NCBI GenBank assembly: GCA_963778815.1
Contig: CAVZVS010000002.1
Coordinates: 344,879-408,878 of the forward strand
Origin: an uncultured Chloroflexia bacterium
Lineage (GTDB): Bacteria; Chloroflexota; Limnocylindria; Limnocylindrales; CSP1-4
Direction of reading: 5' to 3'
DNA: 64,000 nt
Shown here: positions 1 through 64,000 of the stretch, piece by piece
Layout of the letters: each line of letters starts with the position of its first letter
How positions within the stretch are numbered: the stretch's first letter is position 1
Made by a program: the position numbers and the translations under genes
Notes under the pieces: model-generated
The model's input: the letters and a program-made list of their open reading frames with translations, nothing else
What the model was told of the DNA's origin: nothing
Database searches by the model: none

Positions 1-866
1 GTCGGGCGGCCTCCTCGCCGATGGCCCGGGCGGCCGTGACCGCGTCGTCGCCGACCGCCGTTCCGTCGACCAGGGCTTCCGAGAAGCCGGCGATGACGGT
101 CAAGGGGGTCCGCAGGTCGTGGCGCAGGTCGGCCATCAAGCGAGCCTCGCGAGCCCGGGTATCGGACAGCTCGGCGGCCATCGCGTTGAACCGACTGGTC
201 AGTTCGCGGACCTCGACCGGCCCCTCGACCGGCAGCGGCTCGAGTCCGCCGCCGGGCAGGTCCGCCGTCGCCCGGGCCAGCCGGCGCAGCGGACCGGTCA
301 CCGAACGGCCGAGGGCGATCGCGATCGGGATACCGGCGAGCGCGACCAGCAGGACGACCACCAGGAGCGTCCGGGCGAGGTCGCGCAGCGCATCCCCGGC
401 CGAGGTGTCGAGCTGTGACAGGACGATCGCCCGGGTCGGGGCGGCCGCGTTCGGGCCGCGCAAGGTGGTGGCGGCGTAGTTGTGGTCGCGGCCGTCGCTG
501 AAGCGGGCGGTGCCGGAGGTGACCGACCCACGGGTCGAGCCCGGATCGAGCGGGATCCGGTCGACCGGTGCGGCGTCGCCCCCGAGATCGATGACCCGAC
601 CGTCGCTGCTCAAAAGGTCGACCGCGACCCCGTCGGCGGCGACCTGTTCGCGCAGGTCCGCCAGGAGTGCCCGCAGGTCGCCGTTGAGGGCGGCGGCCCG
701 AAGCTGGAAGACGAGCGGCTGACTGGTCTGGCCGAGGGCGGCGATGGCTGCGTCCTGGTGCAGCCCACGCAGGGCGACGAACAGGGTCGCACCGGTGGCC
801 AGAACGGTGACCAGTGCGACCGCTCCGAAGGCGAGGGCGATGCGGGTGCTCAGCCGGTCGAGCACA
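1..866 (-). CDS. sensor histidine kinase (N-terminal part; gene continues beyond window start)
   Basis: Minus-strand translation from GTG at 866 (same frame, 3 codons after the response-regulator stop) gives TM helix LVVVLLVALAGIPIAIAL, a HAMP-like linker and the H-box MADLRHDLRTPLTVIAGFSEAL. The frame is open to position 1. It is absent from the ORF track because it runs off the window edge. Confidence 0.75.
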
Positions 867-874
867 GGCCGCTC

Positions 875-1597
875 TCAGCCCTGCCCGAGGTCGATGGCCG
901 GACCGCGCTCCGGGACCGGTTCGCGGACCGGCGGGAGGAGCCGATAGCCGACTCCGCGGACGGTCTCGATCCGCGGCCCGTCGTCGCCCAGCTTGCGCCG
1001 GACCTCGGCGACGTGGACGTCCACCGTCCGGGTCTCGCCTGGGAAGTCGGTGCCCCACACGTCCTCCAGCAGGCCATCGCGGGTGAGGACGACGCCGGCA
1101 TCGCGGGCAAGGGCCATCAGCAGGTCGAACTCACGAGCGCGCAGCTCGAGCTGCCGATCGACGACGGTCGCCTCGCGTCGACGCGGATCCATCCGGAGCG
1201 TGCCGACCTCGATCGGCCGGCCGGACCGGGCATTGCCGGAGGTCCGACGCAAGATGGCCTTGATCCGGGCGACCAGCGCCCTCGGATTGAACGGCTTGGT
1301 GACGTAGTCGTCTGCCCCGAGCTCGAGCCCGACGATCGAGTCCACGTCATCATCGCGGGCCGTCAGCATCAGGATCGGCGTATCGCCCCGGCGGCGGACC
1401 TCGCGGCAGACCTCCAGACCATCGATCCGCGGGAGCATCAGGTCGAGCACGATCAGGTCCGGTTCGTGGCGGCGATGGAGCTCGAGGCCCGTCTCGCCGT
1501 CGCCGGCCGAGAGGACCGCCCAGCCTTCCTTCTCGAGGTACAGGCGCAGCAGCTCGACGATGTTGCGCTCGTCGTCGATGACCAGGATGGTCTTCAT
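875..1597 (-). CDS. OmpR/PhoB-family response regulator (receiver + winged-helix)
   Basis: ORF 875..1690(-). Conserved start MKTILVIDDE at 1597. Receiver motifs are present (DLIVLDLMLP, TARDD, KPF). The C-terminal winged helix is present (REFDLL..L, TVDVHV..LRRKL, VRGVGYRL). Confidence 0.9.
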   Translation of the reverse strand: MKTILVIDDERNIVELLRLYLEKEGWAVLSAGDGETGLELHRRHEPDLIVLDLMLPRIDGLEVCREVRRRGDTPILMLTARDDDVDSIVGLELGADDYVTKPFNPRALVARIKAILRRTSGNARSGRPIEVGTLRMDPRRREATVVDRQLELRAREFDLLMALARDAGVVLTRDGLLEDVWGTDFPGETRTVDVHVAEVRRKLGDDGPRIETVRGVGYRLLPPVREPVPERGPAIDLGQG

Positions 1598-1640
1598 CCT
1601 GCGCAGGATATCCCGCGCCATCGGCCCTGGTCGGCAGTCA

Positions 1641-1657
1641 TGTAAGCGCGTTGTAAG
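1641..1657. promoter_or_regulatory. direct repeat TGTAAG-n5-TGTAAG in the divergent promoter region
   Basis: tgtaagcgcgttgtaag lies about 45 nt upstream of the response-regulator start, with 11-bp phasing typical of OmpR-family binding sites. This is sequence observation only. Confidence 0.25.
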
Positions 1658-1720
1658 GGCAAACCACACGCGGGCACGCCGACTCCGCACCCCACCCCAC
1701 GATCAGCCCGAGTCCGCCCG

Positions 1721-2725
1721 ATGGCCTACGATCGGCCGATGTTCGCGACCCTTCACGGCGGCTACCCTGCGCTCGACCCCGGTGAGGCGAACGACGGGGC
1801 GATCGGACCGCTCATCAGGCGGGTCGTCGAGGCCCAGGTCGAGGCGGGCCTCGGCCTGCTGACCGACGGCGGCGTCCATCGGCCCGACCCGGCTGTCGCG
1901 TTCATGAAGGCGATCGCGGGATCGGGCCCCGCGCTGCACACGCGCCCGATCTCGGTCGACACGTGGCAGCGGACGTCCGAGGCGGCCGGCGCGGTCCCGG
2001 TCAAGCAGTGCCTGCCCGGGCCGTACACCCTCGCGCGCAGGTTCGCCCCGACAGAGGCGGCCCGGGGGGACCTCACCGTGGCCCTGGCGGACGCACTGGC
2101 GGGCGAGCTGGTCGACCTTGCCGCGGCCGGCTGCCCGCTGATCCAGATCGACGAAGACGCCGCGACGGGGATCGACGACGACGTCGAGCGAAGCCTCTTC
2201 GCCGACGCGCAGCGGCGCCTGCTGGCGGGCCTTGCCGCGCCGGGCAGCCCCGGACGACCGCATCTATCGTTGGCGATCGTCGCTGGCGACGCCGATCGCG
2301 CCGGCTCGGCCACGATCTTCGGACCGGCCTACGACAGCTACCTGTTCGACCTCGTGGCGGGTCCGGACAGCTGGCGCCTGATCAACCAGGCTCCCCCCGA
2401 ACGAGGGATCGTCCTGGGGTTGGTCGACCCCGGCTCGGCCGTCCAGGACCCTGAGGTCATCCTGTGGGCGATCGGCTACGCCGCCTCGACCCGCCTGCGC
2501 GGCGAGATGCAGGTCGGCATCGCGACGTCCGGCAGTCTGGCTGGGTTGACCCGGGCCGACGCGCGCAGCCGGATCGACCTGCTCGGTCGGGTGGTGGGTC
2601 TGGTCGAACGAAGCCGGACCGAACCGATCGCCGCGTCGCTCGATCCGCGGGCGATCGACAGCCGGAGTGCCGCGCTGGGTCGCTGGACTCCCAGCCCCGG
2701 CTCGTCCAGCGATGGCGACGGCTGA
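1721..2725 (+). CDS. cobalamin-independent methionine synthase (MetE C-terminal-like / UROD-MetE fold) family protein
   Basis: ORF track 1721..2725. Motifs LLTDGGVHRPDP and IQIDEDA resemble the MetE-like catalytic domain. The real start may be the second Met at 1739. Confidence 0.45.
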   Translation: MAYDRPMFATLHGGYPALDPGEANDGAIGPLIRRVVEAQVEAGLGLLTDGGVHRPDPAVAFMKAIAGSGPALHTRPISVDTWQRTSEAAGAVPVKQCLPGPYTLARRFAPTEAARGDLTVALADALAGELVDLAAAGCPLIQIDEDAATGIDDDVERSLFADAQRRLLAGLAAPGSPGRPHLSLAIVAGDADRAGSATIFGPAYDSYLFDLVAGPDSWRLINQAPPERGIVLGLVDPGSAVQDPEVILWAIGYAASTRLRGEMQVGIATSGSLAGLTRADARSRIDLLGRVVGLVERSRTEPIAASLDPRAIDSRSAALGRWTPSPGSSSDGDG

Positions 2726-2769
2726 CTCGCCCGCGCTATCCTCAACGCCGGTCGGACACGAGGAACCTG

Positions 2770-5700
2770 ATGATCTGCGATCGATGCGGCACGGATAACC
2801 GAGCGGGACGACGGTTCTGTCGCTCGTGCGGCGCCGGCCTGACCGCCAGTTGCCCGGCGTGTGGCACCCCGGCGGAGCCTGGCGACAGCTTCTGCGGCGT
2901 GTGCGGCGGCCCACTGCCCGGCGGCGACGGTCCCCCGGCCGCGACCACCCCGCTCGCAAGGCAGACGAACCGCGAGACCGGCCTGACCGAACGTCGCATC
3001 GTGACGGTCCTGTTCGCCGACCTGGTCGGCTTCACGGCGTTGTCGGCCGATCGCGATCCCGAGGCGGTCCAGGAGTTCCTGGACGGGTACTTCGGCCTGG
3101 CCCGAGAGCGGATCGGACGCTACGGCGGGACCATCGAGAAGTTCATCGGCGACGCCGTGATGGCCGTCTGGGGGACGCCGGTCGCCCACGAGGACGATGC
3201 CGAACGGGCCGTTCGAGCCGCCCTCGACCTGGTCGATGCGATCGGCGGCCTGCGCGCCCCGGATGGATCGGCGGTGCTGGTCCGGGCGGGGGTCTTGACC
3301 GGCGAGGCGGCGGTCTCGCTCGGGGCAGACGGTCAAGGCATGGTCGCGGGCGACCTGGTCAATACGGCCAGCCGACTCCAGTCCGCCGCCCCGCCCGGGT
3401 CGGTCCTGGTCGGCGAGGCCACGATGCGGGCGACGGAGCAGACGGTCGTCTACGAGGCGGCCGGCGATCAGGTCCTGCGGGGCAAGGAGGCGCCGGTACC
3501 GGCTTGGCTGGCGACCCGGGTCGTGGCCGGCCGGGGAGGTGCTCGCAGGAGCGTTCGCCTCGAGGCGCCGTTCGTCGGCCGCGACGACGAGCTGCGCCTG
3601 CTCAAGGAGCTCCTCCACGCGACGGGGCGCGAGCGGCGCGCCCGGTTGGTGTCGGTCCTGGGCATCGCCGGGATCGGCAAGAGTCGCCTGGCCTGGGAGC
3701 TCGACAAGTATGTCGACGGCCTGGCCGAGCCGATCTACTGGCACCAGGGCCGATCGCCCGCCTACGGCGAAGGGCTTGCCTTCTGGGCGCTGGGCGAGAT
3801 GGTCCGGGGCCGGGCCGGGATCGCCGAGTCGGATCCACCCGAGCTGGCCCGCGAGAAGCTGGCCGCGATGGCCGTCGAATACCTGCCCGAGCCAGAGGAG
3901 CGAGCGCGGGTCGAACCACGTCTGGCGACCCTTCTCGGCCTGGCCGATGGCGCGACCGGCACTGTCGAGGAGCTGACCGCGGCCTGGCGGACCCTGTTCG
4001 AGCGGATCGCCGACCGGGGGCTGGCCGTCCTCGTCTTCGAGGACCTCCATTGGGCCGACCCTGGCCTGCTCGACTTCATCGAAGGATTGCTGACCGCCTC
4101 GCGGACCCGGCCGATCCTCGTCCTGGCTCTCGCCCGACCCGAGCTCATCGAGGACCGACCGACCTTCGGGGCGAGCCTGCGTAACCACATCCGGCTGGAC
4201 CTCGCCCCGCTTGGCGACGAGGCCATGGACATGCTCCTGCTGGGCCTCGTCCCGGGCACGCCCCAGGTGGCCCTGCGGGCGATCCGTGACGGCGCGGCGG
4301 GGATCCCGCTGTATGCCGTCGAGACGGTCCGGATGCTCATGGACCAGGGCCTGCTCCGGGAGGCAGAGGGACGCTTCCACCTCGTCGGCGATCTCGGTCG
4401 GCTGGCCGTGCCCGAGTCCCTCCAGGGCCTCCTCGGAGCTCGACTGGATGCCCTGGACGACCCGTCGCGGGAGCTGGTCGGGGTCGCCTCCGTGCTCGGG
4501 ATCAGCTTCACCCTCGACGCCCTGGCGACGCTCCAGGGCATCGAAGAGGCCGAGGCGCGGCGCCTCCTCGCTGGCCTTCTCGACCGCGAGATCCTCGTCC
4601 TCGAGAGCGATCCGAGCTCGCCCGAACGGGGCCAGTACCGATTCCTCCAGGGGGTCCTCCGCGAGGTCGCCTACGGCCGCCTGTCCCGGCGCGAGAAGGA
4701 GGCCCGCCACCTGGCCGCCGCCCACTACCTGGAGTCCCTAGGGTCCGACGAGCTGTGCGGGGTCGTCGCCCACCACTATCTCGACGCCCTGCGCAGCGCC
4801 CCGGAAGGCGAAGACCGGACGGACCTCACGGTCACGACGGTGGCGGCCCTGGCGGCCGCGGCCGACCGCTCGACGGCGATCGGCGCACATGCCAGCGCCG
4901 CGGGCTACCTCGGCGAAGCCATCGCCCTGACGCCGGACGAGAGCATCGCCCTGCCCTTCCGCGAATTGCGGGCGGAAGCTCTCGTCTCGGCCGGGCGGAT
5001 CGAGGAAGCCCTGGCCGCGGGATACGAACTCCTGGCGCAGGCCGACGGACGTAGCGATCGACCCCTCCAGGCCCGGGCAGGTCTGCTGGTCACGAACGTC
5101 CTGATCGGGACCGGGCACCCGGCCGAAGCACGGGCCGAGGCGGAACGGATCCAGGCCGACCTAGGCGCGTTCGCCGAGACCGACCCCGACGGCCTGCGCC
5201 TGACCGCCGAGGTCGTCCGGGCCCGCCTGATGAGTGGCGACGCGACCTCGGCCGGAGAGCTGGTCGAGGCGACTCTGCCCCTGGCCGAGCGACTCGGCCT
5301 CCGCCCGGTCGTTGCCGAGCTGCTGGCCAGCAAGGCCTGGGCGTTGTCGGTCGAGGGCCGGGTCGTCGAGGCGGTGGCGCTCCTGCGTGGGACGTTGGTC
5401 CTGGCCGAGCGCGAGGGCCTGTTCAACGCCGAGATGCGGACCCGGATGAACCTGTCCTCCTGGCTGAGCGTCGATTCACCGAGCGAGGCCCTCGAAGTCG
5501 CCCAGCGGGCCTGCGATCTGGCCCTCGAACACGGCTACCAGGGCTGGGCCTTGTCGGCGGCCGGCAACGTCAGCGGGGCGGCCTTCGACATCGGCCAGTG
5601 GGACCGGATCGAGGAACTCGCTGCCCGGCTCGACGTCCTCGGCGAGTGGGTCTCGCCGTGGGACTTCATGGTGCCCAGCGTCCTCGCCATGGTCTGGGCC

Positions 5701-6318
5701 TCGCGCGGTCGGTTCTCCGAGGCCGCTGAGCTGATGGCCCAATTCGAGGTCCAGTACGGCGCAGTGACCGACCCCCAGGTCCTGTCATCGGTCTACAGCA
5801 CGCTCGCTCACATCGCATATGCCGCGGGCGACCTGCCCGAGGCGACGCGCTCTGTCCGCCGACTCGACGCGTTGCTGGCCGAAGCCGGCGTTTCCGGGGA
5901 CCCGGTGATCTCGGCCCTGGTCGCGGCGGAAGACGGGGACAGGGCGCTCCTGTCCGAGACGGTCGAGTCGCTCGGGAGGGGACTCGAGAACGGGCGCCTG
6001 CCCCGAGTCCTGCGAGACTGGCTCGCCGCTGTGGGTCGGGTCAGGGAAGGTGATGTCGGCGCCCTTCGAGAGCTGGATGCCGCCGCCGATGTCTACCGGG
6101 CGGAGGGCGTGCGGTTCGTCCTCGCGGGCCTGCTTCGGGCGCGAGCGATCCTGGCTCCGGACGATCCGGGCGCACGCGCCGCGGCGTCCGAGGCGCGGGC
6201 GATCCTGACCGAGCTCGGTGCGGTCACCCTCCTGCGCGGATTGCCGCCAACCAGCGACGAGACCGCGCCCAGCCCGTCGAGTCCCGCCGACCGGATCGGT
6301 GTTGCGGATCCGGCTTGA
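2770..6318 (+). CDS. large signalling protein: double zinc ribbon + class III adenylate/guanylate cyclase + AAA/NB-ARC-like ATPase + TPR repeats (paralog 1)
   Basis: In-frame ATG at 2770 ([21 protein letters not shown]...CPACGTP...FCGVCG) is preceded by aggaa. The cyclase core is [15 protein letters not shown]...[11 protein letters not shown]...[10 protein letters not shown]. The P-loop is [12 protein letters not shown] long helical TPR-like C-terminus follows. The track ORF is 2464..6318. Confidence 0.85.
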
Positions 6319-6428
6319 TTCCGTGGCGCTCCAGTGCCACCATCGACCCGCACCCTCTCGGCGCCGCTCCATCTGCGGAGCGCTCGTTCCCGTTTCCCTC
6401 GACAGACGTCCCAGCAGGAGGTCGATCG

Positions 6429-6930
<502 letters not shown>

Positions 6931-6945
6931 CAGGAGGCCCATGCG

Positions 6946-9348
6946 ATGACCACCGAGGTACTCGGCGCCCCGATCAAGCGGGTCGAGGATCCGCGCTTCA
7001 TCACCGGCAAGGGTCGCTACCTGGACGACATCCAGATGACCGGGATGACCTACATGGCCATCCTGCGCAGCCCCTATGCCCACGCCGACATCCGCTCGAT
7101 CGACACGTCGGCGGCCAAGGCCATGCCCGGCGTGCATCCTGGTCCTGACCGGAGCGGACGTCCCCTACAACCCGCTGCCGATGGCCTGGCCGGCCGGCGG
7201 CTCCTCGGGCATCCAGAACAACATCAACATGCCCCGGGCACTCGCCACCGATGACGTCAAGTGGACCGGCGAAGGCGTCGCCGCGGTCATCGCCGAGACG
7301 CCCGAGCAGGCCGTCGATGCGACCGAAGCGATCGTCGTCGAGTGGGAGCCGCTGCCGGCGGTCGTCGACACCGAGAAGGCGACCCAGCCGGGCGCTCCCC
7401 AGATCCATGAGAACGCCCCCAACAACGTCGTCTTCGAGTGGACCGTCGGGGACAAGGCCGGGACCGACGCCGCGGTCGACGACGCCGAGGTCGTCGTCCG
7501 CCAGCGGATCGTCAACCAGCGGCTCATCCCCAACCCGCTCGAGGTCCGCGGCGACATCGGGCTGTACAACCCGGGCACCGAGGAGTACACGGTCTGGATG
7601 TCGAGCCAGACGCCCGCACATCCAGCGGCTCCTGCTGACCGCCTTCGTGACCGGCATCCCGGAGCACAAGGTCCGCTGCATCTCGCCCGACGTGGGCGGC
7701 GCCTTCGGCACCAAGATCTTCTGCTACGCGGACATGGCCCTGGTCATGCTCGCCTCGAAGCTCGTCGGTGGCCGACCGGTCAAGTGGGTCGAGACCCGCC
7801 GCGAGAACTACCAGTCGACCATCCACGGGCGCGATCACGTGACCTACCTGGAGATCGCCGGCAAGCGCGACGGCGAGGTGACCGGGCTGCGGGTCAAGAC
7901 CTACGCCAATCTCGGCGGCCGCCTGTCGACCATCGGACCGGGCATCCCGACCACGCTCTACGCGCGGGTCCTGTCGGGCTGCTACAAGATCCCCAACGTC
8001 TACTGCGAGGTCACCGGGGTCTACACCAACACGGTCTTCGTCGACGCCTATCGGGGGGCCGGTCGGCCGGAAGCCACCTACGTCATCGAGCGGGCGATGG
8101 ACCTGTTCGCCGCCGAGATCGGGATGGATCGAGCGCGAGCTCCGGCGCAAGAACTTCATCGCTCCGGACGCCTTCCCATACGACAATCCGTCGGGCCTCG
8201 GGACGGCGGTCAACGGCGAGAAGATCTACATCGACTCCGGCAACTACGAACCGGCCATGGACAAGGCCCTGGGCATCGTCGGCTATGCCGATCTGGCCAA
8301 GGCCAAGGCCGAGGCCCGGACCCGCGGCAAGCACCTCGGTCTCGGCTTCTCGACCTACCTCGAGGTGTGCGGCGTCGCGCCGTCGAAGTGGATCGGGGCG
8401 GTCGGCGAGGGCTGGGGCGCGGCGATGTGGGAGTCGGCCAACCTCAAGGTCCACCTGACCGGAAAGGTCATCCTGACCATGGGTACCCAGCCCCAGGGCC
8501 AGGGCCACGAGACGACCTATTCCCAGGTCATCGCCTCGGAGCTCGGGCTGCCCATGGACGACATCATCGTCCAGCACTCCGACACCCAGGGCACGCCGTT
8601 CGGCTACGGCTCGTACGGCAGCCGGACGTCCTCGGTCGGCAGCACGGCCGCGATCAAGGCGGCGGGCAAGGTCCGTGAGAAGGCCCGGCGCTATGCCGCT
8701 CATATGCTCGAAGCCTCGGTCGACGATATCGAGGTGATCGGCGCGGAGTATCGGGTCAAAGGCTCGCCCGAGAAGAAGAAGACCCTCCAGGAGATCGCCT
8801 TCGCGCTCGACCTGGGGTTCAGCCTGCCCGACGGGATGGAGCCCTATCTCGACGAGACCGCCTATCACGACACGCCCAACTGCACCTGGCCGTTCGGGAC
8901 CCACATCGCGGTGGTCGAATTGGACGACGACACCGGCAAGGTGGACCTGGTCCGCTACGTCGCGGTCGACGACGTCGGCAACAAGATCAACCCGATGATC
9001 GTCGATGGTCAGCTTCACGGCGGGATCGCCCAAGGCGTCGGCCAGGCCCTCTGGGAGCAGGCCGTCTACGACGACGCCGGGCAGCTCCTGTCGGGCTCGA
9101 TGCTCGACTACGCCCTGCCCCGGGCGTCGTGGCTGCCGGATTTCGAGCTCGACGAGACGGTCACCCCCTCACCGGTCAACCCGATCGGGGTCAAGGGCGT
9201 CGGCGAGGCTGGCGCCATCGCCAGCTCGGCGGCCGTCGCCAACGCGGTCATCGATGCGCTGGCACCGTTCGGGGTCCGCCATCTCGATATGCCGTTCACC
9301 GCGCCGAAGGTCTGGCGCGCGATGCACTCCCAGGAGGCCCGGTCGTGA
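6946..9348 (+). pseudogene. coxL: form II CODH/XDH-family large molybdopterin subunit (CoxL-like, AYRGAGR type) with 3 frameshifts
   Basis: ATG at 6946 follows cAGGAGG. Collinear homology to the intact paralog (17922..20309) is split over frames 1→2→3→1 across ORFs 6946.., 7076.., 7251.., 8257..9348. Breaks are at about 7135, 7615 and 8130. Motifs VDAYRGAGRPEATY and GTQPQGQGHETT are present. Confidence 0.75.
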
Positions 9349-10212
9349 TCCCAGCCGAGTTCGAATACGACCGTCCGGCGACCGTCGCCGAGGCGCTCGC
9401 CATCCTGGCCCGGAATCCAGGGAGCGCCAAGGTCCTGGCCGGTGGCCAGAGCCTGCTCGGGTTGATGCGCCTGCGCCTGGCCCGACCCGAGCGGCTGGTC
9501 GACATCGGCCGGCTCGACGAGCTCAAGGGCATCCGGGCGCTGCCCGACGGCGGGCTGGCCATCGGCGCCCTGGCGACCTATCGCGAGGTCCTCGACTCGG
9601 CCCTGGCGACCTCGCGGGTGCCGCTCCTGGCCATGACCATCGCCGACATCGGCGACGTCCAGGTCCGCAACCGCGGGACCGTCGTCGGTTCGATCGCCCA
9701 CGCCGATCCGGCCTCGGACATGCCGGCGGTGGTCCTCGCCCTCGAGGCGGCGATCGTGGCCCGGTCGAGCAGCGGCGAGCGGATCGTGCCGGCGACCTCG
9801 TTCTTCGAGGGCGCCTTCGTGACCGACCTGGCCGAGGACGAGTTGCTGACCGAGATCCGGATCCCGGCCCAGCCGGCCGGGGTCGGGATGGCCTATCGCC
9901 GGTTCGAACAGCCGGCATCGGGCTACTCGATCGCCGGGGCGGCTGCGGTCGTCGGGCGGACCGGGGGCGTGGTGATCGACGGTCCGGATCGGGGTGACCG
10001 GGGTCGGCGACGTCGCCTACCGGGCGTCGGCCGTCGAGGCTGCCCTGAGTGGCACGAGCGGGGATGCCGGGTCGATCGCAGCCGCCGCGGCCCATGCCGT
10101 CGACGGGGTGACAGTCGGCTCCGATATCCACGCCGACGCCGTGTACCGGGCGGAGATGGCCCGGGTCCACGTCCGGCGGGCGATCGAGGCGGCGCTGGGC
10201 GCCGCCGACTGA
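9345..10212 (+). pseudogene. coxM: CODH/XDH-family FAD-binding medium subunit (CoxM-like) with a frameshift
   Basis: GTG at 9345 overlaps the CoxL stop (GTGA) and follows cAGGAGG. VIPAEFEYDRPATVAEA...AGGQSLL is read up to about 9985. The C-terminus GVGDVAYRASAVEAALSG... is then in ORF 9994..10212. The intact paralog is at 16510. Confidence 0.7.
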
Positions 10213-10225
10213 CCGTCGAAGCCGG

Positions 10226-11309
10226 GTGCGGCTCGAACGGATCGTTCCCGGAGACACTGCGCCAGCGGACGTCGACGGAGCGGTCCTCGTCCGTGACCTC
10301 GTGGTCGACGGCGAGCGCTGGTCGAAGGGTCGGCGGCTGACCGCAGCCGACCTGAGGACCCTGGCCGCTCCTGGGGTGGTCGTCGCGGGCGAACCCCGGG
10401 CCCTGGCCGATGCCGGGATCGCCGTTCTCGTGCCCGAGGCGGACGACCTCCACGAAGACGACGCTGCGATCCGCCTGGCGGCGGCGGTCGCCGGTCCCGG
10501 CCTGACCCGGCGCGGCCCGGCCGAGAGTCGGGTCGACCTGCTCGCTGCGACCGATGGCCTGCTCCATGTCCGGGCCGACCTGGTCGAGCGGATGGACCGG
10601 ATCGATCCGGTCGAGGTGTTCACGTTGTTCGACGGCCAGGTGGTCCGGGCGGGCGATCTGGTGGCCAGCGTCAAGGTCGCCCCGCATGTGGTCCCCGCGG
10701 AGGTGGTCGCCCGGGCCGAGCGGGTCGCCCGGCGAGCCGGCTCGCCCGGGGTCGTTCGGGTCGTGCCGTTCGTCCGACGCCGAGTGGCCGCCCTGGTCAA
10801 GGAGTCCGTCCACGCGCCGGCGCGGGAGCGCTTCGAGGCGAGCGTCAGGCTGAAGGTGGAGTCGCTTGGCTCGGAGCTGGTCGCGGTCGTCTACGTGGCC
10901 GACGCGGCAGATCCGGTGACCGACGCTCTGCGTTCGCTGGCCCGGGGGCGCGGGCCGGATCGGGCCGACCTCGTCCTCACCGCCGGGTCGGCCAGCACGG
11001 ACCCCGAGGATCCCTTCTACGTCGCGATCGAGCGACTCGGCGGCCGGGTGGTTCGCCACGGCGTCCCGGCCCACCCCGGCTCGATGCTGTGGCTGGCCCG
11101 GATCGGCCGGACGGACCTCGCTCGGCCTGCCCTCGTGCGGCGCCTACTCGAAGGCGACGGCGGCCGATCTGCTCCTGCCCCGGCTGCTGTCGGGCGAGCC
11201 GGCCAGTGCGGCGACCGTCGCCCGGCTCGGCGTCGGCGGGATCCTGACCCGCTCGATGCGCTTCCGCTTCCCGGCCTACGCCCGCGACCTCGACGCACCG
11301 GACGGGTAG
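10226..11309 (+). pseudogene. molybdopterin-binding (MoCF_biosynth / MoeA-CinA-like domain) protein with a frameshift
   Basis: GTG at 10226. It carries a DLVLTAGSAS motif. After a frame change at about 11105-11125, a GLPSCGAYS...LLLPRLLSG segment (cf. GLPGNP) is read, ending at TAG 11307-11309. Confidence 0.5.
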
Positions 11310-11392
11310 ACTCCACGCCATGCCCGACCCCGAAGACCGGACCGCCGCTCCCGCCCCGGTCGGCCGACGACCGCCCGGACAGCACCCGTTCG

Positions 11393-12270
11393 GTGGACGG
11401 CATCGTGGCCAGCTTCCGGGCGGCCGACTACATCTGCGACCGCTCGCTGGGGACGGCCGTCTTCCTGGCCCTGGAACTGGGTCGGCCGCTGCTTCTCGAG
11501 GGCGAGGCCGGCGTCGGCAAGACCGAGCTGGCCAAGACCCTGGCGACGACCTGGGCACCCGCCTGATCCGGCTCCAGTGCTACGAGGGCCTCGACGTCAA
11601 CTCGGCGGTCTACGAGTGGAACTACCCGCGCCAGATGCTCGAGATCCGGCTGCTCGAGGCGGCCGGCAAGGTCGACCGAGCGACGGCCCACGACATCTTC
11701 GGGCCCGAGTTCCTGATCAAGCGGCCGCTCCTACAGGCGCTCGAATCGACCGACGGCAAGGCGCCCGTCCTGCTCATCGACGAGATCGACCGGGCCGACG
11801 AGGAGTTCGAGGCGTACCTGCTCGAGATCCTGTCCGACTTCCAGGTGACCGTGCCCGAGATCGGCACGGTCCGGGCCGAGCAGACGCCGCGGGTGGTGCT
11901 GACCTCGAACCGGACCCGCGAGGTCCACGACGCGCTGAAGCGGCGCTGCCTCTATCACTGGATCGACTACCCGACCTTCCAGCGCGAGTTGGAGATCGTC
12001 CTGACCCGGGTGCCCGAAGCGCCCGACAAGCTGGCCCGCCAGATCGTCGGCTTCGTCCATCGCCTGCGCGAGGCGGACTTGACCAAGGTCCCCGGGGTCG
12101 CCGAGACGATCGACTGGGCGTCGGCCCTCCTGGCCCTCGGAGCGACCGAGCTCCAGCCGGCCCTCATCGACGAATCGCTCGGCGTCGTCCTCAAGTACGA
12201 GGAAGACGTCCGACATGTCCGGGGCGAAGCCGGCCGCCGGATCCTCGACGAGGTCGTCGCCGGCGGCTGA
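11393..12270 (+). pseudogene. coxD: MoxR-family AAA ATPase (CoxD-like) with a frameshift
   Basis: The N-terminus with Walker A, VDGIVASFRAADYICDRSLGTAVFLALELGRPLLLEGEAGVGKTELAKTLA, is in frame 2 (GTG 11393). The remainder, LGTRLIRLQCYEGLD...VLLIDEIDRA...LTSNRT (Walker B, sensor), is in frame 1 (track ORF 11320..12270). The break is at about 11545-11555. The start is uncertain; ATG 11320 is the alternative. Confidence 0.65.
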
Positions 12271-12290
12271 GCCGGGACGGACCCGCGACC

Positions 12291-13736
12291 GTGTCGCCAT
12301 CACCCGACCCCGGGCATGTCCTGCCGGCGTTGCCCGGTGCTCGGACCGCGACCCTCGTCGATGGGGAGCGGTTCACCGGCAACGCGGTCCGCTTCGCCCG
12401 AGCCCTGCGCCAGGCCGGGCTGACCACGGATCTTGGCGCGGCCATCGACTTCGCCCGGGCGCTCGGGCTGGTCGAGATCGGCGACCGGGAGCAGGTCCGC
12501 TCGGCCGGCTCCGCGCTGTTCGTCCGGCGCCGCGACGACCTCGAGATCTACGACGAGGTCTTCGCTCGCTTCTGGCGGTCCCACCGCCCCAAGCTGACCG
12601 AGGGCGGTCCGGGCGTCGACGCCGTCCCGGTCGACACGGTCCAGTCGGAGGACGAGGAGGCCGGTGGCGAGGTCGAGGCCGAGTCGGGCACCGAGAGCCA
12701 GCTCGCCGAAGCCGAGCGGGACGGCTTCGCCATGCCAGCCGAGGACGACAGCGAGGACGCCGAGGAGGAGATCGACGGCCTGATCATCAGTGAGCAGGCC
12801 TACAGCGCAGGCGCGGTCGACCGGCACCGCCAGTTCGACCGGATGACGGCGGCCGAGTTGCGTGACGCCGAACGGCTGATCGACCTGCTCATCCCGAACC
12901 TCGAGAAGCGCCGGACCCGCCGGAGCGAGCTCCATCGGCACGGTCGGATCGTCGCGCCTCGGGTGATGTTCCGGCGCAGCCTGGCGACCGGTGGCGATGT
13001 CCTCGATTGGGTCTGGCGTCGGCCGGTCCGGCGCCCCCGTGCTCTGGTCGTCATCTGCGACATCTCCGGCTCGATGGAGCGCCACGCCCGGGTCCTCCTC
13101 CGGTTCAGCCAGGCGCTGGCCGCATCGACCGTCCGGACCGAGGCGTTCGTGTTCGGGACGAAGCTCACCCGGGTGACCCGGATGCTCCGCGACCGCGACC
13201 GCGATCGAGGCCTCGACCGGGTCGCCGATACGGTCACCGACTGGTCCGGCGGGACCCGGATCGGCGAGTCGTTCCGCGAGTTCAACCAGGAGTGGGCCCG
13301 CCGGGTCCTGCGCAGCAGCGCGGTCGTGGTCGTCGTGTCGGACGGCTGGGATCGGGGCGACCCGGCCCTCGTCGCACGCGAGACCGCCCGGCTTCAACGG
13401 AGCTGTCATCGGCTCATCTGGCTCAACCCGCTGGCGTCGACGCCGGGTTACCAGCCGCTGGCCGGTGGGATGTCGGCCGCGATGCCCTTCGTCGACGACT
13501 TCGTCCCGGCCGGCACCCTGGCCAGCCTCGAGCGGCTGGGCATCCTCCTCTCGGATGCCCCGACCCGGCGCGAGGCCGCCCGACGTGCCCGTGGGTTCGG
13601 TGGCGAGGGCGCCCGGTCGACCGGGCACGCGCCACGAGTCGAGAGCGTCCGGCCCGACGTCCGCGAAGTCAGTGCGGTTCGGCCGGCGGACGACGGCTCG
13701 GACGGCGCCACGGCGCGGCCCCTCAGTCCGGCGTAG
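12291..13736 (+). CDS. coxE: VWA-domain protein of CO-dehydrogenase maturation (CoxE-like)
   Basis: GTG at 12291 is in the frame of ORF 11577..13736. The N-terminus RFARALRQAGL is present. The MIDAS motif VVICDISGSMERH is intact. Confidence 0.8.
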   Translation: MSPSPDPGHVLPALPGARTATLVDGERFTGNAVRFARALRQAGLTTDLGAAIDFARALGLVEIGDREQVRSAGSALFVRRRDDLEIYDEVFARFWRSHRPKLTEGGPGVDAVPVDTVQSEDEEAGGEVEAESGTESQLAEAERDGFAMPAEDDSEDAEEEIDGLIISEQAYSAGAVDRHRQFDRMTAAELRDAERLIDLLIPNLEKRRTRRSELHRHGRIVAPRVMFRRSLATGGDVLDWVWRRPVRRPRALVVICDISGSMERHARVLLRFSQALAASTVRTEAFVFGTKLTRVTRMLRDRDRDRGLDRVADTVTDWSGGTRIGESFREFNQEWARRVLRSSAVVVVVSDGWDRGDPALVARETARLQRSCHRLIWLNPLASTPGYQPLAGGMSAAMPFVDDFVPAGTLASLERLGILLSDAPTRREAARRARGFGGEGARSTGHAPRVESVRPDVREVSAVRPADDGSDGATARPLSPA

Positions 13737-13759
13737 GCTGTCGAGATGGACCGTCCGCG

Positions 13760-14872
13760 ATGAGAGAGTTGCTGAGGACGCTCGAGGCCTGGCAGGCCGG
13801 TGGCGCGGATGTCGGTCGGGCGGTGGTGGTCCGGACGTTCGGCTCGGCGCCGCGACCCGAGGGCGCCGTCCTGCTGGCGGCCACCGACGGCCGGATCGCC
13901 GGCTCGGTCAGTGGCGGCTGCGTCGAAGGAGCCGCCTACGAGGAGATCGAGCGAGCGCGCCAGGATGGGGTCAGCCGGGTGATCCGCTACGGCATCAGCG
14001 ATGAGCAGGCCTGGGATGTCGGTCTGGCCTGCGGCGGGACGATCGATGTCCTGGTCGAGCCGACCGTCCGCCCGGAGCTGATCGCGGCGGGCGAGGACTC
14101 CGAGCACGGTCGGGCCGTCGTCACCATCCTGCCGATCGACGCCCCGGGGCCCGTCTTCGGACCGCACTCGCCCGGGGCAGGGGAGCCGATGGCAGCGGTC
14201 TTAAGGGTCGCCGACGACGGCAGCCTGGACGGGTCGCTGGGCGATCCGGCGTCCGACGCGGAATTGATCCGGGCCGGCCTGGCGGCGCTCGCCAGCGGGA
14301 CGTCGCGGACCGTGGAGCTGGCCGGCCGTTCGCTCTTCGTCGAGGCGTTCCCCGTCCGTCCCCGGCTGGTGGTCGTCGGCGCGGTCCAGGTCGCCATCCC
14401 CCTGGTCGCCCTAGCCCGCGAGCTCGGCTACGAGACGGTGGTCATCGACGGCCGGGCGGCCTTCGCGACACCGGAGCGCTTCCCGCACGCCGATCGGCTG
14501 ATCGTCGGCTGGCCGGACGAGGTCGCCGACGAGATCGCACTCGGCCCAGCCGACGCGGTCGCCGTCCTGACCCACGATGTGAAATTCGACGAGCCGGCCA
14601 TCGTCGCCGCCCTCCAGCGCGGCTGTCGCTATGTCGGCGCGGTCGGCTCGCGCAAGACCCAGGCCGATCGGCGCGACCGGCTCCTCGCCGCTGGCGTCAC
14701 GGCCGAGCAGCTGGCCGGCCTGCGCGGTCCCATCGGTCTCGATCTCGGTGGACGCGCGCCGGCCGAGACGGCCCTATCGATCATGGCCGAGATCGTGGCC
14801 GACCGACACGGCGGATCGGGTCGTCCGATGTTGGAGCTGGTGGCTCGGAGCGCGAGTGTCGGGGCTGCCTAG
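13760..14872 (+). CDS. coxF: XdhC/CoxI/CoxF-family molybdenum-cofactor insertion chaperone
   Basis: ATG at 13760 (MRELLRTLEAWQAGGADVGRAVVVRTFGSAPRPEGA...GSVSGGCVE) lies in the frame of ORF 13007..14872. The Rossmann-like XdhC_C part is present (LVVVGAVQVAIPLVALAREL). Confidence 0.85.
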   Translation: MRELLRTLEAWQAGGADVGRAVVVRTFGSAPRPEGAVLLAATDGRIAGSVSGGCVEGAAYEEIERARQDGVSRVIRYGISDEQAWDVGLACGGTIDVLVEPTVRPELIAAGEDSEHGRAVVTILPIDAPGPVFGPHSPGAGEPMAAVLRVADDGSLDGSLGDPASDAELIRAGLAALASGTSRTVELAGRSLFVEAFPVRPRLVVVGAVQVAIPLVALARELGYETVVIDGRAAFATPERFPHADRLIVGWPDEVADEIALGPADAVAVLTHDVKFDEPAIVAALQRGCRYVGAVGSRKTQADRRDRLLAAGVTAEQLAGLRGPIGLDLGGRAPAETALSIMAEIVADRHGGSGRPMLELVARSASVGAA

Positions 14873-16289
14873 GGGCAGGTTCGGGGCGATCGTCCTGGCC
14901 GCTGGCCTGGGCAGCCGGTTCGGCGGGGGCAAGGTCCTGGCCGCGCTCGAAGGGCGGCCCATCCTCGATCACGTCCTGAGCGCACTTCGGGTCGCCGGCA
15001 TCGGCCAGACCGTCGTGGTCCTCGGACGGGACGCCGAGCAGGTCGAGACTGCGATCACCTGGGCCGGCGAGCGCCGGACGATCAACCCGAACCCCGAAAC
15101 GGGCCTGTCGAGCTCGCTTCGTCTCGGCCTCGAGGCGATCGAGGACCTCGAGGACGGCGTGGCTTTCGCCGGCGTGTTCGTCGTGCTGGGCGACCAACCG
15201 CTGGTCGATCCGGCGGTGTTCCGGGCGTTGGGGCAGGCGGAGGTCCGCGACGGGATCGGTTTCGTGATCCCGCGCTATCGCTCTGGCGATGGACCCAATC
15301 CCGTCCTCGTGCTCAGCGAAGGTCGGCGCTGGGTGGCCGAGGTGAGCGGCGATCGCGGTCTCGGGCCGATCCTGGCCGCCCACCCGGAGCTCGTCGCCGA
15401 GGTCGAGTTCGGCGGTGGCAACCCGGATGTCGATACCCGGGTCGACCTGCTCGAGCTGGCCTGGGCCGACCGTGTCCGTCGCGACCGGCTCCAGGTCGAT
15501 CGGTTCCGCGAAGTACCCGACGGCGAGGACTTCTATCGACCCGTCACGAGTCTCTTCCGGGCCGATCCGCGGCGGACGGACGAGCCGATCCTCGACGCGC
15601 TCCTCGCCCTGGCCCGACCGGACGACGACTGGCTCGACATCGGTGCAGGCGCCGGGCGCTACGCCCTGCCCCTCGCCCTAAGGGTCCGCCAGGTCGTCGC
15701 CCTTGAGCCGTCCGACGGGATGCGCTCGGCCCTCGAGGAGCTGGCTCGCGAACACGGCATCGCCAACGTCCGGACCATCGCCGAACGCTGGCCCCGGGAG
15801 CCGGAGGAGTCCGGCAGCGGCCCGGCGGCCGACCTCCGGGTCGACGTCGCGATGATCGCCCATCTCGGCTACGACATCGAGGAGATCGGTCCGTTCATCG
15901 ACGCGATGGAGGCGGCCGCCGGCCGGCTGTGCGTCGCGATCCTCATGGAGCGCCAGCCGTCATCGATCGCCGACCCGTTCTGGCCGCCCATTCACGGTGA
16001 GGAGCGGGTCGCATTGCCGGCGTTGCCCGAGTTCCTGGAGCTGCTCGTGGCACGCGAAACGACCCCGAGCGTGCTCCGTTTCCCGCGCCCACCGCGCGCC
16101 ACCGACACCTTCGACGAGCTCCATGGGTTCGTCCGTCGGCAGCTCTGGCTGACCGCCGGTGGGCCTGCCGATCGGCGGCTGGAAGGTCTCGTTCGGGCGG
16201 TCGCCGAGCGGCCCGACGGGCGCTGGTCGCTGCCCCAACCGAGCGTGGACATCGGTCTGGTGAGCTGGTCGCCGACCCACCGGTCGTGA
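14856..16289 (+). CDS. MocA-like molybdenum cofactor cytidylyltransferase fused to a class I SAM-dependent methyltransferase domain
   Basis: GTG at 14856 overlaps the XdhC end by 17 nt. The N-terminal half has FGAIVLAAGLGSRFGGGKVLAALEGRPIL...VLGDQP (MobA-like NTP transferase). The C-terminal half has the SAM motif I WLDIGAGAGRYALPLA...VVALEPSDGM. Confidence 0.7.
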   Translation: MSGLPRGRFGAIVLAAGLGSRFGGGKVLAALEGRPILDHVLSALRVAGIGQTVVVLGRDAEQVETAITWAGERRTINPNPETGLSSSLRLGLEAIEDLEDGVAFAGVFVVLGDQPLVDPAVFRALGQAEVRDGIGFVIPRYRSGDGPNPVLVLSEGRRWVAEVSGDRGLGPILAAHPELVAEVEFGGGNPDVDTRVDLLELAWADRVRRDRLQVDRFREVPDGEDFYRPVTSLFRADPRRTDEPILDALLALARPDDDWLDIGAGAGRYALPLALRVRQVVALEPSDGMRSALEELAREHGIANVRTIAERWPREPEESGSGPAADLRVDVAMIAHLGYDIEEIGPFIDAMEAAAGRLCVAILMERQPSSIADPFWPPIHGEERVALPALPEFLELLVARETTPSVLRFPRPPRATDTFDELHGFVRRQLWLTAGGPADRRLEGLVRAVAERPDGRWSLPQPSVDIGLVSWSPTHRS

Positions 16290-16329
16290 GCCCTCCCGAT
16301 ACATCCGGCCGACCCATGGATACGTATCG

Positions 16330-16358
16330 TTGACGCGTCCACTACGCACGCCTATCCT
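16330..16358 (+). promoter_or_regulatory. sigma-70/SigA-type promoter (TTGACG-17-TATCCT) for the form I cox operon, followed by a ~150-nt leader
   Basis: ttgacgcgtccactacgcacgccTATCCT sits in the only sizeable intergenic gap (16290-16509). coxM then starts at 16510 after GGAGG. Confidence 0.4.
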
Positions 16359-16509
16359 CGGCCTACGACATCCAACGTAGCGTCCGGGTTACCACCGAGT
16401 CGCGATCTCGGTCCGCTCCGGGGCCCCGTCTCGAGTCGTCGACCAGCAGCGTGTTCGCCGCTCCAAGCGGCGAGCGTCAGCGTCCGACTCAGGGCGCGGA
16501 GGAGAACGG

Positions 16510-17385
16510 ATGATCCCTGCTCAGTTCGACTACGTTCGGCCGGCGAGCATGCACGACGCCCTGAGGATCCTGGCCGAGCGCGAGGGCGAGGCCAAAGTGC
16601 TGTCCGGCGGCTACAGCCTGCTGCCGATGATCAAGCTCCGGCTGGCTCAGCCGGCCTTGCTGGTGGACATTCGCGACGTCGACGGGCTCGACGGGATCGT
16701 CGAGACGGACGATGAGTTGCGGATCGGCGGGCGGGCGACCCACCGCCAGATCCTCGAGGACCCGACCGTCCAGGCCGGCTACCCGCTCCTGACCGACGCT
16801 GCCGGCGGCATCGGCGATCCGCAGATCCGCAACTGGGGCACGATCGGTGGGTCGTGCGCCCATGCCGACCCATCGGCGGACTGGCCGGCGGTCCTCCTGG
16901 CGACCCGGGCGACCGTGGTCTGCCGGAGCAGCACCGGCGAACGGTCCATCGCGGCCAAGGACTTCTTCATCGACACCTTCCAGACGGCCATCGAGCCGAC
17001 CGAGCTGCTGACCGAAGTGCGCATCCCACGCTGGCCCAGTGGGACCGGCGGCGCCTATGCCAAGCTCGAGCGGCGAGCGGGCGACTTCTCGACCGTCGGC
17101 GCCGCCGTGATGGTCCAGATCGGGCCGGACGGCCGGATCGCCGATGCCGGGGTCGCCCTGACCGCGGTCTCGGACAGCCCGTTCGCTTCAGCTTCGGCCG
17201 TCGCGGCGCTGGTCGGCGCTGAGCCTTCGGAGACCGCCTACCGCGCGGCCGGAGCGGCCGCCGCAGCCGAGTCGCGACCGGCCAAGGACGGCCACGGGCC
17301 GGTCGACTACAAACGAGCGATGACCGAGGAGATGACGGTCCGGGCGTTGCGCAGCGCGGTCGCCCGTGCGCGCGGACAGCGATAG
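16510..17385 (+). CDS. coxM: form I CO dehydrogenase medium subunit (FAD-binding, CoxM)
   Basis: ATG at 16510 follows GGAGGAG. It begins MIPAQFDYVRPASMHDALRIL and has the FAD-binding PCMH fold motifs GGYSLLPMIKLRL and GTIGGSCAHADP. It is intact at 291 aa. Confidence 0.9.
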   Translation: MIPAQFDYVRPASMHDALRILAEREGEAKVLSGGYSLLPMIKLRLAQPALLVDIRDVDGLDGIVETDDELRIGGRATHRQILEDPTVQAGYPLLTDAAGGIGDPQIRNWGTIGGSCAHADPSADWPAVLLATRATVVCRSSTGERSIAAKDFFIDTFQTAIEPTELLTEVRIPRWPSGTGGAYAKLERRAGDFSTVGAAVMVQIGPDGRIADAGVALTAVSDSPFASASAVAALVGAEPSETAYRAAGAAAAAESRPAKDGHGPVDYKRAMTEEMTVRALRSAVARARGQR

Positions 17386-17394
17386 GAGCGCGTG

Positions 17395-17907
17395 ATGGCC
17401 AGCCACAAGATCGAGCTCAGCGTCAACGGCGAGGCTCGCACGGCGGAAGTCGAGTCGCGCCTCCTCCTGGTCCACCTGCTCCGTGACACCTTCGGTCTGA
17501 CCGGTACCCACGTCGGCTGCGATACCAGCAACTGCGGGGCGTGTACGGTCCTGATCGATGGCGAAAGCGCCAAGTCGTGCACGGTCCTGGCCGTCAGTGC
17601 CGAGGGCCGTGAGGTCAAGACCATCGAGGGGATGGCCGAGGGGGCGACCCTCCACCCGCTCCAGCAGGCGTTCTGGGACCAGCACGGCCTCCAGTGCGGC
17701 TTCTGTACCCCCGGCATGATCATGCAGTCGGCCTGGCTGCTGGAGCACAACCCGGACCCGACCGAGACCGAGATCCGGGCGGGCATCAGCGGCAACCTGT
17801 GCCGCTGCACGGGTTACGTCAACATCGTCAAAGCCATCCAGCAAGCGGCCGGCGAGATGGCCGCTGCCGCCGAGACCCAGACCGGTTCGCCGGTCGCGGC
17901 CGGTTGA
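17395..17907 (+). CDS. coxS: form I CO dehydrogenase small subunit (2Fe-2S, CoxS)
   Basis: It has [18 protein letters not shown] and [10 protein letters not shown]...CRCTGY. AGGAG lies 7 nt upstream of ATG 17395 (track start GTG 17392). Confidence 0.9.
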
Positions 17908-17921
17908 GCGGGAGTGACCAG

Positions 17922-20309
17922 ATGACCACAGAAGCGGTGCTCCAGACCACTCCCGAAGTCGGCGGGATGGGCCACTCGGTCAAGCGCAAGGAAGACCCGC
18001 GCTTCATCCGGGGTCAGGGCGAGTACATCGACGACGTCAACCTGCCGGGGCAGCTCTGGCTCGACATCGTCCGGAGTCCCTACGCCCACGCCACGATCAA
18101 GTCGATCGACGCCACCGAGGCGCTCAAGGTCCCAGGCGTCGCCGCCGTCGTCACCGGCAAGGACCTCGAGGGCTACAAGCTCCATTGGATGCCGACCCTG
18201 GCGGGCGACATGCAGATGGTCCTGCCCGTGGACACGGTGATGTACCAGTCGCAGGAGGTCGCGGCGGTCATCGCCACGTCCCGCTACGCCGCCGCCGACG
18301 GGGTCGCCGCGGTCGTCGTCGACTACGAGCCGCTGCCGGTCATCGTCGATCCGTTCAAGGCCCTCGAGCCGGATGCCTTCGTCCTTCGGCCGGACCGCGG
18401 CCCGGACAAGCAGAACAACCACATCTGGCACTGGGAATCGGGTGATCGCGCCGCCGCCGATGCGGCCCTCGCGGCCGCAGACGTGACCGTATCCGAGGAC
18501 ATCTATATCCCACGCATCCACGTCGCCTCGATCGAGACGTGCGGCTGCGTCGCCGACTGGGATCCGGTCCGCCAGCAGCTCACCCTGCACATGACGTCGC
18601 AGGCCCCCCACGCCATCCGGACGGTCCTGGCCCTCGTCGCCGGAGGTGCCGGCCTGCCCATCTACGAGCACAACATCCGGGTCAAGACGCACGACATCGG
18701 CGGTGGCTTCGGAGGCAAGGTGCCGGTCTACCCCGGCTACGTCCTGGCCGTCGCCGCCTCGTTCCTTACCGGCAAGCCGGTCAAGTGGATCGAGGATCGG
18801 TCCGAGAACCTGCAGGCCGATTCGTTCGCCCGGGACTACCACATCCATGCCGAGATGTCGGCGACCAAGGAAGGCAAGATCACCGGTCTCAAGGTCAAGA
18901 CGATCGCCGACCACGGCTACACCGACGCGGCCGCCGATCCGTCCAAGTACCCGGCCGGCCTGTTCAACGTCATCACCGGCTCGTACGACTTCCCGGACGC
19001 GTTCGTCGAGGTCGATGGTGTCTACACGAACAAGCCGCCCGGCGGCGTCGCCTATCGCTGCTCGTTCCGGGTGACCGAGGCGGTCCACGCCATCGAGCGG
19101 ATGGTCGACATCCTGGCCCACGAGATCGGCAAGGATCCTGCTCAGCTCCGGATGGAGAACTTCATCCAGCCCGAGCAGTTCCCCTACAAGACACCGACCG
19201 GCTGGTCGTACGACTCGGGCAACTACCCGGCCGCACTCCAGAAGGCCATGGACATGATCGACTACGCCGGCCTGCGCAAGGAGCAGGCTGAGAAGCGGGC
19301 GAAGGGCGAGCTGATGGGCATCGGCATCAGCAGCTTCACCGAGATCGTCGGCGCCGGACCGTCCCACGACTTCGACATCCTGGGCATCAAGATGTTCGAT
19401 TCGTGCGAGATCCGGGTCCATCCCACGGGCAAGGTGCTGGCCCGGATCGGCGTCCAGTCGCAGGGCCAGGGTCACGAGACGACCTTCGCCCAGATCATCG
19501 CCGAGGAGCTCGGCTTTCCGGTCGCGGACATCAAGATCGAGTACGGCGATACCGACACCGCCCCGTACGGGTTGGGGACCTATGCGTCGCGCTCTACCCC
19601 GGTCGCCGGGGCGGCCACCGCGATGGCCTCACGCAAGATCAAGGACAAGGCCCGCAAGCTGGCGGCCCACTTGCTCGAGGCCAACGAGGACGACCTCGAG
19701 TGGACCAATGGCAAGTTCTCGGTCAAGGGCTCGCCTGAGCAGTCCAAGACGATCCAGGAGCTCGCCTTCGCGGCTTACACCAACCATCCCGAGGGGATGG
19801 AGGCCGGTCTCGAGGCGGTCGACTACTACGACCCACCCAACCTGACCTTCCCGTTCGGCAGCTATATCTGCGTGGTCGACATCGACAAGGGCACCGGTCA
19901 GGTCACCGTCCGGCGCTTCGTGGCGGTCGACGACTGCGGCAACATCATCAACCCGATGATCGTCGACGGCCAGATCCACGGCGGGCTGACGATGGGGTTC
20001 GCTCCGGCCCTGTACGAGGAGATCACCTACGACGAGCTCGGCAACAACCTGGCCGGGACGTTCATGGACTACCTCCTGCCGACCGCGGTCGAGACGCCCG
20101 CCTGGGAGACCGGCAAGACCGTGACCCCGTCACCGCATCATCCGATCGGGGCCAAGGGTGTCGGTGAGTCGGCGACCGTCGGCGCCCCGCCGGCCATCGC
20201 CAATGCCGTCGTCGATGCCCTGTGGCACCTGGGCGTGCGCAACGTCGACATCCCGATGACCCCCCAGAAGATCTGGGCCATCCTGCGCGAGAAGGGGGTG
20301 ACGGCGTAG
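17922..20309 (+). CDS. coxL: form I [MoCu] CO dehydrogenase large subunit (CoxL, AYRCSFR signature)
   Basis: ATG at 17922 (MTTEAVLQTTPEV). It carries the active-site loop GGVAYRCSFRVTE and the Mo-binding GVQSQGQGHETT. It is intact at 795 aa. The track ORF start 17694 is an upstream over-extension that overlaps coxS. Confidence 0.92.
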   Translation: MTTEAVLQTTPEVGGMGHSVKRKEDPRFIRGQGEYIDDVNLPGQLWLDIVRSPYAHATIKSIDATEALKVPGVAAVVTGKDLEGYKLHWMPTLAGDMQMVLPVDTVMYQSQEVAAVIATSRYAAADGVAAVVVDYEPLPVIVDPFKALEPDAFVLRPDRGPDKQNNHIWHWESGDRAAADAALAAADVTVSEDIYIPRIHVASIETCGCVADWDPVRQQLTLHMTSQAPHAIRTVLALVAGGAGLPIYEHNIRVKTHDIGGGFGGKVPVYPGYVLAVAASFLTGKPVKWIEDRSENLQADSFARDYHIHAEMSATKEGKITGLKVKTIADHGYTDAAADPSKYPAGLFNVITGSYDFPDAFVEVDGVYTNKPPGGVAYRCSFRVTEAVHAIERMVDILAHEIGKDPAQLRMENFIQPEQFPYKTPTGWSYDSGNYPAALQKAMDMIDYAGLRKEQAEKRAKGELMGIGISSFTEIVGAGPSHDFDILGIKMFDSCEIRVHPTGKVLARIGVQSQGQGHETTFAQIIAEELGFPVADIKIEYGDTDTAPYGLGTYASRSTPVAGAATAMASRKIKDKARKLAAHLLEANEDDLEWTNGKFSVKGSPEQSKTIQELAFAAYTNHPEGMEAGLEAVDYYDPPNLTFPFGSYICVVDIDKGTGQVTVRRFVAVDDCGNIINPMIVDGQIHGGLTMGFAPALYEEITYDELGNNLAGTFMDYLLPTAVETPAWETGKTVTPSPHHPIGAKGVGESATVGAPPAIANAVVDALWHLGVRNVDIPMTPQKIWAILREKGVTA

Positions 20310-21355
20310 GCGCGAACGGCCAGCTGTCGCTGCTCGAACGAGCGGTCGAGCTCGACCGCTCGGGGCAGCCCTATGCCCTGGCCACCGTCGTCGCCGTCCG
20401 TCGTCCCACCTCGGCTCGACCGGGAGCCCGCGGGCTGATCCATCCCGACGGTTCGATCGAGGGCTTCGTCGGGGGAAGCTGCGCCCGCCCGCTGGTCGTC
20501 CGGGAGGGGCTTCGGGCGCTGGCCGACGGGCAACCCCGCCTCCTTCGGATCAGCAAGGAGTTGTCGTCCGAGAGCCGGCGCGGTGACGGCATCGTCGAGG
20601 AAGTCATGACCTGCCACTCCGGTGGCACCCTGGAGATCTACGTGGAACCGCATCTGCCTGCGCCGGCCCTGTGGATCGCCGGGACGACGCCCATCGCCGC
20701 CGCCCTCGCCGAACTCGGTTCGGGGATGGGCTTCGACGTGACCATGATCGACCCGGTCGCCGACGCCGGTCTCCTGCCCGACGTCGCCCGGGTCGTCGTC
20801 GGGGACGACCTGAGCGTGCTCGACTGGCCGACCGTCGGCCCGTACGTGGTGGTCGCCAGTCAGGGCACCTGGGACGAGGAGGCGGTGGCCTCGGCGCTCC
20901 GCCTCGATGTCGCCTACGTCGGCCTGGTCGCAAGTCCGACGCGGGCAGCAGCCGTCCGGACCTGGCTGCTTGACGAGGGTATCGAGCCGGACCGGGTGTT
21001 CGCCCTGCGCGCCCCGGCCGGGATCGACCTCGGGGCCGAGACGGCCAGCGAGGTGGCCATCTCGATCCTGGCCGAGCTGGTCCAGGTCCGCCGCGGCCGG
21101 GCCGCCTTCGTGGCCGCGCCCGGACCGGCCACCCTCGCCGGATCGACGGCCCCGGCGCAGTCGATCGTCTTCGGCCCGACCGACGATATCGTCCTGCTCG
21201 ACCCGGTCTGCGGGATGACCGTCGATCGCGAGACCGCTCGCCATCTGGCCGAGCACGGTGGGGTCGTCTACGCCTTCTGCTCGATCGCCTGTCGATCGAG
21301 TTTCGTCCGGGAACCGACGGCCTATGTCGGCGCCGGAGCCAAGACGGGCAGCTGA
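20222..21355 (+). CDS. XdhC/CoxI-family Mo-cofactor chaperone with C-terminal YHS (TRASH-like copper-binding) domain
   Basis: It has the XdhC N-terminus LLERAVELDRSGQPYALATVV...GFVGGSCARP and a Rossmann part. The C-terminus has CGMTVDRETARHLAEHGGVVYAFCSIAC (YHS motif). The start is uncertain. The track GTG 20222 overlaps coxL by 88 nt, and no ATG/GTG/TTG exists nearer. CTG at about 20324 would give a canonical XdhC N-terminus. Confidence 0.75.
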   Translation: MAPGRAQRRHPDDPPEDLGHPAREGGDGVGANGQLSLLERAVELDRSGQPYALATVVAVRRPTSARPGARGLIHPDGSIEGFVGGSCARPLVVREGLRALADGQPRLLRISKELSSESRRGDGIVEEVMTCHSGGTLEIYVEPHLPAPALWIAGTTPIAAALAELGSGMGFDVTMIDPVADAGLLPDVARVVVGDDLSVLDWPTVGPYVVVASQGTWDEEAVASALRLDVAYVGLVASPTRAAAVRTWLLDEGIEPDRVFALRAPAGIDLGAETASEVAISILAELVQVRRGRAAFVAAPGPATLAGSTAPAQSIVFGPTDDIVLLDPVCGMTVDRETARHLAEHGGVVYAFCSIACRSSFVREPTAYVGAGAKTGS

Positions 21356-21375
21356 CCGCCCGGTCCGGAGGATCC

Positions 21376-21819
21376 ATGCACTTCGAAGGTACCGAGGAGA
21401 TCGCTGCGCCCCAGGACAAGGTCTGGGCGTTCGTGATCGATCCGACCCAGGTCGGTCAGTGCGGCCCCGGGGTCGAGTCGGTCGAGGCCGTCGACGCCAG
21501 CCACTTCAAGGCGAAGGCCAAGGTCGGCATCGGCTTCATCACCGCCAAGTTCAACGCCGATGGCGAGATGATCGTCATCAGCGCGCCCGAGCACGCCGAG
21601 GTCAAGATCCACGGCCAGGCGCCGGGTACCGCCGCGGATGCGGTCGCGACGATCAAGCTGTCAGCGGGCGCCGCGGCAGGGTCGACGACGATGGACTGGT
21701 CGGCCGAGGTGAACATCTCGGGCACCCTCGCCAGCGTCGGGGCGCGGCTCATCGAGGGCACCGCCAACAAGCTCATCGCCCAGACCTTCGCCTGCATGAA
21801 GACCAAGCTCGAGGCCTGA
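21376..21819 (+). CDS. coxG: CoxG (SRPBCC-fold carbon monoxide dehydrogenase subunit G)
   Basis: ATG at 21376 follows GGAGG. It is 147 aa with MHFEGTEEIAAPQDKVWAFVIDP...GTANKLIAQTFACMKTKLE. Confidence 0.85.
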   Translation: MHFEGTEEIAAPQDKVWAFVIDPTQVGQCGPGVESVEAVDASHFKAKAKVGIGFITAKFNADGEMIVISAPEHAEVKIHGQAPGTAADAVATIKLSAGAAAGSTTMDWSAEVNISGTLASVGARLIEGTANKLIAQTFACMKTKLEA

Positions 21820-21842
21820 TCGGGGCGTTCGGGTCAGGCCTC
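21811..21842. terminator. bidirectional hairpin between convergent coxG and cyclase-ATPase regulator 2
   Basis: A perfect 9-bp inverted repeat gaggcctga-(14 nt)-tcaggcctc embeds both stop codons (TGA 21817-19, TCA 21834-36). Confidence 0.4.
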
Positions 21843-24800
21843 GGTACGGTCTCCCGGTCCAGCCGCCTCGATCGGGATCGCGAGCGGCGGCGCCTCTCGC
21901 GGCGTTGCGCGATCTTCGGCCCAGCGGGCGAGACCGATGTCGAGCCGCTCGAGCAGCGGCGGCGATCCGAGCTTGGTGAAGATCGCGCGGGCCTCGTCCG
22001 CCGCGGCGCGAGCGCCCGGGTCATCGGGGCCGATCAACGATGCATACTCCAGCTGGCAGCGGCCGAGCTCGACCGGCAGATCGAGCCGTCGGAACGCATC
22101 GCCGGCCGTTCGATACCGAGCGATGGCATCCTCGCGGCGTCCCTCGAGGGCGTCCAGGCCGGCCTCGACGACCATCCGCATCGCCTCCGTCCACGCGCCC
22201 CGCTCGGGCGATTCGCGACTGAGCTCGACGGCGACCCGCGTCCGCTTCGGATCTTCCATCCAGATGGCGTAGTGCGCTGCGGTCGCACACGCCCAGACGA
22301 ATGGCACGAGCCTGGCGGCCGTCATCGCCTCGTCGTACGCCTCCGCGAGCTGACCGCCGAGGGCGAGGATCTCGGCGCGCACGTAGTGACGAGAGGCGAC
22401 GAAGTCCGGTCGGGACGAGTCCGGAGCGTAGCGGTCCGCGGCGGTCAGCTCGCGGGCGGCGGTGGGGAGGTCGCCCCGGTAGGCCGCGAGCGACGCCCGC
22501 GTCTCGTGGATCCCCTGGAGGTCCTGCGGCTGGACATCGCCGGCCTCTACCTCGTCGGCAAGCTCCAACAGCCAGTCCCAGAGGCCGAGCGCGAACCCGC
22601 CGCCGTAGCACTGCCAGGTGCTCCACCTGAACTGATCACGGGCACCAAGCCTCCTGGCGAGCTCGCGGACGTCGACGACAGCCGCCAGCGAGGCCCTCGG
22701 GTCGTCCAGATAGAGCAGATTGGCGTAGTTCGAGCGGGCTCGGAACTCGGTGCTCGTCAACCGATGAGCGACGGCCAGCTCGATGGCCCCGCCCAGGATC
22801 GCGATCCCCTCATGCCGGCGCCCGATCGTATCGAGCGCGGCGGCCTTGGTCACGAGCGCTTCGGCGATGATCGGGATCGCCTCGAGCCTCTCGGCGGCGA
22901 TCAAGGCCCGGTCGGCGACATCGAGCGCACGTGGGTCGTTGTTCACCATCAGCGCCCGCGCCGACTCGGCGACCACCCGGACGACCTCCGGTCGATCCTC
23001 GAGACCGGCACACTCGGCCAGCGACTCCTCGAGGAGATCGTTCGCCTCGGTCGACATGCCGATCTCGAACATGGGTTGGGTGAGGAGGACGACGGCTCGA
23101 GCCGCGCCGATCCGATCACCGGTCGCCCGGTACCAGTCGACCGCCTGTCGTCCGTACCGTTCGGAGACGTCGCTCTTGCCAGCGTGGTGGGCTGACGTCG
23201 CCGCGGCTTCCCAGAGGCTCGCTCGCTCGGCGGGTTCGATCGTGACCGTCAGGGCCTGCTCGAGGTAGTCGAGGGCCAGGTCGTACGACCCGAGTCCAGC
23301 CGCCCGCTCGGCGGCCCCACGCAGGGCGACCCGGGCCTGGGCAGCCAGCGCATCTGCTTCAGGACCATCGGGCGTCGCTCGATAGGCATCGAGGTAGTGG
23401 CTGGCAAGGACGCCCGCCAGCTCGTCGCCCCCGAGTGTCTCGAAGTAGCGAGCCGCGGCCAGGTGGCGCGTCCTTCGGTCGCGTTTGGCCAGCGTTTCGT
23501 AGGCGACCTCCCGGATGGGCCCCTGGACGAACGCATACTGTCCCCGCTCCGGGGACCGCGGTTGCTCGTCGAGCGACAGGATCTCCCGGCGGACGAGGGT
23601 CCGGAGCCTCGCGACGAGGTCGTCCACGGATCGCCCACTGATCGCGACGAGCGCATCCATCGTGAAGCTCAGGCCCAGCACGGACGCGTCCTGGAGGACC
23701 GCCCGCTCGTCGGCCGGCAGCGCGTCGAGCCTGGCGCCGATCAGGCCTCGGAGGGATTCGGGGATGGCCAGCTCACGAAGATCGCCGTCCACCCGATAGC
23801 CATCGTCCTCGCGCAGGAGCCGACCCTCGTCGATGAGCATCCGAACGGTCTCGACCGCGAACAGGGGAACCCCCGCCGCCCGAGCGACGATCCGGCGACC
23901 GGCACCCACCGGCAGGCCGGGGACGACACCGTCGAGCAGACGCATCATCGCCTCATCGGACAGGGGATCGAGGTGGAGGGCGGTGAAGTTGCGCTGGCCG
24001 GCACCCCAGGTCGGCCGCCGCTCGAGGAGCTCCGGTCGGGCCAGGGTGATGATCAGGATCTGTTGGTTCCGGCTCCATTCGAGGATCAATTCGATGAACT
24101 CGACGAGGCCGCCGTCGGCCCATTGCAGGTCCTCGAACACGAGGACGACGAGACCTCGCTCGGCGATCCGCTCGAGGAGCCCGCGGGCCGCCGCGAACGC
24201 CTCATCCTGGCGGCCCGCTCCTGGGTGGTCGTAGCCCAGGAGGGCCAGCAGCCACGGGGCCATCGCCCGCCGTTCGGCCTCGTCGGGCACGTATTCCTCG
24301 AGCGTGGCGGCGAGTCGTGTCCGGGCCGTCTCGGCATCGTCGCTCTCGGCGATCCCGGCCCGTCCCCGGACCATCTCGGCCAGCGCCCAGAAGGCGATCC
24401 CTTCGCCGTAGGCCGGTGACCGACCCTGGTGCCAGTAGACGTCGTCGACGATGCCGTCGATGTACTTCTCGAGCTCCCAGGCGAGCCGGCTCTTGCCGAT
24501 CCCGGCGATCCCGGTCACCGACACGAGTCGCGCCCGCCGCTCGTCGGCGACCGCGTGGAGGATGTCCTTGAGCAGGCGCAGCTCGGCGTCGCGTCCGACG
24601 AACGGCGGCTCGATCCGCTCGGAGCGCCCGCGCCCGCCGACCATGGCCAGGGTATGCAGCGCGCGCCAGGCCGGCACGGGGGCGGTCCGGCCCCGCAGGT
24701 CCTGCTCGCCGAGTGGCTCGGCGGCGATCGCGGCGGCTGTCGCGCGGTGGGTCTGCTCATCGAGCAGGACGCTCCCGCCGGGCGCGATGCCCTGCAACCG

Positions 24801-25397
24801 GGAGGCGGTGTTGACCAGATCCCCGGTGACCAGGCCCTGGTCGGTCGCGCCGACGGTCACCGCCGCCTCACCGGTCATCACCGCGGCGCGTGCTTGCAGG
24901 GTGGGTCCGTCCGGGGCGACCCGCAGGGCACCTACCGCACTGAGCAGCTCGAGCGCCGCCCGGACCGCGCGCTCGGCGTCATCCTCGTGCGAGGTCGGCG
25001 CACCCCAGACGGCCATGACCGCGTCGCCGATGAACTTCTCGAGGGTCCCGCCGTAGCGCTCGACGACGGCCCGACAGGTCGCGAAGTAGCGATCCTGGAG
25101 CTCGCGCAGTTCCTCGGCATCGCGTCCCTCGGCCAGGGTCGTGAACCCGACCAGGTCCGCGAACAGGACCGACACGATCCGGCGCTCGGTGACCGGCTGG
25201 GCGCCGTCCGTCCCTGACGCAGCGACCTCGCCGGCCAGGGTCGTCCCGCACTCGCCGCAGAACTTGGCCGCGGGCGGGTTGCTGGCACCGCATGATGGGC
25301 AGCCCGACACAAGGCGGGCCCCGCACTCATGGCAGAACTTGCGCCCGGTCTCGTTCTCGGTGGCGCAGCTCGGGCAACGCACCGCTGACCCCTCCAC
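21834..25397 (-). CDS. large signalling protein: double zinc ribbon + class III adenylate/guanylate cyclase + AAA/NB-ARC-like ATPase + TPR (paralog 2)
   Basis: ORF 21834..25397(-), GTG start. It is collinear with the 2770..6318 protein: CPSCATENETGRKFCHECG...CPSCGA, then [15 protein letters not shown]...[11 protein letters not shown], then [11 protein letters not shown]. It is intact at 1187 aa. Confidence 0.85.
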   Translation of the reverse strand: MEGSAVRCPSCATENETGRKFCHECGARLVSGCPSCGASNPPAAKFCGECGTTLAGEVAASGTDGAQPVTERRIVSVLFADLVGFTTLAEGRDAEELRELQDRYFATCRAVVERYGGTLEKFIGDAVMAVWGAPTSHEDDAERAVRAALELLSAVGALRVAPDGPTLQARAAVMTGEAAVTVGATDQGLVTGDLVNTASRLQGIAPGGSVLLDEQTHRATAAAIAAEPLGEQDLRGRTAPVPAWRALHTLAMVGGRGRSERIEPPFVGRDAELRLLKDILHAVADERRARLVSVTGIAGIGKSRLAWELEKYIDGIVDDVYWHQGRSPAYGEGIAFWALAEMVRGRAGIAESDDAETARTRLAATLEEYVPDEAERRAMAPWLLALLGYDHPGAGRQDEAFAAARGLLERIAERGLVVLVFEDLQWADGGLVEFIELILEWSRNQQILIITLARPELLERRPTWGAGQRNFTALHLDPLSDEAMMRLLDGVVPGLPVGAGRRIVARAAGVPLFAVETVRMLIDEGRLLREDDGYRVDGDLRELAIPESLRGLIGARLDALPADERAVLQDASVLGLSFTMDALVAISGRSVDDLVARLRTLVRREILSLDEQPRSPERGQYAFVQGPIREVAYETLAKRDRRTRHLAAARYFETLGGDELAGVLASHYLDAYRATPDGPEADALAAQARVALRGAAERAAGLGSYDLALDYLEQALTVTIEPAERASLWEAAATSAHHAGKSDVSERYGRQAVDWYRATGDRIGAARAVVLLTQPMFEIGMSTEANDLLEESLAECAGLEDRPEVVRVVAESARALMVNNDPRALDVADRALIAAERLEAIPIIAEALVTKAAALDTIGRRHEGIAILGGAIELAVAHRLTSTEFRARSNYANLLYLDDPRASLAAVVDVRELARRLGARDQFRWSTWQCYGGGFALGLWDWLLELADEVEAGDVQPQDLQGIHETRASLAAYRGDLPTAARELTAADRYAPDSSRPDFVASRHYVRAEILALGGQLAEAYDEAMTAARLVPFVWACATAAHYAIWMEDPKRTRVAVELSRESPERGAWTEAMRMVVEAGLDALEGRREDAIARYRTAGDAFRRLDLPVELGRCQLEYASLIGPDDPGARAAADEARAIFTKLGSPPLLERLDIGLARWAEDRATPREAPPLAIPIEAAGPGDRTEA

Positions 25398-25505
25398 GGT
25401 CGTTCAGACTGGTCGAGACGGAGCGTAGCGCACGACCGACTCGAGCGGAAGGCTACGGACCGAGGGTGCGCCGTACCCGGGCTGCCGAGGGCGCCCGGTC
25501 GACGG

Positions 25506-26784
25506 TCAGGCGATCAAACCCGAGATCGGCGTGACGCCCGGCCCGAGGACGCTGCTGGCGGGGACGCCCAGCCAGGTCTCGGCCAGCGTCCCGTAGTAGT
25601 CCCACAGGTCGACGCTGACCTTGAGGTCGTCGTCGTTGTCCAGGCTGGTCAGGCTCGGGTACGTCCCGTACAGGCCGCTGTGGACCGGTGCGCCGGCGAC
25701 CAGCATGAATGACGCGGCCCCGTGGTCGAGCCCGTTCGAGGCGTTGTCCGGGACCCGCCGGCCGAACTCGCTGGTCGTGGCCACGATCACCCGGTTGGCG
25801 ATCCCCCGGGTGGTCAGATCGAGCAGGAAGCGGTCCAGCGCGTTGTCGAGCTGGGTCATCAGGTTGGCGTGCCGGGCGAGGTGGTCGTCGTGGGTGTCGA
25901 AATCGCCGAAGAAGGGGACATGGACGATCCGGATGCCGCTGTTCGAGTCGAGCAGCCGGGCGGCCAGACCGAGCTGGGTCCCGAGGTCGGTCTGGGGATA
26001 GCCGGCGGCGCCCGGGGGCAGGTTGGCCGCGACGTCCTGCGCGAATCTGAGGGCATAGGCTCCGCCGTGGCGGGCGCTCCGGAAGGGGACCGCCTCCTTG
26101 GGGTTGGTCAGCTCGCACATCGTCCGCCAGCCCTCCGTCCAGGCCGCGTCCATGGACACGTCCCAGAAGCGTGGGAAGGCGCCGTCGGAGTACGGCTCCA
26201 TCGACAGGGTCGAGACCGAATCGCTGATCAGGGCTGGACTGGGCCCGTATCCCAGGGAGATCCCGACGGCCGGCGCGGTCGGGTCGCCGATCACGTCGCA
26301 CAATCGACCGAGGAACCCGGTCGCGGTCAGCTGGAGGCTGGTCCGGTCACCCGCCCACCAGCGCCGGAGCGACTCGAAATGGGACAGGTCCGGCTTGGCC
26401 AGGCCGACCCCCTGGACGACCCCGATACCCCGGGCGTGGAGCTTGACCAGTGACGGATGGAGCCCGACCGTGCTGGTCAGGGGCAGGATGCTGGTCTTGG
26501 TCAAGCGACGTCCGTGGGCGGATCGCGTGGTAGGCGCCGTAGGCGGCACCGAGCGGCGGGACCATCGACAGGCCGTCGTTGCCGCCGGACATATCGATGA
26601 CCACCAGCTGACGCTGACCGACCGGTGCCGGGGCCTCGAGCGGGGCGTCAGTCCCGGCCGGCTCGGGCCCGGTCGACCCGGCGCGGGCCCCGACCGAGCC
26701 GCCGAGCGAGGCCGCGGCGGCACCGACGCCGGTCGCCAGCCCCAGCTGGAGGAAGCGGCGACGATCGATCAGCTGCATGGGCAT
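25506..26784 (-). pseudogene. DUF1501-family protein with twin-arginine (Tat) signal peptide; frameshifted
   Basis: ATG at 26784 or 26778. The Tat signal MQLIDRRRFLQLGLATGVGAAAAS and LVVIDMSGGNDGLSM are in ORF 26347..26784. The remainder, LTKTSILPL...VHVPFFGDFDTHDDH, is in ORF 25506..26723. The break is at about 26505-26520. Confidence 0.65.
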
Positions 26785-26796
26785 GGTTCGGTGACC

Positions 26797-28047
26797 TCAG
26801 GCGAGCGCGAAGTCGGGTGAGCCGATGGCCAGTCCGAGCAGGACCGTGGCCCGCTCCTTGGCGATGGGCAGGCTGTCGGCGGCGGCGTGAAGGGCCGCCA
26901 GTGTCTGCGGGCTGACCTCGTACAGCGAGCAGCGCTCAAGGACGGCCGCGACCGGGTCGGCGGCGTTGGCGATGGCGGTGATCCCGGTGGCCTCGGTCGC
27001 GAAGGCGGCCCGGGCCAGGGCGAAGCTGGGCGAAAGCCAGCGCAAGCCGGCCGGCCAGCCGGCGACGCTCGGCGGGTGGAACGGGAGCTGGCCCATGTCG
27101 TAGAGGGTCCAGCGCCGCACGTCCTTCCTGGTGAAGCCCAGGGCGGCCATCGCCGGGATCAACCACTCGACCGGGGTCCGGGCGCGATTGAGCCGGCCGC
27201 GGACGAAGTTCGGGTCGTGGACGATCGCCTCGACCACCGGGCGGATCTGCCAGCCGCTCGCCCGGAAGCCGTCGGCCAGCTTCTTGCCGTTGCGGCCAGC
27301 CGGCCGGCCGGCCAGGAACTGGTGGATCCGGCCGACGACCCACGGCGCGGACGCCTGGTGAGCCAGGGCCGCATCGACCACGTCGGGCGCCCGTTTGACC
27401 TGCTTGCCGAGGTAGGGCACCGCCGCGTCCAGGGCGCCCCAGCCATTGAAGCCGGTCTTGCCGGTGTCCCAGTCGACGTACCAGCCGGCCAGGGCCCGGG
27501 CGCCGTTGTGGACGTCGTCCTGGGTGTAGTTGCCGCGACCGAGCACGAACAGCTCCATCAGCTCGCGGCTGTAGTTCTCGTTGGGGTCGTCACTGTTCGA
27601 CCACGAGCCGTCGAGGTAGATGAGCATCGCCGCATCGAGGGTGATCTGCTGGAGGAGTGCCCGGAAGTCGCCCATGGCGTATTTGCGCAGGAGCAGATGC
27701 TGGGGCCATTCGATCTTCCAGCGGAAGACCTTCGAGTGGCTGGTCGTCAGATGACCGTGCCAGAACCAGGTCATCTTCTCGTGGATGCCGGCCTTGGGGT
27801 CGGACATCCGATCGAGCCACCAGTCGACCGGCTCGTTGCTGCCGTCATCGACGATGGCCGGGGCCGGAGTGGTCTTGAGGGCCGGCGCCGCCAGGATCTT
27901 GCTGATCGCCGCGTCGACCCCGCCCGGCACGAGCGCCTTGACCTGGCCGGGGAATGGGCCGAACGTCGTACGGCGCAGGATGTGGGCGATGAGCGCTTCC
28001 GGCGACGGACCGATGTCCGCGACCGTGAGTGGGCTGGGCAGGACCAT
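26797..28047 (-). CDS. DUF1800-family protein (usual partner of DUF1501)
   Basis: ORF 26797..28047(-), 416 aa, intact. It lies 12 nt upstream of the DUF1501 start on the same strand. Confidence 0.75.
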   Translation of the reverse strand: MVLPSPLTVADIGPSPEALIAHILRRTTFGPFPGQVKALVPGGVDAAISKILAAPALKTTPAPAIVDDGSNEPVDWWLDRMSDPKAGIHEKMTWFWHGHLTTSHSKVFRWKIEWPQHLLLRKYAMGDFRALLQQITLDAAMLIYLDGSWSNSDDPNENYSRELMELFVLGRGNYTQDDVHNGARALAGWYVDWDTGKTGFNGWGALDAAVPYLGKQVKRAPDVVDAALAHQASAPWVVGRIHQFLAGRPAGRNGKKLADGFRASGWQIRPVVEAIVHDPNFVRGRLNRARTPVEWLIPAMAALGFTRKDVRRWTLYDMGQLPFHPPSVAGWPAGLRWLSPSFALARAAFATEATGITAIANAADPVAAVLERCSLYEVSPQTLAALHAAADSLPIAKERATVLLGLAIGSPDFALA

Positions 28048-28133
28048 GGCCGGCAGCGTATCGACGCGTCGAGGGGTTGCGGACCGTACTTCCTGCGATG
28101 AGCGGACATCCCTTCGTCCGGCATGATGGTGCG

Positions 28134-28772
28134 ATGCACATCGTCAGTCGGGTCGTCGGGCCGATCTCGACCAACGTCCACCTCATCGCCGACGAGCGGA
28201 CGCGCGAAGCGATCGCCATCGACACGGCCATCCCGTCCCTGGATTGGATCGCCGAGGAGCTTTCGGCCCGACGCTGGACGCTCAAGCTGATCGTCTCGAC
28301 CCACGGTCACTGGGACCACATCGGCGACAACGCCGCCGTCGCTCGGCACACCGGGGCCGAGATCGCCGTCCACCCGGCCGACCGCCATCGGCTGATCGAC
28401 CCGAAACCGCTCTACGCGCCGTTCGACATCCCGCCCTCTGTCCCCGCGGTCGAGCTGGCCGAAGGCGGCACGATCCGCTTCGGCGAGGTCCGCCTCGAAG
28501 TCCTCCACACCCCCGGCCACACCGAGGGTTCGGTCTGCCTGCTCATCCCCGACGAGGCGACCCTGCTCAGCGGCGACACCCTCTTCGCCGGCGGTTGGGG
28601 CCGGGTCGACCTGCCCGGCGGATCAACAGAGGCGATGGCCGACTCGATGGCCCGGCTGGCGGGTCTCGGCGACGACATCGCAGTCCTGCCCGGCCACGGT
28701 CCATCGACCACCATCCGGCGCGAGCGACCGTGGATGGACCTGGTCGTCAGCCAGGGTCGCCTGATCGGCTAG
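28134..28772 (+). CDS. MBL-fold metallo-hydrolase (glyoxalase II-like)
   Basis: It begins MHIVSRVVGPISTNVHLIADE and has the HxHxDH motif STHGHWDHIG, then HTPGHTEGS, then LPGHG. The alternative start is 28098. Confidence 0.8.
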   Translation: MHIVSRVVGPISTNVHLIADERTREAIAIDTAIPSLDWIAEELSARRWTLKLIVSTHGHWDHIGDNAAVARHTGAEIAVHPADRHRLIDPKPLYAPFDIPPSVPAVELAEGGTIRFGEVRLEVLHTPGHTEGSVCLLIPDEATLLSGDTLFAGGWGRVDLPGGSTEAMADSMARLAGLGDDIAVLPGHGPSTTIRRERPWMDLVVSQGRLIG

Positions 28773-28799
28773 ACGCCACCGCCGACCGGGTACCTGGCC

Positions 28800-29756
28800 C
28801 TACTGAGCTGGCGAGGAGCTCAGCAGCCCGCTTGTATCGACCGCTTCGAACATGTCCCCGGTGATCGCCCCAAGGCCGTGCAGGTTGTCGTCGTTCCAAT
28901 GCGGATCCGGGGCTCCGGTCACGTACCACGGCGAGCCGTTGTCGGCCAGGATCATGCCGTAGCGCTGAAGGGCGACCAGTACGACCTTGGCCTGGCCGCT
29001 GAACCCGCTCAAGTCGACCGATGCCTTAAGCCGGACGCGCAGACCCATCGGAGGCAGGCTGGCGTCGTCACCGTCGCCGGCGTCGTGGCGGGCGGGATAG
29101 ATGTGGGCGGAACGGGTGGTCGGGGCGGTGAACCGAAGGGCATGGGCGATGACGCCGGCGGCGACCTCGTCATAGCGGGCCAGACCGGGCAGGATCGGTA
29201 GGCCGGCCGCATCGGCGCTGGTCCAGCCGTCGGGACGAAGCCGGTCGAGCTTGAGGTTCCAGATGGCGCCCGACCCGGCCGACCACTTGCCGCTGGCCGA
29301 CTTCGAGGCGGCGAACAGCTCGTACAGCTTGCAGGAGTTCTTTTCCACGATGAGGATGTGGTGGTCCGAGCCCGCCTCGCGCTTGACCTTCCTAGGGATG
29401 GGGTAGGGCCCCTTGTCGGACTCGGACTTCCAGCGGAACTTGACCGTCTTGCGCGGGGTCAGGTGATTGGCGATCGAGTACGGGATGCCGTAGCCGCTGT
29501 ACGACCCGAAGTCCGGATGGAGGCCGCGGCTGAGTCCGATCGAGGCGATCAGGGTGGCTGAGTCGCTTCGGACCGGAAGGCTGTCGATCGGCTGGTTCCA
29601 GACGTTGTCGGCGGGGAATATGGAGCAACCGCTCGCGCCGGGAAGTGGCTTGGCCAGGGCGCCCTGGACCGTCCCTCCGAGGATCGCCAGGAGAGCCAGG
29701 CCGACGGCGAAGTTGATCTTCAGCGCGGCCCGTGGGCCGCTTCGGTAGACGCGCAT
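28800..29756 (-). CDS. secreted hypothetical protein (Sec signal peptide)
   Basis: ORF 28800..29756(-). The N-terminus MRVYRSGPRAALKINFAVGLALLAILGGTVQGALA is a signal peptide. I could not identify a domain. Confidence 0.55.
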   Translation of the reverse strand: MRVYRSGPRAALKINFAVGLALLAILGGTVQGALAKPLPGASGCSIFPADNVWNQPIDSLPVRSDSATLIASIGLSRGLHPDFGSYSGYGIPYSIANHLTPRKTVKFRWKSESDKGPYPIPRKVKREAGSDHHILIVEKNSCKLYELFAASKSASGKWSAGSGAIWNLKLDRLRPDGWTSADAAGLPILPGLARYDEVAAGVIAHALRFTAPTTRSAHIYPARHDAGDGDDASLPPMGLRVRLKASVDLSGFSGQAKVVLVALQRYGMILADNGSPWYVTGAPDPHWNDDNLHGLGAITGDMFEAVDTSGLLSSSPAQ

Positions 29757-29833
29757 GGACCGATGCTAGCGCCGCTCGCCCGGCCTCGACCGCATCCGAT
29801 GGTCCCGGTCGGTGCGAGCCGCCACCGGACCGC

Positions 29834-30847
29834 TCAGAGTTCCTTGCGGTAGGCAGCGGCGCGCCTGGCCACCCGGAAGCCGAGACTCTCGTGCAGGCTC
29901 AGCGCGCCGGTCGGGCTGTCCGCATCCACCCCGAGCGAGACGCTGTCCATACCCCGTCGACGGAGCTCGCGGAGCGCGCCGGTCATCAAGGCGCTGGCGA
30001 TCCCCTGTCGCCGCCATAGCCGCCGCACGCTGGCCCGCTCCAGCCAACCGCGCCGGATGCCCTCGGCTGCGTTGTCCGCCGGGAAGATGATCGCCAGAAC
30101 GCAGCCAACGACCTCATCGCCGGCCCAGGCGGCCTGCCATAGCGAGAGGTCGTTGTCCGGGTCGCCCAACGTCCGCTGGATGTCCGCTTCGGTCGACTCC
30201 CGGGCTCCCCAGTGGTCTTGGAACGCCTCGGAGTCGGCAGCCAGGACTTGCCGGACGACGTCCTCGGTCACCGGCCGCATCCGCACGCCTTCGGGCAGTT
30301 CGCGCACGGGCAGGTCGTCGAGATCGGACCGGGTCATCTCGAAGTACCAGCGCACCGGCTCATAGCCTTCGTTCAGGAGCAAGGCCACGGCGCCGGTCGC
30401 GTCGTCCACGGTCCACGATCCGAGGCTGGCCGGCCGATCGTCACCGGCGGCGGTCTGGGCGGCGGCTCGTTCGCGCTGGCGAGCCTGGCCCCAGTGCAGG
30501 AGTGCCCGGCCGAGGCCGCGCCGGCGCTGGGTCGGGTGGACCCAGCCGTGGCTGTCGAAGATCCGAGTCCCGTCGCGGACCGAGTACTGGACGTAGCCGG
30601 CGGCCACCGTCCGCCCGTCGATCTGGGCCAGGAGCAGGTCGCGGGTCGGCTCGAACTGGTCGAGGTTGGTCAACCAATTCCGGGCGGCGTCGACCGAGTA
30701 GATCTCAAAGGTCTCGTCGGCGACCTCGGCCGCGTTCATCACCGCGATCAGCCCAGGCAGGTCACCTTCGCCGGCATACGGCCGAAAGGTCAGACCGTCG
30801 ATCGGTGGTGCGTCCGACAGTTGAAGCGTGCCGCGATCGCGGGTCAT
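29834..30847 (-). CDS. tandem-GNAT N-acetyltransferase (mycothiol synthase MshD-like), paralog 1
   Basis: It has two GNAT motif-A regions (RRRGLGRALL; RRQGIASALMTGAL...LGFRV). Its ATG at 30847 overlaps the rsgA stop (ATGA). Confidence 0.65.
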   Translation of the reverse strand: MTRDRGTLQLSDAPPIDGLTFRPYAGEGDLPGLIAVMNAAEVADETFEIYSVDAARNWLTNLDQFEPTRDLLLAQIDGRTVAAGYVQYSVRDGTRIFDSHGWVHPTQRRRGLGRALLHWGQARQRERAAAQTAAGDDRPASLGSWTVDDATGAVALLLNEGYEPVRWYFEMTRSDLDDLPVRELPEGVRMRPVTEDVVRQVLAADSEAFQDHWGARESTEADIQRTLGDPDNDLSLWQAAWAGDEVVGCVLAIIFPADNAAEGIRRGWLERASVRRLWRRQGIASALMTGALRELRRRGMDSVSLGVDADSPTGALSLHESLGFRVARRAAAYRKEL

Positions 30848-31947
30848 CGGCCATCGTCTCCGTACTTCATCTTCATGTGCCGGTTCACGGCCGTATTGAA
30901 CATCCGGAACTGACGCTTGCGCTCGGCTCGCTCCCGGGCGTTGCCCGGGCCTTCGCGCCGGGCCTGCTCACGCTCGAGCTTGTCGCGGTTGGCCAGTCGG
31001 GCTGGGTCGAGCGAGCCAGCCTCGATCGCAGCGCGCACAGCACAGCCCGGTTCGCGATCGTGCCGGCAATCGGCGAAGCGACAACCCGATCCGAGCTCAT
31101 CGATGTCGGCGAACGCCGCATCGAGGCCGCCGTCATCGTCGGCCAGGCTCAGCTCGCGCATCCCCGGGGTATCGAGGATGAGCCCGCGGCCAGGGACGCG
31201 CACCAGATGCCGTCGGGTGGTGGTATGTCGACCCTCGTCGTCGCCCTCGCGGATCGCGCCCGTGCCCTCGATCTCTTCGCCGGCGAGCGCGTTGAGCAGG
31301 GTCGACTTGCCGACGCCGGACGAGCCGATCAGGGCAGCCGTCCGCCCATCGCCGAAGAGCTCGGCCAATCCGGCCATCCCGATCCCGGTCGTCGCGCTGA
31401 CCGCGTGGACCGGCGCTCCGCTCGCGATCAGGGCGACCCTGGCGACCGCGCCGTCGACGTCAGCGGCCAGGTCGGCCTTGTTGAGGACCACGACCGGCTG
31501 GGCGCCGGAGCTCCAGGCCAGGGCAAGGTAGCGCTCCAGCCGGCGCAGGTTCAGGTCGGCATTGAGCGACGTCACGATCAGGAGCAGGTCGACGTTGGCG
31601 GCCAGGACCTGGTCGACCGAACTGCGGTCGACCGGAGCCCGTCGGATGACCGAGGTCCGCCGTGGGACGAGACCCTGGATCAGGCGGTGGCCGGGATCGC
31701 TGGTCGCCTGGAGCCGGACCCAGTCACCGACGACCGGGAAGCCGGCCTGACCCTCGAGCTCCGCATCGAACCTGAAGCGACCCGATACGGTGGCCCGGGC
31801 ATCGCCTGAACCCGTCGCGACAAGGTACGACCCCCGATCCTCGACCAAGATCCGGCCGGGCTCCTGTCCATCGTCGCCGACCGCCGCGAAGGCGCTCGCC
31901 TGGACGGCATCCCAGCCCCAGTCGATCAGACTGGCCGGTGCGCTCAT
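30844..31947 (-). CDS. rsgA: ribosome small-subunit-dependent GTPase A (RsgA/EngC)
   Basis: ATG at 31947 (MSAPASLIDWGWD). It has the circularly permuted GTPase motifs VVLNKADL, DTPG and LIGSSGVGKSTLLNAL, and the C-terminal Zn motif CRFADCRHDREPGC. The track ORF extends upstream to 32793 in the same frame, which I do not believe is real. Confidence 0.85.
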   Translation of the reverse strand: MSAPASLIDWGWDAVQASAFAAVGDDGQEPGRILVEDRGSYLVATGSGDARATVSGRFRFDAELEGQAGFPVVGDWVRLQATSDPGHRLIQGLVPRRTSVIRRAPVDRSSVDQVLAANVDLLLIVTSLNADLNLRRLERYLALAWSSGAQPVVVLNKADLAADVDGAVARVALIASGAPVHAVSATTGIGMAGLAELFGDGRTAALIGSSGVGKSTLLNALAGEEIEGTGAIREGDDEGRHTTTRRHLVRVPGRGLILDTPGMRELSLADDDGGLDAAFADIDELGSGCRFADCRHDREPGCAVRAAIEAGSLDPARLANRDKLEREQARREGPGNARERAERKRQFRMFNTAVNRHMKMKYGDDGR

Positions 31948-33008
31948 CGGCCGAGCTCCGAAGGGATGCCCAGGCCGTCCACCGGCCGCTGGTACTCGAA
32001 CGACTCGGACACGATCCGGAAGCCCAGGCTCTCGTACAGATCGAGCGCCCGGCGGACGTTGCCGGTGTCGACCCCCAGGGCCGCCCGGGTAGCGCCGGCG
32101 TCGCGGACCGTGCGTAAGCTCTCGGCGAGGAGTGCCCTGGCGAGGCCGCGGCGGCGGAACTCCGGTTGGACGGAGATCGACTCGGTCCAGCCGATGATCG
32201 TCCCGTCCTCGTGGGCCGGCTCGAGGAAGTTGAGGATCTGGCCGGCGATCCTGTCGTGATGGAAGGCCACCCGCCACAGGTCCGGTCGGAAGGTGGGCTC
32301 GCCGATGAACCCCTGGAAACTGTCCTCGGAGCCGTCGTTGGCACTGTCGCCCCAGTGATCGGCGAAGGCCACGATGGCGGCATCGAACACCCGTCGATGC
32401 ATCGCCCGATCGGTCGGGTCGATCGGCCGCAGGTCGAAGCCATCCGGTAGGGCCAGATCCGGGATGTCCTCGAAGTCGGGCCGCACCAGGGTCGCACCGC
32501 GTCGGACGTTGACGAACCCCGCGTTCTCGACGATCGCCCTGGCGGCGTGATCCTTGCCGTTGGCGTAGGCGGCCAGGAACGTCGGCTGATCGGGTCGGGC
32601 CGGCGGGTTCGCGGCGGCCATCTCGAGCAGGTGCTCGAGCTGCCAGCCGATGAGGGCGGCCTCCACCCCTCGTCCCGTCGCCGCCGGGTCGACGTGGATG
32701 ATCGCCTCGTAGGCGCGCTCGCCTGAGTTGCGGTCGGTCCACGTGGTTCGGCCATAGGCCACGCCCTCGCCATCGAGCTCGACCACCACGCAATCGCGCG
32801 GCAGGTCGCAGTTCTCCAGGTGGGCGTAGTCATTGTCCAGCTGGGCGGCGCTGATCTTCTCCGGGTTGCCATTGGCATTCCGGGCGGCGCTGCCGATCCG
32901 GGCCAGGATGGGATGGTCCTCGGGTCCCCGGTAGGGTCGGACCACCGGCCACGCGGATGTCCCGAGGCCGGGCGCTCCGGCCCGCGATCGATCGTTCATC
33001 GTGGTCAT
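31944..33008 (-). CDS. tandem-GNAT N-acetyltransferase (MshD-like), paralog 2
   Basis: ORF 31944..33008(-). Its second GNAT domain has FRRRGLARALL...LGFRIV. Its stop overlaps the rsgA start (ATGA). Confidence 0.65.
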   Translation of the reverse strand: MTTMNDRSRAGAPGLGTSAWPVVRPYRGPEDHPILARIGSAARNANGNPEKISAAQLDNDYAHLENCDLPRDCVVVELDGEGVAYGRTTWTDRNSGERAYEAIIHVDPAATGRGVEAALIGWQLEHLLEMAAANPPARPDQPTFLAAYANGKDHAARAIVENAGFVNVRRGATLVRPDFEDIPDLALPDGFDLRPIDPTDRAMHRRVFDAAIVAFADHWGDSANDGSEDSFQGFIGEPTFRPDLWRVAFHHDRIAGQILNFLEPAHEDGTIIGWTESISVQPEFRRRGLARALLAESLRTVRDAGATRAALGVDTGNVRRALDLYESLGFRIVSESFEYQRPVDGLGIPSELGR

Positions 33009-33012
33009 CGGA

Positions 33013-33816
33013 TCAACCTACCCGCTTCAGCTTGCCGGTCCGCTTGGCGTAGCGCTCGGCCCTGCCGAACGCCCAGATGCCGAGCGGGATGAACGTGACC
33101 GCCATGATGAGGAGTGGCCAGATATCGCTCCACAGCTCGGTCACCGGGACGCCTTCGATGAGGCCCTGGCGGACGCCGTCGAGGACGTACGTCGCGGGCG
33201 ACAGATGGGACAGTGCCTGCATCCACGGCGGCAGGATGTCGACCGAGTAATAGACCCCGCTGACCAGCAGCAGGCACGACTGCAGGACGAAGCACATCTG
33301 CGCCCCGCGCTCGACGTACAGCAGCGGCAGGATCGCGGCCATCATCCCGATCCCCACGAAGCTGAACGAGCCGAGGGCCATGAACGTGGCCGCCGTCCCC
33401 GGGTTGGCCTTGGACAGGTCGAGCTGGGGGAAGAACAGGACCAGCACGATCAAGATGGCCAGGGTATGGATCAGCCCGTAGACGATGGCATACGAGCACG
33501 ATCCGAGCAGCTGGGTCCAGCGCCGGACGGGCGCCATGAAGGTGTATTCGAGGGTGCCCTCCCAGCGCTCGACGGCGATCGTCTCGGCGATCCAGCTGAA
33601 GACCACCGATAGGTAGTTCCAGAAGATGGCCCCGATCATCAACGACAGGAGCAGGGTCGGGCTGCCCTGTTCGACCCCGATCAGCGAGATCGACAGGGCG
33701 CCGGCGACGGAGTACACGAGGAACGCCAGCTCCCAGCCCCAGTAGCGCCGGGTCAGGAAGAAGTTGCGCTCGACGAAGGCGTAACTCGCCTTCAGCTCGT
33801 GGGTCATGGTGGTCAA
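33013..33816 (-). CDS. ABC-2 type transporter permease
   Basis: ORF 33013..33816(-) has 6 predicted TM helices, with an ABC-2 family signature organisation. Confidence 0.8.
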   Translation of the reverse strand: MTTMTHELKASYAFVERNFFLTRRYWGWELAFLVYSVAGALSISLIGVEQGSPTLLLSLMIGAIFWNYLSVVFSWIAETIAVERWEGTLEYTFMAPVRRWTQLLGSCSYAIVYGLIHTLAILIVLVLFFPQLDLSKANPGTAATFMALGSFSFVGIGMMAAILPLLYVERGAQMCFVLQSCLLLVSGVYYSVDILPPWMQALSHLSPATYVLDGVRQGLIEGVPVTELWSDIWPLLIMAVTFIPLGIWAFGRAERYAKRTGKLKRVG

Positions 33817-33852
33817 CGGAGTGTCTCCAGGTGGCCCCGACGGGCCCGGTCC

Positions 33853-34047
33853 CTAACTGGACCGGGCCGCGTCGAGGGGACGATCGGCCGCGAGCCGAGC
33901 GCCGATGCGGACCATCGAGCGCCCGACCGCCTGCCGGATGGCGCGACGTGGAGGCCGGTCGAGGAGCCGAGGGATCTCGGCTTCGGCGGCCCACCGCGCC
34001 GCTCGCTCCGCGTGGACCACGCGGGCGAGGGACGGATCTGGGTACAT
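33853..34047 (-). CDS. small hypothetical ORF in the 307-nt gap between ABC ATPase and permease
   Basis: It is the internal Met (MYPDPSLARVVHAERAARWAAE...) of track ORF 33853..34167. It is Arg-rich and may be non-coding. Confidence 0.15.
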   Translation of the reverse strand: MYPDPSLARVVHAERAARWAAEAEIPRLLDRPPRRAIRQAVGRSMVRIGARLAADRPLDAARSS

Positions 34048-34123
34048 CTGATTCCTTCCCTTCGAGGGTCGTCGGTATCGGTCGGAGTGGGGGAGGGGTC
34101 GCGAGACCCCGCTGGACTTGGTG

Positions 34124-35041
34124 TTAGCTCTCGTCATCGCTGTCCTCCTCTGCTTCAAGGTCGTCATCGAGTGAACGACCGGTCCAGGTCATGAAGGCCG
34201 CCTCGAGGGTGGCCGGTTGATCGTGTCGTTCGGCCACCAGGCGCTTGAGTCCGTCGGGTGTCGATGAGGCGACGATGCGCCCCTCGTTGAGGATCGAGAT
34301 CCGATCGCACAGTCGTTCGGCTTCGGCCAGGTCATGCGTGGTCAGGACGATCGTCGCGTCGTGGGTCGCCCGGAGCTCCTCGATGAAGCCCTGGACCTCC
34401 AGCTTCGAGCGCGGATCGAGCCCGGTCGTCGGCTCGTCCAGCAGGAGTAACGTCGGCGAGGTCAGCAGCGCTCGCGCGATGGCGACCTTCTGCTGCATGC
34501 CTCGGCTCATCTGCTCGATCGGTCGGCCGACCCGCTTCTCGCCGATCCCCAGCCGGGCCAGGATCGCCATCGCATCGCGTTTCGCCGTATGGGCATCGAG
34601 GCCGTACAGGCGGGCGGCGAAGCTGAGGTTCTCCAGCGGGCTGAGCTTCTTGAAGAAGGCCGCATCCACGCTGACCCGGTTGATCAGGCGTTTGACCGCC
34701 ATCTCATCGCGTTCGATGTCGAGGCCGAAGATCTCGACCCGACCCTCGTCCAGGGTCAGCAACCCACAGATGAGCCGGATCAAGGTCGACTTGCCCGAAC
34801 CGTTGGCGCCCAGGATCCCGTGGATCTCGCCCCGCTCGAGGCGGAGCGAGACGTCCTCGACCGCATCGACCGGCTGGCGCTTGCGACCCAGGCTGAAGCG
34901 CTTGGTCACGTGGTCTACGAGCAGGGCCGGGACGGCGGTCTGCGAAGCGTCGACAGACGACACTTGCTGGGGCACCGGTCGCACGGACGACACGCTCGCC
35001 GGTCGGCGACTATTCAGTTGTGGTGTCGTGCTGGTGGTCAC
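34124..35041 (-). CDS. ABC transporter ATP-binding protein (ABC-2 exporter family)
   Basis: It has Walker A GANGSGKST, Q-loop, signature MSRGMQQKV and Walker B LLLLDEP. The start is set at in-frame GTG 35041 (MTTSTTPQL...). The track start 35218 would add a low-complexity extension that crosses a terminator hairpin. Confidence 0.8.
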   Translation of the reverse strand: MTTSTTPQLNSRRPASVSSVRPVPQQVSSVDASQTAVPALLVDHVTKRFSLGRKRQPVDAVEDVSLRLERGEIHGILGANGSGKSTLIRLICGLLTLDEGRVEIFGLDIERDEMAVKRLINRVSVDAAFFKKLSPLENLSFAARLYGLDAHTAKRDAMAILARLGIGEKRVGRPIEQMSRGMQQKVAIARALLTSPTLLLLDEPTTGLDPRSKLEVQGFIEELRATHDATIVLTTHDLAEAERLCDRISILNEGRIVASSTPDGLKRLVAERHDQPATLEAAFMTWTGRSLDDDLEAEEDSDDES

Positions 35042-35188
35042 GGTCGGACTCCTGGTCGGATGTGCGTTGGGTGGCGGGAACGGGTGCTCTGTCGGTCGGG
35101 CCCGAGAATCGCGAAAGCCGCGGGTCCGCTGCGACGGTCTCGTCGCGGGGCCTCGCGGCTCACTTCTCCACGCCCAGGGACAGGCATG

Positions 35189-35222
35189 AAAAAAGCCGTG
35201 GGGCCCGATCCGGCCCACGGCT
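35189..35222 (-). terminator. intrinsic terminator (GC hairpin + U-tract) read on minus strand
   Basis: The minus strand reads gccgtgggccggatcgggccccacggc followed by TTTTTTC. T-tracts are rare in this 70% GC sequence. Confidence 0.55.
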
Positions 35223-35258
35223 CGTGGTTCCTGTCAGGGGCGGCTCAGCCGCCTCACG

Positions 35259-35342
35259 TCACCTCGAGATGGGCACGGATCTCCCGCGAACGCCAGCCCC
35301 GGTGGGCGGCGTGACGCGTCGGATGAAGAGGTCGTTCCACAT
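35259..35342 (-). CDS. 27-codon sORF with consensus SD, between promoter and terminator (leader peptide / small protein candidate)
   Basis: The minus strand reads ggAAGGAGtcgaactacATG TGG AAC GAC CTC TTC ATC CGA CGC GTC ACG ... TGA (MWNDLFIRRVTPPTGAGVRGRSVPISR). A secondary hairpin gaggcggctgagccgcc and the terminator follow. Confidence 0.3.
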   Translation of the reverse strand: MWNDLFIRRVTPPTGAGVRGRSVPISR

Positions 35343-35399
35343 GTAGTTCGACTCCTTCCCATCGATAGAGTGGCGGGGCGCTCGGCGAGCGCGGGTCGG

Positions 35400-35429
35400 A
35401 TGGTAAACCCGGGACTTTGCGGATGTCAA
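35400..35429 (-). promoter_or_regulatory. sigma-70-type promoter TTGACA-18-TACCAT on minus strand
   Basis: The minus strand reads gggTTGACAtccgcaaagtcccgggtTTACCATcc, placed 55-85 nt upstream of the sORF. Confidence 0.4.
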
Positions 35430-35510
35430 CCCTTGATACTCCCGGACGGGTGGAGACTTGCAGGCGGACGTGGCCGGGCCACGCCGCCGACCGACGGACT
35501 TGGCCAGCGA

Positions 35511-36083
35511 TCAGATGAGCTCCTTGCGGACGATCAGCCGGGGGCGTCCCCCGGCGGACGATGTGGTCGGCGCGACGACCTCGAAGCCGGCCGCCAGGAA
35601 GACCGGCAGCGTGCCGCTGTAGGCGTAGCGATCGGGCATCCGGGTGTCCCCGGGGTCGGCTGGGTAGGCCTCGACCGCCGGAGCTCCATGGGCTGCCGCC
35701 ATCTCGACCGCTCCTTCGAGCAGGCGGTGAGCGATCCCTCGCCCCCGCGACGCCTTGCCCACGACGAAGCAGACGATCGACCAGACTGGCCGGTCGTCGA
35801 CGGGCTTGATCGTGCGCGATCGCTGGAGCAGCTCGAAGTCGGTCCGCGGACCGACCGAACACCAACCGACGACGCGGCCATCCTCGAGCGCGATCACACC
35901 CGGCGGCAGCTCGCCGGCAGCGAGCGCTTCCAGCTCGGAGCGTCGCTCAGCCGTCGTCATCGTCGCGTTGACCGAGCTGCGGTGGCGCCAGAAGGTGCAC
36001 CAGCACCACTTCGGGTCGCCGCCTTCTTCGAAGAGGGCAGCCAGATCCGGGAGGCGCTTCGGTTCGAGCGGCAGGATCTCCAT
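35511..36083 (-). CDS. GNAT-family N-acetyltransferase
   Basis: ATG at 36083 (MEILPLEPKRLPDLAALF). It has the GNAT motif RGRGIAHRLLEGAVEMAA. It is a paralog of 57196..57807 (shared GDPKWCWC / ERGCWCQSW motif). Confidence 0.8.
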   Translation of the reverse strand: MEILPLEPKRLPDLAALFEEGGDPKWCWCTFWRHRSSVNATMTTAERRSELEALAAGELPPGVIALEDGRVVGWCSVGPRTDFELLQRSRTIKPVDDRPVWSIVCFVVGKASRGRGIAHRLLEGAVEMAAAHGAPAVEAYPADPGDTRMPDRYAYSGTLPVFLAAGFEVVAPTTSSAGGRPRLIVRKELI

Positions 36084-36226
36084 GCCCGCAGGGTACCGCG
36101 CTGCCATGGCAGGGGGTCGTCCCCCAGATCCCGCAAGACGGACACCGGAAGATCATCAACGCCCTTTGGCGCGACCTCAGCGGTGATCCGGGTCCGCGGG
36201 GCTTCTGCTTGGCCTACAGTCGGCGC

Positions 36227-36784
36227 ATGGGACTCTTGACCTTCAGCATCAACATCACCCTGGATGGCTGCGTCGACCACCAGGAGGGGATCGCCGACGA
36301 CGAGACGCACGTCCTCTTCACACGGCTCATGGACGAAAGCGGGGCGATGCTGTGGGGCCGCGTCACCTACGAGATGATGGAGAGCTACTGGCCGGCGGTC
36401 GCCCGCGGCGAGGAGGAGGCGCCGCCGGCGATGCGCGAGTGGGCGGTCAAGCTGGAGGCCAAGCCGAAGTACGTGGTGTCGTCGACCCGAACGGACTTCC
36501 CGTGGACCAACAGCCACCACATCGCCGGCGACCTGGGCACGGGCGTGCAGGATCTCAAGGACGCGACCCCGGCCGGGGTGCTCCTCGGTAGCGGCAAGCT
36601 CGCGACGGCGCTGGACCGGCAAGAGCTGATCGACGAGTACAAGCTCCTCGTCCACCCAAGGATCGCCGGCCATGGCCGGACCCTGTACCAGAGCGGGCTG
36701 CCCAGCACGCGACGGCTCGAGCTGGTCTCGGCCAAGCCGCTCCGCAGCGGTGCGGTCGCCATGCACTACCGGCGCGCGCGCTGA
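36227..36784 (+). CDS. dihydrofolate reductase-like (RibD C-terminal domain) family protein
   Basis: It begins MGLLTFSINITLDGCVDH and continues ...LLGSGKLATAL...YKLLVHPRIAG. Confidence 0.75.
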   Translation: MGLLTFSINITLDGCVDHQEGIADDETHVLFTRLMDESGAMLWGRVTYEMMESYWPAVARGEEEAPPAMREWAVKLEAKPKYVVSSTRTDFPWTNSHHIAGDLGTGVQDLKDATPAGVLLGSGKLATALDRQELIDEYKLLVHPRIAGHGRTLYQSGLPSTRRLELVSAKPLRSGAVAMHYRRAR

Positions 36785-36978
36785 CTCGGAGCCTAGCTAG
36801 CGAAGAACGGGCCGGGTTGCAACCCGCCAGGTGGACCAGCACCACTTGGGATCGCCGCCCCTGGAGAACGACTCGGCCGGACCGGCCCAGTCGATCAGGG
36901 TCAGCGGGACGGCGCTGATCGTTCGTGGGCGGTCGCGCTCACCTGTGAGATCGCCTCCAGCACGCAGGCAAGCCGGAC

Positions 36979-37500
36979 TCAAGGGCAGTTCTTGGTGATC
37001 CAGGCGATCGCGTCCTTGAGGCCAGCCTGGCGCTCCGCGGACTGCCCTTGGCCGAGGGTCTCTGGTTGAGGCCCGCCGGCCAGGATGCTCTGCCCGATCC
37101 CGTCCAACACGTCGGCCAAGAGCCCGGCCGCAGCCTTGATCTCGGCGGGCGCGTACGTGCGGACGTCTGTGGCGGCGGCTCGGAATCCGGCGCCCGTTTC
37201 CTCCGGTGTGTCCATGTTGCGGGCTTCCTGGAACTCCTTCCAGGCGGAGCAGAAGTCGGTCGCTCCCGCGCCGGCGACCGGTGGGGCCGCGGAGGTCGAG
37301 GCGGGCGCAGAAGCGCCGGACGGCGTGGTCGGCGCCACGGCCGCCGCTGTCGGGGTCGCCGGTGCGGCCGTCGGGGCGGTCGCGTCGGGCGCGCCGGTGC
37401 CGCCGGTCGATGCCGCGGAGCATCCCGCCAGGGCGATCACTCCGAGGAAGGCGATGCACGCCCGAATGCCGGCGCGCCCGCTGGATGAGTTCCGGGACAC
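36979..37500 (-). CDS. lipoprotein (lipobox LAGC), Ala/Pro/Thr-rich linker
   Basis: GTG at 37500 is preceded by AAGGAG at 5 nt. The signal is SRNSSSGRAGIRACIAFLGVIALAGCS. A globular C-terminal domain follows with Cys in DFC...KNCP. Confidence 0.6.
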   Translation of the reverse strand: MSRNSSSGRAGIRACIAFLGVIALAGCSAASTGGTGAPDATAPTAAPATPTAAAVAPTTPSGASAPASTSAAPPVAGAGATDFCSAWKEFQEARNMDTPEETGAGFRAAATDVRTYAPAEIKAAAGLLADVLDGIGQSILAGGPQPETLGQGQSAERQAGLKDAIAWITKNCP

Positions 37501-37707
37501 AAGGACTCCTTTCGGCGCATGGGCCATCGCCCGGAAGGCTCGTCTTGCCGTCGGCCACGCGCGATGGTCGGTGGAAGCCGCGTGGGACCTCAGGCCGGTG
37601 GAGACTCTGCTTGCCTCTCGCTCGGTCCGCCGAAGTATAGGCAGGTCAGTGGCCGGCACAGTCAATGTCCTGGCTCCGAGTCGGTGTCGCGAACGGGTCT
37701 ACGACGA

Positions 37708-38658
37708 CTATGGGCCCGACGGGTCCGGTGGAGGATCGGTCGGTGGAGGATCGGTCGGCGGCGGATCGGTCGGCGGCGGATCCGTGGGCGCGGGAGTCGG
37801 CGGGTCGGTCGGCGCAGGTGTGGGCGTCCCCGGATCGGGTGTCGCCGTCGGGGCAGGGGTCGTCGTCGGGGTCGGCGTGCCGATCGGGCCACGCGTCGAG
37901 CCGGGGGTGGGAGTCACGCCGGGCGTCGAGCCGCCACCGCCACCGCCACCACCACCGCTGGGACCGCCGCCGCCGCCGTTCCCGCTGTTGCCCGTGGCGA
38001 CGCCACCGTTGCCGCCGGTGCCGCTCGTGTCGGATCCACCGGGTCGTCCGGTGACCGCGGGGTGATCGGTCTTGCCGGGCAGTGCGCTCGCCACAGGCAG
38101 ACTGGCTGTCGGGTCGGTCACGCCGGGCGCGGCCTGAGCCGGGAACTCTGGGGCGAAGGTCTCGGTCGGAGCGGCCTGCTGGGCGGCCACGGCGCCGCCG
38201 GTGAAGGTGACCGCGCGGACGCCGATGACCAGGGCGATGACCACGGCTGCAGCCAGGCCGATCCGGGCGCCGCGACCCATCCCGCCGGGCGAGTCGGGAT
38301 CGACCGGTGGCTTCGGACGGGCCGGCGTCGGTGCCGGCGCGGCGACGACTGCCGCAGGCAGGGCGGCTGCGGCAACGGCCACCTTCGGCTTCGATCGGGG
38401 TCGGGAGGGACGCAGCGCGCGACGGGTGGGCTCGGCGGCGACCGGAGCGGGCGCTGGCCGGACGGCGGCAGCAGCGGGCGCCGCGCCTTCGAGACGGAAC
38501 GGGCTACAGGCCAGGCAGCGACCGGCGACCTGGTTCCAGCAGTTGGCGCAGGTCGTGCTCGAGCAGTCCGGGCAGACCCGGAATTCACTGGCCCCGGCCG
38601 ACCCAAGCCGATCGCTGTCCAGCCCACAGCGCTCGCAGAACGTGCTTCGATAATCCAC
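37708..38658 (-). CDS. membrane-anchored zinc-ribbon protein with Gly-rich and (PTDPP)n low-complexity tail
   Basis: GTG at 38658. The N-terminus has CERCG...CPDC...CANC...CLAC (4 Cys pairs), then one TM helix IGLAAAVVIALVIGV, then G-rich and PT-repeat regions. Confidence 0.55.
   Translation of the reverse strand: MDYRSTFCERCGLDSDRLGSAGASEFRVCPDCSSTTCANCWNQVAGRCLACSPFRLEGAAPAAAAVRPAPAPVAAEPTRRALRPSRPRSKPKVAVAAAALPAAVVAAPAPTPARPKPPVDPDSPGGMGRGARIGLAAAVVIALVIGVRAVTFTGGAVAAQQAAPTETFAPEFPAQAAPGVTDPTASLPVASALPGKTDHPAVTGRPGGSDTSGTGGNGGVATGNSGNGGGGGPSGGGGGGGGGSTPGVTPTPGSTRGPIGTPTPTTTPAPTATPDPGTPTPAPTDPPTPAPTDPPPTDPPPTDPPPTDPPPDPSGP
37727..37786. repeat. four tandem copies of a 15-bp unit (gtggaggatcggtcg-like) encoding the PTDPP repeats
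   Basis: Repeats were read directly at 37727-41, 37742-56, 37757-71 and 37772-86. Confidence 0.6.
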
Positions 38659-38825
38659 CCGGTGGGACCCTCGCCCTGATCGTCACGGGGACACCCGCGT
38701 CGTAGGTCCGACGATACGGGCGCGTCGCGGCGGTGCGAATGCATCCGGTCGTACCGTCTCGTCCCATCGGACGTCCCGTTCGTTGCGTCGGGGCACCGGG
38801 CCCTCGGTTTGACGCTCCGGCGACG

Positions 38826-39770
38826 ATGGCCCTAGGCTGGCCCGACGTGGAACCCTCGCACGACGACGATCGGAAGGCCGGACCTCCGGATCGTCCGTCG
38901 CCGACCATCGTCGAAGTCCTGCGCGATGGGTTCCTCGACAGCGAATCGGCTGGCCTCCTGTGGCTCCTGGCCGATGGCGGGGTCCCGATCCTGGTCGCGG
39001 GTGATGGTTCCCGCTCGGCCCTGGCAGCGGCGGTCCTGGATCTCGTCCCGACGACCCGCCGTGAGCTGGTCCTGGCCGGCCCGGCGGAGGACTTCAGCTG
39101 GCTGGCCGGGGCCGAAGGGCTCGGCTGGGTCCGGACCGAGCCGGCCGATCCGGAGCCGGCCGATCCGGGCACGACGACCCTCCTCGGCGGCGATCTCGGC
39201 GTCGGCCCTCCCGCCGATCTGACCGGCGATCGTGCCCGGCTCGCCATCCGGGCGCTCGGACGCGGCTTCGGGCTGATCGCGACCATCGACGCCGCCGGGT
39301 TGGACGAGGTCTTCGCCACCCTCCGCCGCCGACCGATCTTCCTGACCGACGACGAGCTGACCAACGTGGGTGTGGTCCTGGTCGTGGGACGCGACGCTGA
39401 GGCGACCGGCAGCGACGATGCGACCACCAGCGCCACCGGACCGAAGGGGCGGGTCCTCGCCGCCCACTACGTCCGACCCCTGGCCCGAGATGTCCACGGC
39501 CACACCCAGCGATTGCCGCCGGCGGTCCTCGCGACGTGGGATGGCCGGATCGGTCGGTTCGAGCATTTCGCCTGGGGCATCGCCGCCGAGCTGGCCGAGC
39601 GGGTCGGACGCAAGACCGGCGACTTCGAAGCGGAATCGGAGCGTCGGTCGGTGGTCCTCGGGGCACTCGCCGCTGCCACCGACGAGCCTCAGGACCGCGC
39701 CGCTCTGCGCGCTCGTCTGGATCGTCAGCGGGCGGCTGGAGCGGCCGACCCGACCGTGCACCAGCACTGA
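38826..39770 (+). CDS. hypothetical protein
   Basis: It is the in-frame ATG at 38826 (MALGWPDVEPSHDD) of track ORF 38733..39770. I recognised no domain. Confidence 0.45.
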   Translation: MALGWPDVEPSHDDDRKAGPPDRPSPTIVEVLRDGFLDSESAGLLWLLADGGVPILVAGDGSRSALAAAVLDLVPTTRRELVLAGPAEDFSWLAGAEGLGWVRTEPADPEPADPGTTTLLGGDLGVGPPADLTGDRARLAIRALGRGFGLIATIDAAGLDEVFATLRRRPIFLTDDELTNVGVVLVVGRDAEATGSDDATTSATGPKGRVLAAHYVRPLARDVHGHTQRLPPAVLATWDGRIGRFEHFAWGIAAELAERVGRKTGDFEAESERRSVVLGALAAATDEPQDRAALRARLDRQRAAGAADPTVHQH

Positions 39771-39865
39771 CCGACGGCCCACCGGGAGGCGTATCCTCGC
39801 GCGGTGGCATCCCCGAGATCCGTCCCCGAGCGACGGTCGGCCGGAGCGCGCGCGGAGGCACCTCG

Positions 39866-40345
39866 ATGACCTGGCTCGTCCCCTGGCTGATCTTCCTCCA
39901 CATCCTGAGCGCGATCGTCGCCTTCGGGCCTACCTTCGCCTTCGCCATCTACGGAGCGCAGGGTGCCAAGGAGCCGCAGCACGCCAACTTCATGGCCCGG
40001 GCGAACCACGTCGTGAGCGACCGGCTGGTCTTCCCGCTTGTCCTGTCGATGCCGGTTACCGGGGTGCTCATCCTGTGGGCATCGCAACGCGATCTCACCC
40101 GCTCGCCCTGGTTGCTCGTGGCGATCGTCATCTACATCTTCGCGGTTTGCTACTCGTACTTCGTCCAGCGGCCTGCCACCCTCAAGATCATCGAGTTGAC
40201 CGGCACCCCGCCCCAGCCCGGGGCCGCCCCGGGGCCGTCGCCCGAACTTCTCGCGACCGCGGCCAAGATCAAGCGCGGTGGGATGATCCTGGGTCTGTCG
40301 GTCGTCGTGATCGTCTTCCTGATGGTGGTGAAGCCGGGGCAGTGA
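39866..40345 (+). CDS. DUF2269-like integral membrane protein
   Basis: ATG at 39866 follows GGAGG. It has 4 TM helices (MTWLVPWLIFLHILSAIVAFGPTFAFAIYG...). Confidence 0.65.
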   Translation: MTWLVPWLIFLHILSAIVAFGPTFAFAIYGAQGAKEPQHANFMARANHVVSDRLVFPLVLSMPVTGVLILWASQRDLTRSPWLLVAIVIYIFAVCYSYFVQRPATLKIIELTGTPPQPGAAPGPSPELLATAAKIKRGGMILGLSVVVIVFLMVVKPGQ

Positions 40346-40427
40346 CGCTCATCGGCTGACCCTCCTCCTCCGGCCCGGCGCGGTACCATCGCTCGGCACC
40401 CTTCCTCCCTGCCCTGCGGAGTCCTCC

Positions 40428-41831
40428 ATGCCGACCGTCGCCGATTCCGTCGCTCAGCTGATCGATCTGCTGGGGGCAAGCGCCCACCTCGACGGAGACC
40501 GCCTGGTCATCGACGACGAGCCGGTCTTTCGCGACCGGACCATCCGCGATCTGGCCTGGACCGCGGCGTTCGCGACCGACGAACAGACCATCGAGGTCGC
40601 CCGCTGGTTGGTTTGGGAGGCGAGCCAGGAGCTTGGCGCACTCTCTGCCAGCATCCAGGACCTGTACCTGGCACGCGCCCGCGGTGAGGTCCACGGATTC
40701 ACCGTCCCGGCCATCAACATCCGGGCTCAGACGTTCGACATGGCCCGGACGATCTATGAAACGGCGGCGTCGGCCGACGTCGGGGCGGTCATCCTCGAGT
40801 TGGCCCGGAGCGAGCAGACCTACACCTTCCAGCGGCCGGTCGACTACGTCACCAGCGTCCTGGCCGGGGCCATCGCGGCGGGCTGGCAGGGGCCTGTCTT
40901 CATCCAGGGCGACCACTACCAGTTCAACGCCGCCAAGTACGCGGCCGACCCGGACAAGATGACCGAGGAGATCCGGGGCGCCTGCCGCCAGGCGATCGCG
41001 GTGGGCTACCTCAACATCGACATCGACAGCTCGACCCTGGTCGACCTGGCCCAGCCCGACGTCGACCTCGAGCAGCGCGAGAATTACGTGCGAGCGGCCG
41101 AACTCACCGCTCTCATCCGTGAACTCGAGCCCGAGGCCGTGACGATCAGCGTCGGTGGCGAGATCGGCGAGGTCGGCAAGCAGAACTCGACCGAGCAGGA
41201 GCTGCGGGCCTATCTCGACGGCTACGCCCGTGAGCTCGACCGGCTCCGGCCCGGGGCGATCGGCATCAGCAAGGTCAGCGTCCAGACGGGGACGAGCCAC
41301 GGCGGCGTCCCCCTGCCGGACGGCTCGATCGCCGAGGTGAAGCTGGACTTCGAGGTCATCCGCCGACTCGGTGAGGTCGCCCGCGAGTACGGCCTGGCCG
41401 GCTGCGTCCAGCATGGCGCGAGCACCCTGCCCGAGGAGCTGTTCCACCACTTCCCGGCGGTCGAGGCGGCCGAGATCCATCTCGCGACGGGCTTCCAGAA
41501 CGCTCTCTTCGAGCACCCGGCCTTCCCGGCCGAAATGCACGCCGCGATCCGCGATTGGTGCTTCGTCAATGCGCTTGACGAGCGCAAGGCCGGCCAGACC
41601 GACGAGCAGTTCGTGTATTCCAGCCGCAAGAAGGCCATCGGCCCATTCAAGCGTGAGCTGTGGGACCTGGCCACCAAGGACGAGATCCTGGCGGCGCAGC
41701 GGCGCAAGATCGCCTTCCTGTTCGCCGAGCTCCAGGTGACCGGGACCCGAGAGACGGTCGGTCGCTACATCCATCCGGTCGCTTCCCACCGGGCCCTGCC
41801 CGAAGCGCTTCGGGTCGTCGCGGCCGGCTGA
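40428..41831 (+). CDS. class II fructose/tagatose-bisphosphate aldolase family protein
   Basis: It is 467 aa. It has FIQGDHYQ, YLNIDIDSST and GVPLPDGS, which match the ketose-bisphosphate aldolase Zn-site pattern. Confidence 0.75.
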   Translation: MPTVADSVAQLIDLLGASAHLDGDRLVIDDEPVFRDRTIRDLAWTAAFATDEQTIEVARWLVWEASQELGALSASIQDLYLARARGEVHGFTVPAINIRAQTFDMARTIYETAASADVGAVILELARSEQTYTFQRPVDYVTSVLAGAIAAGWQGPVFIQGDHYQFNAAKYAADPDKMTEEIRGACRQAIAVGYLNIDIDSSTLVDLAQPDVDLEQRENYVRAAELTALIRELEPEAVTISVGGEIGEVGKQNSTEQELRAYLDGYARELDRLRPGAIGISKVSVQTGTSHGGVPLPDGSIAEVKLDFEVIRRLGEVAREYGLAGCVQHGASTLPEELFHHFPAVEAAEIHLATGFQNALFEHPAFPAEMHAAIRDWCFVNALDERKAGQTDEQFVYSSRKKAIGPFKRELWDLATKDEILAAQRRKIAFLFAELQVTGTRETVGRYIHPVASHRALPEALRVVAAG

Positions 41832-41883
41832 GCTCCGTGCGAAAACGGCGGGCTTGAGGGCTCGCCGACCACGAGATTCGTCG

Positions 41884-41911
41884 TTGACGCGCTAGTCCGC
41901 GGTGCTATCCT
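41884..41911 (+). promoter_or_regulatory. promoter TTGACG-16-TATCCT followed by ~125-nt structured leader
   Basis: ttgacgcgctagtccgcggtgcTATCCT has the same -35/-10 hexamers as the cox promoter at 16330. It lies upstream of the APC permease. Confidence 0.4.
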
Positions 41912-42033
41912 CCGGCCCAAGCTCGGGACGGAAGAGGGAGCCGGCTCGGGCGACCGCTGTGGCCCCGCGTCGTCTCGTCTGTGGTGAGTCTCGCCCACGG
42001 CATCCCCCGGCCGCGTGGCGGTGATCGAGGAGG

Positions 42034-43665
42034 ATGCTCGTGGCCGGTCCTACCAATACCGCCGACCAGGCGGCCCGCGACGATGCCCATCTGCAGTCGC
42101 TGGGGATCAAGCCGGAGCTGAACCGGTCGCTCGGCTTCCTGGCCAACTTCGCCCTGGCCTTCAGCTTCATCAGCGTGTCGACCGGCTCGTTCGGCAACTT
42201 CGGGGTCGGCCTGGGCCTGGGCGGCCCGATGATGTTCTGGACCTGGATCATCATCGTCCTTGGCCAGACCCTGGTCGCCCTGGGCTTCGCCGAGCTGGCC
42301 AGCCACTACCCGGTCGCCGGGTCGATCTACCAGTGGTCCAAGCGTCTGTCCCATCGAACCTTGGGTTGGTTCACCGGCTGGTTCTACTTCTGGGCCCAGG
42401 TGGTCACCGTCACCGCGGTCGCCTGCATCGTGGCCTTCGTGGTCGACGGGGTCATGGGCCAGAAGGACTTCCTGAGCAGCCCGTCGCCGCTCGGCGTCAG
42501 CGACATGTTCACCTTCATCGCGATCACCACCCTGGTCATCACGACCTTCCTCAACGCGTTCGGCGTCCGGTTGGTCGCGACCCTCAACAACATCGGGGTG
42601 GCGACCGAGATCCTGGGCATGCTCGTGTTCGCCCTGATCCTCCTGTTCTTCGCCAACCACCAGTCGCCGTCGGTCCTCTTCGAGACCTTCGGGGCCCAGG
42701 ACGCCAACGGCGGCAACATGGCCGCGACGTTCGCGCTGGGCTTCTTCATGTCGATCTTCATCATGTTCGGGTTCGACACCGCTGGGACCTTCGGCGAGGA
42801 GACGCTCGACCCGGGTCGCCAGGCCCCGCGCGGCGTCCTATCGTCGGTCTGGATCTCGGGCGCCGTCGGCGTCGTCTTCCTGCTGGCGGTGATCCTGTCC
42901 CTGCGCGACATCCCGGCCTCGATGGCCGAAGGCCTGGCCGGTGGCTTCCCGATCGCCACGACCATCACCACCAACCTGTCGACCGAGATCGCCGGGGGCA
43001 TCTCCGTCGGCGAGATCTACCTGTTCGTGATCCTCGCCTCGGTCTTCGTCTGCACTATGGCCATCCAGGGCGCGGCCGCCCGGATGATGTTCTCGATGGG
43101 TCGTGACCGGCACCTCCCGTTCGGCGCCGTGTGGGGCCATGTCAACCCGCGCTTCAAGACCCCGGCCAATGCCTCCGTCGCCGTCGGCGTCCTGGCCGCG
43201 ATCCCGATCCTGCTCGTCGGCCCGATCGGCGGGATCACCCTGTCGATCGCCGCGACCGGCCTGATCTACCTGAGCTACTTCCTGTGCAACATCGGTCTGG
43301 CTCTCGCCCGACGACGTGGCTGGCCGCACCAGAAGGCCTGGTTCAGCCTTGGCCGGTGGGGCATGCCGATCAACATCGCGGCCCTCATCTGGGGCGCCCT
43401 GATGCTGATCAATATCGGCCTTTGGGCGTCGCCCGAACTGTTCGGCGACTTCGGCGGCGCGGGTCGCGGCTACTGGAACCCGTTGATCAACGGCCTGTTC
43501 AAGGTCAACGGCCAGGCTCTTGACGGCCTGCCCGCCTGGCCCGTGTTCGAGACCCTGGTCGGCCTCCTGCTGGTGGTCGGCGCGATCTACTACGTCGTCT
43601 CCGTCCGCGGTCGGGCGGCCGACATCGAGGCCGATCCGGCGACCGGCGAGACGCTCATCGGCTAG
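42034..43665 (+). CDS. APC-superfamily amino-acid/amine permease
   Basis: It has 12 TM helices. The start is ATG 42034 or GTG 42040, the latter with better spacing to GAGGAGG. Confidence 0.85.
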   Translation: MLVAGPTNTADQAARDDAHLQSLGIKPELNRSLGFLANFALAFSFISVSTGSFGNFGVGLGLGGPMMFWTWIIIVLGQTLVALGFAELASHYPVAGSIYQWSKRLSHRTLGWFTGWFYFWAQVVTVTAVACIVAFVVDGVMGQKDFLSSPSPLGVSDMFTFIAITTLVITTFLNAFGVRLVATLNNIGVATEILGMLVFALILLFFANHQSPSVLFETFGAQDANGGNMAATFALGFFMSIFIMFGFDTAGTFGEETLDPGRQAPRGVLSSVWISGAVGVVFLLAVILSLRDIPASMAEGLAGGFPIATTITTNLSTEIAGGISVGEIYLFVILASVFVCTMAIQGAAARMMFSMGRDRHLPFGAVWGHVNPRFKTPANASVAVGVLAAIPILLVGPIGGITLSIAATGLIYLSYFLCNIGLALARRRGWPHQKAWFSLGRWGMPINIAALIWGALMLINIGLWASPELFGDFGGAGRGYWNPLINGLFKVNGQALDGLPAWPVFETLVGLLLVVGAIYYVVSVRGRAADIEADPATGETLIG

Positions 43666-43693
43666 GGTCGAGGTTCAGCACGACGAGGGCTTC

Positions 43694-44650
43694 GTGACCG
43701 ACGGGTCGAGCCGGTCCGACGAGATCCGCGGCGAGCTCCGGAACGAGCTCGTCGCGGCGCTCGGACGTGTGCCCGAGCTGGCCGGTCTGGAGCTTGACCT
43801 GAGCGCCTTGAGCGGCGGCATCACCAACCGCAACTTCCTGGTGGTGGCCGACGGGGTCGCGACCCGCTGGGTGGTCCGCCTGGCCGGCAACGACACCCAT
43901 CTGCTGGGGATCAGCCGAGAGGTCGAGCTGGCCGCGACGATCGCGGCGGCCGGGGTGGGGGTCGGACCCGAGGTGACCGCGTTCATCCGACCCGAGGGCT
44001 ACCTGGTGACCCGATTCATCGAGGGCGCGGCGGTCTCGGACGAGGCGGTCCATCGCCCGGACACCATCGGGCGGGTGGCCGACTCCATCCGACGGGTCCA
44101 CGACGGAGCGGCCATCCCGGGCCTGTTCATCCCGCTCCGGATCGTCGATGCCTACCGCGCGCTGGCCGTCGCGCGGGGGGTCACGATCCCGCTCGAATAC
44201 GAGTTGAGCCGGGCGATCGGGCGCCGGATCGAGCTGGCCCTGCTGTCCAACCCGCTGGACATGCGGCCCTGCCACAACGACCTGCTCAACGCCAACTTCA
44301 TCGACGACGGCAACCGGATCCGGATCGTCGACTGGGAATACGCCGGGATGGGCGACCCGTTCTTCGATCTGGGCAACTTCAGCATCAACCACGAGCTGAC
44401 CCCGGATGAGGATCGGATCCTGCTCGAGGCCTACGACGGCAGCCGGGCCCGGCCCGATCGACTGGCCCGGATCCTCCTGATGCGGGTCGTGTCGGATTTC
44501 CGCGAGGCGATGTGGGGGGTCCTCCAGCAGGGGATCAGCACGCTCGACGTGGACTTCGTGGCCTACGCCGACGAGCACTTCGAACGGCTCCTGTCCGGTG
44601 CCTCGACGCCGACCTTCGAGCGGGCCTTGCGTGAGGTCGCGGGGGACTAG
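43694..44650 (+). CDS. phosphotransferase (APH / choline-ethanolamine kinase family)
   Basis: GTG at 43694 lies in the frame of ORF 43520..44650. It has the Brenner motif PCHNDLLNANFI and IVDWEYAG. Confidence 0.75.
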   Translation: MTDGSSRSDEIRGELRNELVAALGRVPELAGLELDLSALSGGITNRNFLVVADGVATRWVVRLAGNDTHLLGISREVELAATIAAAGVGVGPEVTAFIRPEGYLVTRFIEGAAVSDEAVHRPDTIGRVADSIRRVHDGAAIPGLFIPLRIVDAYRALAVARGVTIPLEYELSRAIGRRIELALLSNPLDMRPCHNDLLNANFIDDGNRIRIVDWEYAGMGDPFFDLGNFSINHELTPDEDRILLEAYDGSRARPDRLARILLMRVVSDFREAMWGVLQQGISTLDVDFVAYADEHFERLLSGASTPTFERALREVAGD

Positions 44651-45432
44651 CGGGCCTCGTCCACGTCGGTCCACCACTTGCGCCGGTCGCCGACCCGGGC
44701 CCGCATCCGCCAGCCGGTCGGTTTGGGCTCTTCGTCGATCCGGCGTTTGAACCCGCTGACGGCCTGGGCGACCTTGGTCCGCTGATCGGGTTCGAAAGGC
44801 GCCAGGTACGCTGCGACGGCCAAGACCTTTTCGAGGTTCAGGCTGACCGTTCGCCACAGGCCCCAATCCTGGGCGCACAGGGCCGCGGCTCGGTCCTGGT
44901 CGATCGCCCCCGGATCGCTCGTTCCGAGCGGTCGCTCGAGCAGGAGGGCGATCGCATCGAGCAGATCGCGCTGGTTGATCTTGACGATCTGGAGTTTGGA
45001 CAGGAGCAGTTCGGCCAGTGGGATGGTCGGCCGATCTGTCTCCAGTCGTCCGGCCAGCGGGATGACGTGGCAGAACTCGAGCCGGTCGAAGAAGACATCG
45101 ATGTGGAAGCGCCGGTCAGGTCGGTCGAAGATCGCCCGGCGACCCTCAGAGGCGATCGAGATCTCGCGGTCCTCGAGGTAGCCGAGCTCGGTCAGGACCC
45201 GGCCGACGGCCCGCGAGTCGCGTCGATAGGCCGCCAGATCGAGGTCACCGTACGTTCGCCCACCATCGGATAGGAGGGCCGTCGCGGCCGGTGCCTGGAG
45301 GGCGACCCCGATCGAGCCCAGGACCCGGACCGTCACTACTGCGGCATCGGCCGCCACCAGGATCCTGGCGAGCTCGGCCTCGACTGCAGGCAGTCCGCCG
45401 AGGGACACAGATGGTTCGGGCGCGAGCGTCAT
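44647..45432 (-). CDS. nucleotidyltransferase-fold protein
   Basis: ATG at 45432 (MTLAPEPSVSLGG). It has LGSIGVAL...YGDLDLAAY, a GS-x(n)-DxD nucleotidyltransferase motif. Confidence 0.5.
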   Translation of the reverse strand: MTLAPEPSVSLGGLPAVEAELARILVAADAAVVTVRVLGSIGVALQAPAATALLSDGGRTYGDLDLAAYRRDSRAVGRVLTELGYLEDREISIASEGRRAIFDRPDRRFHIDVFFDRLEFCHVIPLAGRLETDRPTIPLAELLLSKLQIVKINQRDLLDAIALLLERPLGTSDPGAIDQDRAAALCAQDWGLWRTVSLNLEKVLAVAAYLAPFEPDQRTKVAQAVSGFKRRIDEEPKPTGWRMRARVGDRRKWWTDVDEAR

Positions 45433-45592
45433 CGGGACCTCGACCAGCCCGGATCGGTGACGGGCGTCGCCCGATTGTAGGGTCGCCGGTCGACTCCCGG
45501 CGCGACAAGCCCGACGGGCGCGCCGGCGCCTTGAACGCCAGACCCTCCAGGACGTACCGTTCACGGGACAGTCCAGGTCGGCAGGAGGGTCG

Positions 45593-48028
45593 GTGGACCA
45601 GGCGCGGGTGGTCGTGATCGGTGGCGGGATCACCGGTTGCAGCGTCGCCTACCACCTGGCCGAGGCGGGCTGGACGGACGTCCTCCTGGTCGAAAAGGCG
45701 CAGCTCACCGCCGGCTCGACCTGCCACGCCGCGGGGCTGGTCACCGTCTTCAACCCGTCCGCCACGATGATGCGGTTCCGGAGCTACAGCGTCGAGCTGT
45801 ATGAGCGTCTGGGCGCCTTCGAGCGATCAGGCAGCCTGCGCCTGGCGTCGAGCCCGGACCAGCTCCGCGAGCTCGAACGCGCCGCCAGCCGGGCCCGCGG
45901 GATCGGCCTCGAGGCGGAGGTCGTGTCGGCGGCCGAAGCGCTCCGCCGGATGCCGGCGATCAGCCCGAACGACCTGTATGGCGCCGTCTACCTGGCCCAG
46001 GACGGCTATCTCGATCCGCACACGGCGACCCACGCCCTGGCCGACGCCGCGCGGGCCCTCGGCGTTCGGATCCGGACGGGGGTCCGGGTGACCGGTTTCG
46101 AGCTGTCGGACCGCCGGGCGATCACGACCGTTCTGACCGATCACGGTCCGATCGCCACCGAGCTGGTGGTCGATGCCGCCGGGATCTGGGCTCCCCAGGT
46201 CGCGGCCATGGTCGGCGCCTTCATCCCGTCGACGCCGGTCGACCACCAGCACATCGCCCTGCGCGCGGTGCCCGGCTCCGAGTTGCCCCGGGACATGCCC
46301 TGCTTCCGCGATCCGGACAACCTGGTCTACGGCAAGAGCGAGCAGGGCGGGATGATGTTCGGCGGCTACGAAGCCGATCCGGCGGCTCGCTGGATCGACG
46401 GCGTCCCGTGGGACCACGCGGCGACCTCGTTGCCGCCCGACTACGACCGGTTCGAGCCGTTGATGGCCGGCGCCGTCCGGCGCTTCCCGTTCCTGGCCGA
46501 TGCCGAGGTCATCCGACTGGTCTGCCACCCGGATGCGATGACCCCGGACGCCAATCCGCTGCTCGGTCCGCTGCCGGGACTCCACGGGTTCTGGGTGGCT
46601 GCCGGTCTGTCGCTCAACGGCTTCGGCGGTGGCGGTGGCATCGGCCGGGCGTTGGCCGGCTGGATCACGGCCGACGACCCCGGCGTCGACATCGGACCGT
46701 ACCGCGCCTGGCGCTTCGGCGAGGTTTATCGCGACCCGACCTGGTCGGCCGGCCTGGCCCGGGAGACCTACTCCGACTACTACCGGCTGCGCTATCCCTA
46801 CGACGCCGACGAGGCCGGCCGGCCGCATCGCCTGTCACCCGTGCACGGCCGCCTCCAGGACGCCGGGGCAGTCTTCGTGGCCAAGGCTGGCTGGGAACGG
46901 GCCGACTTCCATCGACCCGGTCTGCCCTGGCGCCGGGCGGGGCGTGACCAGCGTGCCTATGGCTGGACCCGACCGCCCTGGTTCGAGCGGGTGGCCGAGG
47001 AGCACCGGGCGGTCCGCGAGCGGGTCGGGCTGATCGACCTGAGCTCGTTCGGCAAGATCGGTCTCAGCGGGCCGGGTGCGCTCGGTCTGCTCCAACGGGT
47101 CTGTGCCAACGATGTCGATCGGCCGGTCGGGAGCGTGGTCTACGGTCAGTTCCTCGACCCACGCGGCGGGATCCTGGCCGACGTGACCGTCACCCGGCTG
47201 GGACCGGATGCGTTCCGGGTCGTGACCGGGGCGGGCTCGGTCGGGGCCGAGCTGGGCTGGTTGGAGGCGAACCGCCGCGATGGCGACGCGCCGCTGACCA
47301 TCCGCGACGAGAGTGCCGCCTGGGCCTGGCTCGGATTGTGGGGACCGGCCGCGCGCACGGTCCTGGCCAGGATCACGGCCGACCCGGTCGATGACGACGC
47401 CCTGCCGGTGCGTCGTGCGGTCCCCGTCGGGATCGGCCCGGCCCCGACCGTCGCGTCCCGGATCAGCTATGCCGGTGAGCTCGGCTGGGAGATCGCCGTC
47501 GAGCCGGCTTGGGCGGGCACCGTCTGGGATCGGATCCTCGACGCCGGCCGTGATCTCGGGCTCGAGCCGTTCGGCTATCGGGCGCTCGAAGGGCTACGGC
47601 TGGAGAAGGGCTACCGCTACCTCGGGACCGACCTGACCATGCTCGATACGCCCGACGAGGCGGGCCTGGGCGCGTTCGTCCGACCGGGCAAGGGTCCGTT
47701 CGTGGGCCGCGACGCGGTCGTCGCCCGGCGGGCGGAGGAGCAGGGGTCGGGCGGGCCTGAGCGGCGCCTGCGGACCGTCCTCGTGGGCGGGGTCGACTAT
47801 CAGCCGGTCTTCGGCGGCGAGGCGGTCCGGCTCGATGGGGTCGTCGTCGGGCGGTTGCGCAGCGCGGCCTACGGTCACACCGTGTCGCGCACGGTCGGGA
47901 CCGTGTACCTTCCTTCCACGACCCCGGAGGGTGCCGAGCTCGAGGTGGACGTGTTCGACGAGCGGGTCCCGGCGATCGTCGCCGCCGACGTGCTCCACGA
48001 CCCCACCGGGACCCGGTTGCGGGGCTGA
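45593..48028 (+). CDS. dimethylglycine/sarcosine dehydrogenase-like FAD oxidoreductase fused to GcvT aminomethyltransferase domain, paralog 1
   Basis: GTG at 45593 follows AGGAGGG. It has the FAD motif VVVIGGGITGCSVAYHLA and the GcvT folate-binding C-terminus (YAGELGWEIAV, RLEKGY). It is intact at 811 aa. Confidence 0.85.
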   Translation: MDQARVVVIGGGITGCSVAYHLAEAGWTDVLLVEKAQLTAGSTCHAAGLVTVFNPSATMMRFRSYSVELYERLGAFERSGSLRLASSPDQLRELERAASRARGIGLEAEVVSAAEALRRMPAISPNDLYGAVYLAQDGYLDPHTATHALADAARALGVRIRTGVRVTGFELSDRRAITTVLTDHGPIATELVVDAAGIWAPQVAAMVGAFIPSTPVDHQHIALRAVPGSELPRDMPCFRDPDNLVYGKSEQGGMMFGGYEADPAARWIDGVPWDHAATSLPPDYDRFEPLMAGAVRRFPFLADAEVIRLVCHPDAMTPDANPLLGPLPGLHGFWVAAGLSLNGFGGGGGIGRALAGWITADDPGVDIGPYRAWRFGEVYRDPTWSAGLARETYSDYYRLRYPYDADEAGRPHRLSPVHGRLQDAGAVFVAKAGWERADFHRPGLPWRRAGRDQRAYGWTRPPWFERVAEEHRAVRERVGLIDLSSFGKIGLSGPGALGLLQRVCANDVDRPVGSVVYGQFLDPRGGILADVTVTRLGPDAFRVVTGAGSVGAELGWLEANRRDGDAPLTIRDESAAWAWLGLWGPAARTVLARITADPVDDDALPVRRAVPVGIGPAPTVASRISYAGELGWEIAVEPAWAGTVWDRILDAGRDLGLEPFGYRALEGLRLEKGYRYLGTDLTMLDTPDEAGLGAFVRPGKGPFVGRDAVVARRAEEQGSGGPERRLRTVLVGGVDYQPVFGGEAVRLDGVVVGRLRSAAYGHTVSRTVGTVYLPSTTPEGAELEVDVFDERVPAIVAADVLHDPTGTRLRG

Positions 48029-48034
48029 GGCGAG

Positions 48035-49030
48035 ATGCGCTTCCTGGGACGCGGCGGTCGGCGGCAGGGGACCCGGATCTTCTATGCCACCGACGTCCAT
48101 GGCTCCGAGCGGACCTGGCGCAAGTTCCTCAACGCCGGGGCGTTCTACGAGGCAGACGTCCTGGTCATGGGCGGGGACGTGATGGGCAAGCTGACCATCC
48201 CCATCATCCGCGAGGGGAACGGTCGTCACCGGGCCACCATCCACGGCCGGGTCGAGCATGTCGAGACGGCTGCCGAAGCCGACGTCCTGCGTCAGCGGAT
48301 CGGCGATCTCGGGTTCTATCACACGACCCTTGACGAGGACGAATACCGGGGCATCCGGGACGACCCCGACGCCGTCGAGGGGCTGTTCGTCGAGCTTGCC
48401 ACCGAGCGGCTGGCGCGCTGGATCGAGCTGGCCGAGACGAAACTCGCCGGGACCGGCATCCGCTGCTACGCGACCGGCGGCAACGACGACCTGACCGAGG
48501 TCATGGCCACCATGGACCGCTCCGACACCCAGTCCTTCGTCGCCTGCGAGGACCGGGCGGTGGCCATCGACGACCGCCACATCATGGTCAGCATGCCCTA
48601 CGTCAACCCGACCCCATGGCAGACGCCGCGGGAGGCGACCGAGGAGGACCTGGCGGTCCGCATCGCCAGGGTCTCGGCCGACCTGCCCGACTACGCCCAC
48701 GCCATCTTCAACTTCCACGCTCCACCTCGGGACTCGACCCTCGACACCTGTCCCCAGCTCGACTGGACGACCGATCCACCCGCTCAGATCGTCAGCGGCG
48801 GTCAGCCGATCCTGTACGGCGCTGGCAGCGAGTCGGTCCGGTCAGCCATCGAGCGCGATCAGCCCATGCTCGGATTGCATGGGCATATCCACGAGTCCCA
48901 GGCGGCCGCCAGGCTGGGGCGGACGCTCTGTATCAATCCCGGCAGCGAGTACGGCGAAGGGGTCCTGCGGGGCTGCCTGATCCGGGTCGTCGACGGGTCC
49001 GTCGAGAGCTACCAGATGACCGCGGGCTGA
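48035..49030 (+). CDS. calcineurin-like metallophosphoesterase
   Basis: It has FYATDVHGS, GGDVMGK, GGNDD and GLHGHIHES motifs. Confidence 0.75.
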   Translation: MRFLGRGGRRQGTRIFYATDVHGSERTWRKFLNAGAFYEADVLVMGGDVMGKLTIPIIREGNGRHRATIHGRVEHVETAAEADVLRQRIGDLGFYHTTLDEDEYRGIRDDPDAVEGLFVELATERLARWIELAETKLAGTGIRCYATGGNDDLTEVMATMDRSDTQSFVACEDRAVAIDDRHIMVSMPYVNPTPWQTPREATEEDLAVRIARVSADLPDYAHAIFNFHAPPRDSTLDTCPQLDWTTDPPAQIVSGGQPILYGAGSESVRSAIERDQPMLGLHGHIHESQAAARLGRTLCINPGSEYGEGVLRGCLIRVVDGSVESYQMTAG

Positions 49031-49157
49031 GGGAGCCGCGGCAAGCGAGGGAGGTGCCATCGGAGGTCCGTCCAGGGTCCGGCGGTCGTCGTCGACCGCG
49101 GGCATTCGAGCCGTGCCCCATTTCCGGCTCGGTTCATCTCGGCATGAGGTGACACGG

Positions 49158-50810
49158 ATGGCGACTGCGACAGCGACACCGGAGGTCTTCGTCAGGAGAT
49201 CGTCGGGCCTGGTACGGGTGATGTCCCCGTCCTCGGCGTTCATCTACAACATCCTGACCATGGGTCTCATCTTCCCGTGGGTCTACCTGTGGGCCCCGGG
49301 AGCCCTGCCGGGCGGCCAGCTCGTGTGGGGGATCCTGCTGGCGATGGTCCTCGAGATCCCCATCGCCCTGGCCTATGTCTGGCTATCGACCGCCCTGCCC
49401 CGGTCGGGCGGCGACTACGTCTTCCAGAGCCGGGTGCTCGGCGGCGGGATCGCCTTCACCCTGGTCATGTCCGGGTTCGTGATCTGGATCCTGCAGTGGG
49501 TGGCCCTGTCGGGCTGGCTGCTGTCCTACCTTGGGTTCGCGGCACTCTTCCTGGGGCTCGGTGCGACCCTGGGCAACGCGACCTTCATCGACTGGGCGGG
49601 TTGGTTCGCCTCGGCCGACGGGATCATCGTGGTCAGCATCCTCAACGCGGCGCTGGCCCTGGTCATCCTGACCACCGGGTTCAAGAACTACGTCCGGCTC
49701 CAGCGGGTGATGTGGGGTGGCACCCTCGTCGCCTTCGCGACGATGCTGGTGGTCCTCTTCCTGGCCTCGGCAACGAGCGTGCCCGGCCAGCTCAACTCCT
49801 TCTCCTCGGCCATCGGCGGTGCGCCCGACTTCTACGAGAAGGCCGTGGCCGCGACAAAGGCTGCCGGGATCGACCTCAACCCGCCGTTCAGCCTGCTGGC
49901 GACGTTGCTCATCGCACCGATCGCCTGGACCTCGCTCCAGTGGGCGACCTACAGCTCGCAGCAGAACGGAGAGATCAAGGAGGCCAAGTCCTTCCGCAGC
50001 CAGTCGTTCATCATCATCGGGGCGCTGATCGTGACCGGGCTGCTGCTGGCTCTGCTGGCCTACGTCCTCGAGCGCGCGGTCGGGACCGAGTTCCTGTACG
50101 TGGCCGGGGCGGGCTACTGGTCGCTGATCTCCGAGGCGACCTTCAACGGGATCTATCTCTGGCCGAACATCCTGGCGATGGCCATCGCGGGGACACCGCT
50201 GGTGGTCCTGTTGATCTCGTTCGGGTTCATCATGAACTCGCACCAGATCGTCCACAACTGCTACATCGGGATGACCCGGATCATGGTCGCGATGTCGCTC
50301 GACCGGGTCCTGCCCGAGTGGTTCAGCCGGGTGAGCGAGCGGTTCCACACGCCGGTCAACGCCCATGTCGCGTACTTCCTGGCCAGCATCCCGGTCATCG
50401 TCCTGTACAACAAGTTCGCCTACGCCCAGGGCGACGGCTCGACGACCTGGGCCTCGCTGACCCTGGGCGTCACCTTTGCCTGCGGCTACGTCTTCGTGGC
50501 GACCGCCCTGGCCGGCGCCCTCCTGCCGTTCCGGGCCAAGGCGCTGTATGAGGCGTCACCCGGATCGGCCTACAAGATCGGCGGCTTCCCGCTGGTGACC
50601 GTGGTCGGCATCATCGGGTTCATCGCCGGCGTCCTGTTCGAGGCCCTGTTCATCTTCAACACCCAACTGGGTCTGACCAGCGACCTCGCCCACAACGTGG
50701 TCCTGTTCATCCTGGTCCTGTCGGCTGTCTGGTACCTGGCAGCCAAGTTCTACCGTCGATCGAGCGGGATCCGGGTCGAGTACGCCTTCCGGGAGATCCC
50801 ACCCGAGTGA
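49158..50810 (+). CDS. APC-superfamily permease (paralogous transporter module)
   Basis: ATG at 49158 (MATATATPEVFVRRSSG) lies 8 nt after GAGGTG. It has 12-13 TM helices. Confidence 0.85.
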   Translation: MATATATPEVFVRRSSGLVRVMSPSSAFIYNILTMGLIFPWVYLWAPGALPGGQLVWGILLAMVLEIPIALAYVWLSTALPRSGGDYVFQSRVLGGGIAFTLVMSGFVIWILQWVALSGWLLSYLGFAALFLGLGATLGNATFIDWAGWFASADGIIVVSILNAALALVILTTGFKNYVRLQRVMWGGTLVAFATMLVVLFLASATSVPGQLNSFSSAIGGAPDFYEKAVAATKAAGIDLNPPFSLLATLLIAPIAWTSLQWATYSSQQNGEIKEAKSFRSQSFIIIGALIVTGLLLALLAYVLERAVGTEFLYVAGAGYWSLISEATFNGIYLWPNILAMAIAGTPLVVLLISFGFIMNSHQIVHNCYIGMTRIMVAMSLDRVLPEWFSRVSERFHTPVNAHVAYFLASIPVIVLYNKFAYAQGDGSTTWASLTLGVTFACGYVFVATALAGALLPFRAKALYEASPGSAYKIGGFPLVTVVGIIGFIAGVLFEALFIFNTQLGLTSDLAHNVVLFILVLSAVWYLAAKFYRRSSGIRVEYAFREIPPE

Positions 50811-50878
50811 CCCCGGGGCCGAGGGGCTCCCCAGCGACCGCCAACACGACGACCCGGGACATCCACCCGGGTCGTCGG

Positions 50879-51784
50879 CTATCCGCCGCCGGCCGTATCG
50901 CGCAGCCAGCCGGCGAGGTCGGGTCCGTCGAGGGCGACGGCGGCCCGTGCCCAGCGCTCCTCGGCCCAGCCCGAGAAGTCGTAGTCGATGCTCGAGACCC
51001 TGGCCTGGATGGCGGCCCACAGCGTCCAGCCGACGTCGGACATGATCATCTGGAGGCGCATCCGGGCAAGGCGAGCGGGCGTCGCGGCACCGTAGTACGC
51101 GGTGCACAGTTCGGCGACCTGGGCGTCGTCGAAGCCCAGCTCCTGGCAGGTGTTGCCAAGCTCGAAGGCCGGGTCGCCGTTACCGCTGTACTCGTAGTCG
51201 ACGATCCACAGGCGTGTCCCGTCGTCGAGATAGTTCTCGGCCAGCAGGTCGTTGTGGCAGGGCAGGCTGGCTGGCGGTACCGCGGCCAAGGCGGTCTCGA
51301 TCCTGGGGATCTGGAGTAGGTGCTCGCGATAGCCGGCAGGGATCGGGGCATCGAGACGGTCGACCTCGGTCAGGTAGCGCCGCGACAGCTCGACCATGTC
51401 GAATCCGAGCTTGAAGCGCGGCCCGCCGTGAAGCTGGCGGAGGACCCGGGCGATCCGGGTCGGCATCCCGGGCTCGGCCAGGGTCGCGTTAGACATCGTC
51501 CGGGCCGGCAGCCACTCCAGGACGAGCACCTCCAGGTCGGCCAGGTGATGGACGACCCGCGGCCCGACACCCGCCGCAGCCGCCGCGCGTGTGTTGTGGG
51601 CTTCGTTGGCCCGATCGACCGCCAACAGTTCGGTCGACGGTCCAGGGACGCGCACGAAGTAGGGGGTGCCGTCGACCACGACCCGGATGTTGGGATTGGT
51701 CAGGCCACCGGCGACCGGCGTCACCTCGACGGTCCGGCCGGCCCACTCGGGGATCCTGGCGATGATCTGGTCGATCGTGGGCAC
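50879..51784 (-). CDS. phosphotransferase (APH / choline-ethanolamine kinase family), paralog
   Basis: GTG at 51784. It has LPCHNDLLAENYL and IVDYEYSG. It is a paralog of 43694..44650. Confidence 0.75.
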   Translation of the reverse strand: MPTIDQIIARIPEWAGRTVEVTPVAGGLTNPNIRVVVDGTPYFVRVPGPSTELLAVDRANEAHNTRAAAAAGVGPRVVHHLADLEVLVLEWLPARTMSNATLAEPGMPTRIARVLRQLHGGPRFKLGFDMVELSRRYLTEVDRLDAPIPAGYREHLLQIPRIETALAAVPPASLPCHNDLLAENYLDDGTRLWIVDYEYSGNGDPAFELGNTCQELGFDDAQVAELCTAYYGAATPARLARMRLQMIMSDVGWTLWAAIQARVSSIDYDFSGWAEERWARAAVALDGPDLAGWLRDTAGGG

Positions 51785-51901
51785 GTCGCCTGCTCCTCCT
51801 GCCGGGGAGGGTAGCGCAGCCGGGTCCGGACGATGGACCCGGAGTACGATGCCCAGCCGCGGTCGTCGTATCGCGCGGACTCGATCCGAGAGGCATCCCC
51901 G

Positions 51902-52948
51902 ATGACCCCACCCGAAAGCGGCGCCAGGGCTGGTCCGATCGGTCGGGTGGTGCGGATCGCCGCCGTCATCCTCCTCGGTATCGGCCTGCTGGGCGCCGGT
52001 GTCGTGGTCGGGATCCGTCTCGCTGAGGGACCGTTGGCAGGCGTGGCCAACCCGTCGCCTGCCGGACCGCCACCCGCCGGGCCATCGCCGACAGCGGATG
52101 CGAACGGCACGGCCGGGCCGAGCTCAGCGTCGCCGGCCCCGACCGGTCCGATCGCGGTCCTGGTCGGAGCGGGCGACATCGCCGCCTGCGGCTCGGCCAA
52201 CGACCAGCGCACGGCGAAGCTCATCGAGGCGATCCCGGGAGTCGTGTTCACCGCCGGTGACAACGCCTACGAGAAGGGCACCGCCAGCGAGTTCCGGCGC
52301 TGCTACGGCCCGACCTGGGGCCGCTTCCTGGCTCGGACCCGCCCGGCGATCGGCAACCACGACGGCTACACCGATGGCGGCGCGCCGTACTTCGCCTACT
52401 TCGGTGCCTCGGCCGGGGACGCACCGGATGGCTGGTACTCGTACGAGGCCGGGACCTGGCACGTGATCGTCCTCAACTCGAACTGCGCCTCGATCGGCGG
52501 GTGTGCCGAAGGGTCGCCCGAGCTGACCTGGCTGAAGGCCGACCTGGCCACGCATCCGGCGGCCTGCACCATGGCCATCTGGCATCATCCCCGGTTCTCG
52601 TCCGGAGAGCACGGCAGCGACCGAATTACGGACCCCTTCTGGCAGGTCCTCTACGCGGCTGGGGTCGAGCTCATCGTCAACGGTCACGACCACGACTACG
52701 AGCGCTTCGCGCCGCAGACCCCCGCCGGCCTCGCCGATCCGGCCAAGGGCATCCGCGAGATCGTGGTCGGGACGGGTGGCAAGTCGCTGCGCCTGTTCCG
52801 CTCGACCATGGTGGCCAACTCGCAGGTGGCGGATGCCTACGCCTACGGCGTGCTCCGGCTCGACCTGCGCCCAGGCAGCTATGGGTGGCGGTTCATCCCG
52901 GTGCCCAACGCGCCGTTCACAGACGCCGGCGAGGACGTCTGCCACTGA
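51902..52948 (+). CDS. membrane-anchored calcineurin-like metallophosphoesterase
   Basis: ATG at 51902. The N-terminus has a TM helix IAAVILLGIGLLGAGVVVGI and a Pro-rich linker. It has GDIAACGS, GDNAY, GNHD and GHDHDYER motifs. Confidence 0.75.
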   Translation: MTPPESGARAGPIGRVVRIAAVILLGIGLLGAGVVVGIRLAEGPLAGVANPSPAGPPPAGPSPTADANGTAGPSSASPAPTGPIAVLVGAGDIAACGSANDQRTAKLIEAIPGVVFTAGDNAYEKGTASEFRRCYGPTWGRFLARTRPAIGNHDGYTDGGAPYFAYFGASAGDAPDGWYSYEAGTWHVIVLNSNCASIGGCAEGSPELTWLKADLATHPAACTMAIWHHPRFSSGEHGSDRITDPFWQVLYAAGVELIVNGHDHDYERFAPQTPAGLADPAKGIREIVVGTGGKSLRLFRSTMVANSQVADAYAYGVLRLDLRPGSYGWRFIPVPNAPFTDAGEDVCH

Positions 52949-53061
52949 CCGAGGGCAAGCCGAGCGCTCGGGCCACGGGACGTCGCGGCGGGGGCCTTGC
53001 CGAGCCGGTACGCTAGGTGCGATGGCCTCGTCCGAGGCCGCGTCGGGAGCGTGCCACGGCG

Positions 53062-55509
53062 ATGGACCAGGCTCGGGCGGTGATCATCGGCGGGGGCGTC
53101 GGCGGGACGAGCGTGGCCTACCACCTCGCCGAGCGCGGCTGGACGGATATCGTCCTGGTCGACCGTGCTGAGCTGACCTCCGGCTCGACGTTCCATTCGG
53201 CCGGGCTGGTCGGTCAGCTCCGCTCGAGCGTGACCCTGACCAAGATGATGATGTACGGGGTCGAGCTGTACCGACGGCTGGCCGCCGAGACGGGAGTCGA
53301 CCCGTCCTGGCACGAGGTCGGCTCGCTTCGGTTGGCCTCGACTCCCGCCCGCCTCGAGGAGCTTGCCCGCCAGGCAGGCTGGGCCAAGACCTTCGGGCTA
53401 CCGCTCGAACTGATCTCGGCCAGGGAGGCCCAGACGCTCTTCCCGCTGATGTCGCTCGATGGCGTGCTGGGCGCCGTCCACCTGCCGACCGACGGCTGGC
53501 TCGATCCGTCGGGACTGGCCCTGGCCATGGCCGCCGGAGCCCGCAGGCGAGGCGTCCGGATCGAGACCCACAGCCGGGTCGTCGGGATCGATGTCGAGGG
53601 CGGTCGCGTCCGCGGCGTGCGCGTCCTCAAGGACGGCCAGGAGCGGACGATCGGCGCCGAGGTCGTGGTCAACGCCGGTGGCATGTTCGCGCCTGAGATC
53701 GGTCGAATGGCCGGGGTCGACGTGCCGATCATCCCGATGGCCCACGAGTACCTGTTCACCGAACGGCTCGAGGGGGTGACCCCGACCTTGCCCACGATGC
53801 GCGACCCGGACAACCTGGTCTACTTCCGCGAAGAGGTCGGCGGATTGTGCATGGGCGGCTACGAACGGCATCCGGCGCCATGGTCGCTCGACGGCGTGCC
53901 GGCCGACTTCAACGGCAAGCTGCTGGCGCCCGATTGGCCGCGCTTCGCCGAGATCATGGACGGCGCCGTGCGGCGGGTGCCCTCGATCGGCGACGTCGGC
54001 GTCAACCGGATGATCAACGGGCCCGAGGCATTCACCCCGGACAACGAGTTCATCCTGGGCGAGAGCGCCGTCCGCGGGTTCTTCGTCGCCGCCGGGTTCT
54101 GTGCTCACGGCATCGCCGGTGCCGGCGGGATCGGCCGCCAGCTGGCGAGCTGGATCGTCGACGGCGAGCCGGAGCTGGACCTGTGGAAGATGGACACCCG
54201 CCGGTTCGGGCGCAGTACGGCAGCCAGGCCTACACGTTGGCTCGGACGGTCGAGGTCTACTCGACCTACTACGACATCCACTACCCCAACGAGGAACGCC
54301 TGGCCGGCCGTCCGCTCCGGCTCTCGCCGGCCTACCCCCGCCTGGTCGAGCTCGGTGCCGTCTTCGGCGAGAAGTCCGGATGGGAGCGGCCAAACTGGTT
54401 CGAGTCGAACGCGGCGGCCGGAGACGAGGCCGTCCGACCCCGTGGCTGGGCCGGCGAGCACTGGTCCCCGGCGATCGGCGCGGAGGCCGCGGCGACCCGC
54501 AGCGCGGCCGGTCTGTTCGACGAATCCAGCTTCAGCAAGATCGAGATCGTCGGTCCCGCTGCCTGCGACTTCCTGCAGCGACTGTGCGCCAACGACATCG
54601 ATCGCCCGGTAGGCTCGGTGGTCTACACCCAGATGCTCGACCGCCGGGGCGGGATCGAATGCGACTTCACGGTCACCCGGCTGGCCGCCGATCGGTTCCT
54701 GATCGTGACCGGGACGGCCTTCGGGAATCACGATCTGGGCTGGATCCGAAAGCAGCTTGACGAGCACGCCACTGGCGAGCGGGAGGTCCTGATCGAGGAC
54801 CGGACCAGCGGGCTTGCCTGTCTCGGGTTGTGGGGCCCGCGGGCACGCGACATCCTGGCCGGCTGCACCCGTGATGACGTCTCCGACGCCGGGTTCCCAT
54901 ACCTGACCGCTCGTCGGATCACCGTCGGCAACGTGCCGCTGCTGGCGCTCCGAGTGACCTATGTCGGGGAGCTCGGATGGGAGCTCTACCCACCCGTCGA
55001 ATACGGTCTGGCCCTGTGGGACACCTTGTGGGCCGCCGGTCGCGAGCATGGGCTGACGGCGTGCCGGTACCGGGCCATCGATGCTCTCCGCCTGGAGAAG
55101 GGCTATCGGGTCTGGTCGAGCGACATCACCCCCGACGAGACGCCCTTCGACGCCGGCCTCGGATTCGCGGTCCGACTCGACAAGGAGACCGAGTTCATCG
55201 GTCGCGACGCGCTGGTCGCCTGCCAAGGCGGCCGGTCCGACCAAGCGACTGCGCTGCCTGGTCCTCGACGATCCGCGCTCGATCGCCCTGGGCAATGAAC
55301 CGGTCCGGATCGACGCTGCGGTGGTCGGCCGGGTGACCAGCGGCGGCTACGGCTTCGCCGTCGAGCGTTCCATCGCCTACGCCTACCTGCCGCCCGACCG
55401 GGCCGCCATCGGGACCCGCGGGGAGGTCGAGGTGTTCGGGCATTGGATCGGGTTCGAGGTCGCCGCCGAACCGCTCTACGACCCCAAGGGAGTGAGGATC
55501 AGATCGTGA
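53062..55509 (+). pseudogene. dimethylglycine/sarcosine dehydrogenase-like FAD oxidoreductase-GcvT fusion, paralog 2, with two frameshifts
   Basis: ATG at 53062 (MDQARAVIIGGGVGGTSVAYHLAE). It is collinear with 45593..48028 but split across ORFs 53017..54612, 53847..55298 and 55081..55509. The breaks are at about 54205-54212 and 55218-55225. Confidence 0.75.
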
Positions 55510-56420
55510 CCGAGCAAGGATCGGGAACCAGCGACGAGCCGCCGGCCGAGCCGTCCGTCTGGCGGCCGGGAGAGACGCTCGAAGCGTCGTTCGGTCCGGC
55601 CTGGAGCGGCAGCTGGGCGCGGGCCTCGGCCGAAGAGCTGGACTTCTGGCTGGCCTTCGCCCAGTCGGCCTGCGATGCCGCCGACGAGCTCGCGCTGCGC
55701 CATTTCCGGCGTGACCTGGAAGTGATGACCAAGCCCGACCGTTCCTTCGTGACGGTGGCCGACCAGGCCATCGAGCGGCTGATCCGGGAGCGGATCGCGG
55801 GGGCTTTCCCGGAGCACGGCCTGGTCGGTGAGGAGTACGGGACCGAAGCCGGGTCGGCCCGGATCCGCTGGTACATCGACCCCATCGACGGGACCCACAA
55901 CTTCATCCGCGGGGTGCCCCTGTTCGGGACTCTGCTCGCCCTCGAGATCGACGGCGAGATCCAGCTCGGGGTCGTCTCCGCGCCGGCCCTGCGCGAACGC
56001 TGGTATGCCCGCCGCGGGGGTGGAGCCTGGGCCATCGGTGCCGCCGCCAGCGAAGGTCCCCGGGCGATCCACGTCTCGCGGGTCGGCGCGTTGGCCGACG
56101 CCCAGCTGCTGTACGGGTCGGGCCACGAGATCGAGGCGTCGGGGCGAGCGCCGGGCTTCCGGGCCCTGTGCGCGGAGGTCTGGCGCGAGCGCGGCTTCGG
56201 GGACTTCTGGGGCTACACCCTGTTGGCGGAAGGGGCCGCCGAGGGGATGGTCGAGGTCGGCCTGTCGTCGTGGGATATGGCAGCTCCGCTGATCGTGGTC
56301 GAGGAAGCCGGTGGTCGGGCGACCGACTTCGAGGGACGCCGACGGATCGATTCAGGCACGGTCCTCGCCTCGAACGGCCTCCTCCACGACACCCTGCTCG
56401 AGCGCATCGTCAGCACCTAG
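55506..56420 (+). CDS. inositol monophosphatase family protein (IMPase/HisN-like)
   Basis: GTG at 55506 overlaps the upstream stop (GTGA). It has WYIDPIDGT and a second metal-site motif (WDMAAP). Confidence 0.8.
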   Translation: MTEQGSGTSDEPPAEPSVWRPGETLEASFGPAWSGSWARASAEELDFWLAFAQSACDAADELALRHFRRDLEVMTKPDRSFVTVADQAIERLIRERIAGAFPEHGLVGEEYGTEAGSARIRWYIDPIDGTHNFIRGVPLFGTLLALEIDGEIQLGVVSAPALRERWYARRGGGAWAIGAAASEGPRAIHVSRVGALADAQLLYGSGHEIEASGRAPGFRALCAEVWRERGFGDFWGYTLLAEGAAEGMVEVGLSSWDMAAPLIVVEEAGGRATDFEGRRRIDSGTVLASNGLLHDTLLERIVST

Positions 56421-56429
56421 GAGATCGGC

Positions 56430-57215
56430 ATGCAGGAGTCCAGCCCGGTCGGGATGCCCGAGGGGCAACCGTTCGCCGCGCCGGAAGGCGATCCCCTGGG
56501 AGCGGCCGGGTCCGGAGCATCGGCGACCCCCGGTCCAGCGTTGTCCGACCCGCGCGCACTCCAGATCCTGAGCACCGAGCACTGGAGCCTGCTCGCGTCC
56601 CGCTCGCTGGCCTACAACGAAGCCTTCAGCCGGGCCGGGATGTTCCTGTCGTTCCTGTCGGCGACGCTCATCGTCATCGGCTTCCTGATCGGCTCGCAGG
56701 GGATGACCACGACCGTCCTGCCGGTCACCTTCGTGCTCCTCCTGGCCGACCTGTACGTCGGCAGCGCGACGATCGGTCGGCTGCTCGATGCGAGCTCCGA
56801 GGAGCTGCAGTGCGTCCGCGGGATGAACCGCATCCGACACGCATACCTGGAGATGGTGCCTGGTCTCGAGCCGTACTACATCACCGGCTTCCACGACGAC
56901 GCGCGGGGCGTCCTGGCGACCTACGGCTTCGACGTTCGGCCTGGTCCCCTGGGAAACCTCCTGCACGGTCTCACGACGACGATCGGGATGGTCGGCACGA
57001 TCGACGCGATGATCCTGGGTTCGCTCGGGGCGCTGGTCGCGCTCGGCCTCGGCGGCGGGCTCGAGGCGGCGCTGCTGCTCGGCCTCGTCGGGTTCGCGAT
57101 CGGCTTCGCCAGCCTGGCCGTCGTCGGCACGCGATCGGCCTTGACCCACCAGGCCCGGGTCGAGTCGCGCTTCCCCACGCCCAGCGAACCGGCGGTCAGG
57201 AACCCGCCCGGCTAA
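56430..57215 (+). CDS. hypothetical integral membrane protein
   Basis: ATG at 56430 follows GGAG. It has 4-5 hydrophobic helices and no recognised domain. Confidence 0.5.
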   Translation: MQESSPVGMPEGQPFAAPEGDPLGAAGSGASATPGPALSDPRALQILSTEHWSLLASRSLAYNEAFSRAGMFLSFLSATLIVIGFLIGSQGMTTTVLPVTFVLLLADLYVGSATIGRLLDASSEELQCVRGMNRIRHAYLEMVPGLEPYYITGFHDDARGVLATYGFDVRPGPLGNLLHGLTTTIGMVGTIDAMILGSLGALVALGLGGGLEAALLLGLVGFAIGFASLAVVGTRSALTHQARVESRFPTPSEPAVRNPPG

Positions 57216-57807
57216 GGTCCAGCCGCATGAGCCAGCGCGGCAGGCTCGCGCTGTGGGCATCGGTGACGACGACCCGGTCGAAGCCGGCGGATTCGAACGT
57301 TGAGGCGAACCCGACGAAGCCGAAGGCGGTCGAAACGCGGGTCCCCTCAGGGTCGATCGGATAGCCCTCGATCATGGTGGCGCCCATCGATCGGGCATAG
57401 GCGATGGCCCCGTCGAGCAGGCTGGCCGTCAAGCCCCGCCGGCGCCGGCCCGGTCGGACCACGAAGCAGCCGATCGCCCAGACCGGGGCGTCGTCGATGC
57501 GCGGGATCGTCCGGGAGTTCATCAGTCGGGGCATCGCCTCGCGCGGTCCGAGACCGCACCAGCCGACCGGCTCAGCGTCGAGGTAGGCGATGACGCCGGG
57601 CGCGAACGGTCCGTCGTCGACCATCGAGCGCAGGAGCTGGCGGTTCCGATCGGGCTGGCCTCGACCGAGCGGTGACGTCGATCCGCGCCAGGACTGGCAC
57701 CAGCAACCGCGCTCGGTGCTTCCGCCGAGCAGGGTCACGACATCGTTCCAGCGGTCCCGCGTGGCCGGGGTCACCACGACGCCCGCTCCGCCCGGTTGCG
57801 TCGCCAT
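57196..57807 (-). CDS. GNAT-family N-acetyltransferase (paralog of 35511..36083)
   Basis: ORF 57196..57807(-). It shares the ERGCWCQSW motif and the GNAT core RRRRGLTASLL. Confidence 0.75.
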   Translation of the reverse strand: MATQPGGAGVVVTPATRDRWNDVVTLLGGSTERGCWCQSWRGSTSPLGRGQPDRNRQLLRSMVDDGPFAPGVIAYLDAEPVGWCGLGPREAMPRLMNSRTIPRIDDAPVWAIGCFVVRPGRRRRGLTASLLDGAIAYARSMGATMIEGYPIDPEGTRVSTAFGFVGFASTFESAGFDRVVVTDAHSASLPRWLMRLDLSRAGS

Positions 57808-57812
57808 GCCGT

Positions 57813-59081
57813 TCAGGCTCCGGCGGCGCTCAGGCTGTCGTCGAGGATGCCCAGGGCCAGGTCGACCTCTGCCGGCGTGGTCACCAGCGGCGGGATGATC
57901 CGGGCGACATTGGCGTAGGTCCCTGCCGACAGGACGATGAGGTTGCGGGCGAGGGCCTCGGCCAGGACGCGCTTGGTCAGTTCGGGGTTCGGGACCCGCC
58001 CGTCGCCCTCGCCCGGCTTGATGAACTCGAGGGCGAGCATCAGCCCGAGACCGCGCACGTCGCCGATCGAGTCGTAGCGCTTGGCCAGCTCATCCAGGCC
58101 GGCCAGGAACTGCGTCCCCCGGGCGGCGGCGTTAGCCACCAGGCCCTCGTCCTCGATCACGTCGAGGGTGGCGTTGGCGGCAGCGCAGCTGACCACGTTC
58201 CCGCCGTACGTCCCGCCGTGGGTCCCTGGCGCCCAGCGCTCGATGAGCTCGCGCCGGGCGATGATCCCCGACAGGGGCAGCCCGGACGCGATCCCCTTGG
58301 CCATGGTCAGGATGTCCGGCTGGACGCCCCAGTGCTCCACCGCGAACATCTTGCCCGTCCGACCGAAGCCGGTCTGGACCTCGTCGGCGATGAGCAGGAT
58401 GCCGTGCTCTCGGGTGATCTCGCGCAGACGCGGCAGGAAGCCCGGCGGCGGGACGATATAGCCGCCCTCGCCGAGGACCGGCTCGATGATGATCGCGGCC
58501 ACCTTGTCCGGGTAGATGAACTGGTGGAAGGTCAGGTCGAGCTGGGCCTCCCAGTCGCAGGTACAGGCGTCGGGCGAGTGCCCGCCGCCCGCAGCCCGAT
58601 AGCAGTACGGGTAGGGCGTGTGATAGATCGATCCGGGCAGCGGCTCGAACGCCGCGCGATAGACGTCCTTGGCCGTGGTCAGGGCCATCGTCTGGGCGGT
58701 CCGGCCGTGGTAGCCGCCGCGGAAGGCCAGGATGACCGGGCGACCGGTCGCGACCCGGGCCAGCTTGACTGCAGCCTCGACCGCCTCTGCCCCGCTGTTC
58801 GACAGGAACGCGGCCCAGCCCTCGCCGGGCAGGACGTGCTGGAGACGCTCGTACAGGCGCAGGCCGGGCTCGTGGTAGACGATGTTCTGCTGGCCGTGGA
58901 GGAGCTTGACCGCCTGGGCGGCGACGGCCGCCGCGACCCGCGGATGGGCGTGGCCGGTGTTGGTCACCCCGATCCCCGACGAGTAGTCGAGATAGCGCTG
59001 TCCGTCGGTGGCGATCAGCCAGGAACCCTCGCCGCGCTCGACCGTGATATTGGCGATCCGGCTCCAGACCGGTGGGACCAC
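57813..59081 (-). CDS. class III pyridoxal-phosphate aminotransferase (GabT/omega-aminotransferase-like)
   Basis: GTG at 59081. It has GHAHP, IADEVQTGFGRTG and the Lys motif MAKGIASG. Confidence 0.85.
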   Translation of the reverse strand: MVPPVWSRIANITVERGEGSWLIATDGQRYLDYSSGIGVTNTGHAHPRVAAAVAAQAVKLLHGQQNIVYHEPGLRLYERLQHVLPGEGWAAFLSNSGAEAVEAAVKLARVATGRPVILAFRGGYHGRTAQTMALTTAKDVYRAAFEPLPGSIYHTPYPYCYRAAGGGHSPDACTCDWEAQLDLTFHQFIYPDKVAAIIIEPVLGEGGYIVPPPGFLPRLREITREHGILLIADEVQTGFGRTGKMFAVEHWGVQPDILTMAKGIASGLPLSGIIARRELIERWAPGTHGGTYGGNVVSCAAANATLDVIEDEGLVANAAARGTQFLAGLDELAKRYDSIGDVRGLGLMLALEFIKPGEGDGRVPNPELTKRVLAEALARNLIVLSAGTYANVARIIPPLVTTPAEVDLALGILDDSLSAAGA

Positions 59082-59138
59082 GCTCCGGTCGGGCAGGGGA
59101 GCCTCGGCCGCGTGCGGGCTTCGAGGCCGTGTCCACCA

Positions 59139-60047
59139 TCACATGGCCCCGGCTTTGTAGTCCTGGGCGGCGACCCGTCGTTGCCACAGGGTGGTCAGGA
59201 CCACGAACATGACCGCGACCACGAAGATGATCGTGCCGATCACATTGACCTGGACCGGGATCCCGCGCAGCTGCGAGCCATAGATGTAGAGCGGGAAGGT
59301 CTGGGTCTGACCGGCCGTGAAGCTGGTGATGACGTAATCGTCGATCGACAGGCTGAAGGCCAGCAGGGCGGCGGCCGTGATGCCCGGCAGGATCAATGGG
59401 AAGGTCACCTTCCAGAACGTCACCCACTCATTCGCGCCGAGGTCCATCGCGGCTTCCTCGAGGTGTCTGGGGAATCCGGACAGGCGGGCCTTCACGGTGA
59501 CCACCACGAAGCTGATGTTGAACATGATGTGGGCGATGATGATCGTCGTCAGGCTCAACGGATAGACGACGCCGGCGGGCACGAACGGCAATTTGACCGA
59601 GGCGATGAAGGTTGTCAGGAGCGACGCTCCGAGGACGATCTCCGGGGTCGACATCGGCAGGAAGATGAGCAGGTTGGTGCTGCCCCGCCCGCGGAAGTCA
59701 TAGCGGACCAGGGCCAGCCCGATGAGCGTGCCGAGGGCGGTGGCCACGATCGTCGAGATGAACGCCACGATGAGGCTGTTGCGGACCGCCTCGGGCAAGC
59801 CCGGTCGGCCGAGCGGGTTCATCCAGGCGTCCAGCGAGAAGCCGCGCCATTGCAGGTTCGAGCGACCCGTCGGGTCATTGAAGCTGAAGATGATCATGAC
59901 CACGACCGGCAGGATCAGGTACAGGGTCACGAAGATGGCGTAGGCCGGCAACAGCCAGCGGTCGGACAGCCGATGGATCTTGGTCCCCAGCGAGACCGTC
60001 TCGGCGGAGGTGACGGGCGCTGGCGCGGGCGCAGGGGCAGCGGTCAT
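59139..60047 (-). CDS. ABC transporter permease (PotC-like, polyamine)
   Basis: ATG at 60047 (MTAAPAPAP) overlaps the upstream stop (TGATG). It has the EAA-like motif LEEAAMDLGANEW. The track ORF is over-extended to 60461. Confidence 0.85.
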   Translation of the reverse strand: MTAAPAPAPAPVTSAETVSLGTKIHRLSDRWLLPAYAIFVTLYLILPVVVMIIFSFNDPTGRSNLQWRGFSLDAWMNPLGRPGLPEAVRNSLIVAFISTIVATALGTLIGLALVRYDFRGRGSTNLLIFLPMSTPEIVLGASLLTTFIASVKLPFVPAGVVYPLSLTTIIIAHIMFNISFVVVTVKARLSGFPRHLEEAAMDLGANEWVTFWKVTFPLILPGITAAALLAFSLSIDDYVITSFTAGQTQTFPLYIYGSQLRGIPVQVNVIGTIIFVVAVMFVVLTTLWQRRVAAQDYKAGAM

Positions 60048-61042
60048 CAGACCAGCTCCTCGGTGCCGAGCAGTCGGGTGTAGATCAGGACACCGACGAG
60101 GATCGCGGCCATCAGGATGAACGACAAGGCCGATGCCGTCGGATAGTCGGTCACCCGCAGGTAGCGGGCCTGGATCACGTTGCCGATCATCAGCGACTGC
60201 GGATTGCCCAGCAGTTCGGCATTGATGTAATCGCCGACCGCCGGGATGAACACCAGCAGCGACCCGGCGAAGATGCCGGGCAGGGCCAGCGGCAGGGTCA
60301 CCCGGATGAACGCCTCGCTGATGAGCCAGGTCCCGACCACGAGGCCCAGGATCAGACCGGGGATGCCCATCACGAACGGGCCGTAGTCCATCACGACCCC
60401 GACCACGACGCCCAGGGCCAGACCGAGGATGCCGCCGACGACGGTCCCGCGCGGCCGCCATGGGCCGGCGTACAGGTCCTCCGCCGCCTCGAGCAGGCGC
60501 CGGTCGATCTTCTCCAGGGCGACGTACAGGGGCAAGGTCATGAACGGCAGGAAGTTGTAGGTGATCCCGGCGATGACCGCGGCCGGCGTTCCCAGCAACT
60601 GGAAGTCGGCGGGCACGATGCCCAGGGTCTTGAGCGGCCCCAGAACGATGCCGTCATCGGACAGGATGATCTTCCAGGAGATGGTCCGCAGGAGGAAGCT
60701 GGTGAAGAACGGGGCGATGACCATGAACAGCAGGATGTTCTTGTAGGGACCGCCCCTGAAGGCGATGGCATACGCCAGCGGGAACCCCAGGGCGAAGGCC
60801 AGGATGGTCGCCAACCCGCCGTAGACGATCGAGCGCGCCATCCACGGCCAATACTCGGTCAGCGCCTGGGGATAGATCCCCCAGTTCCAGGTCTGGGTGA
60901 AGCCCTGCTCGAGGTTGCCCGTCCAGAGCGACACCAGGAACATCTGGATGGCCGGGTAGACGAAGAAGATGGCCAGCCACAGGAGGCCCGGCGCCAGCAG
61001 CGCGTACGGGGCGATGGATCGGAAGTTGATCGCCTTGCGCAT
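60047..61042 (-). CDS. ABC transporter permease (PotB-like, polyamine)
   Basis: ORF 60047..61042(-). It has 6 TM helices and the motif LLEAAEDLYAGPW. Confidence 0.85.
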   Translation of the reverse strand: MRKAINFRSIAPYALLAPGLLWLAIFFVYPAIQMFLVSLWTGNLEQGFTQTWNWGIYPQALTEYWPWMARSIVYGGLATILAFALGFPLAYAIAFRGGPYKNILLFMVIAPFFTSFLLRTISWKIILSDDGIVLGPLKTLGIVPADFQLLGTPAAVIAGITYNFLPFMTLPLYVALEKIDRRLLEAAEDLYAGPWRPRGTVVGGILGLALGVVVGVVMDYGPFVMGIPGLILGLVVGTWLISEAFIRVTLPLALPGIFAGSLLVFIPAVGDYINAELLGNPQSLMIGNVIQARYLRVTDYPTASALSFILMAAILVGVLIYTRLLGTEELV

Positions 61043-61048
61043 CGCGCG

Positions 61049-63472
61049 CTAAAGGCCTGCGACCTTGGTGAAGGCCTGCACCCAGGCCACTTCTTCGACC
61101 TCGGTCGTCGCGCGGAATTGGTGCAAGCGAGCGAACCAGTCCGCGGGCGGGAAGATGAGCGGGTTGTTGGCCAGCTCCGGGTCGAGGGTGAGCATCACAT
61201 CGCGCGCGCCATTGACCGGGCAGACGTAGTTGACGAACGCCTCGACCGAGGCGGCGTTGATCGGGTCGTAGAAGAAGTCGATGTATTTCTGGGCGAAGCC
61301 GCGTCGGACCGAACCCTTGGGAATGGCCATGTTGTCCGTCCAGAGCATCCCGCCCTCGGTCGCCAGGACCCACTGGAAGTCCTGGTTCTTGGTCTGGTCG
61401 GGGACCAGCAACCCGAGGACGTCACCGGACCAGGCGATGGCGATCACGGCATCGCCGGTCTGAAGCAGATTGACATACGAGTTGCCGGTGACCTGGCGGA
61501 CCCACCCGTCCTGGATGGCCGTGCCGATCAGGCCGACCGACTGCTGGAATTGGTCCTCGGTGATGGTGCCCGGGTCGAAGCCCAGCTGGAGCGCCGCCAG
61601 GCCGACCGTATCGCGCATCTCGTCGAGGTAGGTCAGGCGACCCTTGAACTGGTCGGAGAACAGCGACTGGAGCGAGGTGAGCGGGCCGGTCTTCTTCTGA
61701 TTGAAGCCCAGGCCGGTCATGCCCGACTGCCACGGCGCGGCGAACTCCGTGTTCGGATCGAACGAGCGTCCGACATAGATCGGCAGAAGGTTGGCCACGA
61801 AGTTGGGCATGCTCGCTCGGTCGAAAGCCTCCAGCCAGCCGAGCCGGGTGAGCCGGGCGATCATCCAGTCGGTCAGGACGACGAGATCCCAGGCGGTGGG
61901 CAGTCCGGCGTCGAGCGGACCCTTCAGGTTGGCCGTGAAGAATTCCTCGTTGCCGTTGACCGCTTCGACGTAGTTGACCTCGATCCCGGATTCTTTGGTG
62001 AACTTCTCGAGGGTCGGGTACTTCTTGCCCGTCGAGTCGACGTCCATGTAGCCGATCCAACTGGCGACCTGGAGGATGCCGCTCTCGGGCGGCAGCGACG
62101 CCGCCGCCTCGCTGGCAGCCGGGCTGCCCGAGGCGGCACCGCTCGAAGGCGGTGGCGGGGGCGGCTTCGACGATGCGCCAGCGGCCGGGCTGCTCGAGGC
62201 GACCGGGCCGGTTCCCCCGCCCGACGTCGCTGCCAGGAAGCCGCCGAACCCGACGGCCGCCACGGCGATGGCCCCACCGACCAGGAAGCGGCGGCGTGAG
62301 ACGCCGCTCGGCGGCGGCCCACCGGCAGCGGCGGCGGCCACGAGTGGGACGCCAGGGCTATCGGTCGGTGGGTCTCCGCCCGCCTGGACCGCGAAGGTGT
62401 GGTCCGGCGACCAGGTCATCCGGACTTCCTCGCCCGGGACCCACAGTTCGGATCGGCTCGCTCGCTCGACGTTCTGCTCGTAGACGGTGACGAGCGCACC
62501 GCCGCGGGCCTCCACGATATAGCTGGTGGAGACACCCAGATAGGACACATCGCGGATGGCCCCGAGCATCTGGTTCTGGCCAGCCGGGACTTCTTCGCCG
62601 ATCTCGCGCAGACGGACCTTCTCCGGCCGGACCCCGATCTCGTACCCGTCGAGGCCTTCGGTCAGGGCCAGCGGCACACGGACCGGCGAGCCGTCGGCCA
62701 GCTTGCACACGGCGTATCCGTCGGCGTTGTCGCCCGGGGTCGTGGCGAGCAGGTTGCTGACCCCCAGGAAGCCGGCCACGAAGCGGGTCTTGGGCCGCTC
62801 GTAGAGACTGGCCGGATCGCCCAGCTGCTCGTACTTGCCCCGGTTCATGACGGCGATGCGATCGGACATCGTCATCGCTTCTTCCTGGTCGTGGGTCACG
62901 AAGATGAAGGTGATCCCGACTTCCTGCTGGATCCGCTTCAGCTCGACCTGCATCTGCTTGCGCAACTTGAGGTCGAGGGCGCCCAGCGGCTCGTCGAGGA
63001 GGAGGACCGACGGTCGATTGATCAAGGCTCGGGCGAGGGCGACCCGCTGCGCCTGACCACCCGAGATCTGGGTCGGCTTGCGCCGCTCGAAGCCGGGCAG
63101 CTCGACCAGCTTGAGCATCTCGGTGACCCGGGTCTGGACCTCGCTGTCGGGCACCTTGGAGCGGCGCAGACCGAAGGCCACGTTCTCGTAGATGGTCAGG
63201 TGCGGGAACAGGGCGTAGTTCTGGAAGACCGTGTTCACGTGCCGCTTGTAGGGCGGCAGCCAGGTCACGTCCTGGCCCTTGAGCTCGATCAGACCGGAAG
63301 TCGGCGAATCGAAGCCGCCGATCATCCGCAGGGTGGTGGTCTTGCCGCAGCCCGACGGTCCGAGCAGGGCGAAGAACTCGCCGGACTCGACCTCGAGATC
63401 GATGTGGTCGACGGCGACCGAGTCACCGAACTTCTTGACTACATCAACAAGCCTGACGTCGACGGTGGGCAC
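61049..63472 (-). CDS. single 807-aa ORF containing PotA-like ABC ATPase (N-terminal 370 aa) read through in-frame into a Tat-signal PotD-like polyamine-binding protein
   Basis: GTG at 63472 (VPTVDVRL). It has Walker A LLGPSGCGKTT, signature ISGGQAQRV, Walker B LLLDEP and a TOBE domain ending ...RMTWSPDHTFAV. No stop follows. The frame runs on into SRRRFLVGGAIAVAAVGFGG (Tat signal) and a periplasmic-binding-protein domain. The likely SBP start is GTG 62341. A TAG in the -1 frame lies at 62356-58. I interpret this as a frameshift or lost stop at the end of potA. Confidence 0.7.
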   Translation of the reverse strand: MPTVDVRLVDVVKKFGDSVAVDHIDLEVESGEFFALLGPSGCGKTTTLRMIGGFDSPTSGLIELKGQDVTWLPPYKRHVNTVFQNYALFPHLTIYENVAFGLRRSKVPDSEVQTRVTEMLKLVELPGFERRKPTQISGGQAQRVALARALINRPSVLLLDEPLGALDLKLRKQMQVELKRIQQEVGITFIFVTHDQEEAMTMSDRIAVMNRGKYEQLGDPASLYERPKTRFVAGFLGVSNLLATTPGDNADGYAVCKLADGSPVRVPLALTEGLDGYEIGVRPEKVRLREIGEEVPAGQNQMLGAIRDVSYLGVSTSYIVEARGGALVTVYEQNVERASRSELWVPGEEVRMTWSPDHTFAVQAGGDPPTDSPGVPLVAAAAAGGPPPSGVSRRRFLVGGAIAVAAVGFGGFLAATSGGGTGPVASSSPAAGASSKPPPPPPSSGAASGSPAASEAAASLPPESGILQVASWIGYMDVDSTGKKYPTLEKFTKESGIEVNYVEAVNGNEEFFTANLKGPLDAGLPTAWDLVVLTDWMIARLTRLGWLEAFDRASMPNFVANLLPIYVGRSFDPNTEFAAPWQSGMTGLGFNQKKTGPLTSLQSLFSDQFKGRLTYLDEMRDTVGLAALQLGFDPGTITEDQFQQSVGLIGTAIQDGWVRQVTGNSYVNLLQTGDAVIAIAWSGDVLGLLVPDQTKNQDFQWVLATEGGMLWTDNMAIPKGSVRRGFAQKYIDFFYDPINAASVEAFVNYVCPVNGARDVMLTLDPELANNPLIFPPADWFARLHQFRATTEVEEVAWVQAFTKVAGL

Positions 63473-63820
63473 GGTCGTTCGAACTCCTGAGCGGAGAGGT
63501 TCGACCCCGATCCGACGGGGATGGCCGGCGCCGCGGTCGGCGCGCCGGTTCCGCGCCCCCCGCGCGACTAGCCGGTCGCCGGATGGTAGGCCACCGCGGA
63601 AAGGGTGTCAACGCAGCGGAATCAGCATCGAATCGCGCATAAACCACCGCTGGAATGTACGAATCTCGTGCCCGAAACGCCGATGGACATCCGCCTGCAA
63701 AGGTGGGTCCAGGTCTGTCGGCGGTTCGAGCGCGGTCCCGGCCGACCGGCGGTACGATATCGACGCGCCGGCTGCCAGAAATCGCCCAAGGTCCGGCGTG
63801 GAGAAGGATCCCGACCTGCC

Positions 63821-64000
63821 ATGACCGTTGCCCTGACCGAGAGCGCCATCAACGACGCCTTGAGCCACGTCCAAGAGCCCGAGCTGGGCCGCGACATCAT
63901 CAGCCTGGGCATGGTCAAGGACCTGGTCATCGCCGACCGGGCCGTGTCGCTGACCATCGAGTTGACCACCCCAGCATGCCCGCTGAAGGACGAGATCGAG
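63821..64000 (+). CDS. Mrp/ApbC-type Fe-S cluster carrier, N-terminal MIP18/DUF59 domain (3' end beyond window)
   Basis: ATG at 63821. It begins MTVALTESAINDALSHVQEPELGRDIISLGMVKDLVI.... It is open to the window end. Confidence 0.65.
   Translation, partial: MTVALTESAINDALSHVQEPELGRDIISLGMVKDLVIADRAVSLTIELTTPACPLKDEIE

What the first reader, a model, noticed from the sequence alone, without database searches (positions are those of the whole stretch)
2770..25397. Two paralogous Mo-hydroxylase (CODH/XDH-family) clusters, each flanked by a DZR-cyclase-AAA-TPR signalling protein
**Form II cluster.** A form II cluster with coxS-L-M gene order and the AYRGAGR motif sits at 6429-16289. It also carries a MoCF-domain protein, coxD, coxE, xdhC and a mocA-methyltransferase fusion.

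**Form I cluster.** A bona fide form I Mo-Cu CODH cluster with coxM-S-L order and the AYRCSFR motif sits directly after it at 16510-21819. It adds xdhC-YHS and coxG.

**Regulators.** A ~1180-aa protein with double zinc ribbon, class III nucleotidyl cyclase, AAA/NB-ARC-like ATPase and TPR is co-directional upstream of the form II cluster at 2770-6318. Its paralog at 21834-25397 is convergent on the form I cluster. Neither has a DNA-binding domain. The M. tuberculosis LuxR-type cyclases Rv0386 and Rv2488c have a similar core plus a C-terminal HTH domain.

**Why it matters.** A cNMP- and ATP-dependent STAND-like sensor paired with each trace-gas oxidation module would be a regulatory system that, to my knowledge, has not been described for CO dehydrogenases.
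Basis: partly seen in the sequence, partly recalled or inferred. Interest (0 to 1): 0.8.

Follow-up and report, generated by a model that had tools for sequence, protein, structure and literature searches.

The report
Sensor cyclase genes beside CO-dehydrogenase clusters
Two adjacent molybdenum-enzyme gene clusters, one a true CO dehydrogenase, really are bracketed by two large sensor-type adenylate cyclase genes, but sister lineages keep the same clusters without these genes, so the pairing looks lineage-specific and not a conserved regulatory system.

Summary
The sequence features are real. A form II CoxL-like cluster (AYRGAGR, 6429-16289) is followed by a true form I Mo-Cu CODH operon (AYRCSFR, 16510-21819). 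Both are flanked by two 1182-aa paralogs (47% identical) with double zinc ribbon, class III cyclase (all six adenylyl-cyclase catalytic residues present), AAA_16 STAND-type NTPase and a TPR-like solenoid, and no HTH.

Two corrections apply. The form II cluster is broken by seven 1-nt frameshifts in this assembly, most likely long-read consensus errors. Its CoxL also scores below the curated CODH threshold.

The "paired regulator" reading is weakly supported. Orthologs keep the arrangement only within collinear relatives. Four sister loci have the same form I cluster and flanks without big2, and two have the form II cluster without big1. Across 160 family loci, 5 have Mo-hydroxylase genes within 10 kb, and the family is very large and often tandemly duplicated. 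The form I promoter element is conserved with or without big2. No cNMP receptor or CRP site lies nearby.

Verdict: new members of a known, uncharacterised cyclase-STAND family. A dedicated role in cox control is possible but unlikely (about 15%).

The parts
2770..6318 (+). big1: DZR, class III adenylyl cyclase, AAA_16 (STAND-type) NTPase and TPR-like solenoid, 1182 aa. It ends 110 nt upstream of coxS of the form II cluster and runs in the same direction.
   Evidence: Pfam. Catalytic D84, K124, D128, D195, N198 and R202 are invariant in alignment A2. Orthologs in L085 (66%) and L022 (54.5%) sit at the same position.
6429..6930 (+). coxS (form II cluster), [2Fe-2S] subunit. A +1 insertion at 6528 (GGG[C]CTG) breaks the frame.
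6946..9348 (+). coxL-like large subunit, form II (AYRGAGR at 8046). It is split over four frame segments by +1 insertions at 7135, 7613 and about 8135. The conceptual product is 799 aa.
   Evidence: tblastn frames. DNA alignment to the intact L085 gene. NCBIfam 729.6 bits, below the cut-off of 991.
9345..10212 (+). coxM (form II cluster), FAD subunit, with a frameshift at about 9978.
10226..11309 (+). MoCF_biosynth-domain protein, with a frameshift at about 11119.
   Evidence: Pfam, frame model. The total length matches the 362-aa L171 ortholog.
11330..12270 (+). coxD (MoxR-like AAA_5 ATPase), with a frameshift at about 11543. The start coordinate is approximate.
12270..13736 (+). coxE (VWA_CoxE). 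The start coordinate is approximate.
   Evidence: Pfam 196.9 bits.
13760..14872 (+). xdhC/coxI-type Mo-cofactor insertion chaperone.
   Evidence: Pfam, start position.
14856..16289 (+). MobA-like NTP transferase (mocA type) fused to a methyltransferase.
   Evidence: Pfam, start position.
16330..16358 (+). Promoter-like element TTGACG-17-TATCCT upstream of the form I operon. It is conserved in loci with and without big2.
16510..17385 (+). coxM (form I), FAD subunit, intact.
   Evidence: Pfam.
17392..17907 (+). coxS (form I), [2Fe-2S] subunit, intact.
   Evidence: Pfam.
17904..20309 (+). coxL (form I) Mo-Cu CODH large subunit, with VAYRCSFR at 19047, intact.
   Evidence: TIGR02416 1217.9 bits against a cut-off of 991.
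20312..21355 (+). xdhC fused to a C-terminal YHS domain. The start is approximate; the ORF opens at 20222.
   Evidence: Pfam. The L001 ortholog is 347 aa.
21376..21819 (+). coxG (SRPBCC).
   Evidence: Pfam 121 bits.
21834..25382 (-). big2: paralog of big1 with the same architecture, 1182 aa. It is convergent on coxG, with the two stop codons 15 nt apart.
   Evidence: Pfam. Identical to P0001. Catalytic residues. AF2 model and Foldseek.

Best explanation
**What is there.** The region is a co-directional Mo-hydroxylase supercluster of about 15 kb. A form II CoxL-like operon with maturation genes is followed by a genuine form I Mo-Cu CO dehydrogenase operon that has its own conserved promoter-like element. 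Two divergent members of a very large, paralog-rich family of soluble signalling proteins bracket it.

**How the large proteins most likely work (inferred from the domain order).**
1. The C-terminal TPR-like solenoid binds a ligand or partner protein.
2. This releases the STAND NTPase to bind ATP and oligomerise.
3. Oligomerisation brings the N-terminal class III cyclase domains into active dimers.
4. The dimers make cAMP, which acts on receivers encoded elsewhere.

**Why they sit next to the cox clusters.** The position is a lineage-specific arrangement inherited within narrow clades. It is not a conserved regulator-target pairing.

**The frameshifts.** The seven frameshifts in the form II cluster are most likely consensus errors of a long-read metagenome assembly.
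For: **Architecture and residues**
- Pfam shows DZR, Guanylate_cyc and AAA_16 above threshold in both proteins.
- Metal Asp, Lys/Asp specificity and Asn/Arg transition-state residues are conserved. Lys is present where the guanylyl cyclase Cya2 has Glu.
- The Walker A motif GIGKS is invariant.
- The AF2 model has a confident C-terminal solenoid and no HTH, and the top Foldseek hit is the STAND-TPR protein 6mfv.

**Family size**
- There are more than 8000 homologs.
- There are more than 597 genome loci.
- At least 19 of 160 loci carry extra copies or tandem arrays nearby.

**Synteny**
- big2 orthologs at 62-83% identity keep the arrangement, but the whole neighbourhood is collinear.
- Four loci with CoxG at about 70% identity have coxM-S-L-xdhC/YHS-coxG followed directly by the same Lactamase_B/RsgA/ABC genes, with no big2.
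- L170 and L171 have the g1721 ortholog followed directly by the form II cluster, with no big1.
- Mo-hydroxylase genes lie within 10 kb in only 5 of 160 family loci, or 1.52 Mb of flanks.
- The form I promoter element is conserved with or without big2.

**Frameshifts**
- All five testable frameshifts are +1 insertions relative to the intact L085 genes, and the pieces contain no in-frame stops.
- Sister long-read assemblies show frameshifts at other positions, in cox and in non-cox genes.
Against: - Both clusters being flanked by two non-sister family members is a coincidence that needs explaining.
- The big1-to-coxS junction is kept at 54.5% regulator identity in L022.
- Two further family members sit next to unrelated Mo-hydroxylase operons (L032, L098).
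- Seven of about eight frameshifts in the window fall within 5 kb, which uniform random error would not produce.
- Nothing about cyclase activity, ligand or oligomerisation has been measured.
Confidence: 0.68

Rival explanations
1. big1 and big2 are dedicated sensors for their neighbouring cox clusters. Each senses a cue such as CO, reductant or starvation through its TPR/NTPase module and raises cAMP, which switches on the adjacent operon through a cAMP-responsive factor.
For: - Both clusters are flanked, and big1 ends 110 nt upstream of coxS in the same direction.
- The adjacency is retained in L085 and L022 for big1, and in L001 and L082-L084 for big2.
- L032 and L098 show other family members directly beside other Mo-hydroxylase operons.
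- Regulation of CODH in Actinomycetota and Chloroflexota is largely unresolved (PMC13098282).
Against: - Sister lineages have the same clusters and flanks without these genes, in 4 of 4 and 2 of 2 loci tested.
- There is no family-wide enrichment.
- The form I promoter element is identical with or without big2.
- There is no CRP-like site in the four intergenic regions checked, and no cNMP-binding gene among the window genes scanned, which cover about 1-53 kb.
- big2 is convergent and not co-transcribed.
- cAMP diffuses freely, so genetic linkage is not required.
Confidence: 0.15
2. The frameshifts are real. The form II cluster, including coxD, would then be a recently inactivated, decaying operon in this organism.
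For: Seven frameshifts are concentrated in 6.5-11.6 kb, with about one candidate elsewhere in 58 kb. Not all lie in homopolymers; GTG[C]ATC is an example.
Against: - The pieces contain no in-frame stop codons, and the protein is 84-94% identical to the intact L085 ortholog.
- Related assemblies (L001, L083, L084, L167, L170, L171) carry frameshifts at different positions in cox genes. L082 and L167 also carry them in unrelated genes.
- The contig names and MFD MAG relatives suggest long-read assemblies.
Confidence: 0.2
3. big1 and big2 are conflict or defence modules: Avs-like STAND sensors with a Pycsar-like cyclase effector that happen to have inserted at cluster borders.
For: - The architecture is a STAND NTPase with a TPR sensor.
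- The cyclase domain hits PycC models.
- The genes are present or absent between conserved flanks.
- Tandem arrays are common.
Against: - No Avs or other STAND defence model matches.
- There is no adjacent cNMP-activated effector.
- The Lys/Asp pair predicts cAMP and not cCMP or cUMP.
- The family is conserved over its full length at about 50% identity across phyla, with thousands of members.
Confidence: 0.04

Closest known systems
M. tuberculosis Rv0386 / Rv1358 / Rv2488c (class III cyclase, MalT-type ATPase, TPR, LuxR HTH)
   Same: N-terminal class III cyclase followed by a P-loop MalT/AAA_16-type NTPase and a TPR region (bioRxiv 10.1101/2024.03.06.583649).
   Different: The window proteins have no C-terminal LuxR HTH. 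They carry an N-terminal double zinc ribbon. They have the canonical Lys/Asp substrate pair, whereas Gln/Asn is reported for Rv0386 (my own knowledge: Castro et al. 2005).
STAND NTPases with TPR sensors (E. coli MalT; PH0952, PDB 6mfv)
   Same: An NTPase followed by a helical-repeat sensor. 6mfv is the best structural match. The presumed logic is ligand-gated, nucleotide-dependent oligomerisation.
   Different: The output domain is a nucleotide cyclase at the N-terminus and not a DNA-binding domain. The NTPase part of the model has low confidence.
TOMM system kinase/cyclase fusion protein (TIGR03903)
   Same: This is the best NCBIfam match. It shares the cyclase, AAA and downstream region, model positions about 250-900.
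   Different: Scores of 208-222 bits are far below the cut-off of 706. There is no N-terminal kinase and no TOMM biosynthesis genes nearby.
Known regulators of aerobic CODH genes: CoxC (MHYT-LytTR), RcoM (haem PAS-LytTR), CutR (LysR type)
   Same: They are encoded next to cox/cut genes.
   Different: All are one-component DNA-binding transcription factors, with direct CO or ligand sensing shown experimentally (PMC11347149, PMC12609908). The window proteins have no DNA-binding domain, and their link to cox is positional only.
Form I Mo-Cu CODH (Afipia/Oligotropha CoxMSL) and form II CoxL-like enzymes
   Same: Form I has the AYRCSFR motif, M-S-L order, coxG, and passes TIGR02416. Form II has the AYRGAGR motif and S-L-M order.
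   Different: The form I operon here has xdhC-YHS and coxG downstream, while coxD and coxE lie only in the upstream form II cluster. Form II CoxL is below the CODH model cut-off.

Membership tests
Class III adenylyl cyclase (PF00211) | Guanylate_cyc domain above the Pfam gathering score | tested here: met
   75.4 and 59.5 bits against a cut-off of 21.9.
Class III adenylyl cyclase (PF00211) | Two metal-binding Asp, Lys/Asp adenine-specifying pair, Asn/Arg transition-state pair | tested here: met
   In big2 these are D76, D120, K116, D188, N191 and R195. In big1 they are D84, D128, K124, D195, N198 and R202. They are invariant or nearly invariant in A1 and A2 and were aligned to solved cyclases.
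Class III adenylyl cyclase (PF00211) | cAMP synthesis in vitro | not testable with these tools
   Needs purified protein.
STAND NTPase (MalT-like) | P-loop NTPase with Walker A and B motifs | tested here: met
   AAA_16 scores 65.7 and 67.1 bits. GIAGIGKS and VLVFEDL are conserved.
STAND NTPase (MalT-like) | C-terminal repeat (TPR-like) sensor domain | tested here: met
   The AF2 model has a solenoid over residues 633-1157 at pLDDT of about 90. Foldseek matches are 6mfv and TPR proteins. Pfam TPR hits are sub-threshold.
STAND NTPase (MalT-like) | Nucleotide-dependent oligomerisation | not testable with these tools
   A biochemical property.
LuxR-type cyclase regulators (Rv0386 group) / LAL regulators | C-terminal LuxR/GerE HTH DNA-binding domain | tested here: not met
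   There is no HTH hit in Pfam or NCBIfam. The model ends in the solenoid plus a disordered tail.
Form I Mo-Cu CO dehydrogenase | AYRCSFR active-site loop and curated model score | tested here: met
   VAYRCSFR is at 19047. TIGR02416 gives 1217.9 bits against a cut-off of 991.15.
Form I Mo-Cu CO dehydrogenase | coxM-S-L order with maturation genes | tested here: met
   M-S-L, xdhC-YHS and coxG. coxD and coxE lie upstream. No coxF was identified.
Form II CoxL-like Mo-hydroxylase | AYRGAGR loop and S-L-M order | tested here: met
Form II CoxL-like Mo-hydroxylase | Qualifies as a CO dehydrogenase by the curated model | tested here: not met
   729.6 bits for the reconstructed window protein and 783.9 bits for intact L022, against a cut-off of 991.15.
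Form II CoxL-like Mo-hydroxylase | Intact reading frames in this sequence | tested here: not met
   Seven frameshifts. They are probably assembly errors.
TOMM kinase/cyclase fusion (TIGR03903) | Score above cut-off and an N-terminal kinase | tested here: not met
   208-222 bits against a cut-off of 705.75. The match starts at model position about 250.
Pycsar / Avs-type defence system | Match to system models beyond the generic cyclase domain, with an adjacent effector | tested here: not met
   Only PycC cyclase-domain hits were found. The neighbours are cox, DUF1501/DUF1800 and Meth_synt_2 genes.
Dedicated cox regulator (operational definition) | Adjacency to cox conserved across independent lineages and above the base rate | tested here: not met
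   The genes are absent in 4 of 4 and 2 of 2 sister loci with conserved flanks. 5 of 160 family loci have Mo-hydroxylase genes.
Dedicated cox regulator (operational definition) | Effect on cox transcription or CO oxidation | not testable with these tools
   Requires genetics or transcriptomics.

The most novel reading that the evidence does not exclude
In one narrow clade, probably a Limnocylindria-like Chloroflexota lineage, two different members of the cyclase-STAND-TPR family were independently recruited to the borders of the form II and form I cox clusters. There they act as cAMP-producing sensors that tune expression or maturation of these Mo-enzymes. This would be a second-messenger route of CODH control unlike the known one-component regulators CoxC, RcoM and CutR.
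Probability: 0.13. Interest if true: 0.6.

Novelty: new member of a known kind. Interest (0 to 1): 0.27.

Why it matters
How atmospheric CO oxidation is regulated in soil Chloroflexota and Actinomycetota is poorly understood, so a cAMP-based sensor dedicated to CODH would be a useful lead. The evidence here reduces that to a lineage-specific gene neighbourhood. The proteins belong to a very large, uncharacterised family of STAND-type adenylyl cyclases whose inputs and outputs are unknown, and that family is the more general open question. The analysis also shows that cox genes in these long-read MAG assemblies are riddled with frameshifts. This matters for anyone counting intact CODH genes in such data.

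Tried and rejected
- **Exact-sequence look-ups.** Look-ups of window proteins (coxM, P0001) found no record, so the source contig could not be fetched. The organism is inferred only from relatives' names: Chloroflexota, Limnocylindrales and 'Chloroflexia' MFD MAGs.
- **CRP sites.** A CRP-type palindrome search (TGTGA-N6-TCACA, up to 3 mismatches) in the four relevant intergenic regions found nothing. This is weak evidence, because the cAMP receptor of this lineage is unknown.
- **cNMP receivers in the window.** Pfam annotation of genes across about 1-53 kb found no cNMP-binding or CRP-family gene. The region 53-64 kb was not annotated.
- **Further paralogs.** I suspected more paralogs at 45.5-49 kb and 60-63.4 kb from segment lengths. 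This was rejected: tblastn finds only big1 and big2, and 45593-48028 is a DAO/GCV_T oxidase.
- **L051.** It first looked like a form I cluster with a nearby family member. HNH, CN_hydrolase, YceI and aldo-keto reductase genes lie in between, so it is not adjacent.
- **Fragment lengths.** C-terminal CoxL fragments of 408-446 aa suggested a recurrent break point. Direct comparison showed different frameshift positions in L170 and L171, so this was not pursued as a programmed event.
- **Literature.** The main text of the 2004 actinobacterial cyclase survey (PMC2447327) was not held, so it could not be used.

Full report
**Observation**

The window is about 70% G+C. The two diagnostic CoxL loops are real: AYRGAGR at nt 8046 and VAYRCSFR at nt 19047, both on the + strand.

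The form I operon consists of intact ORFs with the expected Pfam domains:
- coxM, 16510-17385
- coxS, 17392-17907
- coxL, 17904-20309
- xdhC fused to a YHS domain, ending at 21355
- coxG, 21376-21819

Form I CoxL passes the curated aerobic-CODH model, scoring 1217.9 bits against a TIGR02416 cut-off of 991.

The two large genes are big1 (2770-6318, +) and big2 (21834-25382, -). They encode 1182-aa proteins that are 47% identical over their full length. Both have DZR, Guanylate_cyc and AAA_16 domains above Pfam thresholds and no HTH.

GC3 phase, a codon-model segmentation and tblastn with the form I paralogs show that the form II cluster is not a set of intact ORFs in this sequence.
- coxL runs through four frame segments.
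- coxS, coxM, the MoCF gene and coxD each change frame once.

I aligned the DNA to an orthologous metagenome contig, L085, which has 83.5% nucleotide identity and an intact coxL in one frame. The five testable breaks are single-base insertions in the window, for example GGG[C]CTG at 6528, GTG[C]ATC at 7135 and ACG[C]CCG at 7613.

The conceptual products have no in-frame stops. The coxL pieces are 84-94% identical to L085.

The related loci L001, L083, L084, L167, L170 and L171 are named contig_N in ENA assemblies. Many further relatives are 'MFD…bin' MAGs. These loci carry frameshifts at different positions in their cox genes, and L082 and L167 also carry them in unrelated genes.

I therefore read the window's frameshifts as consensus errors of a long-read assembly, at about 75-80% confidence. 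Their concentration in 5 kb keeps a real, very recent pseudogenisation open.

Separately, the reconstructed form II CoxL scores 729.6 bits and its intact L022 ortholog 783.9 bits. Both are below the CODH model cut-off of 991. Calling this cluster a trace-gas module is therefore not established.

**What the large proteins are**

*Cyclase domain.* Alignment to solved class III cyclases (Cya2 2w01, CyaB 3r5g and others) shows all six canonical residues. In big2 numbering these are:
- metal-binding D76 and D120
- K116, where the guanylyl cyclase Cya2 has Glu
- D188
- N191 and R195

They are invariant or nearly invariant across 20 homologs, and the equivalents are invariant in the big1 subgroup. 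This predicts a competent homodimeric adenylyl cyclase.

*Other motifs.* The eight Cys of the double zinc ribbon and the Walker A motif (GIAGIGKS) are invariant.

*C-terminal region.* An AlphaFold model has mean pLDDT 72. The cyclase and NTPase parts are poor, but residues 633-1157 are at about 90. That region is roughly 26 paired helices, a TPR-like solenoid followed by a disordered tail, with no DNA-binding domain. The best Foldseek match is the solved STAND-TPR protein 6mfv, and the rest are generic TPR proteins.

*Library matches.* The best NCBIfam match is the TOMM kinase/cyclase fusion family, far below its cut-off. PADLOC matches only the cyclase domain (PycC) and no STAND defence model.

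*Inferred mechanism.* From the domain order, the TPR domain senses a ligand or partner. The STAND NTPase then oligomerises with ATP, the cyclase domains dimerise, and cAMP is produced. None of these steps has been tested.

**Is the pairing with cox conserved?**

*The family.* It is very large. More than 8000 database proteins score E <= 1e-10, mostly from Chloroflexota, Limnocylindria, Dormibacterota, Gaiellales and other Actinomycetota MAGs.

*big2 orthologs.* Orthologs at 83, 69, 68 and 62% identity (L001, L082, L083, L084) are all convergent on a form I coxM-S-L-xdhC/YHS-coxG operon. The whole neighbourhood is also collinear with the window (Lactamase_B, g28800, GNAT acetyltransferases, RsgA). 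This is inheritance within one clade and not independent evidence.

*Reverse test for big2.* This was the decisive test. In four loci with CoxG at about 70% identity (L165, L167, L169 and a 74-kb JGI contig), the same form I operon runs into the same Lactamase_B/RsgA/ABC genes, at most a 128-aa ORF apart, with no cyclase gene. tblastn found no remnant.

*big1.* Orthologs in L085 (66%) and L022 (54.5%) precede a form II coxS-L-M-MoCF-coxD-coxE cluster. Again the upstream genes are conserved. In L170 and L171, with CoxL at 73-76% identity, the g1721 ortholog runs straight into coxS without big1.

*Family-wide counts.*
- I surveyed 160 loci and 1.52 Mb of flanking DNA. Only 5 loci carry a Mo-hydroxylase large subunit within 10 kb, and two of those are the big1 orthologs themselves.
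- From my own knowledge, soil Actinomycetota and Chloroflexota have several to more than ten such operons per genome. The observed count is about the base rate.
- At least 19 loci hold extra family copies, including tandem arrays, so chance adjacencies are expected.
- Clustering of 1326 flanking ORFs found no universal partner. The most suggestive recurrent neighbour is an MFS transporter fused to a cNMP-binding domain, in 11 loci.

*Points that still favour a link.*
- Both clusters are flanked by non-sister family members.
- The big1-coxS junction survives to 54.5% identity.
- L032 and L098 place other family members directly beside unrelated Mo-hydroxylase operons. L032's is closest to pucD but below that model's cut-off.

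**Local regulatory anatomy**

A TTGACG-17-TATCCT element at 16330-16358 lies upstream of coxM of the form I operon. It is conserved in all seven loci compared, including the two without big2.

No CRP-type palindrome occurs in the four relevant intergenic regions. No cNMP-binding or CRP-family gene was found among the window genes scanned, which cover about 1-53 kb. The stop codons of big2 and coxG are 15 nt apart and convergent, so the two genes are not co-transcribed.

**Comparison with known systems**

The closest characterised relatives in architecture are M. tuberculosis Rv0386, Rv1358 and Rv2488c, which have cyclase, MalT-type ATPase, TPR and a LuxR HTH (bioRxiv 10.1101/2024.03.06.583649). 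The window proteins lack the HTH and add a zinc ribbon.

Known regulators of aerobic CODH genes are CoxC, RcoM and CutR. All are one-component DNA-binding proteins (PMC11347149, PMC12609908). In mycobacteria CODH regulation is unresolved, and cAMP-CRP did not bind the huc promoter tested (PMC13098282). A cyclase-STAND regulator of cox would therefore be new, but the evidence here for such a role is only positional and lineage-restricted.

**Verdict**

The molecular description of the large proteins is supported. The claim of a paired regulatory system is not supported by comparative genomics, though it is not excluded (about 13-15%). These are new members of a known, uncharacterised protein family sitting next to standard cox clusters.

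Noticed in passing
window 6400-11600: Seven single-base frameshifts are concentrated in the form II cluster, in coxS, coxL (three), coxM, MoCF and coxD. The rest of the window has about one candidate, near 54207. The five testable ones are +1 insertions relative to the intact L085 ortholog.
   Followed up: yes
L001, L083, L084, L167, L170, L171 (ENA ERZ25039xxx contig_N assemblies); also L082: These related assemblies show many frameshifts at non-homologous positions in cox genes. L082 and L167 also show them in unrelated genes (g28800 in L082; Lactamase_B, GNAT and RsgA in L167). Gene calls for CoxL in these data are often fragments of 400-450 aa. Highly conserved genes may attract cross-mapped reads during polishing; that explanation is my inference.
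   Followed up: partly
L141:3504-5522 (-) and 10 other family loci: An MFS transporter with a C-terminal cNMP-binding domain recurs near cyclase-STAND-TPR family genes, in 11 of 160 loci and within two genes in 5. It is a plausible cAMP receiver for part of this family.
   Followed up: partly
L122:3260-20031, L141:6350-17242, L076:6807-22038: Tandem arrays of three to five family members occur in single loci, which shows strong local paralog expansion.
   Followed up: partly
window 25506-28047 (-): A DUF1501/DUF1800 gene pair lies between big2 and the Lactamase_B gene in the window. It is absent at that position in the collinear relatives. L001 and L084 have a sigma-70 family gene plus a protein of about 570-610 aa there. 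L082 has the large protein plus a PBP gene, and L083 a PBP gene only.
   Followed up: no
window 20222-21355 (+): XdhC is fused to a C-terminal YHS (putative copper-binding) domain directly after form I coxL. This fusion is conserved in all relatives examined. It may couple Mo-cofactor and Cu insertion, given that coxD and coxE are found only in the upstream form II cluster and no coxF was identified.
   Followed up: no
window 16330-16358 (+): A TTGACG-17-TATCCT promoter-like element lies about 150 nt upstream of coxM. It is conserved across seven loci, which implies a long conserved 5' leader for the form I operon.
   Followed up: partly
window 42034-52948: This region holds two amino-acid permeases, two APH/choline-kinase-type genes, a DAO+GCV_T (dimethylglycine/sarcosine-oxidase-like) gene and a metallophosphoesterase. 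It may be a choline or betaine-type catabolic region unrelated to the finding.
   Followed up: no
L032:975-8978 and L098:6133-13265: Other family members lie immediately next to non-CODH Mo-hydroxylase operons. L032's is closest to pucD (xanthine-dehydrogenase type) but below that model's cut-off. These are the only hints of a wider association between this family and Mo-hydroxylases.
   Followed up: partly

Follow-up and report, generated by a model that had tools for sequence, protein, structure and literature searches.

The route by which copper reaches the Mo-S-Cu centre is the least understood maturation step of aerobic CO dehydrogenase, the enzyme with which bacteria of soil and water consume atmospheric CO. 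What is currently assumed about its maturation comes from one alphaproteobacterium and combines mutant phenotypes with sequence motifs proposed for its CoxF protein. The window, a stretch of 64,000 nucleotides from an uncultured Chloroflexia bacterium (contig CAVZVS010000002.1), carries a form I cox cluster in which the gene following coxL encodes an XdhC-family protein with an additional C-terminal domain of a metal-binding type. This locus raises the question of whether that domain, termed YHS, serves the insertion of copper.

Organization of the cox cluster

All features described here lie on the + strand. The cluster contains a coxD-like gene for a MoxR AAA+ ATPase (11396..12270), recognized by Pfam and NCBIfam profiles and split by a frameshift near 11545-11554; a tblastn search with Oligotropha CoxD matches it in two frames. 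It is followed by a gene for a coxE-like VWA protein (12291..13736; Pfam VWA_CoxE, 195 bits), 86.5% identical over its full length to the coxE of L002, and by a second XdhC paralogue (13760..14872), which was identified with Pfam, has the generic GLACGG motif, lacks a YHS domain and matches 2we7 over its full length with an E-value of 1e-71. This paralogue is probably a chaperone that handles the molybdenum cofactor (Moco). The adjacent segment encodes a MocA-like molybdenum cofactor cytidylyltransferase domain (14886..15386; Pfam NTP_transf_3), with a score for NCBIfam TIGR03310 below its cut-off. The structural genes are coxM for the FAD-binding medium subunit (16510..17385; Pfam FAD_binding_5 plus CO_deh_flav_C), coxS for the 2x[2Fe-2S] small subunit (17392..17907; Pfam Fer2_2 and Fer2) and coxL for the large subunit of the Mo-Cu enzyme (17922..20309). 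The VAYRCSFR active-site loop of CoxL and its score of 1217.9 bits against the NCBIfam equivalog TIGR02416 (cut-off 991) identify form I, and the gene studied here, CoxF-YHS, lies immediately downstream of it, as an earlier note on this DNA had stated. Behind CoxF-YHS lies coxG (21376..21819; Pfam COXG, 121 bits), which is preceded by a strong GGAGGA Shine-Dalgarno sequence.

Domain architecture of the CoxF-YHS protein

In its longest form the CoxF-YHS reading frame extends from a GTG codon over 20222..21355 (377 codons). The most probable coding region is 20324..21355, which encodes 343 amino acids plus the stop and begins at a CTG codon orthologous to the GTG of a 96%-identical orthologue. 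The N-terminal XdhC_CoxI domain (20357..20551; residues 46-110 in the 377-residue numbering) scored 67.2 bits in Pfam against a cut-off of 24.3 and contains invariant columns of the alignment, including the invariant GGSCA motif with Cys53 (nt 20471-20485). The Rossmann-like XdhC_C domain (20669..21079; residues 150-286 in the same numbering) scored 90.2 bits against a cut-off of 29.7 and matches the folds of 2we7/2we8 and 3on5. Between the two lies MTCHSGG (20606..20626), a clade-specific motif with Cys97 and His98 that was delimited from the alignments and from a published motif proposal (PMC4240915). With both defining domains (PF02625 and PF13478) above threshold and a fold match to 2we8 at an E-value of 6.5e-18, the protein belongs to the XdhC family.

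The core is followed by an Ala/Pro/Gly-rich linker (21107..21181) that is predicted to be disordered and falls in gapped alignment columns of variable length among the orthologues, and then by the YHS/TRASH-type domain (21200..21334; residues 327-371 in the 377-residue numbering). The latter scored 35.3 bits against a cut-off of 30.3 for the Pfam YHS profile (PF04945; E-value 1.2e-8), with a match that spans profile positions 3-46 of 47; matches to TRASH_HVO_1752_C and zf-FCS were weak and under their cut-offs, and a Pfam profile search of the protein gave no match to the HMA domain (PF00403). The proposed fusion of an XdhC core to a C-terminal YHS domain was thus borne out by three Pfam domains above their gathering thresholds, including the YHS score that had been set beforehand as a check. 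In the AlphaFold model the pLDDT is about 90 in the core, below 50 in the linker (residues 262-286) and 84-91 in the YHS segment. The model therefore shows a predicted folded YHS domain tethered by a disordered linker of about 25 residues.

The YHS segment carries the motif CGMTVDRETARHLAEHGGVVYAFCSIAC at nt 21209-21292, with the spacing D-x2-C-x22-C-x3-C. It satisfies the ligand pattern described for YHS/TRASH domains, (C/D)-x2-C-x19-22-C-x3-C (PMC4626032), as D293-P-V-C296-x22-C319-x3-C323, so that Asp293, Cys296, Cys319 and Cys323 (343-residue numbering) are the candidate ligands. All four were invariant in an alignment of 19 diverse sequences, together with P294, M298, V300, F318 and F327.

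Relationship to CoxF

To place the protein within the XdhC family, we compared it by BLASTP with Oligotropha CoxF, with CoxI and with the other XdhC protein of the window. CoxF-YHS and Oligotropha CoxF are each other's best match (38.6% identity over 264 amino acids; E-values 1e-43 to 1e-52; 165 and 140 bits in the two directions), whereas identity to CoxI is 26% (E-value 1e-16, 69 bits) and identity to the upstream XdhC paralogue of the window only 30% (76 bits). The cut-offs of the NCBIfam equivalogs for canonical xanthine dehydrogenase XdhC and the aldehyde oxidoreductase maturation factor were not reached, with 38.8 against 161.6 bits for TIGR02964 and 105.2 against 350 bits for NF045664, and the protein is therefore not filed as canonical XdhC. 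Judged by these sequence comparisons, the gene product is a CoxF-type member of the family and not a generic XdhC.

Like CoxF of Oligotropha (Afipia) carboxidovorans OM5, which is encoded in the coxMSLDEFG cluster of pHCG3, the window protein has both XdhC domains and Cys53, and its gene, which belongs to a form I (AYRCSFR) coxMSL cluster, is accompanied by coxD, coxE and coxG. The putative copper-binding motif of Oligotropha CoxF, M107CPSHGTM (PMC4240915), aligns with the invariant MTCHSGG of the window protein; in the segment VMTCHSGGTLE, Cys and Ser of the M-x-C-x-S region are kept, and the positions of Met and His are shifted. The two proteins also differ: Oligotropha CoxF, with 280 amino acids, ends right after the Rossmann domain and has no YHS or other metal domain, whereas the window protein adds the linker of about 25 and a YHS domain of about 45 residues. 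The RHGQRQS "phytase" motif is a feature of the Oligotropha protein and not of the window protein, and coxF follows coxE in Oligotropha but coxL in the window.

With the Moco chaperones of the XdhC/PaoD/CoxI type (2we7/2we8, 3on5) CoxF-YHS shares the two-domain fold and a conserved cysteine. The near-universal cysteine of XdhC proteins is Cys82 of R. capsulatus XdhC, located before the VEP strand (PMC2997495). In CoxF-YHS, C97 within MTCHSGGTLEIYVEP is invariant in the 19 sequences and, in a match judged by eye, corresponds to the cysteine of GLACGG..VEP in the paralogue, that is, to the universal cysteine of the XdhC CGG motif. The window protein is nevertheless distant from this type (E-value 7e-17 to 2we7, against 1e-71 for the paralogue), has C-H-S-G-G in place of C-G-G, carries the extra YHS domain and is linked to a copper-containing enzyme only.

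Distribution of the fusion and its linkage to form I coxL

The fusion was present in all 120 best homologues. Of the 127 nearest cluster representatives at 50% identity, 108 have the YHS domain, and it also occurs in 76 of 80 species genomes, which span more than ten phyla, including Chloroflexota, Acidobacteriota, Bacteroidota, Myxococcota, Actinomycetota, Deinococcota, Gemmatimonadota, Methylomirabilota and Thermoplasmata. Replicons of Thermomicrobium roseum, Deinococcus, Paraburkholderia, Caballeronia and Natronorubrum carry it as well. Throughout these counts it is a single reading frame and no artefact of a missing stop codon, and in the orthologues the XdhC and YHS parts stay fused rather than occurring as separate genes. 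The fusion thus withstood all three refutations named in the earlier note. The survey for fusions beside an AYRCSFR-type coxL that the earlier note had called for gave a form I loop near the CoxF-YHS gene at every one of the 35 fully flanked loci, defined as those with 9 kb or more on either side. The gene orders seen were coxL-F, coxL-D-E-F and F-D-E-coxL; in 16 surveyed genomes a YHS-type CoxF occupied the Oligotropha-like place in coxL-D-E-F.

We also used a sample that was not selected on CoxF, namely 120 metagenome contigs chosen only by the AYRCSFR pattern. Among 50 complete CoxF-like reading frames on these contigs, 36 (~72%) carried a YHS domain, four had Cys-rich CCH or CCGG tails and eight were tail-less, like the Oligotropha protein. 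These sequence data show that the fusion is real and old and is the commonest form of CoxF in nature. It was not described in the literature that we searched.

In two CoxF relatives the YHS position is taken by what their sequences identify as an HMA domain, a Cu(I) domain with an MxCxxC motif: one (P0172) scored 40.9 bits and has the motif GMSCAHC, and the other (L082), from a locus with the order coxL-D-E-F, scored 22.1 bits and has GMSCSHC. The HMA fold differs from the YHS fold of the window protein; by analogy with HMA metallochaperones of the CopZ/Atx1 type, the shared role would be that of a small protein module that carries Cu(I) and supplies it to a complex metal centre. An analogous Cu(I)-carrier role may connect CoxF-YHS with NosL, which has been described as derived from TRASH-like treble clefs (PMC4999995).

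Proposed role of the tethered YHS domain

Our preferred interpretation, which we consider reasonably likely, is that a CoxF-type factor with a tethered YHS domain installs Cu(I) in form I CO dehydrogenase. In Oligotropha, the CO dehydrogenase of mutants in coxE or coxF is devoid of copper, and Moco is already in place before CoxF acts (PMC4240915); the Oligotropha model rests on mutants with a mutual dependence of CoxE and CoxF and on motif spotting (PMC4240915). CoxF would act late, together with CoxD and CoxE, on folded, Moco-loaded and sulfurated CoxL, and would complete the [CuSMoO2] centre. In this scheme the tethered YHS domain would capture cytosolic copper and hand it to a core Cys/His site formed by GGSC53A and MTC97H98SGG, and the core would then dock on CoxL and deliver the metal. 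The suggestion of the earlier note that the fusion is a dedicated copper-delivery module thus gains support from the reciprocal best match to CoxF, the complete form I linkage and the replacement by HMA, while copper binding and transfer are steps that we infer.

The YHS domain in the M. phlei adenylyl cyclase provides a precedent for copper, since it has a D/C/C/C ligand set and confers copper-specific activation (PMC4626032). Like the YHS domains of this cyclase and of Cu-transporting P1B-ATPases, that of CoxF belongs to the same Pfam family and shows the Asp-x2-Cys ... Cys-x3-Cys pattern, and like that of the cyclase it is C-terminal. However, the cyclase domain acts as a sensor and is joined by a linker of 8-11 residues, whereas the CoxF domain sits on a cofactor-maturation chaperone behind a linker of 25 or more residues.

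The main rival explanation is that YHS has a structural role as a zinc-binding treble clef, for docking or interaction (for example with CoxL, CoxE or CoxD) or for dimerization, and that copper, if any, is bound only at the core Cys/His site. By sequence, the only solved chains that match the YHS part are those of phenol hydroxylase PhN, 2inp and 3u52 (E-value 1.5e-3). Phenol hydroxylase is not a copper enzyme, and its PhN site in these structures presumably holds zinc. The weak zf-FCS matches, to a protein-interaction finger, point in the same direction. YHS/TRASH domains are classed within the treble-clef zinc-finger fold group (PMC4999995), the crystallized L24e TRASH domain bound Cd through its cysteines, and in the structure of toluene-4-monooxygenase the YHS domain is without metal and has no copper role (PMC4626032), so the metal specificity of a YHS domain cannot be read from its sequence. 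In addition, Oligotropha-type CoxF works without a YHS-like domain, which is therefore not essential to the CoxF mechanism. On the other hand, relatives fill the C-terminal position with HMA MxCxxC domains, which are dedicated carriers of Cu(I) or soft metals, or with short Cys-rich CCH tails; the first ligand is Asp rather than Cys, as in the copper-responsive cyclase; and the long tether predicted by the model would suit a shuttling function more than docking by a module that stays in place. On balance, we regard a purely structural zinc role as unlikely.

Somewhat less likely still is an ordinary XdhC-type chaperone function, in which the protein would hold or protect sulfurated MCD-Moco or insert it into CoxL. 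The YHS domain would then have a side role, for instance by gating Moco insertion in response to copper or a different metal, or by binding another metal. Such a role would agree with the presence of both XdhC domains, the fold matches to 2we7 and 3on5, the retained universal cysteine and the sensor function in the M. phlei cyclase. It is opposed by the paralogue in the same cluster, which is far closer to canonical XdhC and can cover Moco handling, by the reciprocal best match to CoxF and not to CoxI or XdhC, by the order of events in Oligotropha and by the exclusive tie of this clade to the copper-containing form I enzyme.

Translation start and assembly quality

The sole in-frame ATG, GTG or TTG upstream of Met95 is GTG 20222, and a start there would overlap the end of coxL (stop codon ending at 20309) by 88 nt; in-frame CTG codons occur at 20324 and 20330. 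The choice between an overlapping GTG and a CTG start, pointed out earlier, therefore holds for the window. The possible N-terminal extension (20222..20323) is not conserved, because L002, L005 and L010 do not keep its frame open ahead of the near start, and it is probably not a translated part of CoxF, as far as these comparisons indicate. Orthologues begin at MTPPVSLLERAVEL or VSLLERAVEL, and one of them (L001) has GTG at the exact position of the CTG in the window. The probable start of translation is at or beside 20324, 15 nt past the coxL stop and coupled to coxL termination. CTG 20324 would then be a weak start of the near-cognate kind, or else it is the GTG of the closest orthologue, altered by a base error or as a variant. 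We found no Shine-Dalgarno sequence before either candidate start (GTG 20222 or CTG 20324).

Seven frameshifts within about 10 kb of the assembly (in a form II coxL paralogue, coxD and the 15441-16487 gene) make a base error at the CTG possible. The alignments suggest that the dilemma is better put as a GTG that reads CTG at the start position shared with the orthologue, within an assembly prone to errors, with natural CTG translation by termination-reinitiation after coxL as a secondary reading. A near canonical start is also absent from three orthologues (L006, L008 and L025), so the condition recurs. In the public annotation, the identical sequence is called as a protein of only 249 amino acids (P0056) that starts at an internal Met, and consequently the XdhC_CoxI domain is missing from it.

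That the gene is an artefact or dead, through a lost stop or misassembly joining two genes or through a start loss leading to a pseudogene, is very improbable: the absent canonical start, the frameshifts and the short gene call would fit, but a continuous fusion occurs in finished genomes and recurs across hundreds of independent assemblies, the reading frame is 96% identical to its orthologue P0001 across all 343 residues with no indel at the junction, and orthologues share the start condition. We therefore rejected an artefactual fusion and regard a pseudogene through start loss as improbable. Given the frameshift in coxD and the missing canonical start of the CoxF gene, it is not certain that the system functions in this genome.

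Implications for CO dehydrogenase maturation

For the family as a whole, we see an even chance that CoxF is a dedicated copper insertase that in most lineages has a built-in copper module (YHS in about three quarters of environmental clusters, HMA or Cys-rich CCH tails in others), the tail-less Oligotropha type being the exception. Most CoxF proteins bear a separable domain of a metal-binding type, and some lineages have a classical Cu(I) domain instead; this comparison independently supports CoxF as the donor of copper. An XdhC-YHS gene beside an AYRCSFR coxL can also serve as an annotation marker for complete form I maturation sets. Gene callers truncate or mis-start this gene where it is translationally coupled to coxL. 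The YHS part of CoxF is a small soluble domain, in which copper binding and transfer are directly testable. If the proposed role is true, YHS would rank as a true chaperone domain for Cu(I), and one soluble protein could suffice to reconstitute the last step in the assembly of the [CuSMoO2] centre in vitro.

Domain architecture and structure model

The open reading frame at 20222..21355 on the forward strand, CoxF-YHS, is translated without interruption. The earlier note had read it as an XdhC protein fused to a C-terminal YHS domain and proposed an HMM search; every domain exceeded its Pfam gathering cut-off, with 67 bits for XdhC_CoxI (residues 46-110), 90 bits for XdhC_C (residues 150-286) and 35.3 bits, over a cut-off of 30.3, for YHS (residues 327-371), all numbered from GTG 20222. 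The TRASH and zf-FCS models of Pfam matched below threshold only. The Cys motif quoted in that note is present in the C-terminal segment, and its spacing within the YHS domain is D-x2-C-x22-C-x3-C.

The AlphaFold model, built from 12 input sequences, has a mean pLDDT of 82.9, with the XdhC core near 90, residues 262-286 (numbered from CTG 20324) below 50, and the YHS domain, which consists of two short strands and a helix, at 84-91. The linker is rich in Ala, Pro and Gly, and its length differs among orthologues. The confident YHS domain, the low-pLDDT linker and the variable linker length together indicate that YHS folds on its own and is joined to the core by a flexible tether. A Foldseek search with the full model returned XdhC-core and Rossmann matches only and none to the YHS part. 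By sequence, the only solved chains matching the YHS part were those of phenol hydroxylase PhN (E 1.5e-3). Phenol hydroxylase has a zinc site.

Operon context

CoxF-YHS is preceded by coxM (16510-17385), coxS (17392-17907) and coxL (17922-20309) and is followed by coxG (21376-21819). The coxL product carries VAYRCSFR and scores 1218 bits with the NCBIfam equivalog of the aerobic CODH large subunit, above the cut-off of 991, which confirms the proposed position immediately downstream of a form I coxL. The GC content of the window is 70%, and the closest homologues of CoxF-YHS are labelled Chloroflexota or Candidatus Limnocylindrales. Placed divergently beside coxG, a minus-strand gene (21834-25397) encodes 1187 residues with a double zinc ribbon, a class III cyclase and an AAA_16 domain; because it occupies the same position beside coxG in L002, one of the two closest related loci, its product may be a conserved cox operon regulator. 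At 25506-28047, also on the minus strand, lies a gene pair resembling the DUF1501/DUF1800 type, one member of which has a twin-arginine signal (MPMQLIDRRRFLQLG...); the first gene is apparently split (ORFs 25506-26723 and 26347-26784).

Recurrence of the fusion and linkage to form I CODH

An artefactual fusion, such as one created by a missing stop, is excluded by the recurrence of the continuous form in every collection searched. Among the best 120 homologues from a collection of 5.8 billion proteins, PF02625, PF13478 and PF04945 were precomputed together in all except P0056, a shortened gene call of the window's own sequence. When the representatives of 50%-identity clusters were searched exhaustively, 477 proteins matched at E ≤ 1e-30, and YHS was found in 108 of 127 near-full-length representatives drawn from the best 150; one representative, P0140, carries a tandem pair of YHS domains. 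Using tblastn against PLSDB, we located the complete fusion on replicons of Thermomicrobium roseum (order coxM-coxS-coxL-XdhC/YHS; YHS 58 bits), Deinococcus, Paraburkholderia, Caballeronia and the haloarchaeon Natronorubrum. The alphaproteobacterial matches (Afipia, Bradyrhizobium, Rhizobium, Roseivivax and others) end at 74% coverage and are without YHS. In a survey of one-genome-per-species contigs, in which 80 loci from more than 10 phyla were kept, YHS was present in 76; one locus (L082) has HMA and three are frameshifted or truncated. Residues D293, P294, C296, M298, V300, F318, C319, C323 and F327, in the 343-residue numbering from CTG 20324, are invariant in 19 diverse sequences. Of the 127 representatives scanned, 5 contain a MobA-like NTP-transferase (MocA-type) domain: P0198 has it at the C-terminus and lacks YHS, and P0137, P0143, P0155 and P0196 are extended at the N-terminus by about 220-250 residues.

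The survey for such fusions beside AYRCSFR-type coxL, also proposed earlier, showed that the gene is strictly tied to the form I enzyme, which contains Cu. A form I loop was present at all 35 loci having at least 9 kb on each side (33 AYRCSFR, 1 SYRCSFR and 1 AYACSFR), and every one of the 21 loci lacking the loop is cut by a contig end. The gene is adjacent to coxL, as in the window, at 31 loci; the Oligotropha-type order coxL...D,E...F was seen at 16 and the order F...D,E...coxL at 11.

Because the species loci had been picked by similarity to the query, a second sample was picked on coxL alone. It consisted of 120 metagenome contigs, among the matches listed, that fit a back-translated AYRCSFR(V/I)TE pattern. 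Among the matches listed, these contigs held 50 complete CoxF-like ORFs: 36 with YHS at the end, 2 with a YHS that is degenerate or frameshifted, 4 with a short Cys-rich tail and 8, nearest to Oligotropha CoxF, with no tail. With the caveats that the pattern requires CGN arginine codons, that tails were sorted by regular expression rather than by HMM and that the counts are among the matches listed, most CoxF proteins are of the YHS form, and the studied Oligotropha form is a minority.

The YHS appendage is interchanged with other C-terminal ends. HMA replaces it in P0172, one of the 127 cluster representatives (GMSCAHC, 40.9 bits), and in the Rhodothermales gene L082:10001-11011 (GMSCSHC, 22.1 bits), where the order is coxL-coxD-coxE-coxF. 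Four metagenome contigs with form I coxL (L088, L116, L120 and L150) lack YHS and have the Cys-rich ends …GSCCHG, …GHCCHD, …PGCCH and …SCCGGS. These short tails may represent a third, putative type of metal-binding appendage.

Orthology to CoxF

The window encodes two XdhC paralogues. The second, at 13760-14872, has no YHS domain and follows coxD-like AAA+ and coxE-like VWA genes. It matches 2we7, the structure of the M. smegmatis Rv0376c homologue, over its full length (E 1e-71), and CoxF-YHS reaches E 7e-17 only; against the NCBIfam XdhC equivalogs, CoxF-YHS scores far under the cut-offs. We compared CoxF-YHS with both members of the XdhC family encoded on Oligotropha carboxidovorans pHCG3. 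It and Oligotropha CoxF are mutual best hits (38.6% identity over 264 residues, E 1e-43 to 1e-52), and orthology to CoxI was ruled out (26% identity, E 1e-16). By the tests available, the sequence places CoxF-YHS in the CoxF subfamily of the XdhC family and not among the canonical XdhC equivalogs. An earlier review had placed CoxF in one group with the XdhC homologues found in other CODH operons, and CoxI with PaoD (PMC2997495).

Oligotropha coxE and coxF mutants produce folded, Moco-containing CODH without Cu; CoxF has been implicated in copper insertion, and M107CPSHGTM has been proposed as its Cu-binding motif (PMC4240915). In our alignments, this segment lines up with MTCHSGG of CoxF-YHS (nucleotides 20606-20626), which shows no variation within the CoxF-YHS clade.

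Translation start and assembly quality

As previously noted, there is no canonical start near the conserved N-terminus. The sole canonical in-frame start between the upstream stop and Met95 is GTG 20222, which overlaps coxL by 88 nt, and the alternative is CTG 20324. In the closest orthologue, L001 (96% identical), the junction is base-for-base equal to that of the window, except for a GTG in place of the CTG at 20324. The next orthologue, L002 (91% identical), has an ATG 12 nt further upstream, and its frame is shut before the coxL-internal GTG. An ATG lies 6-9 nt upstream of the orthologous start position in L005, L009, L010 and L013, and L007 and L012 have a GTG there. L006, L008 and L025 resemble the window in that ATG, GTG and TTG are all absent near the conserved N-terminus, which leaves them only the GTG formed within CTG-TGG, two conserved codons of coxL. 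The TGA stop of coxL is overlapped by a CTG (CTGA) in both L006 and L008. The upstream in-frame GTG inside coxL is kept in 5/5 orthologues without a near start versus 6/9 near-start loci with the frame open that far; these counts are too small to mean anything, since open frames are common at 70% GC.

A clear Shine-Dalgarno sequence precedes coxM, coxS, coxL and coxG, and inspection of the junction revealed none for either candidate start of CoxF-YHS. This fits translation coupled to termination of coxL, whose stop precedes the CTG by 15 nt. We lean towards translation from at or next to 20324, through either a GTG miscalled as CTG or near-cognate reinitiation. Initiation at GTG 20222 is rather unlikely, and other explanations, including a non-functional allele, are improbable. 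Gene callers treat this start badly: P0056 begins at Met95 and loses the N-terminal domain, and several orthologues (P0065, P0073 and P0078) were given extensions of 30-35 residues that overlap coxL.

Several other genes of the window are broken. A second Mo hydroxylase operon at 6664-10000 has the order S-L-M (coxS-like 6664-6921, coxL-like 6961-9333, coxM-like ~9786-9953). Its coxL-like gene, with the form II loop AYRGAGR at 8046, falls into four frame segments with three frameshifts, through either decay to a pseudogene or an indel error in the assembly. The coxD gene (MoxR AAA+) is split at ~11550 into 11396-11545 and 11554-12255, with the Walker-A part in a different frame from the remainder. 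The gene at 15441-16487, a homologue of a 363-residue protein upstream of coxM in L002 with no Pfam family, is in four frame segments, and these frameshifts may have produced the "methyltransferase" half of ORF 14631-16289 as an artefact. The splitting of the form II coxL, coxD and 15441-16487 genes indicates that the assembly is error-prone or decaying. The coxM and coxS calls of L002 are truncated, and both assemblies look indel-rich.

A possible role of the YHS domain in copper delivery

CoxF-YHS is orthologous to CoxF and bears a conserved YHS domain on a tether; the candidate ligand set of this domain is identical to that of the YHS domain that renders the M. phlei cyclase copper-responsive (PMC4626032). 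We propose that the YHS domain would bind copper and hand it to a core site formed by Cys53 and Cys97-His98, from which the core, aided by CoxD and CoxE, would insert Cu(I) at the sulfurated Mo site in CoxL. In the chief alternative, YHS would be a structural zinc finger that serves docking. YHS/TRASH belongs to the treble-clef fold group (PMC4999995); Cd is the metal bound by L24e, and the YHS domain of toluene monooxygenase holds none (PMC4626032). The swap for HMA, Asp as the first ligand and the long tether favor a putative carrier. That CoxF-YHS is an ordinary Moco chaperone is a weakened alternative because a more canonical XdhC paralogue is already in the same cluster and the orthology to CoxF speaks otherwise.

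The domain combination of CoxF-YHS is already present in databases, where the RefSeq label is "XdhC family protein", and no curated NCBIfam model fits CoxF-YHS. Full-text searches found no paper on XdhC with YHS, on "YHS domain" with "carbon monoxide dehydrogenase", or connecting CoxF to YHS or TRASH; a Parageobacillus preprint reports a "CoxF" directly after coxL and a second one, with no comment on their domains. CoxF-YHS is not surprising in principle, but it offers a concrete, widely distributed lead on a step in the assembly of the Mo-Cu centre.

Follow-up and report, generated by a model that had tools for sequence, protein, structure and literature searches.

In translational attenuation of the Erm/cat type, the ribosome-binding site of a resistance gene is sequestered by the leader and is freed by a ribosome stalled on that leader. 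Control at the level of transcription has been shown experimentally for the upstream ORF (uORF) of mycobacterial whiB7, where efficient translation lets a rho-independent terminator form, while impaired translation leads to an antiterminator and readthrough (PMC10274678). Transcription of the multidrug ABC exporter BmrCD of B. subtilis is controlled by the leader ORF bmrB, through alternative stem-loops and through an intrinsic terminator (PMC4191407).

The locus analyzed here, on the minus strand of a 64-kb window (the whole stretch of DNA under study, with a GC content of 69.9%), is probably a ribosome-mediated (leader-peptide) transcription attenuator of an operon encoding the ATPase, a small protein and the permease of an ABC-2 exporter. 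Between the promoter and the first structural gene stands a short ORF (sORF) that has a ribosome-binding site of its own, an intrinsic terminator is located between this leader ORF and the structural gene, and the predicted antiterminator, which excludes the terminator, has one of its strands within reach of a translating ribosome. The features of the locus are the following, in the order of transcription:

35424..35429, minus strand: -35 hexamer TTGACA (read from the sequence and found by promoter scan)
35400..35405, minus strand: -10 hexamer TACCAT, separated from the -35 hexamer by an 18-nt spacer (promoter scan)
about 35393, minus strand: predicted transcription start site, placed from the promoter position
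35378..35392, minus strand: 5'-terminal stem-loop GCGCUC-GCC-GAGCGC at the predicted transcript start (minimum free energy, MFE, fold of the full leader)
35352..35359, minus strand: Shine-Dalgarno (SD) sequence GGAAGGAG of the sORF, 9 nt 5' of the ATG
35259..35342, minus strand: leader sORF MWNDLFIRRVTPPTGAGVRGRSVPISR, 27 codons plus TGA (ATG 35342-35340; TGA 35261-35259)
35282..35323, minus strand: hairpin A, within the sORF at codons 7-20 approximately (MFE and shuffle test)
35285-35281, minus strand: invariant GGGAG just before the box (alignment)
35261..35281, minus strand: 5' strand of the putative antiterminator (the box), GAUCCGUGCCCAUCUCGAGGU, spanning codons 21-27 of the sORF plus the initial base of its stop codon
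35239..35253, minus strand: hairpin B, GGCGGC-UGA-GCCGCC, directly past the stop codon, inside the antiterminator helix (RNAalifold consensus)
35207..35228, minus strand: 3' strand of the putative antiterminator, ..CGAGCCGUGGGCCGGAUC, equal to the 5' arm and loop of T1 (folding and covariation)
35189..35222, minus strand: intrinsic terminator T1, AGCCGUGGGCC..GGGCCCCACGGCU (stem-loop 35222-35194, U6 35194-35189)
35116..35161, minus strand: stem-loop T2, GAGCCGCGAGGCC..GGACCCGCGGCU, conserved, between T1 and the ATPase gene
34124..35053, minus strand: SD AGGAG (35053-35049) and ABC ATPase gene (GTG 35041 to stop 34124)
33853..34167, minus strand: small conserved ORF in the gap between ATPase and permease, start codon uncertain, with the C-terminal motif ..RRAIRQAVGRSMVRIGARLAAD..
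33013..33816, minus strand: ABC-2 permease gene (Pfam ABC2_membrane, 2.9e-17)

The original prediction had proposed a TTGACA-18-TACCAT promoter, an SD sequence followed after 9 nt by the ATG of a 27-codon sORF, and then a hairpin and a terminator with a GC stem and a T6 tract; direct reading of the sequence placed the promoter at 35429-35400 on the minus strand, and the remaining elements were all found where they had been indicated, the last two 3' of the sORF. Its remark on the rarity of the T-tract also held, as T6 is the sole run of at least five A or T in the window, and the ATPase gene, which it had put about 150 nt past the terminator, starts with the GTG at 35041, 148 nt beyond the U-tract. 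The antiterminator, the hairpin inside the sORF and the second conserved stem-loop between T1 and the ATPase gene were absent from that prediction and were found here. The decisive evidence against a chance arrangement is that every feature is kept at an equal relative position in related genomes.

A scan of both strands over 10 kb gave a single sigma-70-like match, which was this promoter (10 of 12 positions matched; shuffled sequences gave 0.4). In all 58 genome loci compared, TTGAC followed by A, G or T is separated by exactly 18 nt from a -10 hexamer TAnnnT (mostly TAGACT), which stands at a fixed distance of 164-179 nt before the 5' arm of the terminator. Assigning the terminator to the end of the upstream GNAT gene was rejected, given that the conserved promoter lies in between and that the upstream gene varies. 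The predicted folding of the window leader was better than that of 200 out of 200 shuffled sequences (z = -2.6). By-eye inspection of other members also revealed 5' hairpins analogous to the stem-loop at 35378..35392.

The permease of the window was 77-96% identical to the permeases of 80 genome loci, nearly all of them from metagenome-assembled genomes (MAGs) labelled Chloroflexota, Chloroflexia, Limnocylindrales or Limnocylindria, with a few bearing other labels, which places the window in this uncultured, high-GC soil lineage. A blastn comparison with a 251-nt core located the element at the same place 5' of the ATPase gene in 59 of these 80 loci; on inspection, the remaining ones mostly carried more divergent versions or lay on contigs ending before the leader. 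Essentially every genome locus with sequence available on the upstream side has the element next to the operon. A DNA pattern of the conserved core gave one match per locus in 68 of the 80 loci, and at least 120 further copies on metagenome contigs. The element is conserved in approximately 184 related loci, which come from Limnocylindria-type Chloroflexota MAGs or from soil metagenomes. Among the matches listed, an orthologous ATPase gene was found within 500 nt in 92 of the 97 metagenome contigs that could be tested, that is, those with more than 500 nt of downstream sequence. In two of the exceptions (L176 and L184) the small conserved ORF comes directly after the leader, and three others (L135, L189 and L101) are decayed leader copies without the normal stop, one of which adjoins an rsgA fragment, as though the operon had been deleted. 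Two pattern matches with little downstream sequence were chance matches inside genes. When more distant orthologues of the permease were searched at the protein level, nearly all of the best 120 of 7988 matches were at least 81% identical.

Regarding the downstream genes, the ATPase was assigned to Pfam ABC_tran (6.7e-33), and its best NCBIfam match was the DrrA subfamily, at a score under the model cut-off; its start region is conserved in relatives. An ORF of at least 50 amino acids with a shared motif ends just 5' of the permease gene in 59 of 61 loci, and tblastn matches to the small ORF of the ATPase-permease gap (about 300 nt) were obtained in 24 loci. In close relatives of the window, a two-domain GNAT gene directly follows the operon.

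Within the leader, a frame of 24-30 codons (mostly 27) and its SD sequence are kept in 70 of 72 genome loci, and an ATG-start frame in 164 of 169 elements when genome and metagenome copies are taken together, a separate class starting with GTG after GAGG. The SD core (GGAG, GAGG or AGGA) ends 4-18 nt 5' of the start codon in nearly all members. Differences in sORF length correspond to whole codons, and the position of the stop is fixed while its type varies (TAG 61, TGA 7, TAA 1 among unique sequences). Given the kept frame, the whole-codon indels and the fixed stop of changing type, the sORF is hard to explain unless it is a translated leader frame, and what is conserved in it appears to be the RNA strand rather than the peptide. 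Codons 2-11 vary at all three positions, so the N-terminal peptide is not conserved, while the last eight codons are near-fixed as nucleotides (GGG AGA UCU GUG CCC AUC UCG AGC), including non-preferred codons; replacements within the box, such as UCU to UUU (Ser to Phe), preserve the potential for base pairing. Upstream of the box, the Pro at codon -15 is kept with synonymous variation (CCC 36, CCU 14, CCG 7), and the clade of the window has P-P in place of A-P at positions -16/-15. The sORFs of the family contain 1-4 Ala per 27 residues; a regulatory codon is repeated at most once in succession (R-R or P-P) and never forms a run, no stall site was identified, and three representatives of the peptides gave no match in NCBIfam at E <= 10.

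In the MFE fold of the window leader, the box (35281-35261) pairs with 35228-35207. The pairing between the box and the 5' arm of T1 was predicted in 46-70 of 71 members when transcripts were truncated before the 3' arm of T1, and in the alignment of the antiterminator 93% of the cells were paired, compared to 31-42% with the partner slid; one of the pairs switches among U:A, C:G and U:G. Moreover, changes in the loop of T1 go together with changes in codons -7 to -5 of the sORF, giving six complementary versions (loop/box: GAUCUG/CAGAUC; GAUCCG/CGGAUC, the version of the window; GGUG/CACC; CAGUG/CACUG; CGUG/CACG; GUUCC/GGAAC), a complementarity that was reached by none of 200 permutations of the partners. 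As far as sequence comparison goes, this covariation of an apical loop with no role in the terminator itself is the clearest evidence for the antiterminator.

The terminator T1 begins 36-39 nt past the sORF stop and showed 99% of cells paired across 71 members, with a mean hairpin energy of -22 kcal/mol. At least six U occur within 9 nt after its stem in 85 of 95 unique versions, and the U-tract is degraded in approximately 10% of the members. Hairpin B, with 94% of cells paired, showed compensatory changes in three of its five pairs. Hairpin A was evaluated by folding each sequence against its shuffles, its register being shifted between classes, and had a mean MFE of -21.1 kcal/mol versus -17.1 kcal/mol for the shuffles (166 unique members; z = -1.5). 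It occurs in almost all members, its apical stem differs between classes but stays complementary (GCGCC/GGCGC, GCACC/GGUGC, CCGUUC/GAACGG, CCGCUC/GAGCGG), and at its base UCC/CGCG pairs with CGCG/GGA, taking in the GGGA of the invariant GGGAG. Our guess is that hairpin A would work as a pause or synchronising hairpin. A pairing of the 5' UTR with the box was found in 70% of cases (40% in shuffled sequences and 53% when swapped between members), a modest enrichment over controls that weakly suggests an anti-antiterminator.

The dependence of these folds on translation was modelled with the ribosome as a 28-nt footprint at each sORF codon. For a P-site within the last 7-11 codons, the probability of the antiterminator was close to 0 and that of the terminator was 0.94. 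In nascent transcripts ending at the T1 loop, the antiterminator core was present in 68% of 151 members without a ribosome, in 68-86% of the models with a ribosome anywhere in about the first 17 codons, and in 0% when the ribosome occupied the last seven codons; the optimum for the antiterminator corresponded to a P-site at -12/-13, just after A-P-x. At full-length equilibrium the terminator was favoured in most members whatever the position of the upstream ribosome (mean probability 0.5-0.8), whereas in the window itself the antiterminator was favoured. Equilibrium folding of the full-length leader being ambiguous as a predictor, the ON and OFF states were judged from the nascent-transcript models, and since the terminator is favoured at full-length equilibrium, the ON state rests on a kinetic argument. 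According to the fold models, the only state forcing termination is thus a ribosome at the sORF end at the time when the polymerase makes T1.

The mechanism that we propose would start with transcription from the conserved promoter and the loading of a ribosome at the strong SD, followed by translation of the 27-codon sORF, whose last seven codons would constitute the antiterminator 5' strand, able to base-pair with T1 in its 5' arm and loop. A ribosome located at the end or stop of the sORF while the polymerase makes T1 would cover this strand, so that T1 would fold and transcription would terminate at the U-tract (OFF). With a leading ribosome that falls behind, through slow initiation or through stalling or slowing in about the first 16 codons, or with no ribosome, the strand would remain free and would pair with the T1 5' arm once this is made, blocking T1 and allowing the polymerase to read into the exporter genes (ON); the antiterminator would have a kinetic advantage, its 3' strand being made before the 3' arm of T1. 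From these models we infer the direction of regulation in vivo, with prompt translation switching the operon off and lagging translation switching it on. Because the sORF lacks a run of a single codon and encodes a non-conserved N-terminal peptide, the trigger would presumably be translation stress of a general kind, caused for example by antibiotics that target the ribosome or by a shortage of charged tRNA. The R-R/P and A-P residues (P-P in the window), which fall in the zone where the antiterminator is permitted, could provide a preferred stall site, and the terminated leader RNA may have a secondary role in trans. The invariant GGGAG and the conserved A-P or P-P at -16/-15 are features for which the attenuator model gives no account.

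The stem-loop T2 is present in 171 of 193 elements; its 5' arm is nearly identical to that of T1, and its outer stem shows changes from C:G to U:A. It formed in 97% of the models when T1 was enforced and in 57% when the antiterminator was enforced. In the full-leader MFE fold of the window, the free 3' arm of T1 pairs with the 5' arm of T2, and such a T1-to-T2 relay was the MFE structure in 41% of the members. A two-stage attenuator operating through this relay is not claimed, the relay being the best fold in only that proportion of the family; T2 may be a back-up terminator or a relay.

Among the described systems, the whiB7 uORF resembles this element in being a short uORF after a promoter (distal in whiB7), with a variable peptide and in high-GC genomes (PMC10274678), and in its ON/OFF logic, whiB7 responding to translation stress (PMC10274678). 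It differs in that it controls a transcription factor and is variable in length, alanine-rich and actinobacterial (PMC10274678), whereas the Chloroflexota element precedes an ABC exporter, has 27 ± 2 codons without Ala enrichment and is nucleotide-invariant in its 3' third; the whiB7 type is defined by an alanine-rich uORF that precedes whiB7 in actinobacterial genomes, which is not what this locus contains. In bmrB, as proposed here, a translated leader controls an ABC exporter, the ribosome sensing protein-synthesis inhibitors in that case (PMC4191407). The bmrB leader, however, has 53 codons and contains its terminator inside the coding region (PMC4191407), while here 27 codons are followed by a terminator 36-39 nt past the stop; abolishing bmrB translation resulted in lower expression and no induction (PMC4191407), while readthrough is predicted by the present model. 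The BmrCD half-transporters also represent another ABC type, in contrast to the separate ATPase and ABC-2 (DrrAB-like) permease of this operon, and neither a leader of about 53 codons containing the terminator nor downstream half-transporters of the bmrCD type are found at this locus.

The classical trp, his and leu attenuators of Proteobacteria share with this element an SD sequence and short ORF, the masking of an antiterminator strand by a ribosome at the ORF end, an intrinsic terminator and a leader hairpin that could act as a pause hairpin. The differences are that here there is no cognate codon run and the regulated genes are not biosynthetic, that the antiterminator 5' strand lies wholly in the last seven codons, and that the equivalent of the 1:2 anti-antiterminator is weakly supported; with exporter genes downstream and no codon run, the element does not belong with the amino-acid attenuators of the trpL, hisL, leuL or pheL type. 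Nor does it correspond to the Erm/cat type, since the SD of the ATPase gene is located about 140 nt past T1 and shows only local pairing in the full-leader MFE fold. A 5' leader position and alternative terminator and antiterminator structures are also common to the cis-regulatory leaders and riboswitches of Rfam, yet at the gathering threshold no Rfam 15 family matched the window or any of 10 related loci, and a permissive search of 34900-35600 returned only sub-threshold terminator look-alikes (e.g. Xoo2, 23.6 bits versus a threshold of 45). None of the papers listed in a literature search on leaders, attenuators or uORFs of Limnocylindria named this class. Since the features of a leader-peptide transcription attenuator are present and the amino-acid, bmrB, whiB7 and Erm/cat subtypes do not fit, the element is, judged by its sequence-level features, a new family of a well-known kind.

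Several alternative explanations have to be weighed against the attenuator with a general trigger. The same attenuator could answer to a specific signal, either starvation for one amino acid, with Arg (R-R at codons 8-9) or Pro/Ala (the conserved A-P or P-P) as candidates, or a nascent-peptide motif sensing an antibiotic or the exporter substrate, a reading that we consider possible but rather unlikely. In its favour, no residues other than R-R/P (-20/-19) and A-P (-16/-15) are conserved in the stall zone that permits the antiterminator, the Pro at -15 is kept with synonymous codons and the modelled antiterminator optimum falls just after A-P-x; in addition, the clade of the window has P-P, and a di-prolyl mutation in the whiB7 uORF led to constitutive expression (PMC10274678). 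Against this, only one or two such codons occur, without a run, the same nucleotides build the stem of hairpin A, so that their conservation may act at the RNA level, and the operon encodes an exporter rather than enzymes that make an amino acid. A more elaborate and quite improbable version takes the invariant 3' third of the sORF as an arrest or dwell module, that is, a ligand-specific nascent-peptide sensor with a two-stage T1/T2 terminator cascade. The GGGAG, the non-preferred AGA and UCU codons, the peptide G-R-S-V/A-P-I/T-S-S/R and a stop codon with C or G as its next base would then hold the ribosome on the antiterminator strand, the exporter substrate or an exit-tunnel antibiotic would alter its dwell, and the decision would be relayed to T2 by the freed 3' arm of T1 capturing the T2 5' arm.

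The remaining explanations dispense with transcription attenuation by the ribosome, and each of them seems very unlikely. If the approximately 200-nt terminated transcript, the 27-amino-acid peptide or both were the product of an independent gene (a small protein or a trans-acting sRNA), as the original prediction had allowed, the unit's own promoter, SD and terminator would be accounted for, and trans-acting attenuator sRNAs and leader peptides are known, as outlined for rnTrpL and peTrpL (PMC6614838, PMC7968998). This explanation, to which we attach little weight, is countered by the strict linkage and orientation 5' of the ABC operon, by the decay of the leader where the operon is lost (L135, L189 and L101), and by a peptide whose N-terminal two thirds are variable and whose conserved part coincides with the antiterminator pairing, its C-terminal codons being fixed as nucleotides, non-preferred ones included. 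Control could also be exerted on translation or through RNA stability, with the folds governing access to the ATPase ribosome-binding site or the processing of the leader, and T1 mainly ending a separate short transcript; the further 148 nt with the conserved T2 between T1 and the ATPase start, and the members without a good U-tract, would agree with such control, which is nevertheless hardly probable when the SD of the ATPase gene stands about 140 nt away from T1 and takes part only in local structure in the MFE fold of the full leader, and T1 is a canonical strong terminator in approximately 90% of the members. Least credible to us is a riboswitch-like RNA binding a ligand or a protein, in which the box, hairpin B and T1 would form the sensor and the sORF would be incidental. 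The very high conservation of primary sequence over about 100 nt, including the loop and third-codon positions, and the invariant GGGAG, left without account by the attenuator model, speak for it; on the other hand, an incidental ORF would not keep an SD, a start, whole-codon indels and a fixed in-frame stop, all of which persist in about 180 copies from five sequence classes, there is no Rfam family match, and the overlapping constraints of coding, antiterminator and terminator already account for the conservation. Of the two options left by the original prediction, the independent small protein is therefore disfavoured, and the attenuation leader is supported by the operon linkage, the covarying antiterminator pairing and the modelled fold switch dependent on the ribosome. 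Both computational checks that it had suggested agree with the latter option: the element is conserved upstream of orthologous ABC-2 operons, in the 92 of 97 testable metagenome loci mentioned above for the matches listed, and the alternative folding revealed an antiterminator exclusive with T1 and dependent on ribosome position in the models.

The mechanism of a ribosome-mediated attenuator is in itself unsurprising to a specialist, and the value of the present case lies in comparative evidence of unusual clarity, in the host lineage and in the implied wiring of an abundant soil exporter operon to translation stress. The 27-codon sORF is below the usual limits of gene calling and Rfam contains no model for the RNA; sORF and RNA are absent from current MAG annotation. 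A family could be built from the approximately 180 sequences, and the unit of about 240 nt (promoter, leader and terminator) is a candidate building block for reporters of translation stress in high-GC hosts. For this abundant, uncultured class of soil Chloroflexota (Limnocylindria-type), the element represents the first concrete, testable regulatory element, and it suggests that a widespread ABC-2 exporter operon is turned on by impaired translation, which is the pattern expected of antibiotic- or stress-responsive efflux.

In the 64-kb window (GC 69.9%), the only run of A or T of at least five nucleotides was the T6 of T1, the intrinsic terminator of the proposed leader (35189-35194; A6 on the plus strand). 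The U-tract following the T1 stem was lost in a minority of the family (L073, L077, L078 and L080, at a position ~50 nt past the T1 5' arm), in which the stem, the loop and the sORF were still intact and the tails had sequences such as CAAGUGAUUC. Three further elements were recognized in the leader region:

35378-35392, minus strand: perfect 6-bp 5' stem-loop, GCGCUC-GCC-GAGCGC, at the predicted transcription start
35281-35285, minus strand: GGGAG, directly 5' of the antiterminator strand, invariant in the window and in all related loci
35116-35161, minus strand: conserved stem-loop T2, between T1 and the ATPase start

The 5' arm of T2 (GAGCCGCGAGGCC) was almost identical to that of T1, and its tail did not carry a clean U-tract. 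When the full leader of the window was folded, the minimum free energy structure paired the T1 3' arm with T2 instead. Similar 5' hairpins were recognized by eye in other family members. The GGGAG motif resembles a Shine-Dalgarno sequence, and its first four bases (GGGA) could pair with the basal part of hairpin A, the stem-loop inside the sORF; as an alternative local pairing, its three Gs could pair with GCCC of the antiterminator 5' strand.

Further features were noted in the exporter operon itself, which is flanked on both sides by acetyltransferase genes:

34920-35041, minus strand: N-terminal extension of the ATPase, ~40 residues ahead of the ABC domain
33853-34167, minus strand: conserved small ORF, taking up the ~300 nt that separate the ATPase and permease genes
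30844-33008 and 35511-36107, minus strand: flanking genes, with a GNAT acetyltransferase on either side of the operon

Among relatives, the start of the ATPase extension was conserved (MTTT/MTAT..L.P..K). An ORF of at least 50 aa terminating just ahead of the permease was present in 59 of the 61 loci, with a C-terminal motif approximating SIRRAIGRRIIxIGxRLAAEPSLELARSR and no match in Pfam or NCBIfam; in L176 and L184 this small ORF directly followed the leader. The upstream GNAT comprised 198 aa, while the one directly behind the permease was a two-domain, MshD-like protein of 354 aa, followed by an RsgA-like ribosome-biogenesis GTPase. Direct linkage of GNAT genes to the operon was restricted to the closest relatives.

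Decayed copies of the leader were detected at three loci:

L135:40-111, L189:40-111 and L101:9217-9288: decayed leader copies

In all three the N-terminus was short and the usual site lacked a stop. In L135 and L189 the leader remnant adjoined a fragment of an rsgA-like GTPase (GSSGVGKSTLLN), an arrangement that would fit a deletion of the exporter operon.
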